Assembly: GCA_030390025.1 (NCBI GenBank)
Contig: CM059430.1
Coordinates: forward strand, 153,512,001-153,576,000
Direction of reading: 5' to 3'
Length of the DNA: 64,000 nucleotides
Origin: Squalus acanthias
Taxonomy: Eukaryota
Shown: positions 1 to 64,000 of the stretch, in pieces
Layout: each line of letters begins with the position of its first letter
How positions within the stretch are numbered: the first letter of the stretch is position 1
Translations under genes and position numbers: made by a program
Notes under the pieces: generated by a model
What the model saw: only the letters and a program-made list of their open reading frames with translations
The model's database searches: none
Told to the model about the DNA's origin: nothing

Positions 1-323
1 TTTTAATTATTGTTGGAGATTTAAAAAAAACCAATTTAAATATTAAAAAAAAACTTATTCTTTCTGTCTCTCTTATCCCTCTCTCTTAATCCCATCTTTC
101 TTTCCTTCGCTTTATTTCATTTTCTGTACATGTATTAACGATTCTAACTGACACTTCCTGGTTCAGAATCTGTGCGGCTCATAAACAATTCTTCAATCTG
201 ATTGGTTAAAGAGGTACACCATTGCTTGCCCTGTTCCCACAGGTCCCAGATTGCCTGTCGGGACAAGTAAGTGTAATGAATGGCTGGCGCCGTTTATTCG
301 CCACTGAGAGCAAAATCCAGCCC
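1..323. mobile_element. Right end of a non-autonomous Harbinger/PIF-type MITE (left part outside window)
   Basis: Ends GCAAAATCCAGCCC followed by AAT, like the other GG..CC-ended MITEs here; internal similarity to 42090-42839 (TTCCTGGTT...AATTCTTCAA..TGATTG). Confidence 0.55.
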
Positions 324-1114
324 AATAAGATTAGATTTTGAAGAGAGAAGCAATCCAAGGATGTGAGAAGTTGGGCAGGTAGGGTTAAATTATCAGAAAG
401 GGATGGTTTATTGGGTCAAATGGCCTTTTCTGTTCTTGAACATTTTCATGGTTTATGCATCAAAGAGGAACAATCTTCATTCGAAAAAATTTTAGCAAAT
501 CATTTTGCTTGTCTATCAACGCATGATATGATCATGAAAATCAGGTCAAAATGTGGCAGTACATTAATGTGATTTCATTATAACAAAAAGTGACATGCCA
601 GTTTTGGCTGTCCAAACAGAAAATAAGTTTGGTTTCAAGACAATAACCCTATAAACCTTCCAGGATTGATAAGGGATTTTAAATATTTTCTAAAGCTTAG
701 TCTTTTAAACTCTGATATATATATATATATGTGGGCTCAAAATTCTTGTTAGTGTAAAACGGGAGAATACCTGATTTTCCCACTTGTAAAATCATGGGAA
801 CATGTGGCTTTGAAACATGGGATTTCTGAAAATGCAATTTTGTTGAAAAAGGAGTTTTGCTCCTTATGTCATAGACTCTATTGAGTTTTTTTGACGTAGG
901 AGGCAAATGACATTAACAATACAAATCAAATATAACTGAAACCCTCTTTGGCTGTTGACATAAACGCAACTTTTGATCAACTTTTTCATGTTGTTCAATC
1001 TGTCATTTTGACAGTTTTCTCACTGGTGGTTAGGTTCAATTCTTTAGGGATTTTTTAAAGTTCAAGTGGAATGATTTCTTTAGTATGCAGCTCATCGCCT
1101 CAGCAGCCAGAGAC

Positions 1115-2192
1115 TTAGATTGCCAAATCATCTGATCTGGTCCGGTTGCTCTGTTTGCTGGTTTCACTATTCCTTCTCTCGTCAGTCGCGGAAATGTGGC
1201 TGTTGGGTAGTGCACTTATCTCTTCCAGTCTCCCCTGCTTGTCATCCATCATGGCAAAGTTGTCTCTGTTTTGCTTAGGTTGCCACATTGCCGTTGTAAG
1301 GATGGCACACAGAGTCCGTTTCTGCCAGCGGGGAGACGTTGAAGCCCGACTCCATCTTGTAGAGCTGTGGCCCGTTGTTGTTGGTGAAGTACTGGTAACT
1401 AGGGGCGCAGGGCCCCAACCTCTCACTGGGCAGTACGCCATTCTGCTTACAGGTGGCCTTTGAGGCTTGGCTGTCCCTGGTCCTCTCTCTACATTTCTTG
1501 AGTCCCAGATGGCATACTTCAATTAGGTTCAAAAGTAGTGACAGGCAAGCCATAACCAGCATGAATATAATGAAAATAGTCTTCTCAGTCGGGCGGGATA
1601 TGTAACAGTCGACGGTGTTAGGGCAAGGCCAGTAGTTACACTTGTAAAGAGGCTTCAGCTCAAAGCCGTAGAGATAGTACTGGGCCAATATGAAACCGAC
1701 TTCAAAGAGGGTTTTAAAAATGATATTAAACAAATAAGTGCGTAGAAGGACGCCTTGCATTCTAACTTTACCGTTTTCGTCCAGGGTCTGGCTTTTGATG
1801 TTCTTGGCATTCTGCACCAACGCCTCCTTGTCTCCGGGTGGATACCTGCTCAGCTTCTCTTTCTCCTTCTGCTTCTGTTTTTCCTCCATCCGCACCAAGT
1901 GAAAGATGTGGCCCAGGTAGACCAGCGTAGGGGTAGACACGAAGACGATCTGCAGCACCCAGAAGCGGATGTGGGAGATGGGGAAGATCCTGTCGTAGCA
2001 GACATTCTGACAGCCGGGCTGCTTGGTGTCGCAGGTGAAGAAGGACTGCTCGTCTCCCCAGACTTTCTCGGTGGCCGTCCCCAGCACCAGGATACGGAAA
2101 ATGAACAGGCATGTGAGCCACACCTTCCCTACCACGGTGGAGTGCTCCTGGGCACTTTCCAGCAGGTTCCCCAACAAACTCCAGTCTCCCAT
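1115..2192 (-). CDS. Gap junction alpha connexin (GJA3/Cx46-like subgroup, probably Cx39.9/GJA2-type), single coding exon with an apparent 1-bp frameshift near 1277
   Basis: ORF 1275-2192 starts [24 protein letters not shown] and has connexin Cys loops ([14 protein letters not shown]; [20 protein letters not shown]). The connexin tail (KQNRDNFAM...[14 protein letters not shown]) continues in another frame to 1115. Repaired length is 358 aa. Confidence 0.93.
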
Positions 2193-2209
2193 TCTTTCCT
2201 GCTTTCAGC

Positions 2210-2250
2210 CTAACAGGGAGGTGGGGGGAAGAAGAGAAAAAAAAGTCAGT
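2210..2250 (-). promoter_or_regulatory. 3' splice acceptor of the connexin coding exon
   Basis: Minus strand reads CTGAC (branch-like), TTTTTTTTCTCTTCTTCCCCCCACCTCCCTGTTAG|GCTGAAAGCAGGAAAGAATG, an acceptor 17 nt before the ATG, as is typical of connexin genes. Confidence 0.8.
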
Positions 2251-2402
2251 ATGTTTGGTATTCCATCTCAGTTTTGTTAGATTACATTGTTTTATATAGT
2301 ATTGACCCCCATATTGGTCACCCCCCCCCCATCTTCTCCAGCTCACGCGAAAAATGAAACCCCCCTGAACAACACAAAAGATACAAACTTACAATTCCAA
2401 AT

Positions 2403-2500
2403 GGTTGTGATGAAAGATCATTGACCTGAAACGTTAACTCTGTTTCTCTCTCCACAGATGCTGCCAGATAGGCTGAGTATTTCCAGCATTTTCTGTTTTT
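2403..2500 (+). mobile_element. Short PLE (family A) 3'-end fragment with degenerate hammerhead
   Basis: GGTT-GTGATGA-AAGATCATTGACCT-GAAACGTT-AACT...CCACAGATGCTGCC, the reverse complement of 3218-3316; core C mutated to G. Confidence 0.75.
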
Positions 2501-2639
2501 AATTCTAAACATAGCTTTATTTTTAATAACTTATTGGGAACCAGACAATGAACAAAAATAAAATTCAGCCTCCAACTTTAAAAAAAACAAAATACTGCAG
2601 CACGTTCTGATAGTGTTCTACCTTCTTTTCAGAAAAGCT

Positions 2640-2930
2640 GAACAAGAAGGTTGTGGGCATAAAAGGACACCAACAGGAGGGAGAGGGGGGCAGAATGGTT
2701 AAGGCAAGGTTGAAGAGAATTTTTAAGGATGTTTTTAAAAGCACAGAGAGAGGTGGTAAAAGTGGAGGTGTTTAGGAAGAGAGTTCGAAAGAAAAATGGC
2801 ATAATGACTGAAAGAACGATGGTGATGTGGAAACAGTGTCCGAATGAGGATTAAGAGGCAGAGGGATGCGTACAGCGATGTCCAGTTGGAGGAGATCACT
2901 GAGGTGGGGTGGAATGAGCCTGGCTAAATT
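2640..2930 (-). mobile_element. Degenerate L2-like LINE 3' fragment
   Basis: Resembles the reverse complement of the L2 3' region at 18800-19060 (GGAGGTGTTTAGGAAGAGAGTTC; TTTTTAAGGATGTTTTTAAA). Confidence 0.4.
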
Positions 2931-3279
2931 CACGGGCAGCTGCACAATTATTCTTATATCTTTGTCAACTCACGGTTTTACTTTAAGGACATCCGATGAA
3001 TTAGGGCTGATGTCCCAAGGGCAGAAGTGTCCGAGTGTTTTGTCTTCTCGGGCAACTTATGTCCATATGATGCAGCCTCGCAGGCTATATATAAAGTTTA
3101 AATCTATGTCCCTTGCATTTGCATATAGCTCAAAATGCTGATGTTAACAAATCTTGGTGTTCTGATTTAGGATTTATCCACTAATGAGGAACAGTGCAGG
3201 GTACAGATCTTTTCAACTAAAAACAGAAGCTGCTGGAAATACTCAGCAGGTCAGGCAGCATCTGTGGAGAGAGAAACAG

Positions 3280-3316
3280 AGTTAACGTTTCAGGGCGATA
3301 ACCTTTCGTCAGAACT
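3280..3316 (-). ncRNA. Minimal type I hammerhead ribozyme motif (PLE family A)
   Basis: Minus strand: AGTT-CTGACGA-A-AGG(TTATCGC)CCT-GAAA-CG-TT-AACT; stem I AGTT/AACT, palindromic stem III ACGT. Confidence 0.8.
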
Positions 3317-5924
3317 GGAAAAAGTTAGAGATGTAACAGATTTAAGCAAGTACAGAGGCAGGGAAAGGGAGGAGGGGAGGAAAGAACAAAAAGGAAGGTC
3401 TATGATAGGGTGGAAGGCAGGAGAGATTAAATGACATAAGGGATAATGGTGCATGGCAAAAGGGGGAGGTAATGGGACAAGTAAAGAAACAAAGATGGGT
3501 CTAGAGGTGTAAATGGGAATATCAGAATCATCACCAGCTGCCGTCCGATATAATGGGGGAAGAGGTTATGATCTGAAATTGTTGAACCCAATGTAGAGTC
3601 CAGAAGGCTGTAAAGTGCCTAATAGAAACATGAGGTGCTGTTCCTTGAGCTTCATTGGAACAGTGTAGGAGGCCAAGGACAGAGAGGTCAAAGAGGGAGT
3701 GGAGCGGAGAATTAAAATGACAGGCGACCGGAAGCTCGGGGTCACTCTTGTGGACTGAACAGAGGTGTTCCGCAAAGCGATCACCCAATCTGCATTTGGT
3801 CTCCCCAATGTAGAGGAGACCGCATCGTGAGCAGCGAATACAGTATACTAAATTGCAAGAAGTACAAGTAAATCACTGTTTCACCTGGAAGGAGTGTTTG
3901 GGGCCCTGGACGGTGGGAAGGGAGGAGGTGAAAGGGCAGGTGTTGCATCTCCTGCGCTTGCACGGGACGGTACCGTGGGAAGGGAAAGGGGTGTTGGGGT
4001 GATAGAGGAGTGGACCAGGGTGTTGCGGAGGGAACGGTCCCTTCGGAATGCTGAAAGAGGAGAGATGGGAAGATGTGTTTGGAGGTGGCGGAAATGGCAG
4101 AGGATGATCCGTTGAATGTGGAGGCTGGTGGGGTGGAAGGTGAGGACAAGGGGAACCCTATCGTGGTTCCGGGAGGGAGGGGAAGGGGTGAGAGCAGAAG
4201 TGCGGGAAATGGAACAGACACGGTCGAGGGCCGTGTCAACCAGGGTGAAGGGGAATCCTCGGTTGAGGAAAAAGAAAGACATATCGGAAGCACTGGTATG
4301 GAAGGTGGCATCATTGGAACAGATGCGACGGAGATGGAGAAACTGGGAGAATGGAATAGAGTCCTTTACAAGAAGTGGGGTGGGAGGAAGCATAGTCAAA
4401 ATAGCTGTCGGAGTCAGTGGGCTTATAGTGGATATTGGTCGATAGCCTATCCCCAGAAATGGAGACAGAGAAGTTGAGGAAGGGAAGAGTCGGAGATGGA
4501 CCATGTGAAGGCGAGGGAAGGGTAGAAATTGGAAGCAAAGTTGATGACATTTTCCAGTTCGGGGCGAGAGCAGGAAACAACTTCAATGTATCGGGAAAAG
4601 AGGTGAGGGAGGGGACCTGAGTAGGAATGGAACAAAAAATGTTCCACATATCCCACGAAAAGGCAGGCATAGCTAGGACCCATACGGTTTCCCTTTTACT
4701 TGGAGGAAGTGAGTGGAGTCAAAGGAGAAGTTGTTCAATTTGAGAACCAGTTCAGCCAGGCGGAGGAGGGTGGTGGTGGATGGGGACTGGTTGGGCCTCC
4801 GTTCCAGGAAGAAGCAGAGAGCCCACAGGCCGTCCTGGTGGGGGATGGTGCTGTAGGGAGATTAGACATCCATGGTGAAAAGGAGACGGTTAGGGCCAGG
4901 AAACTGGAAACTATTAAAGTAGCAGAGGGTGTCGGAAGAGTCACGGATGTAGGTAGGAAGAGACTGGACAAGGGGAGAAAAAATAGAGTCGAGATAGGAA
5001 GAAATCAATTCCGTGGGACAAGCAAAGGCTGAAATGATGGGTCCACCAGGGCAGTCCTGTTTGTGGATCTTAGGAAGTAGGTAGAAGCGGGCTGTGCGGG
5101 GTTGGGGGACTATGAGGTTGGAGATCGTGGAGGGAAGATCTCCAGAGGAGATGAGGTCAGTGACAGTCTTGAAAGCGATTGCATGATATTCGGTGGTGGG
5201 GCCATGCTCCAGGGGGAGGTAGGAGGAGCTGTCCGAAAGTTAGCGTTCAGCCTCCACAAGGTAGAGGTTGGTTTGCCAAACAACAACAGCATCACCATTG
5301 TCAGCAGGTTTAATGACAAGGTTAGGGTTGGAGCTGAGAGAACCGAGTGCTGCAAGTTCAGAGGGAGGTAGGATAGAGTGAGCGAGGGGAGCAGAGAAAC
5401 TGAGATGACCGATGTCATGTCGACAGTTCACAATGAAAAGATCTAGTTCACAATGAAAAGATCTAGAGGGTGAGAGGCCAGATGGAAGAGTCCAGGTAGA
5501 ACAAGAATTCTGAAGATGGGAGAAAGGGTGCGCTGTGCGGGGGGAAGACTCCTGGCCAAAGAAGTGGGCGTGGAGGTGGAGGCGATGGAAGAAGAGCTCA
5601 GCGTCGTGCCAAGCTCGAAATTCATTGCGGTGGGGGCGTAAGGGGGTGAAGCTGAGGCCTTTGCTGAGGACTGATTGTTCGGGGTCAGAGAGGGGAAGGT
5701 CAGAGGGGATAGTGAAAACATGGCAAAGGGAGAGATTGAAAGAAGGGATAGGGTCTGAGGAAAGTGAAGGGGGAGAAGGTTCCGGAGGGGTGTTAATATC
5801 CAAGAGTTGTTGAAGCTTGTGATCCTTGACACCTGAACGGAAGAAAAAAAGTATTTTGTTCAAGCGCCGGATGAGGCGAAGGATGAAATGGAACTGCGGA
5901 TCAGGACAGCTTTGAGATCGAGTG

Positions 5925-6230
5925 GGCAACACGGTGGCATAGTGGTTAGCACTGTTACCTCACAGCGCCAGGGACCCGGGTTCGAATCCGGCCTCGGATG
6001 ACTGTCTGTGTGGAGTTTGCACATTCTCCCCGTGTCTGCGTGGGTTTCCTCCGGGTGCTCCGGTTTCCTCCCACAGTCCAAAGATGTGCGGGTTAGGTTG
6101 ATTTGGCTATGATAAATTGATCCTTAGTGTTAGGGGGATTAAATATGCGGGGATAGGGTGAGATATGTGTCAGTGCAGGCTCGATGGGCTGAAATGGCCT
6201 CTATCTGCATTGTGGGGATTCTGTGATTCT
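5925..6230 (+). mobile_element. tRNA-derived V-SINE (HE1-like)
   Basis: Pol III A box (TGGCATAGTGG), B box (GGTTCGAATCC), V-domain-like GTGTGGAGTTTGCACATTCTCCCCGTGTCTGCGTGGGTTTCCTCCGGGTGCTCCGGTTTCCTCCCACAGTCCAAAG, CR1-like tail; second copy at 20601. Confidence 0.88.
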
Positions 6231-6235
6231 GAGTT

Positions 6236-7530
6236 TGTGAAGGAATAAGCCATATAACCTATTCAGAAAAATACACCATTCTATGAAAGAATTCTGGCCT
6301 TATTAAAACATGACAAACTGGGTTTGGAAATCTGGAAGCCTCAACAATCTAAAGCTGTGATAGCTTTCTGGCTATAGAGATAAGATAGTTGTTGACACTG
6401 AATCAATAACCTTATTGAAACAGAAGGTTAAAGGCTCCCGACAGTCTGAACACCTGTATAAGGTGTTCTAATTTACACTTCGTAAAGAGGCACAAACATT
6501 TGCCTTAAGTAAAAATGACATCAAATAAAATGCACCTGCTGTTACACCGTTTTTTATGGTAAGCTTGGAACACCTAGAGGAGAGACATGATTCTGCATTA
6601 CTACCAGCTGAGGTGACTAAGAATTGCATAGATCACCCTGGTTAAGATGTTCTAATTTACACTTCGTAAAGAGGCACAAACAGAAGGCCTTAGTAAAAAT
6701 GACATCAAATAAAATGCACCTGCTGTTACACCGTTTTTTATGGTAAGCTTAGAATACCTAGAGGAGAGACATGATTCTGTATTGCTACCAGCTGAGGTGA
6801 CTGTAAGAATTGCAGAAGTCAGCAGAAAAATGACTGGAGATAATTAGCTTACATCAGCAGAAAACCTTAAAGGGAATACCACTGGAAAAGGGTATAAATA
6901 TTGAACTTTCAAATGGGATGATAGATTCGCTGTAAAGGGGCAAAGCGATTCTCGGCTTCAGAGACAGCTCTGTAAGTCTACAACTCTTTGTATCTTGGGG
7001 ATCAAAGGTACTGTATTTGATTTTGGTGGATATCCTGAATAAGACTAAGAACTGTAAAACTGTAGCAAAGTTAAGATTTGAGAATAAGGATCTCTGATAA
7101 GATTGTAAAGCTTTCTCTTTTTGGAACTGTTAATGTTGCGATTGACTCACCAACTGTAAAATACATGTCGGTTCTTTAATAAATCTATATATTTTTAGAA
7201 TTGTCTCACATAATACTTCTGTATCAAACTCGCGAACTCAATCTCTGTACGTTCTTTGGTGAGGAGTTGCAGAATTCTGGGAGAGTTTTCTGGACCCTCA
7301 TAATATCCGGAACGTTACAGTCTAGCTAAACTTATTAAAAGTGCTATCTGGAGGACGGTAACATTTTCAGGTTGTTCCTTTCCTTTAGGGAGAGATAGTC
7401 CGGACCTTTAGACCCAATTAAGCGTCTTTAGGATTCGGCTACCTCAAACTTTAGTTGAAAGTGAATGTCTGAGGAATATGCCTGATCCGGGGTAGCCTTA
7501 AAGGGGCTAGGACTAGTAATTATCCCTTCA
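6236..7530 (+). mobile_element. Solo LTR (1295 bp)
   Basis: TG...CA termini (TGTGAAGG...CCCTTCA), 4-bp TSD AGTT on both sides, TATAAATA at ~6893, AATAAA at ~7178, internal ~185-bp tandem duplication; the host PLE resumes after it. Confidence 0.75.
6461..6813 (+). repeat. ~185-bp tandem duplication inside the LTR U3-like region
   Basis: TGTTCTAATTTACACTTCGTAAAGAGGCACAAACA...GAGGTGACT..AAGAATTGCA occurs at ~6464 and ~6648. Confidence 0.9.
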
Positions 7531-8449
7531 AGTTGATGCTGCTGAAGAGAGAGGTCAAGAGCGCGCACGTGATGGTGCATGGCGTTGAGTGTGGATCTCA
7601 GGATGCGGCGAGAGCAGTGGTTTGAGGAACGCTGAATATCTTGGGAGATATCTGTAATCATGGGCGGATCCGAAACATGAAGGGTGGAATTTCAGTTGGA
7701 ATCCACATGGAATAAGTCAGAGCTGGAGACAGTTGCTGAGGAAAGAGATGTGGCTGTGAAAGCGAGTTTGGTAGATACTTGCTCAAATGTTCAGGTTCAT
7801 GAAATTCAAATAGGGCAACCAGTAAGTAAAAGTTATTAGCGTAAATAAAACTGAGTCACTGGCTTTGTGGGGCAGATTACCACTGCTCAAAAGGTCATAA
7901 ATGGTACATAGGTTGTAGTTTGGACAGCCCTGCCCTAGGGCAAGGCAGATATCTCCAGGTAAGTCTAATGGCTCTAAGATAGGATGAAAGCCATGTCTAT
8001 GAAAATCATACAATAATTAGCATACCTCCTTTCTGTGATTCCACTTAGAACTGAAATGGTTGGATTTATTCAATGTACAGAATAAAAAATTTGAAAACTT
8101 TATAAATAATGAATAAATAATTTAAAAAACAACTGAACAAAAAAATTGTTATAAAACATGGTAAAAAGAACAATTTCCTGGTCCATTTTGGACAGCACTT
8201 GTTTCTGGGCATTTTCTGTAACACCCACACTCATTCCACAAAATGGACATGAGGTGAATTGATGCCCCGTATTCTATTTAACAGTGTGATTTACATACTT
8301 TTCTTCTATATTATTACATGGTAGGGAGGAAAATGTAAGATGTGCATATGTTTAGAATTGCACACATCTAAGCCCCTGTTAGTGTGTGTATAAATCCAGG
8401 CGAATTTGGAAAGACGGAATGGGTAGCACAGCTTCCGCCAAATACCTAA

Positions 8450-8653
8450 ATGAGAAGTCGCACAACACCAGGTTATAGTCCAACAGTTTTATTTGAAATC
8501 ACGAGCTTTCGGAGCGCTGCTCCTTCGTCAGGTAGGAAGGAGCAGCGCTCCGAAAGCTCGTGATTTCAAATAAAACTGTTGGACTATAACCTGGTGTTGT
8601 GCGACTTCTAATGTTTGTCCACCCCAGTCCAACACCGGCATCTCCGCATCATG
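8450..8653 (+). mobile_element. Foldback mini-PLE (family B) with hammerhead
   Basis: 74-bp inverted arms 8453-8526 / 8536-8609 plus a ~44-bp tail ending CATCATG; TSD GCCAAATA(C/T)CTAA at 8437-8449 and 8654-8666. Confidence 0.9.
8499..8534 (-). ncRNA. Hammerhead ribozyme motif (family B), short stem I
   Basis: Minus strand: TAC-CTGACGA-A-GGAGC(AGC)GCTCC-GAAA-GC-TC-GTGA. Confidence 0.7.
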
Positions 8654-9629
8654 GCCAAATATCTAAGCAGCTTTTCAAATTAATTTTTGTTGAAAAGTAC
8701 CCTTCACTGCAACACTTCAAAAATAAATAGGTAAAACTGCAGAATTTTGAAATTTAAAGTACAAAAGGTCATGTAAACCATGGAGCTGCAATCATAGAAA
8801 CTGGTGGAGACAAACGTAGGACAGCAGCAAGATACAGCCTCTGGTGTGGAGAGATAACAGACCTTACCCAAACCAGATGACAGCAAAATTCATTTCAGTG
8901 ACAATCAGAGAAAGCCATCTTAAATGATTCAGAACAGAGACACAGCAATCAGGTAAAGTAGGCTGAAAACATTCATTTATGACCTTTCATGCCAATGTTT
9001 GGTTATTTTCATATTTTTGGTTGGCATATTAAAGCTGACATGAAGAAAAAACACATCCGTATTAGTGGTACTTTGAATTATTATTCTTAGACATGAGGGG
9101 TCTTTATTTTGCTTTTGTGATGTGATTATAATTCACTGGTAATTACTGAAGAAAGCAGTTCTATGAGAAACAGATGCTGCTGAAACCTGCCAACCTGGGA
9201 CTCCGTGCAAGAGAACCTCAAAAACCTTGATCTTCAGTGCTAGGATCAGCATTATTCCAAGAGGCATGCTGCAGTAACGTTTTCGAATCACTTCAAACTG
9301 CCATAGAACATGGGCACAAGTTCACAACAGAATTCTTCGCACACTGAGCTTTTGATCCCACGTGTGCTGTCGTGAAGATGTATTGGTGAGCACAGGCTCT
9401 TCTCCCGCAGAAGAGAAGTTAAATTACAGGGAGTCATTCCACTGGGTTGCTCTTGTACATCTCCTGGTAATTGATTTCTGAACAACATTAGCAGATACCC
9501 AGGGGCAGATCACCCATCTGCCCTCAAATATGTGACACAAGGAGACTCAAGACAGGGAAACCAAAACAAGCATCATAAAAGAAGAGAATTTTTGCCCTTC
9601 GAAATGTAATTAAAATAAGAGTATGCATG

Positions 9630-10010
9630 GCTTCTTAGATGGCTCAGCAAATTTATCCAGTGTGTAGCTGAGCATAGGGACCAGGAAAGGTCCCAATTTC
9701 CATTCCCATCTGTGGTGAGTTAGCTGATCTCAGCCAAATGGCAGTAAGGTAATTACAATTGATCTCACTATCTCTGAATGAAAGATGGGGAAATCATCCA
9801 GTGTCCTGCTCCTGATTGCTATCCAATGACTCCTTCTGGGAGTGTAGCAGTGAGAACAGGATTGAATTTGGCTATGATCCCATTCCTCTTGTTACAGTCA
9901 AAGAGCCTGCCAACACTCCCTGTCAAGGTGCATTTATGAATAATGGCCACTTGGAGGGCAACTAGCAGCCATAGAATGCTAACCCAGCAAGGAGAGAATG
10001 GGAAGGGAGA
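9630..10010 (+). mobile_element. Old tRNA-derived SINE family copy
   Basis: Shares TGGCTCAG and GAGTTAGCTGATCTCAGC blocks with diverged copies at ~13760-14105 (-), ~23995-24400 (+) and ~40790-41170 (+). Confidence 0.55.
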
Positions 10011-10989
10011 AAATATGCACGTCCACCCTGTACAGTCATCTTTCTGCGACTGCAAAACGGCTGAATTTAAATCCTAATCTCAGTTTGGAATCGAGCTCAG
10101 ATTTGTATTAGAGATAAAGTGGACAAAGAAATATTTGCAGCTAGGACTATCCTCCCTAGAGGAGATGTCTATGAACCATACTCTTCTTCCCTTCTCTTCA
10201 AGTGAGAAGTGTATTTGGACTTGACCACCTTATCCTCCAGAACAAGCACAGATGCTGTGAATAGGGTTGGCTAATTTATGGGCAGAATATAGAAATAAAT
10301 AAAATATTTAAAATAAATGGGCTTATTTAGTCAGTGACAAGTGAAAGGATAAAAATTCAAAAGCTCTTCTTTGGTCAGATACATGAAAACAGAACAGCCC
10401 AACAACACTGGGAAGGGAGTATTACCATCTCATTTTAATGAGCAGATGACTTATAAATGGATAAAGCTAAAGGAAAGAAAAAAAATACATTTAAATTTAA
10501 AGATAAACAGAACATCTGGAGCACAGCTCACAAAGCAGTGAAAAATGGGATTGAGTCCAACTGAAAAATCATAACTACATGGCAATCTTAAAGACCCTTG
10601 GAACTGTAGTCATGAATATTGTAGAACATGCATTTTTACTAAAATACACATTATATACATGTAAGTTGTTAAGATGAGTGCCTGATATATTGAAGCAGGA
10701 AAGTAAGGAGCAAAGGTACAATATTACTGCATGATTCAAGAACTGTACCAGTGCTACTGGTTGTGGTTTTGGAAAAAAACTCAACAACTGAGTTAGAAAT
10801 ACATGAACTTGTATAAGACAATTAAATTTTATTGCCTTTGAGAAACAGGTTTTATCAACCAGACATCATAAAAACCTCAAAAAAGTTCCTGAAAGTACAG
10901 ATGAAAGTACTTGCCGAATGAGGTAGTTTAATGTAAATGTGAAATTCTTCGCTCACTCTGTTGAATGCCATTCAGAAATGCAGCAGGTG

Positions 10990-13347
10990 GTGATAGAACC
11001 AACATGAGGGAAAAACCTACTGACCTCGTCCTCACCAATCTACCTGTCGCAGATGCATCTGTCCATGACAGCATTGGTAGCAGTGACCACTGCACAGTCC
11101 TTGTGGAGACAAAATCTTGTCTACACACCGAGGACACCCTCCATCGTGTTGTGTGGCACTACCACCGTGCTAAATGGGATAGATTCAGAACAGATCGAGC
11201 AGCTCAAAACTGGGCATCCATGAGGTGCTGTGGGCCATCAGCAGCAGCAGAATTGCATTCCACCACAATATGTAAACTCAGGGCCCGGCATATCCCTCAC
11301 TCTACCATTACCATCAAGCCAGGGGACCAACCCTGGTTCAATGAAGAGTGCAGGAGAGCATGCCAGGAGCAGCACCGGGTGTACCTAAAAATGAGGTGCC
11401 AACCTGGGAAGCTGCAACACAGGACTACATGCATGCTAAAAAGTGGAAGCAGCATGCTATAGACAGGGCTAAGCGATCCCACAATCAACGGATCAGATCA
11501 AAGCTCTGCAGTCCTGCTACATCCAATCGTGAATGGTGGTGGACAATTAAACAACTAACAGGAGGAGGAGGCTCCATGAATATCCCCATCCTCAATGATG
11601 ACAGAGCCCAGCATGCGAGTGCAAAAGACAAGGCTGAAGCGTTTGCAACCATCTTCAGCCAGAAGTGCCGAGTGGATGATCCATATCGGACTACTCCTGA
11701 GGTCCCCCCATCATAGAAGCCAGTCTTCAGCCAATTTGATTCACTCCACGTGGTATCAAGAAATGGCTGAGCACACTGGATACAGCAAAGGCTATGGGCC
11801 CTGACAACATCCCGGCTGTCGTGCTGAAGACTTGTGCTCCAGAACTAGCCGCACCTCTAGCCAAGCTGTTCCAGTACAGCTACAACACTGGCATCTGTCT
11901 GACAATGTGGAAAACTGCCCAGGTATGTCCTGTCCACAAAAAGCAGGACAAATCCAATCCAGCCAATTACTGCCCTAACAGTGTACTCTCAATCATCAGC
12001 AAAGTGATGGACGGTGTCGTCGACAGTGCTATCAAGCGGCATTGACTCACCAATAACCTGCTTACCGATGCTCAATTTGGGTTCCACCAGAACCATTCGG
12101 CTCCAGACTTCATTACAGCCTTGGTCCAAACATGGACAAAAGAGTTGAATTCCAGAGGTGAGGTGAGAGTGACTGCCCTAGACATCAAGGCAGCCTTTGA
12201 CTGAGTGTGGCATCAAGGAGCCCTAGTAAAATTGAAGTCAATGGGAATCAGGGGGAAAACTCTCCACTGGCTGGAGTCATACCTAGCACACAGGAAGATG
12301 GTTGTGGTTGTTTGAGGTCAATCATCTCAGCCCCAGGATATCGCTGCAGGAGTTCCTCAGGGCAGTGTCCTAGGCCCAACCACCTTCAGCTGCTTCATCA
12401 ATGACCTTCCCTCCATCATAAGGTCAGAAATGGGGATGTTCACTGATGATTGCACAGTGTTCAGTTCCATTCGCAACTCCTCAGATAATGAAGCAGTCCA
12501 TGCCCGAATGCAACAAGACCTGGATGACATTCAGGCTTGGGCTGATAAGTGGCAAGTAACAATCGCACCACACAAGTGCCAGGCAATGACTATCTCCACA
12601 ACATGCGAGTGTCTAATCACCGCCCCTTGACATTAAATGACATTACCATCGCTGAATCCCCCACCATCAACATCCTGGGGGTCACCATTGACCAGAAACT
12701 TAACTGGACCAGCCACCTAAATACTGTGGCTACAAGAGCAGGTCAAAGGCTGGGTATTCTGCGGCGAGTGTCTTACCTCCTGACTCCCCAAAGTCTTTCC
12801 ACCATCTACAAGGCACAAGTAAGGAGTGTGATGAAATATACTTTACTTGCCTGGATGAGTGCAGCTCCAACAACACTCAAGAAGCTTGACACCATCCAAG
12901 ACAAAACAGCCCGCTTGATTGGCACCCCATCCACCACCTTAAACATTCACTCCCTGCACCACCGGCGTACCGTGGCTGCAGTGTGTACCATCTACAAGAT
13001 GAACTGCAGCAACTCGCCAAGGTTTCTTCGGCAGCACCTCCCAAACCCGCGACCTATACCACCTAGAAGGACAAGGGCAGCAGGCGCATGGGAACACCAC
13101 CACCTCCAAGCTCCCCTCCAAGTCACACGCCATCCTGACTTGGAAGTATATCGCCGATCCTTCATTGTCGCTGGGTCAAAATCCTGGAACTCCCTCCCTA
13201 ACAGCACTGTGGGAGTACCTTCACCACACGGACTGCAGCGGTTCAAGAAGGCGGCTCACCACCACCTTCTCAAGGGCAATAAGGGATGGGCAATAAATGC
13301 TGGTCTTGCCAGCGACGCCCATATCCCAGGAATGAATATAAAAAAAA
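10990..13347 (+). mobile_element. 5'-truncated non-LTR retrotransposon (CR1/L2-related clade), degenerate ORF2
   Basis: Endonuclease end (DLVLTN..IGSSDH), MGPDNIPAVVLK, DKSNPANYCP, GVPQGSVLGP, FTDD RT motif; 3' end AATAAA...A-rich tail; many stops and frameshifts. Confidence 0.92.
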
Positions 13348-13759
13348 CTGTGACTGGTTGGATCTAAGATGCCACATAATAAAAAAAAGGGCCTGTTAGT
13401 CAGAGACACTTTGACTACTACTAGAAGGTCACCACTATATATTTTCAAATTATAATATATTACTAGTTCTAGCTCTTTAATTATTAGAATTTTGATTTGT
13501 TTACAGTAGTTATGCTAATTGTTAGAATTATATTTAAAGGGGCATTCTCTTCATGAAACTAAATTTGGTCATTTTTATTCAGGTTGTGGGAAAAGAGATG
13601 AGCCAGAAAAGACATGTGTCATTGTAGTATTTTAATACTATTAATATGGCAGTGGTGGTCTATTTTTAAGTGATTTATCCCACAGTGTTGTGTGTTCCTA
13701 ATCAAATATAAATAGACTTGTCACTTTTTGCACTGGTTTCTTGTACTTTTCCTTAATGG

Positions 13760-14105
13760 TAGACACTTGCATGGGTGTTAGCAGCTCTTGGATAACATGC
13801 CAAGTGGCTAGACTTCATTTATGAACATAAATAATGAGTGTTGGGGGGCTGTGGAGGACATCACAGCCAAAGCTGAACCTGTCCTCAATAACACTTACAC
13901 TTATCCTTTCCATCAGAGGGAACTGAAAAATGGTCAGGTGTAGGAACCCCTGCTGATTTTTTCTTCTAGCTAGCCCAGGCAAAGTGAGTTCAACTTTGTT
14001 GCACTTACCGATGCCCCAACTGAGATCAGCACAGACTGGGGACTGAACTTGGTCTCTACGACTCATTACCAAACTTGCCCATGCAATTATTTAGTATGCC
14101 ATTGA
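13760..14105 (-). mobile_element. Old SINE copy (family of 9630-10010)
   Basis: CAACTGAGATCAGC and CACAGCCAAAGCTGAACCTGTCCTC match the reverse complement of the family. Confidence 0.5.
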
Positions 14106-15762
14106 GGATAATCCGTTATTTCTCTAAAAAGCAATTTTCTTTTTAGCACTGGAATTCACTTTCTGTATTTCTGTAAACCATCATTTGGACATGGATGCTA
14201 AAGGGTTAAGTAGCCATCGGCCTAAAAAACACTTAGACAATCACTATCATCTGCCTAAAATTGTTAAGGTACTAAATGCACAGGAGGTACAGTAATTGAA
14301 ATACTACTCTTTAAATAAGTGTAACAGAACATTTAGACCCATATGCGCAGAAGGCAATAAATCACTTCCTAACTAAACTGTTTGCATGAAAGTGATCTAT
14401 TTGCAACAAAGAGCAGATTATGAGGCTCGGAGTCACAAGGGCCATCGTGACTCAGTCACAATGTTCCGCTTCCAGCAGTCAGACCTCTCTACCATTTAAC
14501 CATCACAAACGCAGCATTCATCTCCTTTTATAGCACTCGACATCTCTTCCGTTAACATTTCCAATCTTGTCTTCTTCTGTGTTAGAGAGAGCACATGACA
14601 TTGAAAAGGGACTGATTAACTCTATCCACTTCCAGCAATTCCGATCTGACCTCTGGTGTTAATATTGTTTCACTATTAACTATAAGATTTATTAGACCAG
14701 ATGTTTCTATGCCGGTATTAGTGGATGAATGCTTAGTGTCTTCACGTGACTCCTTTGTCCATTATTTAATGCAGGTGTTAACCCCTTTATTTTAAATGGT
14801 TTCGCACTTATGCTAAAATGGTAGACAGAGGGATGTACGAATGCATTCATCGACTAATTTTGGCAGTAGTAATTGCTAGGCTATTAGTACAAAGCTGGAT
14901 TTGTCTAACATTTTTTCAACCTCCTTATGTCTTCTTAGTAGTTGAAGAAATCACAGGATTAGAATTTCCTTTGGGGAACTCACTGATAATTTTACATTTT
15001 TGGAGAGAGGTTGTTGAATGGTAAGTGGTAGAGGGTAAGGTGTGCTCTCTGAATTAGATCCTCTTTCATCTCACTTCTATAATGAGGAGGAGGGCAATGG
15101 AATTCCTTATGAACCAGCCAGATAAACACAAGGCAGAAGGCAGAAATAAAAGACCACATGTTGAAATAGTAACTTTGTTCAGTTACATTTTCCTCAAGGT
15201 TTCTTGGCTAGTCATGATTCCTAGTTGTCTTCTGAACAAGCACAAAAATAATTGTCCAAATCCACCCAATTTGGCAATTTTCCTGAATGCCCAGTTAAGA
15301 TCACAGACTTACCATTAGCGAATGTGTACTTATTCCCTACAGTTCTCTAGTTCTGGGCATCTGCATATCAATGCACTACACCACCACAAACCCTTTTCAG
15401 AAATATCTGTAAGGTAGACTACCTGGCTGCTCTTGATTCTTTTTACAGGATCATGATCATCAACTCCCATCCCATTCCTGGTTCTTGTGTTTTAGTTGAG
15501 TTCCCTCTTCAGCAAGAATAGAGAGGAATTCCCTTCAGCGATTGAAGGGGCTGAAGATTTCTTAAGAAACAACAACAGGTCTTGTCTCGGTTGATGGAGC
15601 TGCAGGGTCAAAACATCTCACTTTGGTGAAGATACCCATTTGACTGTCAGTCTGCAGCGAGTTGGTGAGGTGTGCGATGGAAATTACCCCACTTTTCATC
15701 TCACTTGGATAAAGAGCAGGAGAGCAATGACACTTCTTATGAACCAGCCAGAGGAACACAAT

Positions 15763-16526
15763 GGCCCTGAAATTCGCCTCTCCGGCTTGCCGCGGGGGTA
15801 AGGATCGCGCGCGCACTTACCTACCGCGCCTGCCATTGACCTCTGGGCCCACGGGAACTTCAGCTCCTGGGCCTGCTCCAACTGCTGGCGCGCAGTGCTT
15901 GCGTGTCCCAGGGGCGCAGTTAGTGCGATGCGTCCCCTGGGATCACGTGGGCCATGGAGAGCCAATGGCAGCAGACCATCTTTCATTCATAGATTTGACA
16001 GGAAGACCTGTCAAATCTATGAATTGAAATCGGCCCCAAAAGAACAGCTAAACTTCAAATAAATTTTTAAAAAACCATCACATTTATAAAATAACTATAA
16101 GTTAAATAAATTAACTACTTTAAACAAAAATTTAATTTTTGAAAAAATTAAAATACTTTTTAACAGTGCTAAAAATAAACTTACCTTTCTTTAAAGTATC
16201 TAAAAAAGATAAACCTGTTGAAAAATGTTTTAAATTATAATTAATTAACCACTTACCTTGTTGAAAACGGGTCTTGCGCCTCCTTTTTAAAAGCGCAGGT
16301 TCTTCAATACTTACCCTCCCGGAGAAACCTGAAAAAAACCCTAAGTTTGCTGCGTGCGCGCAGCCTCTACCGCGCACGCGGTTCACCTCTGAACCGCTCC
16401 CTTCACCAGACCGGAAGTTCTGGTTTCCCGCGCATGCGCAGTGCATGCAGGAAACCGGCACTTCAGGAGGCCTTGCGGGTGAGTACACAGTGCGTACTCA
16501 CCCGGCAAGTGCCGAAGTTTTGGCCC
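15763..16526. mobile_element. Harbinger/PIF-type MITE, copy 1
   Basis: Imperfect TIRs GGCCCTGAAATTCGCC / GCCGAAGTTTTGGCCC, 3-bp TSD AAT; near-identical copy at 50860-51773. Confidence 0.85.
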
Positions 16527-17165
16527 AATATCCCAGTGCAAAACAGGTGTACAATTTCAAACTTAGATAATTTATGTAAAAGTAAATACATAGGAACATC
16601 GGAACAGAAGTAGGCCATTTAGCCCCTCGAGCCTGTTCTGCCATTCAATGAGATCATGGCTGATCTGCAACCTAACTCCATATACCCGCATTTGCCCCAT
16701 ATCCTTTAATACCTTTGGTTAACAAAAATCTATCAATCTCCGATCTAAAATTAACAATTGATCTAGCATCAGTTGCCATTTGCGGAAGAGAGTTGCAAAC
16801 GTTTACCACCCTTTGTTGTGTCGAAGTATTTCCTAATTTCACTCCTGAAAGGTCTGGCTCTAATTTTTAGACTATGCCCCCTAGTCCTAGACTCCCCAAC
16901 CAGCGGAAATAGTTTCTCTCTATCTACCCTATCCGTTCCCCTTAATATCCTGAAAACTTCGATCAGATCACCCCTTAACCTTCTGAATTCCTGGTTTGTG
17001 TAGTCTCTCCTCGTAATTTAACCCTTGGAGTCCAGGTATCATTCTGATAAACCTACGCTGCACTCCCTCCAAGGCCAATATAGCCTTCTGATGTGTGGTG
17101 CCCAGAACTGCTCCCAGTACTCCAGGTGTGGTCTAACCAGGGCTTTGTACAGCTGAAGCATGACT

Positions 17166-17924
17166 TAGAACATAAGAACATAAGAAATAGGCGCAGGAGT
17201 AGATCATTTGGCCCCTCGAGCCTGCTCCGTCATTCAATGAGATCATGGCTGATTTTCTACCTCAACTCCACATTCCTGCACTATCCCCATATCCCTTGAT
17301 TCCCTTAATATCCAAAAATCTATCGATCTCTGTCTTGAATATACTCAATTACTGAGTCTCCACAGCTCTCTAGGGTAGAGAATTCCAAAGATTCACCACC
17401 CTCTGAGTGAAGAAATTTCTCCTCATCTCAGTCCTAAATGGCCGACCCCCTTATTCTGAGACTGTGACCCCTGGTTCTAGACTCCTCAGCCAGGGGAAAC
17501 ATCCTCCCTGCATCTACCCTGTCAAGCCCTGTAAGAATTTTCTATGTTTCAATGAGATCACCTCTCATTCTTCTAAACTCTAGAGAATATAGGCCTAGTC
17601 TACTCAATCTCTCCTCATAGGACAATCCCCCCATCCCAGGAACCAGTCTGGTGAACCTTCGTTGCACTCCCTCTATGGCAAGTATATCCTTCCTTAGGTC
17701 AGGAGACCAAAACTGTGCACAATACTCCAGGTGTGGTCTCACCAGGGCCCTATATAATTGCAGTAAGACATCTTTACTCTTATACTCAAATCCTCTTGTA
17801 ATAAAGGCCAACATACCATTTGCGTTCTTAATTGCTGGCTGTACCTGCATGTTAACTTTCAGTGATTCATGTACAAGGACACCCAGGTCCCTCTGAACAC
17901 CAACATTTCCCAATCTCTCACCAT
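17166..17924 (-). mobile_element. Nested CR1 LINE 3' fragment
   Basis: ORF 17542-17913 QRDLGVLV..LVRPHLEYCAQFWSP..RRMRGDLIET; (AGAACATA)n tail at ~17167. Confidence 0.9.
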
Positions 17925-18540
17925 TCTATCCCCTTGTATTCTAGTCCTCTAGATATAAAGGCCAGAATTCCATTAGCCTTTTTGATTATTTTCTGTACCT
18001 GTTCATGACATTTTAATGATCTATGAACCTGGACCCCCAAGTCTCTTTGGACCTCCACTGTTTTTAGGTTTTCACCATTTAGAAAGTACCCTGTTCTATC
18101 CTTTTAAGGTGCAAAGTGGATGATCTCGCATTTTCCTACACTGAAATCCATTTGCCACAGTTTTGCCCATTCTCTTAATCTATCAATAACTCTTTATAAT
18201 TTTATGCTTCCATCTATACTGCTTACAATGCTGCTTATCTTTGTGTCACTGGCAAATTTGGATATGTGGCTTTCTATCCCATCATCTAAGTCGTTAATAA
18301 ATACAGTGAATAATTGAGCCCCAACACAGATCCTTGCAGGACACCACTCGTCACACCCTGCCAATTAGAGGACCTACCCATTATCCCTACTCTCTGTCTC
18401 CTGCCGCTCAACCAATTTCCTAACCAGGTCAATAATTTGCCTTTAATTCCATGGGCTTCAACTTTAGTTAACAGTCACTTATGAGGGACTTTATCAAAAG
18501 CCTTCTGGAAGTCCATATAAATAACATCCATAGACATTCC

Positions 18541-19150
18541 GCTGCCCATCCCCTTCCCTAACATTTGTCTGAGGCTGAACCACACTGTTCGCAACCTTGG
18601 TGTCATAGTTGACCCTGAAATGAGCTTCCGACCACATATCCGCGGCATAACTAAGACCGCCTATTTCCACCTCCATAACATCGTCTGTCTTCACTCTTGC
18701 CTCAGCTCATTCGCTGCTGAAGCCCTCATCCGTACTTTGGCTCCCGGTTAAGCAACGCCTCGATTTCAAAATTCTCATCCTTGTTTTCAAATCCCTCCAT
18801 GGCCTCGCCTCCTCCCTATCTCTGTAATCTCCTCCAGCCCCAACAACCCCCCGAGATATCTGCGCTCCTCTAATTCTGGCCTCTTGAGCATCCCTGATTA
18901 TAATCGCTCAACCATTGGTGGCCGTGCCTTCTGTTGCCTAGGCCCTAAGCTCTGGAATTCCCTGCCTAAACCTCTCCGCCTCTCTACCTCTCTTTCCTCC
19001 TTTAAGATGCTCCTTAAAATCTACCTCTTTGACCAAGCTTTTGGTCATCTGCCCTAATTTCTCCTTATGTGGCTCGGTGTCAAATTTTTTGTCTTATAAT
19101 ACTCCTGTGAAGCGCCTTGGGACGTTTTACTACATTAAAGGTGCTATATA
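18541..19150 (+). mobile_element. L2 LINE 3' fragment
   Basis: VRNLGVIVDPEMSFRPHI-type sequence; 3' end GTGAAGCGCCTTGGGACG...TATATAAATACAAG(TTG)n. Confidence 0.85.
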
Positions 19151-20124
19151 AATACAAGTTGTTGTTGTTGTCCACTACATTAGTCACCTCTTCAAAAAAT
19201 TCCATCAGGTTCATCAGGCATGACCTAGCCTTTACAAATCCATGCTGGCTCTCTCTGCTCAACTGAAAATTTTCCAGGTGTTCAGTCACCCTATCCTTAA
19301 TTATAGACTCTAGTAATTTCCCGACAACAGATGTTAGGCTAACTGATCTATAATTCGCTGGATTCGCTCTCACCATTCATAAATAGCGGAGTGACGTGTG
19401 CAGTTTTCCAATTTAAAGGAATGGTTCCTGAATTTAGAGAACTTTGGAAGGTTATAGTTACGGCATCTGGTCCTGGGGATTTGTCACTCTTTAGTGCCAT
19501 TATTTTCTTCATTACTTTTATTTTGCTTATGTAAATTTTGGTGAGTCCCTGTCCCTGATTCAATAGTTTCCTTGGGATTTGCAGCATGCTGACCTCTTTC
19601 TCTGCTGTAAATACTGACACAAAGTAATTATTAAACATGTCCACCATTTCCTTATTTTCATTGACAATATCACCGTTTTCAGTTTTTAAGGGGCCAACAT
19701 TGCTCCTGACTACCCTCTTTTTCCTAATATAATTGTAAAAAAATGGTGTTGATTTTGATATCCCTTGCAAGTTTCTTTTCATACTCCCTTTTTGTAGCTC
19801 TTACCATCTGTTTTGTGACCCTTTGCTGTTCTTTGTATCTTTCCCATTCACCAGAATCGGTGCTGTTTTTTGCATTTTTGTATGCTTTTTCTTTTAGTTT
19901 TATGTTGTCTCTTATCTCTTTAGTCGTCCATGGCTGTTTTTTTTTGGCAAGTAGAGCTCTTGCCCCTTAGGGGTATAAAGTGGTTCTGTATCACATTAAA
20001 TTCTTTTTTGAACACCTCCCACTGATCTTCTGTCATTTCACCTGTTAACAGATTTGCCCAGTTTACTGTGGACCATCTCTGTCTCATTGCATTGCAGTCA
20101 GCCTTACCTAAATCTAGAATCTTA

Positions 20125-21404
20125 GGGGGTGATTTTGCCAATGGGGGCGCGTTGGGGGCAGGACTGCTGCTTGTCGGGTTTTAGTCCCGCTCCATCGACG
20201 TCTGGCCAACCCACGCTATTTTCCCTTGATTGACCTTGTTAAGCCCACCCAGCGGGCTTAGCAGGCCAATTAAGGGAAAGGCGGTTACTGGTGACGTCAG
20301 CGAGTGACGTTTCATCTGTCAAGAGCTTTTGACAGATGAATTGTCATCGTTTGAGAGCTCTGTGAAGCTGTCAAACACGGACAATCTGTCCTCTAAGTTG
20401 AGACCTGGGGCACAGGCTTACTTAGAGATCTCTCCTGAGCAGAAAGCAGAAGGCTGATGCATTTGAGAATGCAGCGGCCATTCTGCTTTCTCTGTCGGTG
20501 AGATGAGGGTCTTCCGAGACCTGAAAGGTTGAAGCCTGGAGGAAGAAGCAAAGGTAAGTAAAGCTTTTAAAACACTTAAGACTCACCTGACACACTTACA
20601 CGGTGGCATAGTGGTTAGCACTGGTGCCTCACAGCGCCAGGGACCCGGGTTCGAATCTGAGCCTCGGGTGACTGTCTGTGTGGAGTTTGCACATTCTCCC
20701 CGTGTCTGCGTGGGTTTTCTCCGGGTGCTCCGGTTTCCTCCCACAGTCCAAAAATGTGCGGGTTAGGTTGATTTGGCTATGATAAATTGACCCTTAGTGT
20801 TAGGGGGGTATTAAATATGTGGGGTTATGTGGATAGGGTGGGATATGTTAGGGGGAATTAAATACGTGGGGTTACGGGGGTAGGGTGGGATATGTGTACT
20901 GTGGGGATTAAAGCAGGGACAGGGTACTGGATTTGGATGATCAGCCATGATCGTATTGAATGGTGGAGCAGGCTCGACGGGCCGAATGGCCTACTCCTGC
21001 TCCTAGTTTCTATGTTTCTATGTTTCTATGTTTACCTCTGCACACATGCACCCATCACTCACCTGCACACCGGACATCTCGGCCCCGCAGACCCCCGCAG
21101 ACCCACGGCTCGCCTTGCTGACCCTGGCACGGTTCGGAGCCGTCGGGAAGCCTATACTTTAGGTGGCAAAATAGGGATTATCCAAAAAACTGCCTTTGAG
21201 CTACCTGTTAACAGGCAGTTAATTGGCACTAATCCTCTTCCCGCCTCAAGGAGGTGGCTCCCAGAGCGGGTCAGGTACCCACCTCCTGGGAAGATGGCAC
21301 GGAGGCGGGTTGGGGGCGGGATGAGTACCTGCCCCCAGATTCTGCCATTTTCCCGGCAGTCCCGCCTCCATACCAGCCTCCCCAGGGCTGGCAAAATCGC
21401 CCCC
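20125..21404. mobile_element. Harbinger/PIF-type MITE inserted in CR1
   Basis: 16-bp TIR GGGGG(T/C)GATTTTGCCA, TSD TTA on both sides; CR1 is contiguous across it. Confidence 0.88.
20601..21031 (+). mobile_element. V-SINE copy with CR1-type 3' tail, nested in the MITE
   Basis: Near-identical to 5925-6170, followed by GATCAGCCATGATCGTATTGAATGG...(TTTCTATG)n. Confidence 0.85.
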
Positions 21405-23994
21405 TTAGTAGCTGTTTTGCATTTCTCCTTTTCAAACACTACTTTGAACTCGATCATATTATGATCACTATTAGGTAAACATTTATTAAAAGTAAAACAA
21501 AAAGTAACTTTTTTCAAAAAGTAACAGAATCTCATTTGGGGTAGGTTGGAGGAAAATGGTTCAAGGCAAAGAAGATGTGCTTTGAAATAAAACTTGAAGC
21601 ACAATTGTCTGTATCCTTGAACTTATGCAGACAATTAACTAAAAGGGTCACATTGGATTTTTTTAAATTTTGGCAAGCTCAGCTCCTGGCAAAGCAAACA
21701 TTTCTATAATTATTTTGTTCTTGTCTATGTGGAAAAGGTTGAGCTGGAGTGCTGATTTGAATCAAGAATGATGGATGCCAGCATTAGCCTGGACACTGTT
21801 CTTTGGCACCATGCTGAGAAGGATTAAAGCTCACCTTGGATCTTTCTCACCTTTCTTCAATGGCAGCAAAGTTGCAATGCAGATTAAGCTTCTGACATCC
21901 AAATACTTCTCATTCATGCTTCAGAGCTCCTGGGCTTGTGATGGAAGGGCTACCTTTGTTCCACATGAAATAAAACTAGCACCAAGTTGTGAAATGGCTT
22001 TGTGGCAAAAAGGGGAGAGGGTAAATTGGGAGGGAGGGAGGCTGTCACTGGAGGGGAGGCAGCATCATAGTGGGCACATAGCTTTACCAAAACTCTGCAC
22101 ATGAGGGCCTAGATTAAGCAGTTGGTGATGAGTAAGCCTGTTATACGGCATTGAATTTGGAAATGTAGAACATCAAGACATCAAGTTGGTTGGCATGTCA
22201 CAAGCTGCTCTACCTAGGTTCTTCCTGCTGATTGTATGAGGTAACTCTGAAACTTGGGATGACAGTCGCTGTAAGGCATTACCTGGAGACTTTGTACGAG
22301 AACATGCCCTCCAACCTCTAGAGTTCAGTGTCTATCATGATTGGGTTGCAAAGAATCAAGCAGCTGTTGCTGAAACTCTGCATCTCCGGCTGGTGAAACT
22401 GGAGTTAGAAGGTGGGGTATGTCCCTATTGGGGGGGGGGGGGGGCATGCATTCCAAATCAGGCAAACAGAAACTCTACCTGTGTAAATTTCTTGGTTGTT
22501 TGGAGATTTGTACACATGGTGATAGGTTTCAGCATGTGTCAGACAGCTGGCAGACCAAAGCAATTGAGCTGGAATGAATGCAGATTTGGTTGAAGCAGTT
22601 AAAAGGGAAATGAACTGATTCCTGATTTATCATGGAACAGAGGAAGAAGCGCTTAGCATTAAGACAGGGGTGAGATAAAAGTGGTTCTGGGTAGGTATCC
22701 ATTGACCGAAACAGCAGGATGAGCTTCATAGACAGAATTGTATCTGCTCATTCGTATCTTCTTATAATCTTATGTGGTCACTTGGCAATGACACAATGTA
22801 ATGTTAATAAATGAGAAAGCATTTCTTGCACCGGTGGGCCACAAGTATAAATCGACTGGAATCTTTATGGCATTCCTTTTGAAAATGCATATAAATATGA
22901 GCAGAGAGGAACTCCGGGCCGTGCCAGATGAAATCAAATATGGGACAAGAGGTAAAACTCATTTTAAAGTGTTTCATTAAATTATATTGTTTTTCATTGA
23001 TGTTAGCATAGTAATATTGCTTTACTCCAAAAAAGTGCACCTCCTACTGGCTGATATGCAGAACAGCACTACTGCTGAAAGCCTGGTTATACTTTCTCCT
23101 GGCTGGAGGAGGCATTGCACAATAATAGCTGAATAGGAAATAGAAGGGGACATCTAAATTGGAAATAACCCTAAACAAAATAAAAGTTAAGCACAAATAA
23201 TAGCTAGCATCAGGAATGACACCTGAACAATACTGCAGATTGAATGTGAGATAGGGAAGTGGGTAGGGGATGGGAGATGGTAGGTGCACAATAACGGAGC
23301 TTCCTTCACACATATCCTTTGTAAGTCATTCAATTCTTTTCATAGTTTTCTGGCAATGGGATAGTGGGAAACAGTCTCCTTGTGGTGCTGCATTGACTTC
23401 CTTCACAGCAGCTTGTGCTGTTTACAGCCTTTCTTTAGGACAATAGTCAGGAAGGAAAGTTTTTAGTTTATGTCCTTGGGAATGCATGACTATATCAACA
23501 CCTAGACAATGGAGCCTTCTTTTAAAAAAAATCCTAAGTGTGTCATTTACTACACCGAACATCCATTAAATGACAGGGAAATCAACGGAATCTTCTCCTT
23601 TTTAGAATATAGATTAACGCGAATTTGTTTTGTAACAATTAAAGGTGACTTTTATTTAATGAGGAAGTTTTCAATCAAGTTCATATCCTGGAAAAGCCAC
23701 GGAGCATCCTGCTTTGAAAAAGCATGCAGCCATGCCGCAGTGTTGGATGTACTGCCAAATGCGCATTGTAGCAGATGCACGACCTATTGCAGCCCACCTG
23801 TTCTTCCCAATTGAGCTATTTTCTTATTAAAGCTGAGAAGAAAAATAAAAGGCAACAAATCTAAGAGGCAAATGCCACAGGTAATGTCAGCCTGACACAA
23901 AACACAAAATTCCAGCCTCCTCTGTTTAAATATGAGAAAGTGTATTGCAAGAAACATTACAGTGGTGACACTGACCCTCTAAAAACTGGCTGCT

Positions 23995-24400
23995 GCTCCC
24001 CTAATGGCTCGGTCAGTAAGTGAACTGTCTGTGTAGAATTGAAGCTATGATTCTTGGTTTGTTCTAAGTTAGCTGATCTCAACTGGGAGGGCAGCAGAGC
24101 CACTATAGTTGGCCTCAGCATCCTTTGACTAAGGAAGGAAAACAAATCAACCAGGGTTCCTTCTGCTGATCAGTATCTGGTGACTCCTGCTACAACATGG
24201 ATAAGTGTGGACATCAACTGGGATAGCATCAGGCTCAGCTGTAATGCCAACCCAAAAGTGAATAGCACTGTTTAGGCTCACAAATGAATAATGGCCTCCT
24301 GGGCAAGGTGCTAGACAGCAGTCGATATCTGCGGAACTGTATCCCAGCATGAGTCTAGCCTTCCAGAGAGAATGGGAGAAAAATGGAGGGGGAATAAAGG
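23995..24400 (+). mobile_element. Old SINE copy (family of 9630-10010)
   Basis: TGGCTCGGTC..., AAGTTAGCTGATCTCAACTGG, AAATCAACCAGGGTTCCT blocks. Confidence 0.55.
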
Positions 24401-24941
24401 AAGCATTGACTTGGGTAATCATACTAGGACTGGAAAATCATTGAGTAGTTTGGAGTTGAGTTACTGTACAGCACTGATGTGGCTAGACTACAAAGAAACT
24501 CTCCAACCTGTGAATAACAGCAGCTTGTTTATCCCACCATATCTGCCCCATTTATCTTGCTGTCTTTAATCCATCAGTGTGGTTATCACCCCAGCACTGA
24601 TCCCGCAGTAAGGTCAATCAACATCTTGTCTTCAGTCCTTCAGTTGCTTTTTATTTTCTCCTCCAATTTCTCACCTCCTCTCCTGAATCCGTTGATTCCA
24701 TCACTGGGGTTCAGTTCCTTCAGAAGCAGTCACCCTCCCATGTCTTGCAAAGCAGCTGTTATTCATGTTTAGGCCTTGACAGTGAGGGTTGGCAGGCTAT
24801 CCAACTGTAGACAACATCAAAGCCAAACCTGAGCCCACCCTCACCTGGAATCCACACTCGTGTGCTTCCAGTAGGGGTTGTGTATAGTAACCTGGCCAGT
24901 GTTTCCTTTTCAGCTTGATTCTAGTTAGCAATGTGTCATTT

Positions 24942-25732
24942 ACATAGAAACATAGAAACATAGAAGATAGGAGCAGGAGTAGGCCATTCGGCCCCTCGAG
25001 CCTGCTCCGCCATTCGATGAGATCATGGCTGATCATCTAAACTCAGTACCCTGTACCTGCCTTCTCCCCATATCCCTTGATACCTTTAGCTTTAAGAAAT
25101 ATATCTAACTCAACCTTGAATATATTTAATGACTTCGCCTCAACTACCTTCTGTGGTAGAGAATTCCACAGGTTCACCACTCTCTGGGTGAAGAAATTCT
25201 TCCTCATTTCTGTCCTAAATGGTTTACCCGTTATCCGTAGATTATGACCCCTGGTTCTGGACTCTCCGACCATCGGGAACATTCTTCCTGCATCTAGTTT
25301 GTCCAGACCTGTCAGAATTTTATATGTTTCGATGAGATCCCCTCTCATTCTTCTATACTCCAGTGAGTATAAGCCCAATCGACCCAATCTCTCCTCATAT
25401 GTCATTCCTGCCATCCCAGGTATCAGCCTTGTGAATCTTCGCTGAACTCCTTCCATGGCAAGAACATCCTTCCTCAGATAAGGCGACCAAAACTGCACAC
25501 AGTACTCAAGGTGTGGTCTCACCAAGGCCCTGTACAACTGCAGCAGGACATCCCTGCTCCTATACTCAAACCCTTTCGCTATGAAGGCCAACATACCATT
25601 TGCCTTCTTCACCGCCTGCTGCACCTGCATGCTTACTTTCAGCGACTGGTGCACAAGGACACCCAGGTCTCGTTGCACTTCCCCTTCTCCCAATCTATTG
25701 CCATTCAGATAATAGTCTGCCTTTCTGTTTTT
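24942..25732 (-). mobile_element. Young CR1 LINE 3' fragment
   Basis: Uninterrupted 216-aa ORF2 C-terminus (LVRPHLEYCVQFWSP...NFFTQRVVNLWNSLP); (CATAGAAA)n tail. Confidence 0.92.
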
Positions 25733-26694
25733 GACATGTCAATGTCAACACAATATTGATATCTACTCATTTTTGCTTGCAAGCAAGGAAAGAAAATAGA
25801 TATGTGCACTGCTATATTTGCAGGATCTTTTATTGCGTTTTTGGGAACTTTTACTAAAGATCTACCATGCCGGGAAAGATTGGCTGGATGACAGTTAGTA
25901 CCAAGTAAATCTTTCCTGTATGTGCTTCTCATTAAACAACTAGCAAAACTCAAAAAATATCCAATGCTACCTACCCTGATCAGTAGAGGGCAAGAGTGTA
26001 CCATTCTCAGATAATGGTATTGCTATCCTAAAAATGCAAAACATATTCAAGCCTTTTTTTTCCAAATTTTTCCCTTCTTTTGAGGGCAGTGACTCATGCT
26101 GGGCACAGTTCCATGGGCACCTGAAGTTCTTGGGTATCTTGTCTAAGTGGCCTTCCTTCACATGAGACTAGACATTGAGTCCTGACTCTCCATCTCTTAG
26201 AATGTGGGGTTGGAGTCTGGCCTTAATGGCAATTCAGTGCTCTTTATAGCAGATGTCACCAGTTGACTTTTCCCTTTCCTAACCCAGAACACTAAAGGCA
26301 ATTGCAGTGGCTTGGCACTAGCCAAACGGTGATCAGCAAAGATCAGAAATCAATCCTGTAGGAGGAGGTTGGTGTCAATGTGATCTATTTCATAGAATAA
26401 TAAAAAGTTTTAAAAATAAATCTTAAACAATATGTGCTGCAGAGTTGGAAGAGATGCTGAGTTGGCACTGATGTACTGGAGACACCAGCCAAACAGGTGG
26501 AGGACAAGGAGTTCATCTGGAATACTGTCACTGTTTGATTGGAGTCTCAGGAATAGGAAATGAAAGGGAGGGCAGATGATTTTTTTCCAATATGAAGAAA
26601 TATTAAGAAGAGAAATATATATTAAATTATATTTTTAAAATGTGGAAAAATTAAATTTAAAAATTAGAACATTATTGGTTTGTAATGAGAAAGA

Positions 26695-27055
26695 CAAAAG
26701 AAAGACTTGCATTTATATAGCGCCTTTCACAACCACCGGATGTCCCAAAGCACTTTACAGCCAATGAAGTACTTTTTGAAGTGTAGCACTGTTGTAATGT
26801 GGGAAACGCGGCAGCCAATTTGTGCACAGCAAACTCCCACAAACAGCAATGTGACCAGATAATCTGTTTTAGTGATGTTGATTGAGGGATAAACATTGGC
26901 CAGGACACCGAGGATAACCCCCCTGCCCTTCTTCAAAATAGTGCCATGGAATCTTTTATGTCCATCTGAGAGAACAGGTCTGGCCTCGGTTTAACGTCTC
27001 ATCAGAAAGATGGCACCTCTGACAGTGCAGCACTCCCTCAGCACTGCACTGGAGG
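26695..27055 (-). mobile_element. DeuSINE (SacSINE1-like), 5'-truncated
   Basis: Reverse complement of 28350-28710. Confidence 0.85.
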
Positions 27056-27744
27056 CACAATTTTTGAAACAGGTGAGCATTGTCTCACTTAATGTCTAAT
27101 GAGTTGGGTATAGTCTCATAGGAAAGCTTGGGTCTTGCAGACGCTGATAATGTGACCCATGGCACCTTTAAAAAATATTATTGAATATATAGTCCTCTTA
27201 CCATTTCTCCCTATTGCAAAAAATCATCTTTACTTCTTTATAATTACCCTTCCTGCAGTTCCTATTAAACAGTGACAGTATTCCAGATGAACCCTCTCGT
27301 CCTCCACCTGTTTAGCAGGAGTCTCTAGTTCATTAATGCCAACTCCTTTACAAAAAGTGATCTTCCCCCCTGTAACCAAACTGGAATAATCACTTTTAAA
27401 AGATCTAATTAACGACCTGAGTCAGTGAACAGACAAAAATTAAGCATTTTATCATTGGTTGCACCAGTGTACATTGATCAGTGAGTTGCATTATCCTGCT
27501 GCTTAGAGATTAAACAATACTGAGTACTGATCAAAGGACAGTTTAACAGGAGTGTAACTCCATTGAGATATATAATAAGTGAACTGCGACACTGGATTTT
27601 TTCATCACAACTAAATGTTCACTTTTTCCTTGTTCACTATAAGAGAGTTTCATTATATATGTTGAGGCAGAATGGATATACCTGTCATCACTATGTGTTT
27701 GTGAATATTATTAACAGCATGCTTCTTTTTCAACTTTCAGTCAG

Positions 27745-28254
27745 ATATATCATAGCCCCTCCTCAAAATTCCCACCCTGAACCCCTCTGTCCTTGCAAAC
27801 TACTGACCCATCTTCAACCACCCTAACCGTTCCAAAGTCCTTGGACGCATTGTCCCCTCAGAAATCTGTGCCATCTCTCTCACAATTCCCTGTTTGAATC
27901 TCTCCAATCAGGCTTCTGCCCCGCCACAGCACCAAAACGGCCCTAACCAAAGACACAATCAACATTCTCCCTGACTGTGACTGTGGTGCACTATCCCATC
28001 CTCAACCTCTCTGCAGCATTTAATAGGTCAACCACACCATCATCCTCCAATGCCCCTCCTCCATTGTTCAGCTCAGTAGGACTGCCCTTGCTTGGTTAAA
28101 CTCTCACTTATCCAATCATAGCCAGAGCATTTCCAGCAATGGCTTCTCTTCCTCCTCCCACACAGATACCTCCAAGAATCTATCCTTGGCCCCCTCATCT
28201 ACAAGTTGTCACTTGGCGACATCATCCGCAGACATGGGGTTAGGTTCCACATGT
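27745..28254 (+). mobile_element. Degenerate L2 RT fragment
   Basis: CTCCAATCAGGCTTCTGCCCC..CACAGCACC (QSGF..HST) and CTCAACCTCTCTGCAGCATTT (DLSAAF-like) motifs. Confidence 0.7.
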
Positions 28255-28712
28255 ATGTGGCTCAGTTGGTAGCACACTCGCCTCTGAGTCAGAAGGTTGT
28301 GGGTTCATGTCCCACTCCAGGGACTTGAGCACATAAAGCTAGGCTGACACTCCAGTGCAGTGCTGAGGGAGTGTTGCACTGTTGGAGGTGCCGTCTTTCA
28401 GTTGAGACGTTAAACCGAGGCCCCATCTGTTCTCTCAGGTGGATGTAAAAGATCCCATAGCACCATTTCGAAGAAGAGTAGGGGAGTTATCCCTGGTGTC
28501 CTGGCCAATATTTATCCCTCAACCAACGTAACAAAAAACAGATTATCTGGTTATTATCACATTGCTGTTTGTGGGACCTTGCTGTGTGCAAATTGGCTGC
28601 TGCGTTTCCCACATTACAACAGTGACATTACTTCATTGGCTGTAAAGCACTTTGAGACGTCCGGTGGTCGTGAAAGGCGCTATATAATTGCAATTATTTC
28701 TTTTTTCTTTTC
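28255..28712 (+). mobile_element. DeuSINE (SacSINE1-like), near full length
   Basis: tRNA head (TGGCTCAGTTGG; GGTTCATGTCC), Deu-domain GCACTGTTGGAGGTGCCGTCTTTCAG..GAGACGTTAAACCGAGGCCCC, L2-type tail. Confidence 0.88.
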
Positions 28713-29042
28713 TCAAACCTCTCCTCCAGAAACAAAAAGTTAACTACTCTTGTAACAGTGATTCCAGAGTTCTCCAGAGACACACACAGACTATTGAAAT
28801 TCAGCAATCACACAGCACTCACTGATATACTGGAAAGCTCTACGAATCAGTAACAAATCACTAATTTCATTAACTATCTTTTATAAATGATGTGTACTCT
28901 TAAAATAATAAAACTGTAACTTAACTTAAAACATTAAAAGAACCTTAACAACTTAAATTAAAATTGTATTCCCGGGCGTGATGATGATAAATTATGAGAA
29001 GTCGCACAACACCAGGTTATAGTCCAACAGTTTTATTTGAAA

Positions 29043-29079
29043 TCACAAGCTTTCGGAGCGCTGCTCCTTCGTCAGGTGA
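29043..29079 (-). ncRNA. Hammerhead ribozyme motif (family B), intact
   Basis: Minus strand: TCAC-CTGACGA-A-GGAGC(AGC)GCTCC-GAAA-GC-TT-GTGA. Confidence 0.82.
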
Positions 29080-29268
29080 AGTGAAGGAATACAAAATCGA
29101 CAAAGCATATATAGATAGAGAACAATGCCTGTGTAACTTACAATGGCAGACGACTACATTTAATCCTCCTGACTGTTTAAATGATTAAATGTAGTCCTCT
29201 GCCATTGTAAGTTACACATGCATTGTTCTCTATCTATATATGCTTTGTCGATTTTGTATTCCTTCACT

Positions 29269-29306
29269 TTACCTGACGAAGGAGCAGCCGCTCCGAAAGC
29301 TTGTGA
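29269..29306 (+). ncRNA. Hammerhead ribozyme motif (family B)
   Basis: TTAC-CTGACGA-A-GGAGC(AGCC)GCTCC-GAAA-GC-TT-GTGA. Confidence 0.8.
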
Positions 29307-29649
29307 TTTCAAATAAAACTATTGGACTATAACCTGGTGTTGTGCGACTTCTCACTTTTGTCCACCCCAGTCCAACACCGGCATCTCCGCATCATGATAA
29401 ATTATGTGTAACTCACTTCCAGGGATCTGTCATTTCCTTTGCAACACGCCCAGAGATCGTTCTTTCTCGATATAATCTTCTCCTGAGGTCAGATCATACT
29501 CTGTGTAATTCATTCCTCGAGTTCTGTGAAATTCACTCCCAGACATTTGTTATTCTCTATACAACTCACTCCCAAGGATCTATCATTCTTCATGCAACGC
29601 CTTCCCAGTCATTATATTTATACATAAAAAAGGACGTGAATGCTGACAA

Positions 29650-29772
29650 CGAACCGGAAGCGGACTGCGCATGCGCGTTACCGGTTCCGTGACGTCGTGG
29701 GTTTGTTAAAAAACATTAAATACCGGGAGAGAGCGGGCTGTGGGAAAAAATACCGGGAGAGAGCGTGCTGTT
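29650..29772. promoter_or_regulatory. CpG-rich ETS/NRF1/CRE motif cluster (candidate promoter)
   Basis: CCGGAAG 29654-29660, TGCGCATGCGC 29666-29676, TGACGTC 29690-29696, then duplicated AAATACCGGGAGAGAGCG(G/T)GCTGT. Confidence 0.45.
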
Positions 29773-30520
29773 GACCTATATACAGAATCAACTTCTCTCT
29801 ATACTCAACAATGTACATTGACTCATTAACTTAGGAGAGCTTCCTTCCCCCACTGTGGTGTTTCCTTTTCCCACGAGTCATTCTTGTGAATTCTCCTCAT
29901 AAGATTACCAATTTAGGGATAGTTCACACAAAGTTATTGACTCTTTTGTGCCATGGGCTCATGCTCACTCGGATCTGAATTAAGGCTGCACCTTGAATTT
30001 TTTTTTGGGTGGTTGAAAATCAATTGTTGCTGAGGACACTGGGAGAACTCCCTGATCTTCATTGGAAAAAGTACAATGGGACCTTTTACAGATAGAGCCT
30101 CGGTTTAATACCATATCCAAAAGACATAGTACTGCTTCCCACTTCATATCCCACGGGATATGGAGTGTCATGGATTCCAACTGGAGGGTGAGTGCAGCTT
30201 TGGTGGAACGGGAAGGCAGGTTTCATCCCATTGTACTCCTGCTGAGAGGGAGTCGGCAGCACTACTCGTCTGTTTCATTCCCTTCTAGAAGACCAGCTGT
30301 TTCTGCTGCAAGGTTTTCTGGAGGTGTGCACATTTCATTCATAGTGCTCATTTCACTCAATGTGACTGGGCTGTATTTGGGAGGGAGGGTTACAGTCAGA
30401 CCTCAGCCAGCCCACCTTACAACAACCTAAAGTGCTAGTAAAAGATCATAGGGCTTTTGAGACTGATTATGCCGGCATTCCTTCAACCAACAGGCCACAG
30501 CAAACCAGGAGACACTCAAT

Positions 30521-31412
30521 GGGGGAAAAATTCAGTATCGCCCCATTTGGGGAGCCATTATCGGCCGTGCGCAAAGTTTAGCGCCTGGCGCTAATTATCG
30601 CCTCTGACTGCAAACTTGGCTTTTATCGCCCCTGGAGGTGATTGGAGCGCTAAATCAGGCGCTACACACCTGTCTTAAGGTGCAAAGGCTGAGGAACGAG
30701 ACGCTAACTCAGAGCACTGGCGAAGCTCATGTGATGTCAGTCAGCAACGGAACACAGACACACTGGCGCCTGCCAGTTCTTAAAGGGGATGGTCGATCTT
30801 GATCTACATCCACACCCTGCTCATTGCAGCCTTGAATCTCGGCCTGGAGAGACCTGTACACCAACTCTGTTGGAAAGAACAATGGAGAGGCCCAGGGAAA
30901 GAGCTCAGACTGCAGCCCCCATATTCTCTTCTAAATCGATGCAAGGAAGATCAAACCAGAAAGAAGCTGCAAAGTGCTGCTTAGTACCCAAAACTCCTCA
31001 ACACAGCTTTGAATATTTCCTGCAGTCTCTCTCTCTCACTCAGAATGCGTGGTGCAAAAATTTCGCCAACAAATAAAGGCAGAAAGTGGTCGCCTTTAAA
31101 TAGCGCTCCCCCAGTCCCTTCCTGACTGCAAAACGCTCCCCTCAACCCGTCGTTGCTAGCGGCAGGCGGTAAGACAGGGGGCGCCACTCAATATCTGGTC
31201 GGGGCGCTACCGGGGCGTTGCACTCTCGACTGATGTCACGATCGGCCGGCGCAGGAGATCGTGGTGGTAGTGTTTAGCATCGCCTGCAAAATGTCTAGTT
31301 AATTTCGTGAGCGGCGCAAACATCGCCGCACATGGGTGCTAGTTGCTTTGCGCCCCATTAGCGCCCTCTTAAGGCGCTAACGGGAGGCGCAATCCAACTG
31401 AATTTTTCCCCC
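30521..31412. mobile_element. Harbinger/PIF-type MITE
   Basis: Perfect 16-bp TIR GGGGGAAAAATTCAGT, TSD AAT on both sides, CpG-rich with repeated GGCGCTA/TAGCGCC motifs. Confidence 0.9.
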
Positions 31413-31479
31413 AATGTCTCCCATCAAAAGTCAGCGTTTCCAGCACCTGTTCCCACCAAGCCCTGGCTGCAGGGAATGG

Positions 31480-31594
31480 TGCTGCTGCCTTTAACCTTTC
31501 CCTACATTACAAAAGTGACTACACTTCAAAAGTACTTAATTGGCTGTAAAACACTTTGGGATATCCTGAGGTTGTGAAAGGCGCTAGATAAATG
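31480..31594 (+). mobile_element. DeuSINE/L2 3' tail fragment
   Basis: CCTACATTACAAAAGTGACTACACTTCAAAAGTACTTAATTGGCTGTAAAACACTTTGGG, as in 28600-28690. Confidence 0.7.
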
Positions 31595-32251
31595 TAAGTA
31601 ACATTTGTGCCACACAAGTCCCAGGCAATGACCACCTCCAACAAAAGAAAGTCTAACCACCTCCCCTTGACATTCAATGGCATTACCATCATTGTATCCC
31701 CCTCCATCAACATCCTGGGGGGTCACCGTTGACCAGAAACTTAACTGGACCAGCCATATAAATACTGTGGTTTCAAGAGCAGGTCAGAGGCTGGGTATTC
31801 TGCGGTGAGTGTCTCACCTCCTGACTCCCCAAAGCCTTTCCACCATCTACAAGGCACAAGTCAGGAGTGTGATGGAATACTCTCATTTTCCCGGATGAGT
31901 GCAGCTCCAACAACACTCAAGAAGCTCAATAGCATCCAGGACAAAGCAGCCCGCTTGATTGGCACCCCATCCACCACCTTAAACATTCACTCCCTCCACC
32001 ACCGGCGCACCGTAGCTGCAGTGTGTACCATCTACAAGATGCACTGCAGCGACTCGCCAAGGCCTCTTCGGCAGCACCTCCCAACCCCACGACCTCGTCC
32101 ACCTAGAAGGACAAGGGCAGCAGGCGCATGGGAACACCACCACCTCCAAGTTCCCCATCAAGTCACACACCATCCTGACTTGGAAATGTATCGCTGCTCC
32201 TTCATTGTTGCTGGGTCAAAACCCTGGAACTCCCTCCCTAACAGCACTGTG
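31595..32251 (+). mobile_element. LINE fragment of the same family as 10990-13347
   Basis: Near-identical to 12555-13212 (MSAAPTTLKKL...ARLIGTPSTTLNIHSLHHRRTVAAVC). Confidence 0.9.
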
Positions 32252-33040
32252 GCCAAAGAGAAAGAGATTGGCATAAATGGAGAAACAGCAGTGGAAGAGA
32301 AAGACAGCTGTGAAGGAGGAGAAAGGGACACGCACGAATGAAAGCGGAGAAAGGACGAGAGATGTCAATAACAGAAACAAAGACAGAGGTGAAATGGCAT
32401 GGTTGGATGATTCCAAGAAGTATAAAATAGACTGGGAGTTGGAGGTGACTAATCATGATTTTGCCGGACTCAGAAGTAATCTAATCATATTTGACCCACT
32501 CACTAGTTGAGGCGCACAGATGTAGTTCACTGCGCTTCAAAGTTGGAGACCCTCACAGGCAGCAGAGAGAAGCAGTCGTCTCCCGTCAACCTGGCCTAGA
32601 GTCAAACTCAAGACCCAGAACAAAATGATAGTGTTTTACTCACTGTGACACTGGAGACCTAACTCACGTTGTCTAGTAAACTGGGAGGAGATAGTTCCCA
32701 AATGCTTAGTTTTTTTTTAAGATCCTGGTTACTGTGCAACACTTTAAAGATCTATCCTAATTGTTTATATTGTTTAGATAAATATTTACAGAAAACTAGT
32801 AAACTCGGTTTAAAGTCCCCGTCCTATACATCGTATTCTCTGAAAACTTTTTTTTTACTTAAGGTTTCCTTAAAATGTAATGGTTGTTTGCTGTTCCCTG
32901 AATTTTACCTCTATTTAGTAAATAAAATAATAGAGTATGTTCTGTCGCCATATATATTCAAGATGTCCTCGTAATGTGAGCAGCATCATGAACAATAAAC
33001 ATTTGGAACATTCAAAAGATCGCCTGACTATCACGATTAC

Positions 33041-33500
33041 CTTGCGAGCAGAAGATGACATTAATCAGAACAGATCACAGAATGTATCTGACACCAGCCT
33101 CTTCAGTCCTGTAGGTAAAGGGTCTCCTAGCACTTCCCTGGCCGCTTGACAATCATTTCTCGAATCTCATTGAGCCTTTGTCCTTGAACTTAAATAAAAA
33201 AGCTGTGTTTAAAAGAAAAAAACGTTCTTCTTTCCAAATTGCGTCTGCGGACCTTCAACATTAACCAGACCGAAAGGGAAAGCTGCGCTTAAACGCTGTC
33301 GCATCTGATCCTCTTGTCTTTATTTTAGCATTTTAAAGTTCAATAGTCTTGAAGTCCGGCTGCTTGATTCGTTGCCTGATGACTGCATCCTTGAAGATAA
33401 CTCTAACTCTTTGACAGTGAAGTTGGGAAATGAGTGAGTGACGGTGCCACCAACCAATGGCACCGTTCACCCAGCTCGGGACTCTTTCTAAATATAAACA
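33041..33500 (-). promoter_or_regulatory. Candidate non-coding first exon/promoter of the connexin gene
   Basis: Non-repeat-looking, CpG-containing region; minus-strand donor AAG|GTAATC at 33040; MEF2/TATA-like CTAAATATAA at ~33487; E-box CAGCTG at ~33666. The assignment is inference. Confidence 0.25.
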
Positions 33501-34177
33501 CGGCTTTTGCGTTGGTTTCAGCAGGGTGGGACTTGTCTTATCAATCCCAGGACAGGAATTCGGCTGAGTTGTCTGCTTTGGCTGCCGGGGTTACGATCTG
33601 CCTAAGACTAAGGCTCCCCTTCGGTTTAAAGCGCTGTCCTTCCCCCCCAGCCCGCTGGTTACATTCAGCTGCTTTGATAACGGACAGGGGTTAGGGAGCC
33701 TGCCAGAAATATACCCAGTAACTCCTTAAAGATACCGCTCGGCAGTACCTTTAAATTCTCACAGTGAAATCCCCTTTTTGAAATGTATTATACTATGGAG
33801 TTTTTTTTTACACACACTGTTTAAAGGAATTAACCGCTTAAAGTCACATCCTCCATCTCCACGCCCCTCCCCCAGGATTTACAGTATTTAACATTTATAA
33901 CTGTTAGCAATAAATAGCCAGACAGTAATCTCATCAAGTGACACATAAACCGCTAACGCTCAATTTCCATCTGTTTTTATTACCTACAGGCAGATCTACA
34001 GTAACGTTGCTCAGGCCCAGTTTAGAGTGCTGGCAATAAAGTGTAATGAGGAACGTGTAATACTTACTGAAAGCGCATTCCATAGGCAAGACTTGTATCA
34101 GAGAAGCAGGAATAACATTACCATTACTGTTGGAATGTTACAGCATTACCAACTCAAGGATTTATTTATGTCTGTCA

Positions 34178-34585
34178 GCTGTGGTTTAGTGGTAGCACTC
34201 TGGCCTCTGCGTCAGAATGGTTGCTGGTTCAAGTCCCACTCTACAGGCCTGAGCGCATCAGTCAGGCTGACACCTCAGCGCAGTACTGTGGGAGTGCTGC
34301 ACTGTCTTTCAGATGTGATGTTAAACTGAGGCCCTGTCTGCCCTTTCAGATGTATGTAAAAGATTTCAGGGCAACCTTCAAAGAAGAGCAGGGGAGTTAT
34401 CCTGGTCAATATTTATCCCTCAGCCAACATCTAGAATGTCAAAGTTCGTTTGATAACCCTCCTATGAAGCGCCTTGGGATGTTTTACTATGTTAAAGGTG
34501 CTATATAAATACAAATTATTGTTGTAAAGCGCTTTGGGTATCCTGAGGTCATGAAAGTTGCTGTAAATTCAAGTCTTTCTTTCTA
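34178..34585 (+). mobile_element. Diverged DeuSINE plus L2-type tails
   Basis: TGGTTTAGTGG/GGTTCAAGTCC boxes, GCTGACACCTCAGCGCAGTACTG, GTTAAACTGAGGCCC. Confidence 0.75.
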
Positions 34586-35375
34586 TAAATATAAATAGAG
34601 AATCTGCGTCTTGTGAGTGGTTTTATTCTAATTTGGTCTGCTCTTTTGCAAATATAGATGGCATGCTAGACACCAGCTGTCAACATATCCCATAACATTG
34701 ATATGTGATTAGAATAACCATTGTGATATATACATTGCAGATTTACAGAATGGTAATAAATAAGTGCAAATAATAAGTTCAATATATATACTATAAATAA
34801 TAGCCAATACATCAATATATGCATTATAAATAATGGCCAATATATCAATACTGTATATACATTATAAATAGTAGCCAGTAGATCAATATAATGAAAAGTT
34901 TTGTGCCTGACATATTTGTATGTTCTTAGAGTGCTCAAATTTCACATTGATTAAAAAGCCATCAAACAACAAAACACTTTAATATTTATTTTATTATCTC
35001 TCAACAATGTTTAAATAATCAACAGATTAAACTGTTCAATAATTCTAAAAATAAGCCCATTTCATTTACCAATCTCACCAACAACGTTTGCCTGCACAGC
35101 CCTCCCCTTTCTCAGAGCCTCAGATTATACAAGATGTTAATACAGTTAGGTATATAATAAATATGTTGTTTACATATTTAAAAACATTACAGTAGGTGTA
35201 TATTGCAAATTATATGGCAGCTTTATATATTTTCCAAATAAGGCAGCTGCGTACATTCCGTGGTAACTTATTTGCCCCCTTTTTTGGTTTCCCAGGGCTG
35301 TGCACCACTTGTGGCAGGAGGGCACATCAGCAAATATTAGTGACTAAGAGATGTATAAAATTATGCCAGTGACAA

Positions 35376-35822
35376 TAAGAACATAAGAAATAGGAGCAGT
35401 AGGCGGCCATTCGGCCCTTCGAGCCTTCAATGAGATCATGGCTGATCTTCTGCCTCAACCCCATTCACCGGCCCTATCGCCCTATCCCTTGATGCCCTTA
35501 CTAGTCAGAAATCTATCGACTTCTGTTTTGAATATACCCAATGACTGAGCCTCCACAGCCCTCTGGGGCAGAGAATTCCAAAGATTCACCACCCTCTGTG
35601 TGAAGAAATTTCTTCTCATCTCAGTCCTGAATGGCCTACCCTTTATCCTGAGGCTGTGGCCCCTGGTTCTAGACTCCCCAGCCAAGGGAAACACTCTCCC
35701 AGCATCCACCCTATCAAGCCCTGTAATAATTTTGTATACTTCAATGAGATCCCCTCTCATTCTTCTGAATTCAAGAGAATACAGGCCTAGTTTACTCAAT
35801 CTCTTCTCATACGACAGTTCCT
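35376..35822 (-). mobile_element. CR1 LINE 3' fragment
   Basis: ORF LGLYSLEFRRMRGDLIEVYK...NFFTQRVVNLWNSLP. Confidence 0.9.
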
Positions 35823-36191
35823 TTTCCTTGTGCAGAAATGCTCAGCCTCTACTCAGCACTTCCGCATGGTGACAATGCAGAGAGCAGGGCCGGAATCTTT
35901 ACCTGAGCATCGGGGCGGGTGCGTGCGGGCCGCATAGCGTGTCACCATCCCGAACTTTTCAACAGCGCGTTCCGCACTGCGCGTTTAACTCAATTACATC
36001 AATTGAAACAATCACGCAGGTTCCCCGGCCTAATTAAATGGAGCGGGTTTGATGATGTCACCAATGACTCGTTTTCAGCACAGATATTTAAAGCAGCCTT
36101 GCACACATCCCAGTTGAAGATTGTTGTAGGAGAGATAAAGGTGTTTGGGAGAGCTACAAATTGGTGAATATCACTGATATTTGTGTGGGTC

Positions 36192-38008
36192 ATGGATTCA
36201 CACAGACAGAAGGGCGTGCCAAGATTCCCTGATGCCTCCCTGGAAGTGCTGGTCCAGGGAGTCAGAGCACGCAGGGAGGTCCTCTTCCCTGCAGATGGAC
36301 GCAAAAGACCAGCCAGAGACACTAAGAGGGCATGGCTGGAGATCGCGGAGGAGGTCAGCAGCAGGGATGTCGTGAGGCGGACGTGGATCCAGTGCCGCAA
36401 AAGATTCAATGATCTCATGAGGTCAGGAAAGTTGAGTGCAATGCCACATTCACCTACATCCTGATGCGTGTGTCACCTAAACCTCATCACTGTGCCATCC
36501 CAAGCCTACTCCTGCACATCATTCCTCACACCAACCCACCTTACAGGTGCACCCATCCCTCTCTGTCTGTGCACCTACTCACATCCCCATCTGACTAACC
36601 ACCACTGGCACTCGCCCTCATCCTAATGCAATCAGAGCAAGTAACACCACAGAAGGAAGCTATTTGGCAATGTCACACCACTCCCTTATAGCCGCCCTCT
36701 ACAGATGTAGCCCATTCATTCCTTAAATTCATTCCATCACTCTCACTCAAAGTTCTCTTCTTTCCCTCCTTGCAGGAGAAGGGAGCCCAGAACAACAGGG
36801 AGAGGCAGAGAACCGGAGGTGGCCCTCCAATATTCACCAATTTGACTCCAGCAGAGGAGGAGGCATTTGAAATCTCTGGCGTTGCAGAGCTGCTGCCAGT
36901 GGGAGACAGAGAGAGGAGGACCTCCCAACAACCTGGTGACAGAATTAAATCTCATACAGCCACATGGGATACAACAGTCACTCATGGTGACTGATGTCAG
37001 CAGCCAGTGAAATGTCATCATGTGCATAATGGTAACGTTACACATTCTTATCATAAGACTTCTAATTCATCTCTTTACTCTACCACAGGTCCATCAAGTG
37101 CCCCCGCCACTGTCCAGCCAGAGGAGGAAGACAACTCCTCAGAGGAAGCTCCAGTCTCTTAGGGTGCACCATCACTATACCCATGTGCACCCAGCTCCAG
37201 CGCAGATATGTGCACGTCGGTAGGTCCTGCGAGACATAGAGTAGTGTTGTCACCTGGTGTCTCACAAATCACAAGTGAGCAAGAGCAGATGGTGGAGACA
37301 GGGACAGCACTGGAGAGTCCTGAGCTGCATGCAGATGCTGAACCTCTGGGGTCATTGAGAAAGAGGGTGATCTTGGAGGAGCAGCAACAATTGCATGAGG
37401 CTCTGGCAGCTTTTGCAGCCGTGACGTATGCGAATGTACAGAGAATGGAGGAGTCCATCTCCAACATGAGCACCACCATCTCGCAGGCGATGGTGACGAT
37501 GTGCTGTTACATGGAAAGGATGGCCACCTGCATCGAGCAGCAAATGCGCCAGTCCAACGAGAACATGCTTGCTGTGAACAATAGATTGCAAACGCTCATT
37601 GACCTCATCTCGAAGGGGCATACTAACGTAGACTTGGATGTTCATCACCCCTCTGATGTGCAGCAAGATGCTCTCCAGTTCCTTGCTAGCAGGGAAGGGC
37701 GGGTGGTCCATGAGAGGGATGATGGCGAGAGGGGACATGGAAGTGGGGGCTCTTCTTAAAGCTCTCCCACTTCTCCCCCGTTACCTCCCCCTCGGTCAGA
37801 GCCCCACACGCTGCCTCGGATCCCGATGGGTGAGTCTGTCCCTGTACCGTTGCAGGAGGAGCAGTCTTTGGCAGAGCCCTCACAGGTTCCAAAACCCAGA
37901 GGATGTCTGCCAAAAGTGTCTAAGCAGTTGCAGCAGGGAAGTGAGCAGCCTGCCTCTACCTCTGCTGAAGCCACTGTGGCTGCACCTCGTAGAAGCATGC
38001 GTAAATGA
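36192..38008 (+). pseudogene. Harbinger Myb/SANT-like DNA-binding protein, 3 exons (~36192-36430, 36776-36935, 37089-38008)
   Basis: RFPDASLEVLV..AWLEIAEEV..RTWIQCRKRFNDL; exon 2 NNRERQRTGGGPP; acceptors TTGCAG (36775) and CCACAG (37088); in-frame stops. Confidence 0.8.
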
Positions 38009-38321
38009 AAAAAGACACAATCCTAGATGCACAAGGGTATGCATATGGGCGTATGACAAATTGTTAATGTTATGTTTCAGTTCTATTTATGACGCACATA
38101 AATGTATTTCTTTGCACAACTTTCACGTTTTGTCAATTTTTGCCTGCCACCTGGGAAGTGGCTTTGTCACTTGGAGTGAATGGTGAGACATTACTTAACC
38201 TCAAGCAATGGGGGTTTGGGTGACAGGAATGGCTTGTTCATTGTAGGACTGCTTTGTGGTTTTGTTGGTGGGGGGGAAGTTGGTACAGCATCTGGGAGCC
38301 ATATGGGTGCACTGGTGCAAC

Positions 38322-39550
38322 TTACGTAAATCGAGCTATTATGAGGCCATCCCGGGCCTCCCAGGCAGCAATGTGCGCCGCTGCTGGTGCCATCTCCATC
38401 TCAGGTTCCTCCACCTCCTCCTCCTCATGTTCCACCTGTTCCTCTTCCTCCAAAGAGTTTGTGCGCTCTGTGCCTTGCTCCTCCTGTAGCTCCAATCCTT
38501 GCTGCTGTGCTATGTTGTGCAGCGTGCAGCATACAACAATGATTCTGGAGACCCTGGCTGGTGAGTATTGAAGGGCTCCTCCAGATTCGTCAAGGCATCT
38601 GATGCGCATCTTCGTCATGCCGATTGCTTGCTCTATGACACATCTGGTGGGCATGTGGCTCTCATTATAGCGCTCCTCGGCCTCATTGCTTGGCCTTCTC
38701 AATAGTGTCATCAGCCACGTCTTCAGTGGATAGCCCTTGTCTCCAAGCAGCCAGCCGGTAAGTCTGTTTGGAGGTGCAAAGAGCTGAGGGAGGGTGGACT
38801 GGCACAGGATGAAAGAGTCATGACAGCTCCCTGGGAATCTGGCGCACACATGCTTGATGATCTTTTTATGGTTGCAGACGAGCTGCACATTGAGGGAGTG
38901 GAAGCCCTTCCGGTTCACAAACACTCCTGGTAGATCTGGGGGTGCCTTGGTGGCCACATGTGTGCAGTCGATGACACCCTGCACCTGTGGGAAGCCAGCC
39001 AGAGCTGTAAAGCCGCGTGCCCGCTCAGTAACACGGGCCTCATCAGTGGCAAAGTGTACATAATTGGCTGACTTGTGAAGCATGGCATTGGTCACCTGGG
39101 TGATGCATCTGTGGGCGGCCGACTGCGAGATCCTGCAAATGTCTGCTGCAGATCCCTGAAGGAACCTGAAGTGAAGAAGTTGAGGGCGGTGGTGACTTTG
39201 ACAGCCACTGGTAAGGCATGGCCACCAGGTCCTCTGGGCAGCAAGTCTTGTTTCAGCAAGCTACAAATGTCTGCGCCGACCTGGTGCGATAGCCTGAGCC
39301 TCCTGAGGTACTGCTGTTCGGTCATGTCAAGAAAGCTTATCCTCTGCCTGTATACACTGTGTTGGGGGTATCACCTCCAGCGCAGTGCACTCCTGCGCTG
39401 ATCCTCTCTCTCCTGTGGAGCTTCAGGTCGGTGAGGAGAAGGCTGCTAGTGTGGTTGCTGCTGCTGCTGGTGTGGCTGGTGTTGTTGGTGCTGGGGCTCA
39501 TCTTGGTCCATTTCTGAGGTCCAAGGTGAGACAGCATAAGCGGCACCCAT
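38322..39550 (-). pseudogene. Harbinger (HARBI1-like) DDE transposase, frameshifted
   Basis: [60 protein letters not shown]; N-terminal pieces are in other frames. Confidence 0.92.
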
Positions 39551-40789
39551 GCTGATCTGATAGATGGCAGGTAAAGTGGAGATCAGAGGCACAATCCTTC
39601 AATGTAGTGAGAGTGACTAGCAATGTAGTGAGAGTGGCTTCCTAGGTTGCAGAAATGACCTGCAAACTCCTGAATGCTAAATCTCAGCACAAAATGGTGT
39701 CAGCAAGAGCCTTTCCCTTAGGCAAGGAAGCAGGTGTAAGGTGTCTGTATTTATGTGTTTTTTCCAGCTGTCACTTAATGAACTCGCACAATGGCCACTG
39801 AGCTCCCGCCTCACCTTCACAGGCAAGGTTTCTGAGGTGCGTGAATCCCGTGCGCGACAAGTTAAAGCCCAAACCTGAGGTTAAAACGTCAGTTAAGGGT
39901 CTTTAAACGAGCAGTTAAATTCCTCGATGAGGTTGCCCGCCTCTCCCGAGCGGGTCCGCGGCATGCCTCGAAACGCGCCCGAGTTAAATGCAGAAGTTGG
40001 CGGGAGGACGGCGGGTTCCTGACGAGCTGTCAATTCTCGCGCTTTTAACCGCTGACCCGCCCCCAAACTTGCAGGCTCTGCAATGGGAAAATCCTGGCCC
40101 AGGACTCAGTGCGTGGCAGAGGTTGAAGTGGGATTGTCTGGTATACCATAGCAGTTCCTGTCTGACTGGCCACTGATATTACTGGTTCATGTATTTGTGA
40201 TAGTCCCAGGAGTCTTTTGTCATTGGCTGTTGGATCTCCCAAGGATACGAAAATACTTTTTAGCACCTGGACTTATTTTCATTCCCAGAGCAGCCAGCTA
40301 CTCTTGAAGATAAGAGCATTTTCATCTGCTCAGCCAACTTTCTTTCCCACTGCTCTTAACAATGCTGCATTTACTTGCTGCTCCCAATGGCCTCAATAAT
40401 CCCTCCCTTGCTTTTTCTCCCCTTTACTTTCAGTGACCTTGACTCTCCCTTGTTATTTCCACATCACTACGCTTGACAACCTTGTGTCTTGCTCCCCCAA
40501 TGCTGGTTTCTCCTTACTGCTCCTGTGGTCTGGAATCCATGTTCCCCTGTTGCTATTTCCTCCCCACCATTCTCAATCAACATCTGTTATAAATAATACA
40601 TTATTCAATAAATACTTTCATTAAAAACCAAATACAAAAAAAGGCATGGATTTTTGTGGTGTGAAAATGTAATTTGGTCCCCTGATGAACCAATAACCCC
40701 GGAGCAAGTTGTTGTTCGGTCTCCGATATTGCACAAGTAATGGATCTTTGGCCAAAATGATTTTTCAATAAAAGGCATTTAATCACCGT

Positions 40790-41170
40790 TCCCTGCTGTC
40801 TCGTGGGTAAACATACTACCCAGTGTGATACTAAGCAATATAGACAGGAAGGTTCAGGTTTGATCTCTGGTCTGTCCTCAGTTAGCTGATCAATGGCATG
40901 GGAGTGATGTGAGCATTACAATAGCCCCCACTGTACATAAATTAGGTCTGGGAAAATCAATATTTCAAAATCAGCACAGCTCCTACCTTTGCTATCCAAT
41001 TGCCTCAGCTGGAAAGTGTGCGGGTGTCAGATAAACGCCACATCAGGAATGGTGGCTGCCCCATAATTGAATAGCCTGACAACACTTACGATTGAGGTTA
41101 GCACATCAGGAACGGCTACTAAGTTGAGGTAGTATAGGGGGAACCAGTACCCATGGAACAGGAAAAATGA
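40790..41170 (+). mobile_element. Old SINE copy (family of 9630-10010)
   Basis: AGACAGGAAGGTTCAGGTTTGATCTCTGGTCTG..AGTTAGCTGATC block. Confidence 0.5.
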
Positions 41171-42089
41171 GTGCCTTCAGAAGAAAAGGATTGAATATTG
41201 GAGGTTGAAAAAGAAGTGTGTGGTGCAGATTGACCTGCTGTCCTAAGTGAAGAAGGAAAGTTGGGAAATGAAAGCATCAATGTACGGCGGTGGGGGGTTG
41301 GCGGGCGGGGGGTGGTGGTGGTGGGATGGATGACTTTGGTTCTGTGAAGCAGTGAGTTTAATTCCAGCCAGGAACATCTGAATATCTACCATGTAAGGAT
41401 TTGGTTAGAAAAACTCAAAAAATGCTTTAATAACATCATCACAGTAAAGTGATGATATTATTCTGTGGTGTGTCTGCCTTCAATATGGCACAGTTACGTT
41501 CTAATTTGAATAATCCTTCTTTGCTAACAAGCCTGCAAGCTTACTTTAGAAACTGAGCAAAGAGTCTTATGAATATAGGAAAATTACAGCTTCAAAGTGA
41601 TAGGATTAGAGGCATGTCATTATCCATTTAAAATGCCAAAAACAGCTACATATATTTCATTGAAAATAATGGAAAATCCTGACATTCCAAATGGGTCTGG
41701 GCTGAGTTACACATTGTGGTATTGTCAGTGTGCAATGCTATTTCTAGAACAGAAACACTGAAGTCTCCCTTTGGGCGTGAAGGATGTGGCATGTCTCCTG
41801 AATGTCTCCTGTGGGCTTCTTTGTCCCATTAGCAAACAAGATGCATCTGCTTTGTGGCTCCTGAACTACCAGTCTTTTGTTTCTGTTCCACTGGATGTAT
41901 CTCATGTTGCAGAGTGTGTAGTGAGATTTTTTTTCCCCCATTCAACTTAAAATTGCAGCAGGAATGTTTTCCCTGATTACTTATCATGGATTGTTGCTGA
42001 AAGCAATTGGCATAGTATTCCTTTAAAGAGCTACATTCATCTGAATTGTCACACAATTGTATATTGTACAATCTGGGATAAAAAACAAT

Positions 42090-42839
42090 GGTCCGGATTT
42101 TGCGGTGGATAATGACGGCGAACTGTCAGCGTACACTATCATTACCCCTCTGAAACTGACCCAACTTCAGGATTTAGCACATGTGCATCAAAATGCGGAA
42201 ATCCAGAAGTTGCAGTCAGTCATTCACTGCTCTGAAACAAGCTGCGCTGTGGAACTCCCCATAGCCGGCAGTCAGTGAAATCAGTTGGACACTTAAGCTT
42301 TTCCGCTCTAATTGCGCTGTTAAACTCCCCATTAAAAATTAAGCCTTGTTGTAATAGGTGTAATTGGGGTTGTAACGGCATATTGACTACTGAACAACCG
42401 TTCTGGTCCTGTAAAACTAATTTTATATTTGTGGAATGTCAAGTTTTTCCATTATGACTAGATTTTTAAAGTAACAAAAATATAAATTTTTATTTTTTTT
42501 AAATTTTGTTTATGATTTTCAGCTTCTATCTTAACCCCATGTGTATGTCCCAACCTTCATTTCACTCTCTGTAAAAAAATTTTAAAGTGGAAAATAAAAG
42601 CTGCCTTTTATTTCCTGGTTTGCTGTCTGTGAGAATTCTTCAACGTGATTGTCTGCTTAGACAGCTTGATGATGTCACTGCTGCACCACATTGGATTTAC
42701 CCTATTGACAGCGCTACAACCAATTTAATATCGAGAAAGCTTAAGTTTTTGCCACAGAGATCGCGAGACCTTTGTGGGCAGCTTTCTTCTTGGTCAGCGG
42801 CGATCGCTGTCGCTCCATCGCTGACCGCAAATTCCGGGC
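42090..42839. mobile_element. Harbinger-type MITE
   Basis: TIRs GGTCCGGATTTTGCGGT / ACCGCAAATTCCGGGC. Confidence 0.75.
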
Positions 42840-43954
42840 TATCAGTGATCTTATCTCTGTCTATTTGTCTGAGGGACTGCCTAACAAAAAGAAGACCGCA
42901 GAACCAATAGTGAAGCACAGGAAAGATACAACTGTGCACAAGTGTGCATGCGCCAAGTGGTGGAGAGGACAATCGGGGTGCTGAAATCATGCTTCCGGAG
43001 CCGGGAAGGTCGGGGGGGAGTTTGCAGTACTCACCTGAGAAAGTGGCGAGGGTTGTGGTGGTCTGTTACGTATTGCACAACTTTGCCCTGCGGGAAGGAC
43101 TGACCCTTAACCCGGCAGACGAGAGTCCGGCAGAAATGGACGACATGGAGGTTCCCAACATGGATGTTGCTGGGGCCATGCTTTGCGGGCCACCCGAGGA
43201 AGCCACAGCTGCAACGGGCGGGGCGGCTAGAGAGCAGCTGGTGGCTTGTGCATTTGGACAGTGATGAGAGCGGCAAGATGCCTCCGCCTACCCCCTCCCC
43301 AGGAAGGCACACAAAAGAACAGGCAAGATTGAAAGTGAAACAGTGAACTTTTATTGTAGCAGCAAATACTCATTGCAAGACTTTTGAGGTAGTTATTGAT
43401 AAACTTTACATAAACACTGAGGATTGTACATGAAAGACAAATTGAGTTAACTAGCTATTTGCTACTATGTAAACAGTTGTGATGTTAAAATGGTCGATGC
43501 TAATAAAAATTTTTTAACAGTTTAAACTGACTTCAGACTATAACTTAAGCACAACAAAAACGAAATCAATTATAATAGAAACATTCATTCATAAATATAA
43601 ATAACACAACACCAATATTTCAAGAACAGCAAACATCAAAAAAGAAACAGACATGCCCCCCTCGCATCTGTGCCTGAGGGTCGCTGTGACAAAAGGTGTG
43701 AGTAAAAGGAGGTAGATTCTGCAAGAGGTGGCACCCTACTGCCTCCTGCGCCTTGCCCTTCCCCGTGACCTGATCCCTCTTGTGCCAAGGGCATGACCTC
43801 TGTGTGTTATCTGTTGCCCATCAGCAAGTAACTCATAGCTGGGTGCTACTGCTCAAAGGTGAAATTAGAAGTTGCATCTGTTAGAGATGCAGCTGCTGAC
43901 TTGTGGGCCTGCACTGCGTCTGCGTTGGGAGCCGGCAAAGGGGGTTCTATGGGC

Positions 43955-45394
43955 ATCACTACAGACTTCTTACAGAAACTCAGCACCCACGGACCAGTTG
44001 AACCAGGAACACTCCTCGCCACGATGGACGTATCGGGACTCTACACCAGTATCCCCCACGATGACGGCATCACTGCGACAGCCTCAGTACTCAACACCAA
44101 CAACAGCCAATCTCCAGACGCCATCCTACAACTCATCCGCTTCATCCTTGACCACAATGTCTTCACCTTCGACAACCATTTTTTTACCCAAACACACGGA
44201 ACAGCCATGGGGACCAAATTCGCACCCCAATACGCCAACATCTTCATGCACAAGTTCGAGCAAGACTTCTTCACTGCACAGGACCTCCAGCCAACGCTGT
44301 ACACCAGATACATCGACGACATTTTCTTCCTTTGGACCCATGGCGAAGGATCACTGAAAAGACTACACGATAACATAAACAAGTTCCATCCCACCATCAA
44401 ACTCACCATGGACTACTCCTCAGAATCGGTTTCATTCCTGGACACACGAATCTCCATCAAAGACGGACACCTCAGCACTTCACTCTACCGCAAGCCCACG
44501 GACAACCTCACGATGCTCCACTTCTCCAGCTTCCACCCTAACCACGTTAAAGAAGCCATCCCCTATGGACAAGCCCTGCGAATACACAGGATCTGCTCAG
44601 ACGAGGAGGAACGCGATGGACACCTACGGACGCTGAAAAACGCCCTCGTAAGAACGGGATATGACGCTCGACTCATCGATCGACAGTTCCGACGGGCCAC
44701 AGCGAAAAATCGCATAGACCTCCTCAGAAGGCAAACACGGGACACAACCAACAGGGTACCCTACGTCGTCCAGTACTTCCCCGGAGCGGAGAAACTACGC
44801 CATGTTCTTCGCAGCCTTCAACATGTCATCGATGACGACAAACACCTCGCTAAGGCCATCCCCACGCCTCCACTACTTGCCTTCAAACAGCCGCCTAACC
44901 TCAGAAGTACCATCGTTCGCAGCAAATTACCCAGCTTTCAGGATAACAGCGACCACGACACCACACAACCCTGCCATGGCAAACTCTGCAAGACATGCCA
45001 GATCATCAACACAGATACCATCATCACACGTGAGGACACTACCCACCAGGTACATGATACATACTCATGTGACTCGGCCAACGTTGTCTACCTCATACGT
45101 TGCAGGAAAGAATGCACCGCGGCATGGTACATCGGCGAGACCATGCAGACACTGAGACAACGTATGAACGAGCACCGCGCAACAATCGCCAGGCAGGATT
45201 GTTACCTCCCAGTCGGGGAACACTTCAGCAGTCAAGGACATTCAGCCTCGGATCTGCGGGTAAGCGTTCTCCAAGGCGACCTTAGGAAAACACGACAACG
45301 CAAAATCATCGAGCAGAAACTGATAGCCAAGTTCCGCACTCATGAAGACGGTCTCAATCGGGATCTTGGGTTTATGTCACGATACATGACGTGA
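43955..45394 (+). CDS. Penelope-like RT + GIY-YIG endonuclease ORF (family B), 5'-truncated but uninterrupted
   Basis: TMDVSGLYTSIP, GTAMGTKFAP, RYIDD, FLD, YRKPT, C-x2-C, VVYLIRC..WYIGET..RMNEH, GLN; the first ~30 aa of the called ORF come from flanking Harbinger DNA. Confidence 0.95.
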   Translation: MTTDFLQKLSTHGPVEPGTLLATMDVSGLYTSIPHDDGITATASVLNTNNSQSPDAILQLIRFILDHNVFTFDNHFFTQTHGTAMGTKFAPQYANIFMHKFEQDFFTAQDLQPTLYTRYIDDIFFLWTHGEGSLKRLHDNINKFHPTIKLTMDYSSESVSFLDTRISIKDGHLSTSLYRKPTDNLTMLHFSSFHPNHVKEAIPYGQALRIHRICSDEEERDGHLRTLKNALVRTGYDARLIDRQFRRATAKNRIDLLRRQTRDTTNRVPYVVQYFPGAEKLRHVLRSLQHVIDDDKHLAKAIPTPPLLAFKQPPNLRSTIVRSKLPSFQDNSDHDTTQPCHGKLCKTCQIINTDTIITREDTTHQVHDTYSCDSANVVYLIRCRKECTAAWYIGETMQTLRQRMNEHRATIARQDCYLPVGEHFSSQGHSASDLRVSVLQGDLRKTRQRKIIEQKLIAKFRTHEDGLNRDLGFMSRYMT

Positions 45395-45704
45395 TCCGGA
45401 CTCGAGTCGTCGTTGGCTTGTTCTCAGATGTGATTCCCAGTAAAAAAGTAAAAATTTTAAAGTTAATCGTTTTACATACAGACGGCAGCTTTTGACACAT
45501 TCGACCCCATGCGATTCCACCTCATTGTCTCAGTTGTATCTTGCTATGTCTTTGATGTGGTACCTTCCTGGCTGACCTGATTAACTTTATCACACCTCGG
45601 CAGATAAACAGTCAGGATGATTGAATTCAGTGGTCTGCAATTGTAAGTTACACATGCTTTGTTCTCTATCTATGTATGCTTTGACGATTCTGTATCTCCT
45701 CACT

Positions 45705-45742
45705 TCACCCGACGAAGGAGTTTTAACTCCGAAAGCTTGTGA
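45705..45742 (+). ncRNA. Hammerhead motif in the PLE 3' UTR (core U4 to C)
   Basis: TCAC-CCGACGA-A-GGAGT(TTTA)ACTCC-GAAA-GC-TT-GTGA. Confidence 0.7.
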
Positions 45743-45968
45743 TTTAAAATAAAACTGTTGGACTATAACCTGGTGTTGTGCGACCTCTCATCATATGTAT
45801 GACAGCCGAACTTGATCTATGCAACTCAAATACTTGTATAAGTGCCTGGCTAAAGTGACTTAAATTATCATCCATGTGGGCAAAATGATTTAAATTTATC
45901 TGATTAATAAGGGCCAACTGATCAGTAATGGTCTGGGTATTTATGGCCTACTGATTAAACAGATTAAT

Positions 45969-47480
45969 TCAAAAGTCCTTCATCTGCTGTCTCATGGAGG
46001 CAAGAGAGTCAAGGTGCTTGTTATGCTGATCCACCAATCTTTGCCTCACTCCTTCAATAATGAAGTCTTCTTCCAGCTCACTATCAACATGGGGCTGATG
46101 TCTTCCCTGTCTTACTTCTGACTGGGGCGCATCAACTACAACAATGGAGGTCCCCTCAGCCCCTGACAGGTCGGACACATCTATCACATTTCTTCCCACT
46201 GGCTCCGCGGCGTCCTCTTGGTGGCTGCCTGTGACAGGGCAGTCACGTGTGTCTCGCACAGAGCCAGAGGGGCCAGGAGATGGAGAGACGGTGATCTGAG
46301 GTTCACTGCGGTCAAGCCACATCATCACCCTGAAGGTGCAATGTGGGGGCAGGAGTGCCAACGCCACTTTGCCTGCCCTCCCACCCAGGGTGCACACCCT
46401 CCTCTTCCTCTGGAGGCCACTCCCGTTCTTCCTCCTCCTCTGCCTCACTTACCATGTCAACTGCCTCTGCTACCCCTGCCTCAACGCCCTCTCCAGGCCC
46501 TGTGTCAACACCCTCTGCAGCTGCTGACTCGCCGCCATCTGGAGCCCGTGCATCAAAAGACAGCTGTCCACCTGTGGGAAGGAAAAAATAAACATTTACA
46601 ATGGTGAAGCATGTTCATCTGGCACATCACAGAAGCTCATAAGGTGCGTGTACACCTTTATCATTTTATCTTCTTTTCAGTCCTTACAGCCAACAAACTT
46701 GTTTTAACCATACAGCTGGCCAAAGCAACAATGTGACACTCACCTTTCCTCACTCCAATTCCTGATTGGGCACCAGACACTGAACTGCTACTGATGCCCA
46801 TCAGCTGACTATCCCTTTCTTCCTGCTCACTCATCTCCTTCAGAAAGGCCACACCACCACCAGTCATAAAACGCTCACGGGCATTATGTGCCATCTTACT
46901 CTACATAGACATGGAAAATAAATATTAGTTTTTGCTTCATTGTTGGTTATGAGAGAGAGACTAGTTGGGTGCTTTAGAGACAGGGTATAATTCACTAATT
47001 ACAATTTCACACCTCAAATTTGTAGAGTACAGATAAAAGATCTTTACAAGCACCTGACAAGCGCTTGTACTTTACAGACACAAACCCGGCTCCAATGGCA
47101 ATTGAATTTTATGACCAATTGACTTTAGATCGAACCCCGACCATCCACCCATAAACAAGCTCTTCTCTATTCATTGCATCAGTAATATTTTAAGAAATCT
47201 TAAACTTCAAATTTCAAATAACTGTACAAACTTTAGCAGATCGTGTTAAATCATTCAGTTTTTTACAACATTGTTCTGCGTTCCGTGGCATGGCAGAGTT
47301 AGCACTCATAGCCTCTGCCACCTTGTTCCGCGCCAACACGCTAACTTTTTGTGGCGCCCTACACTTCTCATTCCCAATAAGCCTCCTATGCTTCGTCTCC
47401 AACTCATTGAGGAGTGCATTGAGGTCGTCTTCACTGAAGTTGTGACACCTCTTCCTCTCAGCTATCTTTTGCGTTGCCAT
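45969..47480 (-). pseudogene. Harbinger Myb/SANT-like protein, spliced (exons ~47480-47231, ~46900-46744, ~46571-45969)
   Basis: RCHNFSEDDLNALL..RNAEQCCKKLNDL; MAHNARERFMTGGG; GTGAGT donor at ~46743. Confidence 0.75.
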
Positions 47481-48553
47481 CTTCTTTTCCTGTCAGTGCA
47501 CGGCTTTTTAAAAACAGTTAATTACTTTGCACAACTTTTTAAAAACTTTAAATTTGACTTTGCTCAGCATTTTACAAACTGTCCATTTTACTTTGCCATT
47601 TTATTAAAAGTTTTTAAAAGTTTATAAAAGTTTTAAACATTTTCCCTGCAGTTACAATTAAATTTAAAAGGCCATTTAAACACTGCTCACCTCTCTTTAA
47701 AGTCCAAACTGATTTGGTGGGCGCGTCTCAGCCTCCTGTCAGTTTCGTCAATTTTTGTGGGCGTGTCTTGTACTGACGCCCCATGTGATCTGACTTTTGC
47801 AAGCGCGTTAACCAACGCTGCTCAGATATGTGAGAGTCAACGTCGGTGCAAATCTTAGGGCTTTTTATCGAAGTTCTCACCAGGAGGATTGAACAAGATT
47901 TGTGGGGATTTTTATGAGGTCAGCGTTGAGTGCCATCACTTCGCCGCTGACCGCAAATTACGGACCAATGTATTTCCTGTCATTTGAGCCATAGAAACAC
48001 TGAGTGGTAGGAACACTATACTGTCCAGGGATGCTATAGGGTTGCAGAAGGGGTTTATATTTTAAAGGATGATAACTAGTTCCATTAATCGCAGAACAAT
48101 CGATTGCACGAGATACGGTGGGAAAATTGAGTTATTTTCCTTCCCCCACTGAGGTTGACAACCCAGGAACCTGTGGAAAAAAAATTATTATGATCTTGAC
48201 TCCAGAAAATCAGCTGGGATCATAGATACAGGCATGGAACAGGCAGAAGCCATTATGGTAAAACGGAAAATCAACCGCTGTGTTTCGTAGGCCACAGAAT
48301 CAGCCCTTGTTTCACCAACTGCCAAATGCAAAGGCACACAGGGGTACCATATGGGTGGGATCACAATGATGACAATTCTTTGAAAACCTTAATAACTGCT
48401 CTCTCCACATTATAAAATAGCTCAGTCAGTTGAGCACTAGATGCAGGTCCTGAAGATCCTGACAGGGTCCATTCAGGTTTCATTCTTTTGAGGTGGAAAA
48501 AAATCAGTATTGCATCTTAGGTTGTACAAAGAAAGTAGGATACTATGCATAGA

Positions 48554-48983
48554 AACAACAACAGAAAACGCTGGAAAAACTCAGCAGGCCAGGCAACATC
48601 CGTGGAGAGAGAAACAGAGTTAACGTTTCAGGTCGAAACCCTTCGTCAGAACTGAGAAAAAAGCAGGAAATGAAACAGATAAAAAAGCAAGGGGGAGGCT
48701 GGGGGGAGGAATAACTATGGTAAGTAGAGACATTAAGAGATGCTCAAGGCAAGACGAGATGGTAATGGGACAGGTTAAGAAACAAAAGGTGGCTAGAAGT
48801 GTGAAGTGTGAAATGCTGGCAGAATGAGAGACAGCTGCCATAGGGGGAGAGAGAGAGAAAAAAAGGAAAAAGGCACGAACCAAAAGGGTGGATAAAATGT
48901 ATATATATATATATATATATGTGTGGTAGGGGCAGAGGTTATGATCTGAAATTGTTGAACTTTGAGTCCGGAAGGCTGTAAAG
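48554..48983 (-). mobile_element. 5'-truncated PLE family A insertion
   Basis: 13-bp TSD TACTATGCATAGA (48541-48553, 48984-48996); ORF end TLQPSGL as in 3566-3808. Confidence 0.9.
48618..48653 (-). ncRNA. Hammerhead ribozyme motif (family A) with UUCG loop
   Basis: Minus strand: AGTT-CTGACGA-A-GGGT(TTCG)ACCT-GAAA-CG-TT-AACT. Confidence 0.82.
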
Positions 48984-50859
48984 TACTATGCATAGAGTTT
49001 GCCACACTTCACATTATTTTCCTTGGATACTCTTAACTGTTTGATAATGAAAATTATGATCAGCACTGCACCCAGTAGACATTCGTGGTGAACAGGGATG
49101 GACTTCCATGATATTTTCTCTTTCTCCCACATCATAAACACAGACATAATGAAGAAACAGGACTACAGTTTTAAAAAATATACTTGGTAACCCATTTACA
49201 TTATTAACATTTCCAGACAGTTCACTCAAAGATTGAATTGTGCAGCACTAACCATCTGAAAACAAAGGACATTTATAAGACCTTCCCTTCCTGCTGGACT
49301 TTTCTATGGCCAATCAAGTATCTTAACTGTACTCACCAATACAAGTTGATGACAGTATCAGTTGAATTCTGCCACCAATGACCTGATAAAATCATACAAG
49401 CCTTCACCACTTGGGCTGTATCTTGTGAGTGGCTGAAATTTAAAGTTGAACTATGCTGTCTCTTAAAATAGAAAATTAATATGTTTATTCATTTAAATAA
49501 ATAAATCAATGCTGATGACAAGCCTATGTTTGGACCACATTTTCAGACATTTTACATTCCCCATGCTTGCTGAAGGGGGAAAACCAGGGTATTAAGATTG
49601 ATGAGCACATGCAATGCCTTGTTCTTGTTAGCTCTGTCTCAGCTAAAGAATAATTTGCAAGAAACCTTTCAAGGATAAAGTAGCTTACCTGGATGGAGGA
49701 ACATGTCTCTATAGTAATATAACTCTTTTCTTCCTGAGGGTAAGATCCTCCCATTTTTCTTCTTATTCTCTGGTTTTCCCCACGATCTGTGGTAACTGTG
49801 GCTGAGAGGATGGGTGACTGAGCTACCTTAGCCCTCTGTCAGTGTCACTCTGAGATAGCCACTTTCTGAAAATGTGTGCAAGTGGTTCAAGAACAACTCT
49901 TCTCTGATATTCTCTTTGCTGTGAAGTGATTAGCTTTAGTTTCATGTCTTCCTACAGTGCTGCAGCTGAGATTGGAAGCTTAATCGAGTAGGGAATTGAA
50001 CATACATTTCAATTTCTATGACAACTCACTCAAAGATTGAATTGTGCAGCACAAACCTCAAACCTTCATAACCTCACAGGCTGGTACTCTAATACACTGC
50101 ATCTATATATCAGTACTTTTTAAATAAAGCAGCCCAAAAAATTCCTCTCCTTCTTGGAGAGTGGAGGCAGAGGCATTAGAATTTGGAGTAGAACCCACGA
50201 CCACTGGATTTCCGTTCCTTCTCTTCAGCAAATTCTGGCTGATGGGGAGGTGGGGGCCAATTCTTCTGTCTGCGCCCCTGTGTCTTGATGGCGGTTTGGG
50301 GGCATGTCTGGGGGCGTAACCAGTCTAACCTGGGAGTCCTGCCACGTATGCCCCTGATAAGTCCACCGGTTTCTACATGTGCTAAGAGTAGGTGTAGGTG
50401 CCATTTTGGGACCACACCTAGGGTGGCACGAAACAGGACTTAAGTGGTTACAAAAACTAGAAGAATCGAATGGCGTTTGATTCTGGGCCTGCTAAGTGGG
50501 AACAACTTTAAAGAAGCTTGTCACTGCTTGCAGTCTTTGGCCCAAACTGGCCTGTGGCTCTCATTCTTGGCAAGCAGGTGCTGCTCCAAGATTTCAACTG
50601 GCCAGTGGGAGGGCACGATAGCATCACTAGTAACACAGGCACTTACCCCTAATACGTTAATGACCTTGTACTCGGGATTTGGAATGGGGTCATTGGGAGA
50701 CAAAAATGGTGGGTGGACATTCTGCCCTGCCGCACTTCCGGTGATGCTTTGGCTCTGCTATAATTTTTACCCCAGTATCTTAGGATTCCTGCATTGCGCT
50801 GAATTAGATGTTCACAGCTAGGGCAGTGAATTTGATAAAGATTCTTAAAAATAATTGAT

Positions 50860-51773
50860 CGCCCTGAAATTCGCCTCTCCGGCTTGCCGCGGGGGTAAGG
50901 ATCGCGCGCGCACTTACCTACCGCTCCTGCCGTTGTGTTTTGGGCCCACGGGAACTTCAGCTCCTGGGCCTGCTCCAACTGCCGGTGCGCAGTGCTTGCG
51001 TGTCCCAGGGGCGCAGTTAGTGCGATGCGTCCCCTGGGATCACGTGGGCCATGGAGAGCCAATGGCAGCAGACCATCTTTCATTCATAGATTTGACAGGA
51101 GACCTGTCAAATCTGTGAATTGAAATCGGCCCCAAAAGAACAGCTAAACTTAAAATAAATTAAAAAAAACCATCACATTTATAAAATAACTATAGTTAAA
51201 TAAATTAACCACTTTAAACAAAAATTTAAATTTTTGAAAAAATTAAAATACTTTTTAAAATTGATAAAAATAAACTTACCTTTCTTTAAAGTATCTAAAA
51301 AAGATATACCTGTTGAAATGTTTTTTAAATTATACTTAATTAACCACTTACTTTGTTGAAAACGGCTCCTGTGCCTCCTTTTTATTAACTTTTGCTAACT
51401 TACCTGACGAAGGAGCGAACTGCTTCGAAAGCTTGTAAAATTAAATAAATCTGTTGGACTATAACCTGGTGTTGTGCGACTTCTCATTTTTGTCCACCCC
51501 AGTCCAACGCCGGCATCTCCACATCATGTCCTTTTTATTAGCGTAGGTTCTTCACTACTTACCCTCCCGTAGAAACCTGAAAAAAAATCTAAGTTTGCTG
51601 CGTGCGTGCAGCCTCTAGCGCGCACGCGGTTCACCTAGGAATCGCCCCTTCACCATACCGGAAGTTCCGGTTTCCCGCGCATGCGCAGTGCACGCAGGAA
51701 ACTGGCACTTCGGGACGCTTTACGGGTGAGTACGGACTGTGTACTCACCCGGGAAGGGCCGAATTTTTGGCCC
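50860..51773. mobile_element. Harbinger/PIF-type MITE, copy 2, carrying a mini-PLE insertion
   Basis: Near-identical to 15763-16526; flanks GAT/AAT. Confidence 0.88.
51388..51528 (+). mobile_element. 141-bp mini-PLE (family B): hammerhead + pLTR end + tail
   Basis: 12-bp TSD TCCTTTTTATTA; absent from MITE copy 1; TTAC-CTGACGA-A-GGAGC(GAACT)GCTTC-GAAA-GC-TT-GTAA at 51400-51438. Confidence 0.92.
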
Positions 51774-52577
51774 AATATAGGGTGATTGTTTATACTTAAC
51801 GGAGGGGAAATATCATCCAGGGTGCCTGCGTCAGTAGGAGAACTAAAAATGCCAACTGTTAAATAGGGATTGCTCTCTTGAAGTTAGGGTGCGTATCTGG
51901 GGCAGTGAGGGATATTTACCATGCATCTATCCTGGGCAGAAAAAGGGTTGAAACTATTCCAATCTTCGGCAGTGATGTCTTTCAACTTCATGAACACAAA
52001 TATTCATGAACACAAATATTCATGAAAATAATAACGTGGGGTAACTATTTAGGCCACAGTCAAAGGATTCCTTCCCGCAGTTTATCTCATCTCTAAGTAT
52101 GAAGCACTTTCAGACTTTTCACACACAAATATTTTGGAGCTAATTTCAGAATTTTCCAACTCTGGCCTTTATTCCCTTGAGTCATTTCTTGTACTGTACT
52201 AACAAATCGCCTTAATGAAAGTGACTCTTTATTTTAAAAACAGCCTGCAGGCATGGAAATGTAACTAAGAAATGTTAATATTGAAGCACGAGTCCAAGCA
52301 CAATGGTATCCATTAAATCAGAAAGCAGATAAGAATCACGGAACAATGTAGCATTGTTATATTATTACTGATTCTAATTTACAAATGGGTTCTGAATGAG
52401 AGTCTTTAATCAGCACAGGCGCTTAGATATTTAATGCAAGAAACATGTTGCAGATTGGTTTCTTTCTTCTAGGAACATATTCAGATATATGAGACCTCTT
52501 ACACATTTAAATAAAATGATGATCATCTTTGCACAATGAGGGTGGATAACTATTTCCCAAGCACCAACCAATACGTA

Positions 52578-52670
52578 AAAAATAAAAAGCAAAAATCTGC
52601 AAATGCTGGAATCTGAAACAAAAACACAAAATGCTACAAACACACAGCAGGTCAGTCAGCATTGGGGGAC
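52578..52670 (-). mobile_element. Degenerate PLE family A terminal fragment
   Basis: AGCAAAAATCTGCAAATGCTGGAATCTGAAAC..CAGCAGGTCAGTCAGCAT resembles 63243-63320. Confidence 0.6.
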
Positions 52671-54904
52671 AGGACAGATATGGAATATGCCACATGACTG
52701 AACTTCAAAATGCCCTTATGAGGTCCATATTGTATTTGGTAAACTTTGACTGGAAGCCTGAGGAACTGCAGTACATTTGGATTAAGAATGGGCCAAGCAT
52801 GGATCCCTCAGTCACTCCAAGCTTCAAAGGAAGTGATATGCATTTAGCATATTCATATATGGGACACTGCAGCCATTATGTATAATGTATGAAGCATTAC
52901 AGCCAATGTATAAGGCAGTGGTGCCTACTAGAAAATAGTGCCCTTTTCTTTACACTCACTGTTTATTTAAATGTAAATTTCTTGTCCTATTTTAGACCCC
53001 CATAACCGTGAATCATCTCCTCGTCCAATAGACAGGTAAAAATGCCTTGGAATATTTTTCTATGTTGCTGGTGGTATATAAATGCAAGTTGTTGTTATCG
53101 TTGTAGACAAATTGCCCACAGGTTCTGCCAGTGACACTCTATAACCAGCTATTTGGATTTGCACAGTTGCACAAATCTGTTGATTTTCTCTCCATCTCAG
53201 TGTGGAAGCCTCCAGTCAGCGTGTCCCTTTGATGACACAGTCAAAATTGAAAATGTCCAATCTTGAGAAATAATAGCTCTTATCACTTCATGGACACTAC
53301 ACATTGGAAGTCCAATGTGCGGTCCCACTAAACCACATGGACTTGTTACACCGTGTATCCATATCTGTCTATCTGTGCATCATTGTGGCTGTGCCAATGG
53401 GCCATTAACAGATGTAGAATCTCATTCAAACAGATGAAGTTTGGGAGACTGCTAAACCATTAGAAAAAGGTGTTCAGTATTAAGTTTGACAACATGCTAA
53501 ACAATTCCTCCAAATATAGTTTAAGCATGTGTATTTGTACAACTTGTTTTATATGATGACCTGCAGAACAGCTGTTGAACAAAGGATACATGTGAAGGAT
53601 TGACTGCTTTGTTAGACCTGCATTGGATTGTAATCCTTTGATGGCCAAGTGAGATATAACATCCCGTCAAATTTTACAATTCAATAAACAAGAGGCTTGA
53701 AATCACACTAATGACAAAATGCGTAAATGTTTTAATTTTGCTGGTGAGAACCATTAGCTGCCACGTATGGGTGAACCTTAAAAGATAATTATTATTTGTA
53801 CTTAAAGCATTTAAACAGAATTATAAACACAATGAGAATTGAGATTGCTCAAAAAAAATCCCAAGAAAATTGTGCACTGCACTTCACCATTTGTTCCACA
53901 TGTCCTCCTCAAGAGTCTTTTGTGCTGACACACTAACCACATCTGTGCACCATCCCCACCATGTGGCCATTTTGAGAATAATGTCATATGTGGGTTCAGC
54001 ACCATAGGATAAATTGTTAACCTTTATTTCTGAACAAAAGCACCAATATTCACTCTAAAGTTGTAAGTTTTATAAGAATTTCATGCGACATTGTTTAATT
54101 CTTAAACATTATGGAACCCTCATCAAGTAATTAAATTGGTTTGTTGCAGTTGGACAGTTTCAAGGAGGCCTGATCCAGTGATACAATGCGTTGTGTTGTG
54201 CCATGCACTAAGCGGCAGGAGCAGGGCTGGCAGCTGCAAGTGACTTCTGTTTCACTTTCCTCAGTGTTGACTTTCTAATGCCGCGATGGATCAGATGTAG
54301 ACAACAACTGTCGATGAGCTTTGAAAAGAGGGAGGAGAAATAATTGGTAGACCTACCTCAGGTCCTACTTTGACACCCAATGGCAGAAATGTTCTTTGTC
54401 AGCTGCCTGTCTTCTCAGTGGGATTTACTTATTTATGTTGTGAAGATGAGGATCCCTTTTCCTTCAATTATTTTTCTCCCCTTCCCTGGTATCCATAATG
54501 CCATACACTATCTGTGAAGAAGCTGAGTTAAGAGTTTGTTCCCATGCTTGCACCAATGCTGTTCTGAATTGAACGTACGAGAAAACGCAGATTGGCTCTC
54601 CCTCTAATGCTTTCCTTCCTTCCTGTGAAGAAGAGCTTAGTCACCATTTATCATCAAGAGCAGTTCAGCTGCCAACAGGGACCTGTTGTGTGGGGAATCA
54701 TTGGCACAAACCTATCTCCCATTACTCCATTATACAGCAAATTAGGGTCTCCAATGTGATTTGGCACTGCATCTCAACAAGCTGCTTTATTATTTTGTAA
54801 ACTTTTTTTGTGGATTTTGTGTTTGTCAGGGTGAAGTATATTATGTTGGGTAACAGAGGACTTTCTATTTCAAATGTTAATGTCAGCAGATTATGCATAA
54901 TCCT

Positions 54905-55215
54905 GTTAAAGGCAGAGTAAAGCTCCCTCTACTCTGCCCCCACAAAGTCCATTGTCAGATAACCATCTCTGACTGCAGCAGTCTGGCATTTTTCCATTTC
55001 CCACACCAGTCAACCTGTGGCCTATCTGAGTGAGACTAGTGCTAACTAGCACTGAATGAGGGACAGTATTGTGCTATGGGTCCATGCCCATAAGGAACTG
55101 GACTGAAATTGCCAAACCTAATTTTATGTAGGTCTCTAACTGCCAGCAGACAGAGAAGTTTCATCCAGTCAGAGTGGATGTGAACCCATATCCCAGAGGT
55201 GAAAGTCTATCATCT
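54905..55215 (-). mobile_element. LF-SINE-like ancient SINE
   Basis: AGGAACTGGACTGA, GGATGTGAACCC..CCAGAGGTGAAAG and GTGCTAACTAGCAC match my recollection of the LF-SINE consensus (reverse complement). Confidence 0.55.
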
Positions 55216-57302
55216 ACAGCCCAACACATCACAAACTGCCCTTTTTGAACATAAATTCAAAACCCTCATAAGATTAAAAATGTCACATTCATTCACAATT
55301 TCATTGAAACAGGCTCACGGAGTCTCAGATCAATTTTATTGACTTAGCTCTAAAAATTGATATTATACAACAGATAAATTTCCCAGCCAAACAATATTCA
55401 AGTAGCCTCTGAATGAAACCATTTTACTTGCATTGAATAAATGTACCACATTTCACACACACATGTATGAGTGTGGTTAGTTTATTCAGTTAATAATTAG
55501 TACAAACATCACATAAAAAGGAATTGGTTGAAATGTATGAACACGGTACACTCATTGCATTCAACATACTATATGACCACATATATATATAACATTTTTC
55601 CATTTTTCTTCACAATACTGCAATAATAAAGAAAAGATTTCAGTTACCATATTTTTGAAAAGTTGGATACAATTAATTTAAGGCACAAATATTCATGGAC
55701 TAAATACATTTGAATGAATATTTGGACTCTTCAACTGCCCGTTGGTAATTATCCTTCAATAAGGCGAGATTACAAAGATGCTGTGACATGTTATACCTTG
55801 TAACTGCTTAACCTGGACTCAGAGCTCGTTCCCTTTCAGATTCAGGCAACAAACGCTGTAATTTAAATTTTGGTTTTGACCATTTTATTGGAAATGCAAA
55901 TCTAAATCATCTCAATCAGATTTAAAATGTTCACAATTTTCCGGCAGGTTAAGATGTTAGAAGACATAAATTATACATTTTTAACTAAATGTCTCAATAT
56001 TTATGGGTATTTAGAAGATTTTTAAGGCAATCATGCACTTTCCGAAGTAAATAAATCCTTCGCATCACTGCAGGGCTCAATATTTTCCAAGCAACAGGAT
56101 TGGAAAGTAAGGTTGCGGAGATACCCGACAGCAGGACCAGCGGAAGACAAGCGTAACAGTACCGGAGTGGGAGGCAGTGCCTTAAAACAAGTATCTTCAG
56201 AAGCACAACACAGCACAGTGAGCATAGAATGACATACATCAGAATCGGTTACAGTTCCTTATCTCTGGCTTGTCGCTAAACGTGTAATGGGTCCGGGTTA
56301 ATTTTAATCTCTGCGGGATTTTTTTTGCTACGATCTGTAATGATTACTAACAAATGCCCATCCCCCCCCCCCCCCCCCCAGATAAAAAGATCACAATTAA
56401 AATAAAACCGTAGCATTGTGCTGGGAATGGTGCCGGCGAACTATAAATCCTATAGCACTTTGCTGACCAGCCGCTGTTAAATCTGAGCCCTGTTCATAGT
56501 CCTAATCAGTCATGTAAAAGAAGCAGAGTTACACAATCCAGTCTGGTGCAACGATAAAGATCCTTCGCTCCAGTGGGACTACAGTTCATGTCTAGAGGCC
56601 AGTGACCGCGACCAGGGGAGGCTATCGGAGAATCTAATTGATAGGCGCGCCAATAGAACTGATTCCTTGACGATCTCAGACACCATTTTAAAGCTGAAAT
56701 AAATCTTATCAACCAAAAGCAATGTTTGAATTGTTAGCTCCACTCTAACACTCACTCGACTATATATATATAAATGACTGAATAAAATGGAAGATTTGCT
56801 TTTGTATCGGAGTGCGCGGTGCACGGATGTCCCTGTGGTTAGATGTTCAGGCGTGCCTATCTCTGAGTGTACCCTCCAGATCAGATTGTGTGAGGGAACA
56901 TGTGTATATGAGGATGTCTCTGTGTGCGTTCGCATATATGCATATGTGCGCATGTTTAAGAGGATGTGTGCATACAGATGTTTGTATTTAGATGAAGGTG
57001 CGCGCATTTGTGTAAGATTGGTGTCAGAAATAATAAACACGGACAGTAACCTCATCCTGAAAAATAAAAAGCCGGAAACAGGATAAAGCTATTCAGCATC
57101 TCAAGCTCGCTTCTTTCATTGACCATGGGTACAACATTCTATCGTGGACTCAAAACTAAACGATCTAATCTGCTGAGAAATGGTTCTGTAAGATGTCTCC
57201 CTGCTTCCAAAGGCAAATCAAGCAAAATTGCAGATTATTGTCTACTGTTTTATCTTGCATTATTCATCCTTGTCCAGTTCTTTCTTTAACATAACATTCC
57301 AG

Positions 57303-58180
57303 AAAGTAAGCTGTGAGGAGGACACAAAGAGCCTGCAAAGGGTAATAGACAGGTTAAGTGAGTGGGCAGTAAAGCGGCAGATTGATTATAATGTGGGGAA
57401 TGTGAGGTTATTCACTTTGGTATGAAGAATAGAAAAACAGAATTTTTGTAAATGGTGAGACACTATTAAATGTTGGTGTTCAGAGAGATTTAGGTGTCCT
57501 CGTACAGGAAACAGAGAGAGTTAGCATGCAGGTACAGCAAGCAACTAGGAAGGCAAATGGCATGTTGGCATTTATTGCAAGGGGGTTGGAGTACAAGAGT
57601 AAGGAAGTCTTACTACAATTGCACAGGGTGTTGGTGAGACCACACCTGGAGTACTTTGCACAGTTTTGGTCTCCTTATCTGAGGAAGGATATACTTGCCT
57701 TAGAGGTGGTGCAACAAAGGATCACTGGATTGATCCCTGGGATAAGAGGGCTGTCCTATGAGGAGAGATTGAGTAGATTGGGCCTATACTCTCTGGAGTT
57801 TTGAAGAATGAGAGGTGATCTCATTGAAACATATAAGATTCTGAGGGGGATTGACAGGGTAGTTGCTGAGAGGTTGTTTCCCCTGGCTGGAGAGTCTAGA
57901 ACTAGGGGGCATAGTCTCAGGATAAGGGGTCGGCCATTTAAGACTGAGATGAGGAGGAATTTCTTTACTCAGAGGGTGTGAATCTTGAGAATTCTCTGCC
58001 CCAAAGGGCTGTGGATGCTGAGTCCTTGAGTATATTCAAGGCTGAGATCGATAGATTTTTGGACTCTAGGGGATCGGGCCGGAAAGTGGAGTTGAGGTCG
58101 AAGATCAGCCATGATCTTATTGAATGGCGGAGCAGGCTCGAGGGGAGGTATGGCCGACTCCTGCTCCTAGTTCTTATGTT
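57303..58180 (+). mobile_element. CR1 LINE 3' fragment
   Basis: LVRPHLEYFAQFWSPYLRKD; CR1 tail GATCAGCCATGATCTTATTGAATGG. Confidence 0.9.
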
Positions 58181-61100
58181 CCCACAGTTCCAGCAGATCG
58201 GGATCCACCATGTTTCACACTGAATTCGATTATCTATGTTTGTATTCACTTTTATAACTATCAATTCTGTTCCTAACCAAATATTTCTCCAACTCTTTGG
58301 ATGATATATTGTTCTACACAATGTTTGTGGCCTTTTCACTAATACTAACACTAAAACTATTAATGCCACTCCCTAACAGTCCATCAGTAACATATGCCTT
58401 GCTATTAGAATATCTGCTGTATCTAAAAAGGTCAAGTCCGAAGTGATGCTATTTTTCATTTGTATCCAAAAAGTTTCCGTGTATTATTTTTATAATTGCA
58501 ATCCAAAACGAGTGTATTTCTAAATTATTAGTTTTTTTAATCATACAGTCATATGTAAATATGATTTAGCATTAACACAAATCTATCAAATAGCTGTGAT
58601 CGAACTGTTTGTGGGTTATAGGAAAACCACGCAAAACAGAGCCCAGAAGAAAGAGATATAAAATGGGACTGGATTAATCTCCGAAACCGAACTGAACGGA
58701 GCCCAGGCCCAGGTAGCATTAAATCTGTCTCCGTGCCATGCTACAGAATGGTCGAACACAGGCGAAGGTCTGTGATCGCCACACATCGTAAGAGCAAGGG
58801 TCTCCAAACAGAAAGAAAAACAGCGAGTAACCACCAGCCATTCTCCGGTATCTCCTCGTGGCTGGTTAACGAGCGGTGTTCAGCAAAGGATGGAAGTCGG
58901 TCACCTGGCGGGGAAATGGTGCCCGGCGGTAGGATAAATCTGAAGGAGTCAACTAAATAAAAACAAAATAATGGGGGAATAGGAAACAACATCCAATAAA
59001 ATGGGCTACAGCGAGCCAGTCTGGGATCTCTACGGTTAATAGTAAGGAATCCTTCACCGCCGCAACATAAGGGTAATATATCGTTTTAAATACGTCCATT
59101 TTAGTTTCTGAAATAAGGCCTGTTTGTTGTTCACTGAAAGCAGACACCAAAACTACAGCTCTGTAACTATTGTCTTGCTTCTTCGAAGGAAATTGAATGA
59201 ACACTGACTGGACTATATTGCAAAGTATAAATGAACAAAGTAGTTGAAAGTAGATGCATGCATGCTTCATTTCGAATCAAATTACAATTCTTTCTCGTTA
59301 AAAGATCCTAACATTTTATTGCCATTCAATCTCTAGCTTTCACGCACATTAATTCTGATGCCGTTATTGCTTAAATGTGTGGTATCTCCCATTCATTCTT
59401 TCCATTCATTCATTCAGCAGCAGCAAATTCAAGTCATATAAAACTGTACAGGTGCCACTAACAAAGATAAATGAATACAGATGTGAGTTTTAAATGTTGG
59501 ATATTTAATAACACGCATTAAAAACTAAAACAGCATAAATAACTGGCCAACTAACTTACTGATTAGGAATAACTTAAACCTACTTGAAATCAGTTGTGTA
59601 AGGTCTTTGACTACTGCAGTTTATTTTTAATCATGTTCTCCTATTCAATGCTGCTGGTGCCAGAAGTGAACGTGAACCCCAGGTTTTCTTTTATAGTCCT
59701 GAGCTCAGAACTGATCCCCAAATCTAAACCGAACCAAACTTGGGACAGAACTGAACTTTACCCTTAAAATTCAGGTCTGTTCCCTTTAACTAAAAGTGTC
59801 TATTGGAAATGGCAACATCCGATACGACTTAATTCAACTTTTGAGATTTCATGCAATGTTAACTAAAGGTGTCACAATGAAATGATGAGGTGAGCAGGAA
59901 TGAGAACATTGTGGTGGAATGTCTTTCGGCGCAGGGGAAAACCTGGAGCATCAGTCAGTAAGGGAGGAGAGGTCTGGAGTGTCCCAAAGATGAAATCATG
60001 AATATTGATGTCGGGATCCTGGATAGCATGAAATGGGAAGCTTTGATGGCAACTTTAGCTGTCGTGGAAAACCTTGAACATCAATCCGAGAAACCTGGAA
60101 TGTCTGACGTGTGAAGCTTTGAGCATCCATGTGGAAGACTTTGATGTCAATTGAAGTACCTGGATTTCTGACGAGGAAAACCTGGAGCGTTGATCTATAG
60201 GAAGCCCTGGGCATTAATCTGAGAAACCCAGAGTGCCTGATGAGGGAGATTGTAAATGTCAATCAAAGAAACCTGGAGCGGCTCATGGAAGGAGCATTGA
60301 GTATAATTCGAGGACCCAGAAATGTTGGTATGAGGAGCCTGGCGTCGCTGATGGGAAACACTGAGCTATCTTCTCGAATCCTGGGGTTTCCAGTAGTGCC
60401 TGCAGAATCAATTCTTGGACGCTGGAGGAGGCTTCAGGCATCTGCAATGGTAGGACACTTTTTTCTTTAGAGATTAGTGCTGGATGGGTGGGTGACTGGA
60501 GGTTAAGAGTCTGTCATGCGGGATTAGTTGCTTTGATGTGCTTTGAGTGTCCGGTTGTGACACGTATACAATGCAACAAATGTATTAAATATGGTCCTGT
60601 AATTGTGACAGATAAACTGGTTTTGGAATAGTTAGTGTGATGTCCATTGAGGGAATCGGCCGGGAGGAGTTTCCAAACACAACAGCGCGCAGAAGCTGAA
60701 CGTCCATTACTAGATTTACAGTAGTCAATTTAAGGTACCTGGGCAATCTTGGCTGTTGCTGCATTTGCTTCGCGCTGACCAGCTGGGTAAATCCTCCAAA
60801 CCTGTTCCCCTGATGAGCTCATCATTTGCTAAAACAAAACATTCTCACAGAAGTAGATTTAAAAAAAAAACCATAAAGGCTATCAAAATGGTTATTCTGG
60901 ACAGATTATTTTTTGAGAGGATTCCCAGTGGTGGGATAGTCTCTCCGATAGCTGCAGCAGAATAGTCTGCAGCAAGGGAATACCTGGCTCGAATTCCCCC
61001 GACCAACCTCCTCACTGAGCGAGTTCTCAGCCCGGGGAGAAGGGGGGAGGAGGAGGGGGCACTTCACATCGGACCAACCACAGAGTGTGATTGAATGCGG

Positions 61101-61619
61101 CAGACAGAACTGCACAGCCCAGTATTATCTGCCCCCCTGACCGAGGCACAAACCTGCGAGTAGAAGGGAACAGTGCAACAGATCTAAGAAAGAGGAAATA
61201 TAATAGTTTTTAAAAAATCGATTGTTAATATTTAATCATGACCAATTCTACAGAACCATATTCGGTTACTATAACATCGGTGCCATATTTCTAATTTTAG
61301 TCTCATTTCATAAAACAACCACAGGATGAGTTTGCATTTCATAATCAATGATATCTTTAAGAAACAATTGTACCTTGGATAGAGAACCATAATCTATCAA
61401 ATGTTTTATTTGTTATTTTAATTTCTTGAACGGTTAAGGTGGTTAAAGAAACATTTGGTGCTTCGGTTTCCCGCTAGTTTAGGTAGTTTAAGTATTTACA
61501 CGAAGTAATTATTTACACTCCTCATTCGAAAATAGCGCTGCTTCATTCATTGCTACACCACAATCTGTTATCTATGAAAAATACTTGGAGGAGGGTGAGG
61601 GAGAAACACTCTCTAAGCG

Positions 61620-61960
61620 CTCCTAGGTCAGGTATGGCATGGTTAGATTCATAGTAAAGCTTCCTTCACAATCTCCCAACAATGGGCCTCAACCCTCAAC
61701 CTAAGAAGAATGTCCTCTTCTGCACCAATGTGACATTTTCTTTCATTTTGTGGCCTCTGAAGAGACACTGTCTGTTTTGTGCCATTTTGTGCCAATTAGT
61801 GCCACATTAGGGTAGCTTCGTACTGTGGACTCACAGGGAAGACTTATTGTGATTATCCAAACTCTTTTTACTTTATAGCCAGTGGAGACTTTAATCCCAT
61901 CATAATGACTGGAATTGAACCCAGGTTCTATCGGTAAAGGACCAGTTTCTAACCCCATGA
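61620..61960 (-). mobile_element. LF-SINE-like ancient SINE, second copy
   Basis: GTGCCAATTAGTGCCA, GCCTCAACCCT, AGTAAAGCTTCC, GGAATTGAACCCAGG; shares blocks with 54905-55215. Confidence 0.5.
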
Positions 61961-62414
61961 AACACCAAATCCACGTGGCACTGGTTATTAACATGACTAA
62001 GGGGTCTTTCATTGACTCAGCTGTCAACACTGTTTTAAATTAGTTGGGCAAAGGTGGGTCAATATATTGAAAAACGTGGGCCACTGTGATCTGTTACATT
62101 GGCAGACATCAGGAAACAGGTTGACTGTTGACCCTCCTGGCAAGAGATGTGCAGCATGGAGGCAGGAAGAAGAAAATCTTGAAACAATACGGGAGGGGGA
62201 AATAATATACAATACTTTACTTGCCTAATGACTGGTTTCCAAACAAAGTAATGATAGGAGAAGCACACAGTCAGTGACATGAAAGCCTTCTTCTATAATG
62301 AATTGTGAACTTCACCTTTTTATAACATGGCACTCTGTTCATATGGTGATATTTCATAACGCTTTCTTATGTTGGATTTATGTTGATCTATCATTACTTG
62401 GAACGAATAGTTAG

Positions 62415-62578
62415 AATCATAGAATCACATACTTTTACAGCACATGAGACCCATTGTACCTATGCCAGTTCTCTGAAACAGTTATCTACTTAGTCCCATT
62501 CCCCTGTCCTTTTCCTGTACCCTTTAATTTTTCTTTCAAATATTTATCCATTTCCTTTTGAAAACTATTACGGATTCT
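62415..62578 (-). mobile_element. Old CR1 3' tail fragment
   Basis: (AGAATCAT) repeat tail and RNSFQKEMDKYLKEK-like ORF end. Confidence 0.55.
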
Positions 62579-62579
62579 G

Positions 62580-64000
62580 GGGCAGAGCACGGAGCACCAC
62601 GGGAGAGGCCTGAGGAGTTGAAACAGGGGCGACGGCGGCAGATTGGGGGAAAAAGGAGCGGAGAGGCAAAAAAAAACCAAGGAGTGACATCACAGGACAG
62701 CAGGTAGGTGATTGGTTGGTGAGTATTACAGCGTTTTTTTCCTCTAAGGTAGACAGTGGTTTAAACTAAGAGATGGGGAACTATAACTATTACTTTATTA
62801 AATCAATAACTTAACTAGATGAACTAGTTAATTAATATAAATATAAATAATCATTTGAATAAAAACTTTAAACTAATTAAATTAATTCAGGTTATCAATC
62901 AGCAAATACATAAAAGAAATTCTAGAGATGGCAGGGCAGGCTATGTGTCGGGACTGTAGTATGTGGGAGTTCGTGGACAGCGAGACCGTCCCGGATTCCC
63001 ACATCTGCAGGAAATGTCTCTGCCTTCAGTCACTCTGGCTCAGAGCCATTGAGCTGGAGTGCGAGTTAGAGACACTCCGAAACATAAGGGAGGAGGCGGA
63101 ATTTCTGGACAGTTTTATCCAGAATACAGTCACACCCCAGAGGAAAGCACAGGTTCAGGAAGGGGAGGGTGTGACTGTTAGGGAGCTGGGTAGCGTGGAC
63201 TTAGGAGAGGTTGAGAAGGAGGTCCCGCAGACACTGGTACGATAGCAAAATACTGCGGATGCTGGAAATCCGAAATAACAATAGAAAACGCTGGAAAAAC
63301 TCAGCAGGCCAGGCAGCATCCGTGGAGAGAGAAAGAGAGTTAACGTTTCAGGTCTGATGAAAGGTGATCGACCTGAAACGTTAACTCTCTTTCTCTCTCC
63401 ACGGATGCTGCCTGGCCTGCTGAGTTTTTCCAGCGTTTTCTATTGTTATCCCGCAGACACTGGTCCTGTCCAACAGGTACGAAGTACTCGCTACCTATGA
63501 GGACAAGGAGAAAGACTGCGGGGAGGACAGCCACAATGCAGACCGAGGCACCATGGCTCAGAAAGCTGTCCATGGGAGGGGGGAAGAGCAGAATAGAAAT
63601 GCGGTAGTGATAGGGAGTTCCATAATTAGAGGGATAGATAGAGTCCTCTGCAGCCAAGATCGAGAATTCCGAAGGGTGTGTTGCCTACCTGGTGCCAGGG
63701 TAAGGGATAAGTTGAGGCGACTGGAGAGGAATTTGGAAAGGGAGGGGGTAAATTCAGTTGGCGTGGTTCATGTCGGAACAAACGACATAGGTAGGAACAG
63801 GTAGGAGGTCCTGCTGAAGGAGTATCAGGAGTTATCAACTAAATTAAAAAGCAGGACCTCGAGGGTAATACTCTCTGGATTATTGCCCAAGCCACGTGCA
63901 AATTGGCATAGAAGCAGACAGATCAGGAGAATTAACATGTGGCTAAAGGGCTGGTGTGAGAAAGAGGGGTTCCTTTTCATGGGACATTGGCACCAGTACT
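62580..64000 (+). mobile_element. CR1 LINE 5' UTR and ORF1 (zinc finger + SGNH esterase), continuing beyond the window
   Basis: MAGQAMCRDCSMWE..HICRKC; VVIGSSIIRG, CLPGARVRD, VVHVGTNDIG; ORF1 interrupted at 63239-63448. Confidence 0.88.
63239..63448 (-). mobile_element. Foldback mini-PLE (family A) inserted in CR1 ORF1
   Basis: 80-bp inverted arms 63275-63354 / 63370-63449, ~36-bp tail on the left, 16-bp TSD TCCCGCAGACACTGGT; hammerhead core CTGATGA-A-AGGT(GATCG)ACCT-GAAACGTT at the loop. Confidence 0.92.

Follow-up and report, generated by a model that had tools for sequence, protein, structure and literature searches.

Hammerhead ribozymes of Penelope-like elements and the shark locus

In 2014 Cervera and de la Pena described minimal hammerhead ribozymes of type I from the pLTRs of metazoan Penelope-like elements (PLEs), with both their covariation and their palindrome already reported (PMC4209133). 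The window considered here, a 64,000-nucleotide stretch of Squalus acanthias DNA, holds motifs that share with those minimal hammerheads the type I core without helix III, the 4-bp helix I, the extra nucleotide that separates position 9 from 10.1 and the palindromic 15.2-16.2 segment. Also shared are the presence of several families per genome, mostly as solitary truncated copies but in some cases paired on opposite strands at a distance of 100-700 bp, and the occurrence in fish Neptune elements. Covariation within families, a feature of the 2014 motifs, has a possible counterpart in one of the two window families. Two differences were seen. Helix II is 4-5 bp long in the window motifs, against 7-8 bp in the schistosome families of the 2014 study, and the 10.1-11.1 pair is A-U or G-U in one family, designated family A, whereas it is G-C in the described motifs, in which G10.1-C11.1 is highly conserved though not obligatory. 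Motifs of this type, and variants of them that keep the stems paired, have thus been known since 2014, and the shark copies are further examples of that class, an ordinary finding. No shark terms were found in one searchable supplement file of the 2014 study, and a literature search, with subscription journals outside its coverage, found nothing on shark PLE ribozymes.

Other systems resemble the locus in part. PAc, a Poseidon element of Anolis carolinensis (Frangieh et al. 2024, PMC11167929), likewise has a hammerhead in its pLTR, a tail of 30-40 bp that may be absent, so that two 3' ends occur, and AT-rich targets, the last being shared by the second shark family, family B. The ORF of PAc begins within the ribozyme and the element belongs to the Poseidon clade, whereas both window families carry the CX4CXXC linker of Neptune and Nematis. 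Neptune-clade PLEs (Craig et al. 2021, PMC8557442) share the reverse transcriptase (RT), a CX2-5CXXC linker, the C-terminal GIY-YIG domain and inverted 5'-truncated copies with a tail at one end. The non-LTR retrozymes of animals, reported in one chondrichthyan, share PLE-derived type I hammerheads that need dimers in vertebrates (PMC7229834; 10.64898/2026.07.22.740005); retrozymes, however, are head-to-tail arrays, and no window motif lies in a tandem repeat (0 of 12 rows in a tandem-repeat listing of the window overlap any motif).

Anatomy of the motifs and identity of the elements

The preliminary description had listed nine motifs, and all nine were recovered. A descriptor scan gave exact coordinates for four of family A, at 2403-2439 (plus strand), 3280-3316 (minus), 48618-48653 (minus) and 63350-63386 (plus), and five of family B, at 8499-8535 (minus), 29043-29079 (minus), 29269-29306 (plus), 45705-45742 (plus) and 51400-51438 (plus). 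The exact-core descriptor matched seven times, compared with a mean of 0.02 and a maximum of 1 in 100 dinucleotide shuffles of the window; with one core mismatch allowed there were ten matches (shuffle mean 0.06, maximum 2). The tenth of these, at 27096, was weak and was not recovered by a covariance model; no tenth complete motif was found. An Rfam scan of the whole window returned no family at the gathering score, and among the 12 matches found up to E 10 in 28900-29500 a hammerhead was absent. Matches to miRNA families at 28991-29358 lay below gathering and were set aside, as they reflect only the long inverted repeat there. Further copies were sought with a 19-nt flank pattern, which gave three matches in metagenome contigs, all unrelated on inspection, and none for either family in viral contigs; an ORF search yielded 0 of 8 candidates in viral contigs and 0 of 71 in prokaryote contigs.

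The anatomy is that of a minimal hammerhead. The CUGANGA core is exact in seven of the nine motifs, the exceptions being C3G at 2403 and U4C at 45705, while GAAA, U16.1, an H17 that is not G, and an A as the extra nucleotide are each kept in all nine. Helix III is absent, and the 15.2-16.2 palindrome is CG throughout family A (4/4) and GC throughout family B (5/5). Helix I is completely paired in seven motifs, and the inner four pairs of helix II are all formed in seven. The 10.1-11.1 pair is G-C in every family B motif, and in family A it is A-U in three and G-U in one. The predicted cleavage triplet is GUU in all of family A, CUU in four family B motifs and CUC in the fifth. The stem letters, the ACGT and AGCT palindromes and the triplets originally quoted were all correct.

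Individual copies depart from this scheme in different ways. The motif at 48618 has an exact core and every stem paired, with the G-U at 10.1-11.1, and that at 3280 has an exact core, a GUU triplet and one U-C mismatch in stem II. At 8499, which has the CUC triplet, the 5' strand of stem I derives from the junction. The 2403 motif combines its C3G core with one stem II mismatch and is probably inactive. It had been called degenerate together with a copy placed at 63354; this second motif, which begins at 63350, has an intact core, and the 5' strand of its stem I is supplied by the other, inverted arm.

The nine motifs represent eight insertions, since those at 29043 and 29269 occupy the two arms of a single insertion. 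In family A, a short plus-strand insertion at 2402..2500 begins at the hammerhead and has a 9-bp flank duplication with one mismatch. A long, 5'-truncated minus-strand PLE at 3207..5928 (ends approximate) has a 3' pLTR, a CX4CXXC linker and frameshifted remains of RT and GIY-YIG, detected by tblastn and Pfam (GIY-YIG, E 2e-4), the ORF remains spanning 3531-5959; BLASTP with an off-frame piece of family A gave no match. The minus-strand insertion at 48554..48983, containing the 48618-48653 motif, has a 13-bp duplication. The inverted double insertion at 63239..63448 has a 16-bp duplication, its plus arm holding the motif and its minus arm beginning in stem II and bearing a tail.

In family B, the inverted double insertion at 8450..8653 has a 13-bp flank duplication with one mismatch; its minus arm holds the motif, and its plus arm (8536-8653) begins inside the core and bears the tail. 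A second inverted double insertion, at 28991..29396, has two motifs, a 13-bp duplication overlapping its ends and a tail on the plus arm only. The short plus-strand insertion at 51388..51528, with a tail, a 12-bp duplication and the 51400-51438 motif, is nested in a host repeat for which an empty site exists at ~16280; its upstream letters are its own. The 45705 motif sits 311 nt downstream of a 5'-truncated plus-strand ORF of 480 codons without a stop (43952..45394), which encodes an RT (YIDD), a CX4CXXC linker and, at the C terminus, a GIY-YIG domain (Pfam RVT_1, E 6.5e-9; GIY-YIG, E 4.6e-4, below cut-off) and matches shark proteins at 91%.

Taken together, flank duplications of 9-16 bp were present at six of the eight insertions, and three of the eight were inverted with a tail on one arm in each, a trait of EN+ PLEs. 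RT and GIY-YIG ORFs lie directly upstream of one motif per family (45705 in B, 3280 in A), and the two families' proteins are 28-37% identical. The ORFs, tails, inverted arms and target duplications support the earlier assignment of both families to the PLEs. Both appear to be of Neptune type: the linker between RT and endonuclease is common to Neptune and Nematis, and Neptune is preferred on the basis of that linker and of a published statement naming Neptune and Poseidon as the PLE clades of vertebrates (10.64898/2026.07.22.740005). No pLTR-ORF-pLTR partial tandem was found, both long copies being 5'-truncated and without an upstream pLTR in the window, and no same-strand tandem motif pair occurs within the 64 kb.

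Pair-preserving variation and the role of the fold

Covariation had been proposed for both families. Within family B, two pairs changed on both sides and substitution disrupted none. As many as 64 in 500 column shuffles did equally well, a non-significant outcome, but a neutral-substitution model rarely did (P 0.0005-0.002). Stem I is C-G at 29043, U-G at 29269 and U-A at 51400, the last motif also having one G-U in stem II. Within family A there was no two-sided change in 10 pairs, and two stem II pairs were broken (3280 and 2403). Between the families, nine of 11 pairs differ in both letters and 95% of cells are paired, this being a single contrast of two lineages. The proposal therefore holds at most for family B and for the contrast between families, and failed within family A. 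The compensatory change suggested at 45717 is present, as a closing U-A pair in place of C-G in stem II, but the copy carrying it has the U4C core, which does not fit the motif as claimed, and its loop II has been replaced.

Variation was also followed in sequencing runs; all 24 that were listed consisted of contigs, which show neither RNA ends nor levels. Across four runs the only varying positions of stem I were the two partners 29270 and 29305, and linkage between them was not seen; any two of the eight positions, taken at random, would be partners with a chance of 1 in 7. At these positions, in the DNA runs X1 and X5, U made up 21-35% and A made up 6-9%. Variation at 2-98% in the same two runs affected none of 14 positions in the core, 3 of 18 in the stems and 4 of the 6 that are free (P 0.006 for free against constrained positions); core and stems together (3/32) were no less variable than the flanks (13/155, P 0.74). 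The family B palindrome had no variant at the 2% level in any of the four runs. The U-G at 29269 was ruled out as a private mutation after insertion, the position being polymorphic in all four, with C at 65-87%. At 29321, by contrast, where the letter is genuinely private, the alternative stands at 99-100%. These data give the idea of a fold under selection moderate support in family B, the column shuffle notwithstanding, and none from within family A. Such constraint most likely acted on source elements and not on the inserted copies of the window. A genome with very many young copies in segregating subfamilies would be well suited to measuring selection on the fold; what PLE hammerheads do biologically is treated as an open question in the literature (PMC8557442, PMC11167929).

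In run X8, guessed to be RNA, depth over the predicted cleavage site climbed about fivefold when compared with DNA run X1. This was rejected as evidence because contigs show no ends or levels, DNA-to-DNA ratios along this stretch vary more than fiftyfold and run X15 rises similarly. The U4C change stood at 17% in X8 and about 1% in DNA, and was likewise not counted.

The account we consider probable is that minimal type I hammerheads in the pLTRs of two distant Neptune-type PLEs act as dimers in tandem transcripts of source elements, the copies in the window being inert leftovers. In such a transcript two motif copies would exchange strands, with stem III formed by the self-complementary A-x-y-U of each copy and the stem I 5' strand of each core pairing with the stem I 3' strand of the other, giving two active sites. 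Cleavage would follow GUU in family A and CUU or CUC in family B, and would be slow and probably aided by the element's protein. The pair-preserving variants would be subfamily traits fixed in source elements, with stem I passing from C-G through U-G to U-A, and the mismatches at 2403 and 3280 would reflect decay after insertion. The account draws on the motif excess over shuffles, the PLE context, the tails, inverted arms and duplications, and the variation in families and runs described above. Counting against it are the column shuffles (not significant in B, nil in A), the flank-like variability of core plus stems, the 1-in-7 chance of partnership, the dimer energies given below and the absence of a same-strand tandem pair from the window. 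Ribozyme-dead mutants of PAc, moreover, did not lower insertion in vitro (PMC11167929).

Template switching occurs in quasi-palindromes during reverse transcription or replication. The hammerheads could be present by descent while the compensation is mutational, one stem strand being copied onto the other by hairpin-templated correction. At 45705 the closing pair and the entire loop did change jointly, lengthening stem II towards a perfect palindrome; the elements visibly fold back on insertion, as in the three inverted double insertions, and core and stems are as variable as the flanks. Against it, a gap of 30 nt separates the stem I strands, and they go through a U-G state found often in the runs (13-35%). 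Nor would templating yield a variable loop II and H17 beside an unpaired core that, in either DNA run, is invariant at the 2% level. We regard this explanation as unlikely.

Somewhat less likely still is that the fold is kept for a role other than cleavage, for example as a place where the element's protein binds or pauses, with the dimer and palindrome incidental. All 11 arms with any part of a motif extend past the predicted cleavage site and were thus copied from uncut templates, and the only open ORF is trailed by a U4C copy. The lizard element mainly used uncut RNA, with no RNA-seq read ending at the site, yet C3- and G8-dependent cleavage was demonstrated for the same element (PMC11167929), and a schistosome motif was shown to cleave weakly as a dimer (PMC4209133). 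A non-cleavage role also sits poorly with the keeping, in both families, of the catalytic positions, U16.1, an H17 that is never G (9/9) and a self-complementary 15.2-16.2.

Dimer pairing and family specificity

It had further been suggested that the different palindromes make dimers family-specific. By pairing count, A-B heterodimers keep 3-4 of 12 intermolecular pairs, against 10-12 of 12 in dimers within families. Attributing this to the palindrome is incomplete: stem I, also intermolecular, keeps 1-2 of 8 pairs and stem III 2 of 4, and the mismatch thus lies mostly in stem I. Consequently, a heterodimer assay must control stem I and not the palindrome alone. With four Watson-Crick palindromes possible, two unrelated families would differ by chance three times in four. 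Selection for dimer specificity is unsupported, and no literature on heterodimer specificity of double hammerheads was found (subscription journals lay outside coverage). Under the source-element account, the inability of A and B to cross-pair would be a by-product of long divergence of stems I and III.

It is improbable that the 12-pair interface is a recognition code for families and subfamilies, with coexisting PLE families driven to orthogonal interfaces. Stems I and III would both be swapped between partners, and new subfamilies would pass through the U-G intermediate, cutting parent RNA while half resisting the parent; a core of the U-A type on a target of the C-G type would keep four pairs, and the reverse would have a C-A mismatch. 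Orthogonal dimer codes, if shown, would give retroelements a novel kind of self-recognition. The strong form of the original suggestion, in which coexisting families were selected for orthogonal interfaces that spare each other's RNA, accords with the A-B pairing counts but is very improbable, since proteins just 28-37% identical make mismatch the default, dimer formation is believed to take place in cis inside one tandem transcript, which leaves no choice of partner (PMC6765202), and the comparison covers two families only.

Folding energies were calculated without tertiary core contacts. On this basis the double-hammerhead fold was the minimum-energy dimer in 0 of 45 pairs, and family A homodimers reached only -3.7 to +3.1 kcal/mol as double hammerheads.

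Hammerhead motifs in two families of Penelope-like elements

The window was scanned for minimal type I hammerheads with a descriptor made up of a 4-nt stem I, CUGANGA, an optional extra base, stem II and a 3' part of GAAA, a self-complementary dinucleotide, U-H and stem I'. Seven matches had an exact core, whereas 100 dinucleotide shuffles averaged 0.02; with one core mismatch allowed, the figures rose to 10 and 0.06. Because repeat copies are not independent, this comparison establishes no more than that the motif is not a random string. Nine of the ten matches were the motifs of the preliminary description, which proved to be real: family A at 2403-2439 (+), 3280-3316 (-), 48618-48653 (-) and 63350-63386 (+), and family B at 8499-8535 (-), 29043-29079 (-), 29269-29306 (+), 45705-45742 (+) and 51400-51438 (+). 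The tenth, at 27096, was weak, and a covariance model trained on the nine motifs did not include it among its 18 matches; the nine match this model by construction, and beyond them the only clear match was a truncated arm (one half of an inverted double insertion, or a single inserted copy) at 8536-8559. An Rfam search of the window gave no match at the gathering threshold. In the general hammerhead numbering and under the NUH rule, the stems, palindromes and cleavage triplets had been quoted correctly, but the core mismatches U4C at 45705 and C3G at 2403 had been overlooked, as had the fact that at 8499 and 63350 the 5' strand of stem I derives from an inversion junction.

A domain search of 47 frames identified a family B open frame of 480 codons at 43952-45394 (+), with RVT_1 (E 6.5e-9) and GIY-YIG (E 4.6e-4, below the cut-off); the 45705 motif begins 311 nt 3' of it. 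The closest of 522 relatives of its protein were shark proteins (82-91% identity), which marks the window as DNA of shark type. Frameshifted family A coding remains at 3531-5959 (-) precede the 3280 motif, and their protein is 28-37% identical to that of family B. Both families carry a CX4CXXC linker ahead of the endonuclease; as this type of linker is described in PMC8557442 as a mark of Neptune/Nematis, both would be of that type, judged by the linker.

The nine motifs represent eight insertions. Flank duplications of 9-16 bp were present at six of the eight, and the two long insertions had none above 7 bp. Inverted double insertions account for three of the eight, each bearing its tail (~40 bp) on one arm only, in line with the inverted copies and one-armed tails described for PLEs. 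The 51400 insertion splits a host repeat of which an empty copy lies at about 16280. Upstream reverse transcriptase and GIY-YIG frames, tails, inverted arms and flank duplications thus bear out the reading of the motifs as parts of PLEs, and these shark hammerheads are further members of a motif class already known since 2014, when its covariation and its palindrome were reported as well (PMC4209133). No direct tandem of same-family motifs was found in the window, the nearest same-strand pair being separate insertions 5.7 kb apart. A degenerate family A 3' end with a tail and without a recognisable hammerhead lies at 52588-52662 (-).

The U4C core (45709-45715) belongs to the sole copy that follows the open 480-codon ORF, and two DNA sequencing runs also contained it, in 33 and 17 contigs respectively, at ~1% of depth. 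This change is described as considerably less active in vitro, yet viable in a viroid (PMC3088659). U4C may be the signature of a subfamily whose ribozyme is weakened.

Covariation and variation among copies

Stem covariation had been claimed for both families. In family B (five sequences, 11 pairs), two pairs showed two-sided change and 1 of 55 cells was unpaired, at the junction of 8499; the observed covariation was equalled in 64 of 500 column shuffles. Family A (four sequences, 10 pairs) had no two-sided change and 3 of 40 unpaired cells, one of them a junction, and here the claim failed. With all nine motifs, 9 of 11 pairs changed on both sides, 95% of cells were paired and none of 500 shuffles reached the score, but this is a single contrast between two lineages.

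Because the column shuffle has low power at five rows, neutral substitution was simulated by placing two and three changes randomly on the nine stem pairs of family B, with 29043 as ancestor and uniform rates, and with both junction strands and the U-G at 29269 excluded. The fraction of trials that yielded at least two compensated pairs and none broken was 0.0005-0.002 at transition shares of 0.49-0.8; this statistic was picked after the data were seen. For family A, two breaks in four changes were ordinary (P 0.28-0.55); for both families jointly, nine changes with no more than two breaks had P 0.003-0.04. Selection on the structure, as proposed earlier, has moderate support in family B and none from family A.

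Contigs of four of 24 listed runs (17,297, 10,612, 1,812 and 52 aligned records) were aligned to 29181-29400 at 80% likeness, and differences were listed from 2%. The best-matching organism contributed two DNA runs, and in these the positions that varied (2-98%) were 0 of 14 in the core, 3 of 18 in the stems, 4 of 6 among free positions (loop II, H17) and 13 of 155 in the flanks, with N7 at 1.8-1.9%. Free and constrained positions differed in variability (P 0.006). Since constrained positions did not differ from flanks (P 0.74), the motif is no more conserved than its surroundings; variation sits where the hammerhead tolerates change.

Both varying stem I positions were partners, 29270 and 29305, an outcome expected by chance 1 time in 7. 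Non-C (reference U) at 29270 made up 21% and 35%, and A at 29305 9% and 6%, in the two DNA runs, these shares being depth-weighted over short contigs and biased to the reference. The two variants would fit a path from C-G through U-G to U-A, but no linkage between them was seen. Variation at 29270 across runs ruled out the U-G copy (29269) as a private mutation. Run X15 comes from another organism; there, equal depth and equal contig counts were recorded for the A variant and for a downstream variant that 51400 shares. Two contigs extended upstream with 51400-like letters, and these few contigs point to an inherited subfamily. The 45705-type stem II change, if present, is rare: at 29290, a CpG site, G-to-A reached 1.6-2.2%, and its partner was not among the listed differences, although such divergent copies may escape alignment. 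The arms of the 28991-29396 insertion differ at five places, three of them polymorphic in family B, suggesting that this one insertion drew on two distinct templates.

Dimer pairing within and between families

In a double-hammerhead three-way junction, one copy would supply the core, stem II and GAAA, and the other U-H and the stem I 3' strand. Because the junction is assembled from parts of both copies, its topology would place all 12 pairs of the two stems I and of stem III between molecules. Across 45 combinations, within-family dimers kept 10-12 of 12 pairs, and A-B dimers retained 1-2 of the 8 pairs in stem I and 2 of the 4 in stem III. With so few pairs surviving, A-B heterodimers would be excluded on pair counts, and a palindrome match alone would not rescue them. 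The proposal that different palindromes make pairing family-specific is thus incomplete: between families 3-4 of 12 pairs remain, and stem I counts more than the palindrome.

Such specificity would be a by-product: selection for it is not indicated, given the great distance between the families, the existence of only four possible palindromes and the view that dimers arise in cis within tandem transcripts (PMC6765202). Heterodimer specificity was not found in the searched literature. On folding the 45 combinations, the double hammerhead was never the minimum-energy dimer; it was marginal for family A, whose monomers favour other folds using core letters. In a 2026 preprint covering one chondrichthyan, one of nine frog dimers cleaved (10.64898/2026.07.22.740005).

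Cleavage site, arm ends and neighbouring features

All 11 arms that contain part of the motif cross the predicted cleavage site, and were therefore copied from uncut RNA. The same is described for the Poseidon PLE of the lizard Anolis carolinensis, whose ribozyme needs the element's protein for cutting and is not required for in vitro insertion (PMC11167929). The 5' end lay within ~25 nt of the motif start or inside the motif in 6 of 12 PLE arms (2402, 8535, 8536, 51388, 63353 and 63354), and at the cleavage site in none. Either a reverse transcription stall or fold-back at the hammerhead, or a transcript start there, could produce such ends. The family B tail stops exactly at ATG in all three tailed arms (29394-29396, 51526-51528 and 8651-8653), and this ATG is a possible start codon of the ORF; the lizard element has its tail within the beginning of its ORF.

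A connexin coding exon (Pfam E 4e-98, with a Connexin40 C-terminal hint) occupies 1115-2204 (-). Relative to the strand of this exon, the 2403 and 3280 insertions are 0.2-1 kb upstream, probably within a connexin intron. A DDE_Tnp_4 (Harbinger-type) transposase ORF is present at 38322-39260 (-; E 1e-31), and another transposase-like frame was seen by eye at 42914-43264 (+). Two copies of a SINE-like repeat, at 5929-6168 and 20598-20848, are 92% identical, and the former adjoins the point at which the long family A element is broken off on its 5' side. A further interspersed repeat has several copies, 66-84% alike, at 16588-17926, 24949-25706, 35375-35822 and 57451-58181.

Follow-up and report, generated by a model that had tools for sequence, protein, structure and literature searches.

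The 8.4-kb locus of the 64-kb window (the whole 64,000-nt stretch that was analysed; labels such as 8.4-kb and 29-kb give a position in it, not a length) raises the question of whether a short, folded-back insert with a hammerhead motif is a mobile ribozyme element in its own right or a product of ordinary retroelement insertion. Very probably, the insert is a one-off, doubly 5'-truncated two-cDNA product of a shark Neptune-type Penelope-like element (PLE).

Structure of the insert

The locus comprises the following features.

8437-8449: left target-site duplication (TSD), 13 bp, one mismatch against the right copy
8450-8653: short folded-back PLE insert, 204 bp
8450-8534, minus strand: 85-nt untailed arm in inverted orientation; it holds the PLE 3' end, which runs back from the internal start site immediately ahead of the tail and stops 3 nt short of the hammerhead core
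8500-8534, minus strand: minimal type I hammerhead found by motif scan, sited in the untailed arm
8527-8535, plus strand: foldback loop, 9 nt, of which 8 nt belong to the inverted arm and one G (8535) is extra
8536-8653, plus strand: tailed arm, 118 nt; begins at core G8 and lacks a whole ribozyme
8613-8653, plus strand: PLE tail, 41 nt, A/C-rich
8654-8666: right TSD, 13 bp

An earlier note on this DNA had described a TSD-flanked 204-bp insertion, and the boundaries at 8450 and 8653, between 13-bp duplications with one mismatch, confirm this. A repeat of at least 12 bp with at most one mismatch occurred in 0 of 3000 random flank-pair draws over the same search space, in which flank pairs closer than 300 bp were skipped. 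The inverted repeat is perfect over 74 bp (8453-8526 / 8536-8609), the length given in the note, and extends to 77 bp with one substitution (8450-8526 / 8536-8612). The note's tail of about 44 nt is indeed present on one side only; its length is 41 nt given the 77-bp arm. Alignment to the hammerhead core also agrees with the note in that the left arm ends 3 nt past the core and the right arm begins inside it: the junction reads position -3 before C3 of the core (8534), the extra G (8535), then G8 of the core (8536). Six-frame translation gave short open stretches at most, in keeping with the note's view of a non-coding insert, and the content is the 3' untranslated end of an element only. One private base at the cut site is common to both arms.

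The folding energy of the whole insert is -151.4 and -161.9 kcal/mol for the two strands (z below -20). The isolated arms and tail fold no better than shuffled sequences (z -0.17 to -0.93, six sequences), and thus no conserved tail stem-loop is claimed.

The parent element and family A

Self-BLAST placed the insert sequence at three other sites in the window: 28994-29396, 51388-51528, and 45791, where a long copy ends. These copies, with the insert, are referred to here as family A.

43958-45791, plus strand: long 5'-truncated parent copy with RT, CX4CxxC linker and GIY-YIG, then the same 3' end without the tail
28984-29406: sister foldback with arms of ~186 and ~216 nt, a different junction and a 13-bp exact TSD
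51376-51540, plus strand: solo tailed copy whose 5' end falls about 6-10 nt ahead of the core; exact TSD of 12 bp

The insert end matches 45707-45791 at 88-94% identity, downstream of an ORF ending at 45394. In the parent copy, Pfam recognizes an RT (RVT_1) at E 6.5e-09, above the cut-off, and a GIY-YIG domain at E 4.6e-04, below the cut-off; homologs of the parent protein carry both. The protein is 91% identical to one from Heptranchias perlo and has close matches in Mustelus, Scyliorhinus, Chiloscyllium and Hemiscyllium, and based on these homologs across several sharks the parent is a shark PLE family. A CX4CxxC linker motif lies at 44972, before the GIY-YIG. A CX2-5CxxC linker in this place is described in PMC8557442 as absent from Penelope and Poseidon and as a mark of Neptune or Nematis; by its linker, which Nematis also carries, the parent would be classed as Neptune-type. 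The PLE origin that the earlier note had proposed is therefore upheld, as the insert shares its end with a long copy encoding RT and GIY-YIG.

Two end points are fixed across the family. Untailed arms end at one base in all three cases (the 8.4-kb insert, 28994 and 45791), the tail being absent from each, and the three tailed arms end at one base 41 nt beyond the untailed end point. The TSD of 13 bp at 8.4 kb compares with lengths of 12, 13, 13 and 16 bp at four of the eight other PLE loci. For the long copies at 45 kb, 3.2 kb and 2.4 kb the TSD search returned weak candidates only, so their 5' ends are approximate. In 4/9 PLE loci of the window the 5' end lies within about -10 to +16 of the hammerhead core, two of these ends being approximate. 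Clustering of this kind has a crude post-hoc P of 0.03 to 0.0004, which is no more than suggestive of a hot spot of 5' ends at the core.

Inverted 5'-truncated copies, one-sided tails, TSDs and small-offset head-to-head junctions are known PLE traits according to PMC8557442, PMC3846280 and PMC8969392, and the earlier note was right to read the inverted end and tail in this way. With EN+ PLEs of the Neptune clade, as described in PMC8557442 and PMC3846280, the parent copy shares RT, CX2-5CxxC linker and GIY-YIG, and the likeness extends to 5' truncation, an inverted 5'-truncated copy adjoining the 5' end and a short variable TSD. The tail of 30-40 bp on one end of those elements corresponds to the 41-nt tail at one end only of the 8.4-kb insert, and the head-to-head junction of Pen2a_Av, offset by 15 bp (PMC3846280, PMC8557442), has its counterpart in an offset of a few nucleotides here. 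The 8.4-kb insert differs in that its two pieces are very short, at 85 and 118 nt, and retain nothing beyond the end of the element, and in that its junction falls inside the hammerhead core. It is a very short example of a documented PLE architecture.

A second PLE family in the window

The window holds a second PLE family at five loci, with about 30% protein identity to family A. Pfam recognized no family in two fragments of this element, and tblastn with homologs identified it as a decayed PLE. A long decayed copy (about 3215-5704, minus strand) retains RT, CX4CxxC and GIY-YIG in shifted frames. The family also includes a foldback.

63223-63464: second-family foldback with 80-bp arms, a 15-nt loop inside its hammerhead, a 36-nt tail and a 16-bp TSD

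The arms of this foldback are 100% identical over 80 bp and have two private changes in common.

A long near-perfect inverted repeat with a TSD could also point to a DNA element of the MITE type, or to a palindrome that arose later, through DNA repair once the insert was in place or through an assembly error. We give this reading hardly any weight, since the arms are the 3' end of a retroelement and the tail is one-sided, TSD length varies from 12 to 16 bp across five loci, solo copies exist, the arms differ from each other at one position, and the same geometry is found in the second family.

Two further observations concern the ends of these elements. On the minus strand of the second family (3312-3330 and 48649-48670), hammerhead stem I is directly preceded by a pyrimidine tract with CAG at its end, which resembles a 3' splice site; PMC4209133 mentions an intron of Drosophila Penelope that ends at helix I. 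The tails of the two distant families (8613-8653 and 63239-63274) have a short CATC...CGCA motif in common near their 3' ends, which is possibly part of an RT start signal.

A minimal hammerhead motif in the untailed arm

The hammerhead claimed by the earlier note is present as a predicted minimal type I motif. Conserved core, stem II, palindromic stem III and stem I are all found in the minus-strand motif at 8500-8534, with the core at 8531-8525, a stem II of 5 bp (8523-8511) and GAAA at 8510-8507. Stem I has only 3 bp, one of them G.U, and the palindromic stem III can form in a dimer only. Based on this alignment, the cut site would fall between 8503 and 8502. The motif scan returned five stringent matches in the window, all within PLE ends, and none in each of 30 simulated sequences; the stems are kept with different sequence in the second PLE family. 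An Rfam scan of the whole window (E<=1) reported no hammerhead family and only microRNA-type matches on other hairpins. The 63223-63464 foldback is among the sources of such spurious microRNA matches.

The motif resembles the minimal hammerheads described in PMC4209133 in lacking a real helix III, with a palindromic 15.2-16.2, and in having an extra base between 9 and 10.1 and a G10.1-C11.1 pair. Its stems are shorter than those in that account (stem I 3 bp against 4-5, stem II 5 bp against 7-8 in Schistosoma). PMC4209133 ties dispersed hammerhead motifs to truncated PLEs and already reports such motifs paired on opposite strands, 100-700 bp apart. In contrast, the whole core lies in one arm only here, and the motif halves are less than 10 nt apart. 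According to the same source, minimal PLE hammerheads need a dimer, and the monomer did not cleave.

Within the hairpin the ribozyme fold is strongly disfavoured by the folding model. Missing from the plus-strand tailed arm are C3-N7 and the 5' strand of stem I. For the full transcript the model predicts a pair probability of 0.0 for stems I and II, and forcing these stems costs 49.9 kcal/mol; in the isolated arm the predicted probabilities are 5% for stem II and 0.2% for stem I. By these calculations the hairpin suppresses the predicted ribozyme fold by about 50 kcal/mol.

A native 6-bp inverted repeat at 29260-29285 has one half upstream of stem I and the other where the core ends and stem II starts. 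Pairing between them would be an off-state fold of the hammerhead.

A probable two-cDNA origin of the insert

The insert consists of the element's 3' end in two head-to-head pieces, flanked by 13-bp TSDs; each piece is anchored at one of the two fixed end points, which are separated by 41 nt. In the reaction that we propose, the PLE RT-endonuclease would cut both target strands 13 nt apart, one cDNA would be primed at the tail end and another at the internal site before the tail, and both would stop after about 85-120 nt. The template RNA would not have been cut by the hammerhead, because both arms read through the cut site. The native 6-bp inverted repeat around the hammerhead core would then let the untailed cDNA fold back and copy itself, and the snap-back sense strand so made would pair with the tailed cDNA, repair closing the insertion.

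A biochemical precedent exists in the Poseidon element PAc of Anolis, whose protein cuts and extends both target strands, with two start sites that delimit the tail and uncleaved RNA serving as template (PMC11167929). Such a two-strand, two-start-site reaction accounts for the two cDNAs, the two fixed ends and the TSD; cleavage is not needed, which matches the read-through of the cut site here. None of the six family-A arms ends at the ribozyme cut site, so cleavage is not what sets the 5' end, in line with the uncleaved template of PMC11167929. PAc belongs to a different clade from the Neptune-type parent, and its ORF begins in stem II; the relevant parts of PMC11167929, which deal with Poseidon and not Neptune, give no strand difference in start-site use and do not model the inversion.

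In L1 twin priming, both target strands prime cDNA, which leads to an inversion inside the TSD. In L1 each cDNA comes from a different part of the RNA; here both would come from the same part, hence the hairpin.

How the two pieces came to be joined is the less certain part. The untailed arm extends further 5' in all three foldbacks of the two families (by 8, about 12 and 15-17 nt), a pattern for which a crude post-hoc estimate under independent truncation is 0.003 or less; the foldback rules rest on these three cases. Snap-back from the tailed cDNA alone was ruled out, as it predicts the opposite asymmetry. Each sister arm has a single site (1 in 186 nt and 1 in 216 nt) at which a perfect 6-bp inverted repeat encloses a loop of 3-20 nt, and the 3' half of this repeat begins at +5, the exact start of the 8.4-kb tailed arm. 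Against snap-back, the sister sequence predicts a loop of 12 nt, against 9 nt in the insert, 8 of which match, so this step must assume a source variant or a later loss of 3 nt. The overlap at the 63-kb junction is only 2 nt, and the 29-kb junction offers no testable overlap (the reference is only 87% identical). On balance we regard the snap-back step, taken alone, as an even call.

The same PLE product could form with no snap-back if two RTs worked on one RNA, the tail-primed RT trailing by 8-17 nt, and the cDNA ends were end-joined. This would explain why in 3/3 foldbacks the offset is small and points the same way, why the arms share private bases (one at 8.4 kb, two at 63 kb), and why each family-A junction carries a single extra base. 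It does not predict a junction on the only native 6-bp inverted repeat, however, and at 29 kb the two arms disagree at a position that is variable across the family, which suggests two template molecules or a later mutation. We consider a trailing RT possible but rather unlikely; both it and snap-back lie within the two-cDNA claim.

Outside that claim, self-priming could have taken place on an antisense RNA template, as proposed for the head-to-head ends of rotifer PLEs (PMC3846280). In that scheme the folded-back antisense strand serves as primer for a sense copy that reaches through the tail, and resolution of the ends falls to the endonuclease. The same asymmetry and the same use of a native inverted repeat are predicted. 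However, with RNA that crosses the pLTR-ORF junction as template, target-primed synthesis in vitro begins exactly at the two boundaries of the tail, as reported in PMC11167929, and untailed solo copies with TSDs (for example 48554-48983) require no fold-back, which leaves antisense self-priming improbable in our judgement.

The inversion step is without explanation in those parts of the PLE literature that were surveyed, and the locus is of value for what it records of the PLE insertion reaction. In the literature searched, mostly open-access papers, no description of shark PLE foldbacks or of the junction rule was found.

The unlikely case of retrozyme-like propagation

The earlier note had gone further and proposed a minimal unit of ribozyme plus tail, retrozyme-like and perhaps independently mobilisable. 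The ribozyme and the tail are never sense on one strand, the motif being on the minus strand and the tail on the plus strand, which speaks against the proposed unit. As described in PMC7229834 and bioRxiv 10.64898/2026.07.22.740005, retrozymes consist of units repeated head to tail, carry two or more hammerheads on the same strand and release monomers and circles; minimal hammerheads need two in tandem (PMC4209133, PMC7229834). The 8.4-kb insert resembles non-LTR retrozymes in being small, non-coding, hammerhead-bearing and derived from a PLE end, but it is head-to-head with one whole motif, in an inverted layout, and no tandem second ribozyme or tandem array was found at the locus. The retrozyme comparison thus fails on architecture.

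Nor do the junctions favour independent mobility. The junction of the sister foldback at 29 kb lies about 100 nt further upstream than the 8.4-kb junction, which occurs once in the 64-kb window at up to three mismatches. The note had suggested that junctions shared between loci would mark a propagating family; applied to the 64-kb window, this comparison could be made with a single sister foldback, which does not share the junction (0/1). Exact-pattern scans of a collection of bacterial and archaeal genomes gave 0 matches and are uninformative on the shark genome. Because the 8.4-kb junction coincides with a native snap-back site, it could arise more than once by independent events; with such a junction hot spot possible, shared junctions alone would be no proof of propagation, and shared private changes would also be needed.

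For a self-propagating hairpin moved in trans by the PLE protein it can be said that the tail and the two RT start sites are all present in the plus-strand transcript, that insertion in trans is reported to need no more than pLTR sequences (PMC3846280), and that a short unit of such size recurs (4/9 loci have 5' ends near the core). The unique junction, the lack of tandem ribozymes, the ribozyme and tail on opposite strands and the predicted suppression of the ribozyme fold all tell against it, and the internal start site would be buried in duplex, with no source of a defined 5' end. We therefore judge such a hairpin very unlikely. An equally slim chance attaches to a variant in which the 6-bp repeat hot spot yields unit-sized hairpins, some of which would be transcribed and re-inserted whole by the PLE protein, giving a head-to-head non-autonomous family unlike tandem retrozymes. 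In a weaker form, snap-back at the ribozyme would set the junction rule without propagation; this is more likely than a propagating family and a plausible reading, if one that we would not quite put at even. The locus alone is ordinary PLE debris and not a new self-spreading ribozyme element. The product would be an inert hairpin, at most a source of dsRNA if read through.

Implications and other features of the window

With three foldbacks in 64 kb, shark genomes seem to be dense in such inserts. The window suggests two testable rules, namely that the untailed arm always extends slightly further 5' and that junctions favour native micro-palindromes near the hammerhead, and a genome-wide count of foldbacks could separate the snap-back, trailing-RT and antisense self-priming models. 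Near-perfect 77-bp hairpins would be RNA-editing substrates if transcribed; heavy editing of Penelope in a lizard is reported in PMC5625713.

A connexin gene lies at 1275-2204 on the minus strand (Pfam E 3.8e-98), and if it has a long upstream intron, the foldback could be transcribed from its minus strand. A DDE_Tnp_4 transposase-like ORF (38322-39260, minus strand; Pfam E 9.8e-32) adjoins a second ORF at 37163-37759, and we take the pair to be Harbinger-like. The long ORFs at 10965-13367, 25043-25738 and 31745-32341 presumably represent LINE reverse transcriptase ends, which they resemble; Pfam recognized no family in the two of these that were searched. At 6459-6814 there are two tandem copies of a 184-bp unit, with 93% matches.

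Follow-up and report, generated by a model that had tools for sequence, protein, structure and literature searches.

Penelope-like elements (PLEs) with an endonuclease (EN+) are known for complex insertions, in which an inverted, 5′-truncated copy is accompanied by a tail of 30-40 bp on one side only and the whole is flanked by a target-site duplication (TSD) (PMC8557442 Fig. 2; PMC3846280). In the case of PAc (Poseidon of Anolis), both strands are cut and extended, two reverse transcriptase (RT) start sites bracket the tail, and hammerhead cleavage is dispensable for insertion in vitro (PMC11167929). Self-priming on an antisense template has been put forward as an alternative route (PMC3846280). 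Among the minimal hammerheads of PLEs, a tested monomer gave no cleavage and dimers cleaved weakly (PMC4209133), and a CX2-5CxxC linker marks the Neptune/Nematis elements (PMC8557442).

Here we describe a hairpin-forming insertion in a 64,000-nucleotide stretch of the Squalus acanthias genome (GCA_030390025.1, contig CM059430.1, positions 153,512,001 to 153,576,000), which is referred to as the window. We conclude, with a probability of roughly 0.87, that it is a single, lineage-specific PLE insertion composed of two 5′-truncated ends placed head-to-head, which was likely double-primed and is likely an inert by-product.

Two head-to-head copies with a tail on one side only

The left half of the insertion is an inverted, 5′-truncated, tail-less pLTR copy on the minus strand (28995-29179), and the right arm is a direct, 5′-truncated pLTR copy on the plus strand (29183-29354). 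When 28995-29165 was aligned to 29183-29354 in inverted orientation, 167 of the 171 arm pairs matched; 4 positions were mismatched and a single base was inserted. The loop of the hairpin comprises 14 extra bases of element sequence, which extend the left arm unpaired (29166-29179, minus strand), and 3 filler bases at the head-to-head junction (29180-29182). The hairpin is asymmetric: the right arm alone is extended by 42 bp (29355-29396, plus strand), a one-sided PLE tail that ends in the element's start codon, namely that of the 892-aa ORF of the tandem full-length copies. A direct repeat of 13 bp, at 28984-28996 and 29394-29406, represents the left and right copies of the TSD. The first 3 bases of the left copy double as the edge of an adjoining LINE fragment, and because the duplication includes the final 3 bases of the tail, its length can be read as 10 or 13 bp. 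As in the complex insertions of EN+ PLEs, an inverted, 5′-truncated copy is thus found at the 5′ end, together with a one-sided tail and a TSD.

Folding of the 423-nt RNA gave -303.9 kcal/mol (z -39), and 0 of 100 shuffled sequences folded equally well. The initial annotation had described near-perfect 171-bp inverted arms of PLE origin, bounded by a 13-bp TSD, and had proposed that a transcript of either strand would carry a ribozyme together with its antisense copy. The arms and the duplication are real, such an RNA from either strand is predicted to form a long, nearly perfect duplex, and the PLE origin is supported by the family membership described below.

The insertion belongs to a large family of fold-back copies

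The right arm and tail were 97-99% identical to 39 other loci (the best 40 of 1,783 candidates scored), and a 27-mer of the arm, which is common to several subfamilies, had 93,351 exact matches in the 3.71-Gb genome as compared with 0 for the reversed control. Full-length units are arranged in tandem with a period of 3,138 bp, and each 892-aa ORF starts at the last codon of the tail; the pLTRs of these tandem units therefore include the ORF start, with the start codon at the tail end. As expected of an EN+ PLE, the single ORF combines an RT (RVT_1, E 6.5e-9) with a C-terminal GIY-YIG endonuclease (E 4.6e-4, just under the curated cutoff). The linker between the RT and the endonuclease is CX4CxxC and, judged by this motif, the family carries the Neptune/Nematis mark. 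Tandem arrays, such as C2:211213300-211223200, hold complete PLE units in which the 892-aa ORF is open and adjacent units are nearly identical, so this family may have remained active. None of the four tandem arrays that were fetched, which are 84-90% identical to the arms, yielded a full-length member of the subfamily to which the hairpin belongs.

The window itself contains a longer PLE copy at 43956-45790 (plus strand), from which the initial annotation had derived the hairpin on the grounds that the arms match its 3′ UTR at 45640-45790. The homology is genuine (45617-45790), but it amounts to only 86%, well below that of the 39 other loci; expressed per 160 bases, this copy differs from the arms at 18-20 positions, whereas other loci differ at 3-4. 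It also lacks the tail, and its hammerhead core and helix II are altered, so the derivation does not hold. The copy, which encodes RT, CX4CxxC linker and GIY-YIG sequences, is a relative rather than the parent: a 5′-truncated, tail-less stub of a sister subfamily, in which the first ~1,240 bases of the unit are missing and the 892-aa ORF is entered near codon 415.

Pairs of hammerhead cores lying within 300 bp of each other were head-to-head in 5,020 cases genome-wide and tail-to-tail in 24. When the neighbours within 3.5 kb of 100 consecutive hits on C1 were inspected, 31 head-to-head, 3 tail-to-tail and 5 same-strand pairs were found. Exactly one tail was present in 30 of the 31 head-to-head pairs, and 27 of the 31 were flanked by a duplication of at least 8 bp, mostly 12-14 bp, as compared with 20 of 930 mismatched-flank controls. 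The loci closest to the hairpin gave a similar picture, with an inverted arm in 17 of 30 (the best of 1,783 candidates; three of the 30 share flanks), a duplication of at least 8 bp in 21 of the 23 that had both ends in view, and, wherever its end was visible (11 of 11 loci), an inverted arm that failed to reach the end of the tail by 35-47 nt. Scaling from 27 per 100 gives an estimate of ~25,000 hairpins in the genome, which is rough, because all sampled hits lay at the end of a single chromosome and 200 kb drawn at random contained only 2 insertions, of which 1 was a hairpin. With 40-60% of the family's insertions folding back, near-perfect hairpins number at least 5,000, and possibly some 25,000, in the genome. 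The present locus has no special claim among these thousands and is an ordinary member of the published form.

Related copies were also seen elsewhere. Another hairpin of the present family, of smaller size, lies at 8450-8653, with 77-bp arms (within 8450-8612), a tail on the right and a complete hammerhead core on the minus arm only. A fold-back with 80-bp perfect arms at 63275-63449 belongs to an unrelated hammerhead-bearing PLE family, which is also present at 2404-2512 / 3207-3315 and at 48543-48643; Rfam miRNA hits on this family's hairpin were below the gathering score. A solo tailed stub at 51400-51528 belongs to yet another subfamily and differs in loop II. A single kind of junction is found in many of the smallest hairpins: one arm stops at the putative start base, its partner one base later.

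Target site, age and surroundings

For the right flank, organisms B and F contributed a single contig each, diverging by 6% and 8%, respectively. Both contigs match from 29394, and the 27 and 23 letters ahead of this position are unlike the window. That the match begins at 29394 favours the 13-bp reading of the duplication, and the point at which it stops indicates an empty orthologous site in organisms B and F. None of the 15 joints listed for organism A, for which 177 more exist, was an empty-site joint, and coverage in runs X7 and X9 does not reach the unique flank. Relative to the family majority, 2 sites are changed in the left arm and 3 in the right, about 1.5% each. In comparisons aimed at a possible two-template origin of the arms, the 2 left-arm variants also occur in a few other copies, and the 3 right-arm variants are private or rare (47 close arms, 210 hits). 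In a set of 12 hairpins, the two arms of one hairpin differed from each other by 1.6 bases per 160, as compared with 2.6 from other loci; the corresponding number in this hairpin is 5.

Outside the insertion, the left flank is a short end fragment of a multi-copy repeat (28900-28986, minus strand), which we take to be the end of a Tx1/L1-like LINE. The LINE-like fragment (28883-28996) has an apparent 10-bp duplication of its own, the right copy of which is the PLE target. Since the left flank is the end of another repeat, the PLE would have landed later at the edge of that element, and the nested order is probably LINE first, PLE second. Further to the left, two inverted SINE copies, presumably of the Deu type, lie 1.3 kb apart (26690-27054 / 28350-28710; 86-89% alike) and constitute another possible duplex immediately beside the hairpin.

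To the right, the promoter-like cluster noted in the initial annotation does exist (29626-29771, plus strand), but it loses its significance as a multi-copy dispersed repeat, detected at 75-84% in all 39 other scored loci (the best 40 of 109 candidates). It is therefore no evidence of a host promoter. The repeat has a head of ~95 bp, rich in motifs that we take to be NRF1/ETS-like, followed by a 30-bp minisatellite that reaches more than 1.5 kb, and it is present in organisms B and F as well. Elsewhere in the window, a Harbinger-like DDE_Tnp_4 transposase ORF (38322-39260, minus strand; E 9.8e-32) lies near another ORF (37163-37759, plus strand).

The hammerhead motifs are minimal and predicted to be buried in a read-through RNA

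Each arm had initially been credited with a full hammerhead. Core boxes and helix II are indeed located at 29043-29079 (minus strand) and 29269-29306 (plus strand), but both are minimal type I motifs: helix II has 5 bp, helix I has 4 bp and helix III is replaced by a single pair enclosing a 4-nt palindrome; in the right arm, one helix I pair is now a wobble. The core boxes, an extra 5′ base at helix II, the short helix I and the palindrome are those of minimal PLE hammerheads. The cleavage-site base is U, which is the majority state in the family (67 of 77 motifs), and it is on the basis of the one-pair helix III and this U that the motifs were classed as minimal. A canonical, monomer-active hammerhead would differ in having a stable helix III and a match to an Rfam model, and a scan of the entire 64-kb window detected no Rfam hammerhead family at E<=1. 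Rfam miRNA-precursor hits on 29119-29229 were rejected, being weak, below gathering scores and merely a reflection of the hairpin. Copy 5′ ends showed no peak at the hammerhead cleavage site in 100 sampled arms.

Owing to the head-to-head geometry, the antisense arm is transcribed first on both strands: the antisense and sense motifs are at positions 80 and 290, respectively, of the plus-strand RNA and at 122 and 332 of the minus-strand RNA. In the folded read-through RNA, the probability of helix II was about 1e-15, and a fold constrained to contain helices I and II was less favourable by 63 and 60 kcal/mol. The proposal that ribozyme folding competes with the hairpin is not supported by these values; the predicted outcome is a plain duplex in which the hammerheads are buried, with no real competition. 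Because only one sense motif is present per strand, no dimer is available in cis. The hammerheads are passengers of the pLTR and depend on a same-strand partner.

Origin and possible activity of the hairpin

The structure would be accounted for if the endonuclease cut the two target strands about 13 bp apart, and if reverse transcription was primed by one cut strand at the distal start, that is, at the tail end on the ORF start codon, and by the other about 40 nt upstream. Both cDNAs would halt early and would then be joined in the middle by end-joining. The 3′ end of a full-length mRNA probably served as template, since the arms begin 83 and 97 nt upstream of the initiator-like base of the putative pLTR start. 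By analogy with the in vitro data obtained in another species, double priming from both cut strands is likely. Inverted ends, a duplication and a high copy number could also belong to a self-mobile unit, MITE- or retrozyme-like, that is copied whole, and PLE-derived retrozymes occur in vertebrates (bioRxiv 10.64898/2026.07.22.740005). We nevertheless give this idea practically no credence, because the arm lengths and central junctions of the hairpins vary continuously between 80 and about 2,900 bp, the ends are asymmetric, and the central junction of this hairpin recurs in none of the 39 other top loci (29 fetched). For a MITE, a uniform, symmetric unit would be expected, which the variable junctions and lengths and the asymmetric ends contradict; a non-LTR retrozyme needs a same-strand tandem with two hammerheads, whereas here there is one motif per strand.

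The arms of the insertion could act as start sites of transcription. A TATA-like box lies 31 nt ahead of an initiator-like base in both arms, at 29235/29266 in the right arm (putative core promoter 29235-29266, plus strand) and at 29113/29082 in the left (29082-29113, minus strand), so the hairpin likely carries a putative, outward-facing promoter twice. Genome-wide, 1,626 copies start at the initiator-like base as compared with 388 two bases later, and this peak fits an RT that runs off the 5′ end of the RNA. Exactly this base is the start of 11 of 100 sampled arms, a larger start class at +6 in this sample reflecting subfamily divergence. A cap-derived extra base before the putative start was considered but is not claimed, because the same letter is contributed by the partner arm and also appears in the control listing. 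If the insertion were an outward core-promoter pair, each arm would start a short ribozyme RNA that runs into the flank without the antisense arm. The motif spacing and the excess of starts at the initiator-like base speak for this, helix II is predicted to form in RNAs begun at +1 (P 0.8-1.0), and Pen2a_Av has a comparable TATA/Inr layout (PMC3846280). On the other hand, a lone core promoter may not fire, the internal promoter described for Penelope of D. virilis overlaps a 5′-UTR intron, some of the +1 calls are possibly subfamily boundaries, and a monomeric ribozyme is expected to be inactive (PMC4209133). We consider activity of this kind very improbable. Passive transcription, for example within an intron, would instead yield a duplex that is edited by ADAR or diced and that, together with sister hairpins, dampens the family. 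A 171-bp duplex at -304 kcal/mol would be a suitable substrate, the intact ORFs of the family provide a target for silencing, and the site may lie in the 5′ intron of a gene whose intact connexin coding exon is found at 1275-2204 (minus strand; PF00029, E 3.8e-98). In D. melanogaster transformed with Penelope, siRNAs precisely matched inverted regions (PMC3681739; PMC3136932), but they silenced Penelope inefficiently (PMC3681739). The family has reached about 1e5 matches despite its hairpins, and the supposed promoter close by is a repeat. Endo-siRNA production, moreover, is weak in most vertebrate somatic cells. This scenario is improbable for the locus, although, on the Drosophila precedent, the hairpin may have a silencing role.

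The likely inert, double-primed PLE insertion therefore remains the preferred reading. Two runs guessed to be RNA (X11 and X17; contigs only) matched the repeat parts, but hardly any contig fell on the unique flanks or on the motif cluster; being contigs, they speak neither for nor against transcription. The literature on cartilaginous-fish PLEs yielded nothing on small RNAs or start sites in a search that lay mostly outside subscription papers. As a single locus the hairpin matters little. As a population, the hairpins provide thousands of clean junctions that map the two RT start sites of a vertebrate PLE, its staggered cut (mostly 12-14 bp) and its likely transcription start, and the reverse-transcription starts, the cut and the transcription start are steps that are still unsettled for PLEs. 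The population also makes the idea of self-generated siRNAs, developed for Drosophila, testable in a vertebrate. It is an unlikely but conceivable extension that the 5,000 to ~25,000 hairpins together amount to a dsRNA source on the scale of Alu in a vertebrate, the longer ones with outward TATA promoters. If true, hairpin dsRNA would feed ADAR or Dicer against a retroelement with intact ORFs.

Comparison with described systems

The published systems resemble the hairpin in different respects. The motifs described by Cervera and de la Pena in 2014 (PMC4209133) share the minimal type I form, the extra base before helix II and the palindrome instead of helix III, and opposite-strand pairs 100-700 bp apart, which were already known from Schistosoma, are similar to the present hairpin; the host and the family are different, and here U at the cleavage site is the majority state. 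Penelope of Drosophila (PMC3681739, PMC3136932) likewise makes long inverted repeats that could yield dsRNA. In Drosophila the siRNAs were sequenced and were insufficient to silence the element; here dsRNA is a prediction.

PAc (PMC11167929) has two RT start sites around the tail and both strands are processed, as would be the case here. It differs in the linker, which in the present family is of the CX2-5CxxC type known from Neptune/Nematis elements, and in the position of the start codon, which is about 90 nt downstream of the hammerhead in this family but inside the hammerhead in PAc. The closest match in layout is Pen2a_Av and the Pen2 derivative (PMC3846280), in which head-to-head arms, one tail (30-40 bp) and a TSD are found; the pLTR of Pen2a_Av also includes the ORF start and has TATA/Inr-like motifs. 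In contrast to these elements, the present insertion has a 42-bp tail that runs to the start codon, occurs at a far higher copy number and lacks the ORF entirely, so that the arms form a compact 171-bp hairpin.

Follow-up and report, generated by a model that had tools for sequence, protein, structure and literature searches.

Two head-to-head ends of a Penelope-like element within one 16-bp TSD in a LINE ORF1 of Squalus acanthias

The insertion at 63.3 kb of the window, the 64,000-nucleotide stretch of Squalus acanthias DNA analysed here, is composed of a tailed and a tail-less copy of one element end, placed head-to-head within a 16-bp TSD. It is a single retrotransposition product of an endonuclease-bearing (EN+) Penelope-like element (PLE) and no separate hairpin element, and its architecture is almost certainly one that is known from PLEs. 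Inverted 5'-truncated copies with a tail of 30–40 bp at one end are typical of this group (PMC8557442), and the inverted truncated copy, one-sided tail and TSD have also been described for PLEs elsewhere (PMC8969392). The insertion thus neatly illustrates a kind of PLE insertion that has already been published.

Anatomy of the insertion and its host LINE

The initial annotation had placed a 16-bp TSD, a tail and 80-bp inverted arms at 63223..63464, and these coordinates proved right, with a tail of 36 nt (Table 1). The two TSD copies are identical at 16/16 positions, the first base of the TSD being shared with the right arm, and a 16-bp direct repeat at this spacing was met at 1/1500 random window positions. 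The arms are 80 nt each, 100% complementary and 15 nt apart; the foldback has a fold z of -24.9, with 0/200 shuffles equally stable. The whole insertion is 226 bp long, consists of two stubs only and is without an ORF. Each arm is the 3' end of an element termed family A, with further copies at 2404, 3207, 48552 and 52588, and three of the other family A copies have ends that are 85–95% identical to this inverted 5'-truncated end. The arms match each other at 79/79 positions vs. 75, 69 and 68 of 79 for three other copies.

Table 1. Coordinates of the insertion at 63.3 kb, its host and related features of the window
Feature	Position	Strand	Description
Left TSD	63223..63238	.	16 bp of LINE ORF1, identical to 63449-63464
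PLE tail, 36 nt	63239..63274	-	3' extension of the tailed copy
Tailed arm	63275..63354	-	family A end, 5'-truncated at +17 from hammerhead C3 (3' strand of stem II)
Loop, 15 nt	63355..63369	+	stretch by which the tail-less copy extends further 5'; sense for family A on the + strand
Tail-less arm	63370..63449	+	family A end, stops at the internal (tail-less) 3' boundary common to other copies
Right TSD	63449..63464	.	identical to left TSD
Minimal hammerhead motif	63350..63386	+	predicted cut after 63382; stem I damaged by the joint
Host LINE ORF1, 5' part	62928..63238	+	Cys-rich N-terminus; no Pfam match
Host LINE ORF1, 3' part	63465..64000	+	SGNH esterase-like, in frame with the 5' part, runs off the window
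Family B foldback	8450..8653	+	loop of 9 nt; joint at hammerhead stem I/II; shorter arm tailed
Family B foldback	28995..29396	+	loop of 17 nt; joint lies 90-107 nt upstream of C3; shorter arm tailed
Long decayed family A copy	3207..5930	-	remains of RT and GIY-YIG; tail-less end; links family A to a PLE ORF
Long family B copy	43940..45794	+	RT and GIY-YIG, tail-less end
Diverged tailed family A copy	52588-52662		
Tail-arm complementarity (7-9 nt)	63239-63354	-	
Tail-arm complementarity (7-9 nt)	8536-8653		
Tail-arm complementarity (7-9 nt)	29270-29395		
Tail-arm complementarity (7-9 nt)	51398-51527		

The host of the insertion is ORF1 of a LINE. When the ORF starting at 62928 and the frame that resumes at 63466 are translated separately, they are in register across the empty site, so the PLE insertion is younger than the LINE copy, as had been proposed. 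The 3' part contains an in-frame stop at 63802-63804 and matches PDB 4C1B (E=5.7e-4), the esterase of the ZfL2-1 ORF1p, a member of the CR1 clade; esterases are also found in RTEX and some PLEs (PMC3905857). By its ORF1 esterase, the host is tentatively assigned to the CR1 group of LINEs, and its ORF2 would lie beyond the window end.

Parent families and the minimal hammerhead

The parent family A and a second family, B, are EN+ PLEs as judged from their translations. The family B protein, intact-looking at 43946-45391, matches RVT_1 with E=6.5e-9 and GIY-YIG with E=4.6e-4, the latter below the curated cut-off. The family A remnant at 3678-4894 matches this protein with E=2e-32 (ORF identity of 28% over 314 aa and 37% over 100 aa), and a Pfam search of the remnant alone matched 0/3 of its fragments. 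Both families possess a CxxxxCxxC linker before the endonuclease, and a Zn-finger-like Cys motif between RT and EN marks the Neptune and Nematis clades (PMC8557442); both therefore appear to carry the Cys linker by which these two clades are recognized. The two families had been called sequence-unrelated, which is correct for their terminal DNA (best blastn match of 10–21 nt, with E of at least 0.26) and incorrect for the ORFs. Since the A and B proteins are related, the two families cannot serve as independent witnesses for PLEs as a whole.

Each of the six solo copies ends at one of the two fixed boundaries; four are tail-less and two tailed. A tail-less solo family A copy of approximately 430 bp (48541-48994, - strand) has a 12-bp TSD and an internal (TA)n run, and a tailed solo family B copy of approximately 140 bp (51376-51540) likewise has a 12-bp TSD; the repeat that hosts the latter has another copy at 15761-16531 without the insertion, which provides an empty-site comparison.

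The hammerhead was called from its motif and its stems, and at Rfam gathering thresholds the whole 64-kb window gave 0 matches. The minimal motif is present in 9/9 copies examined, in all of which a 4-nt palindrome replaces stem III, and the CUGANGA and GAAA boxes are intact in 7/9, with one core change in the other two. The boxes, the unpaired base after A9, the palindromic 15.2-16.2 and the NUH triplet of minimal hammerhead ribozymes (min-HHR) were all found. Helix I is 4 bp long in 3/3 other family A copies; in the 63.3-kb copy, it is interrupted after 1 bp by a G-A mismatch at the second pair, and the 10.1-11.1 pair is A-U, so that this copy has neither the helix I of 4–5 bp nor G10.1-C11.1. 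Family B has G-C at 10.1-11.1 in 5/5 copies, and its stems I and II pair via different sequences from those of family A. MFE folds of both families fail to support the hammerhead as a monomer, and minimal PLE hammerheads have been proposed to act as dimers (PMC4209133). On these features, the family motif would work like a min-HHR, with the 63.3-kb copy damaged.

The min-HHRs of metazoan PLEs share with these motifs the core boxes, the unpaired base after A9, the 4-bp helix I, the palindromic 15.2-16.2 and the lack of a loop 3; they differ in that A-U or G-U mostly replaces G10.1-C11.1 in family A and in that helix I of the 63.3-kb copy is broken by the joint. Opposite-strand hammerhead pairs 100–700 bp apart have also been noted in metazoan PLEs, and the Penelope intron of D. 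virilis ends at the helix I 5' end (PMC4209133). An acceptor-like CTAAC, pyrimidine run and CAG adjoins helix I in the 3.3-kb family A copy (3312-3330, - strand), and a pyrimidine run with CAG does so in the 48.6-kb copy (48650-48670, - strand), both having been read by eye. Two copies, at 63.3 and 2.4 kb, have their starts no more than a few bases away from this acceptor-like CAG/helix I point.

Position of the joint and priming of the two copies

With C3 taken as +1, the arms start at approximately +1 (tail-less) and +17 (tailed), and the predicted cut falls after +29, which places the joint 12–29 nt upstream of the predicted cut site, between the stem I 5' strand and the stem II 3' strand, at a short imperfect palindrome of the parent. 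The loop had been described as the hammerhead core. It does contain U4-A9 of the CUGAUGA box, the unpaired A, the stem II 5' strand and most of loop II, but this is only the 5' half, and the GAAA, the ACGU palindrome and the cleavage triplet sit in the arm. An inversion exactly at the first C of CTGATGA could not be upheld, as two bases (TC) fit both sides of the joint, within a longer imperfect match, and the joint cannot be pinned to the C.

The antisense upstream of C3 in the family A copies at 48.6 and 3.3 kb matches the tailed-arm start at 5/6 positions, and in 3/4 runs (X1, X5 and X21), among the rows listed, the loose-end consensus at 48636 has the same first six parent bases. In the MFE fold of the 48.6-kb antisense DNA, the outer stem closes weakly in register with the joint (-3.7 kcal/mol); the MFE fold of the 3.3-kb copy uses a different register, and the palindrome duplexes are also weak (-5.4 and -6.1 kcal/mol). 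Head-to-head inverted pLTRs with junction palindromes have been reported for PLEs (PMC3846280). A joint at the ribozyme cut site was rejected because both arms span the cut, and a joint through stem II itself was rejected because it would have removed the CUGAUGA box. Since both arms cross the predicted cut site, the template was apparently uncut, in line with the in-vitro results for the Anolis PLE (PMC11167929).

We lean, at slightly better than even expectation, towards an origin in which both target strands primed at the two RT start sites of the element and the cDNAs were joined through the palindrome. The GIY-YIG endonuclease would nick both target strands 16 nt apart; one 3'-OH would prime RT at the internal start site to give the tail-less cDNA, and the other would prime at the outer start site 36 nt downstream to give the tailed cDNA, both being templated on uncut RNA of the same source. 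The tail-less cDNA would extend to the hammerhead 5' edge, and its 3' end would pair via the palindrome, either by self-folding and then annealing to the tailed cDNA or directly with it, two routes that are indistinguishable at this insertion; fill-in and ligation would complete the process. The hammerhead would mark the usual cDNA ends, as RNA 5' border, splice junction or structure, with its cleavage not making the fold. Had the tail-primed cDNA alone snapped back, the loop would read antisense on the + strand, where it reads sense, and a snap-back of the tail-less cDNA alone has no template for the tail; with both single-cDNA routes failing, a target-primed route needs two cDNAs.

The components of dual priming are known from a PLE of Anolis, and the closest analogue is L1 twin priming. 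The Anolis PLE protein cuts both target strands and extends them, uses two internal RT start sites, one on either side of the tail, and has been modelled as a dimer; insertion needs no hammerhead cleavage, and hammerhead mutants leave it unaltered in vitro (PMC11167929). L1 twin priming produces discrete TSDs of 12–18 bp with inversion, and it resembles the present case in that both target ends prime cDNA and the junction has microhomology (PMC11702581). In L1, however, the second primer lands beside the first cDNA end, with a gap or overlap of 1–10 bp (PMC11702581), whereas in the 63.3-kb insertion the starts of the two cDNAs are separated by 36 nt at the 3' end, and the same 80 nt are copied in both. 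This counts against dual priming, as the inner-junction duplication of L1 is 1–10 bp (PMC11702581) vs. 80 here.

A self-priming hairpin is rather unlikely as the origin. In this account, antisense RNA or free first-strand cDNA including the tail folds at the palindrome and is copied, and staggered EN cuts leave a one-sided tail before the product integrates with a TSD. Self-priming has been proposed for the head-to-head junction palindromes of PLEs (PMC3846280), and the tail has been ascribed to endonuclease resolution (PMC8557442). The account explains the identical arms, makes it obligatory that the loop lies on the tail-less arm, as observed in 3/3 foldbacks, and is consistent with the parent antisense DNA, which folds in the right register in 1/2 copies examined. 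Against it, the tail boundaries match the two in-vitro RT starts on sense RNA, which makes trimming unneeded (PMC11167929), and both kinds of end, tail-less (4) and tailed (2), occur as solo copies. As a trimmed antisense hairpin predicts the same loop orientation, the anatomy cannot separate it from dual priming.

An ordered form of dual priming is put forward tentatively and with considerable doubt: foldbacks would be two-primer products in which the internal site is used first, the cDNA runs to a fixed helix I border and the tail-primed cDNA follows second, so that the loop always lies on the tail-less arm, with a tail-arm stem of 7–9 bp positioning the start sites. Given the acceptor-like CTAAC, pyrimidine run and CAG of family A, the helix I border in this ordered model is possibly a splice junction or the RNA 5' end. 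The tail is 36 nt in family A and 40–41 nt in family B. The family A tail has a 9-nt stretch complementary to the arm, a 9-bp match being reached by 4/2000 shuffles, and the 8-bp tail-arm match of family B is marginal (75/2000 shuffles). This stretch in both families is, by its base pairing, a candidate stem for positioning the two RT start sites.

Other foldbacks, known systems and further features of the window

PLE ends account for all three of the window's strongest inverted-repeat loci, namely the 63.3-kb insertion and two family B foldbacks at 8450 and 28995, both with TSD-like flanks. Within the window, one arm only is tailed in 3/3 foldbacks, and in 3/3 the loop is formed by the part of the tail-less arm that extends beyond the tailed one (p=0.25 two-sided, n=3). 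The 8.5-kb joint has two additional bases, and the 29-kb joint shows no clear microhomology. The family B arms have diverged from each other (76/77 in the 8.5-kb foldback and 167/171 in the 29-kb foldback), and those of the 8.5-kb foldback are barely closer to each other than to other copies (74/76). Foldbacks constitute 3/9 of the PLE insertions vs. 0/12 of the merged CR1/L2/SINE pieces in the window (Fisher one-sided p=0.063), a weak control that leans towards an excess at PLE ends; it omits 11 merged rows of an unclassified repeat, and the labels of the 12 pieces come from reading ORFs and repeats with no library, the LINE copies being mostly older.

The similarity between the two families had been taken to indicate a general PLE mechanism. 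This is right, as inverted ends with a tail occur across clades (PMC8557442), but the generality is not new, and Naiad and Chlamys, which are without canonical hammerheads, share the inverted copy and tail (PMC8557442), so the ribozyme is not required. A joint fixed by the hammerhead was not borne out as a general rule either: of the three joints, two are found at the motif's 5' edge and one 90–107 nt upstream of C3, and none is at the cut site. It is therefore improbable that the foldback was driven by the hammerhead, whether through ribozyme cleavage or through an RNA dimer formed via the ACGU/AGCU palindrome, with the joint made at the catalytic core. The two joints at the motif edge speak for such an origin, together with a leading 5' end within 16 nt upstream of C3 in 4/9 insertions, the palindromic 4-nt stem III kept in 9/9 copies and the dimer action proposed for PLE hammerheads (PMC4209133). 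They are set against arms that both cross the cut, the distant 29-kb joint, the inverted insertions of Naiad and Chlamys (PMC8557442) and the hammerhead mutants that had no effect on insertion in vitro (PMC11167929).

It is more improbable still that the 63.3-kb locus is a ready-made mobile palindromic mini-element, a solo copy that was rearranged later or a fold-back artefact of the assembly. The 100% identity of its arms speaks for this group of readings, and as the only family A foldback in the window, it leaves room for a master copy. Against them, the centres of the two family B foldbacks compared differ, which shows that these were built separately, and the family B arms have diverged. 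The clean 16-bp TSD, one-sided tail and in-frame empty site fit one insertion event; an artefact would not return to the TSD.

The 63.3-kb insertion resembles the inverted-pLTR insertions of EN+ PLEs in its head-to-head inverted 5'-truncated copy, its TSD, its tail of 30–40 nt at one end and its junction palindrome, and it differs from them in consisting of two stubs only with nearly equal arms and in having its joint mapped to the hammerhead 5' edge (PMC3846280, PMC8557442). It also resembles PAc, a Poseidon-type PLE of Anolis carolinensis, in its minimal hammerhead upstream of two 3' boundaries that bracket the tail and in a template that was apparently uncut; families A and B differ in having a Cys linker like that of Neptune/Nematis and unlike Poseidon, and the LINE ORF1 target is not AT-rich (PMC11167929). 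The consulted text on PAc shows no inverted products and gives no model for inversion, accounting for the tail and not for the inversion (PMC11167929), and the formation of tandem and inverted PLE structures has been called still undefined (PMC8557442). No literature on twin priming or snap-back for PLE inversions was found in a search that covered subscription journals thinly, no statement of an ordered two-primer model for PLE foldbacks was found in the literature searched, and the consulted part of a preprint (10.64898/2026.07.22.740005) holds nothing further on PLE inversions.

The arm asymmetry and the 5' ends clustered at helix I are worth pursuing. If the 3/3 asymmetry, with the loop on the tail-less arm and the joint at helix I, holds over thousands of foldbacks, it would link the in-vitro RT starts to inversion and give the order of priming; if true, short foldbacks of the shark type would be a very large natural record of PLE priming order.

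Sequencing reads of four of 24 runs (X1, X5, X19 and X21) were examined over 43800-58300, a region that lies outside the 63.3-kb locus. Among the 15 of 2193 joints listed, none was a strand change and all were skips, and one 5c read row (X21, 51483 to 51445) is of no assignable class. Summed read depth is high over the family A, family B and CR1 bins in 4/4 runs, which is not a measure of copy number. A pattern scan of prokaryote genomes gave 0 loci, as did a first metagenome scan; one viral and eight metagenome loci matched elsewhere and were dismissed as chance, as all nine match only over the 17–22-nt pattern.

The window also contains an intact-looking ORF of 309 aa at 1275-2204 (- strand), which we take to be connexin-like, and one of 312 aa at 38322-39260 (- strand), presumably a Harbinger/PIF-type transposase nuclease. 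At 26459-27345, inverted repeats of 187 bp with 77% identity surround an unclassified repeat that recurs at 28256-28715, 31497 and 34180; the locus is possibly an old DNA transposon. Dispersed direct repeats of 28–46 nt, at spacings of 45, 64 and 130–133 nt, occupy 59900-60310, and some of them carry CTGAYGAG-like words.
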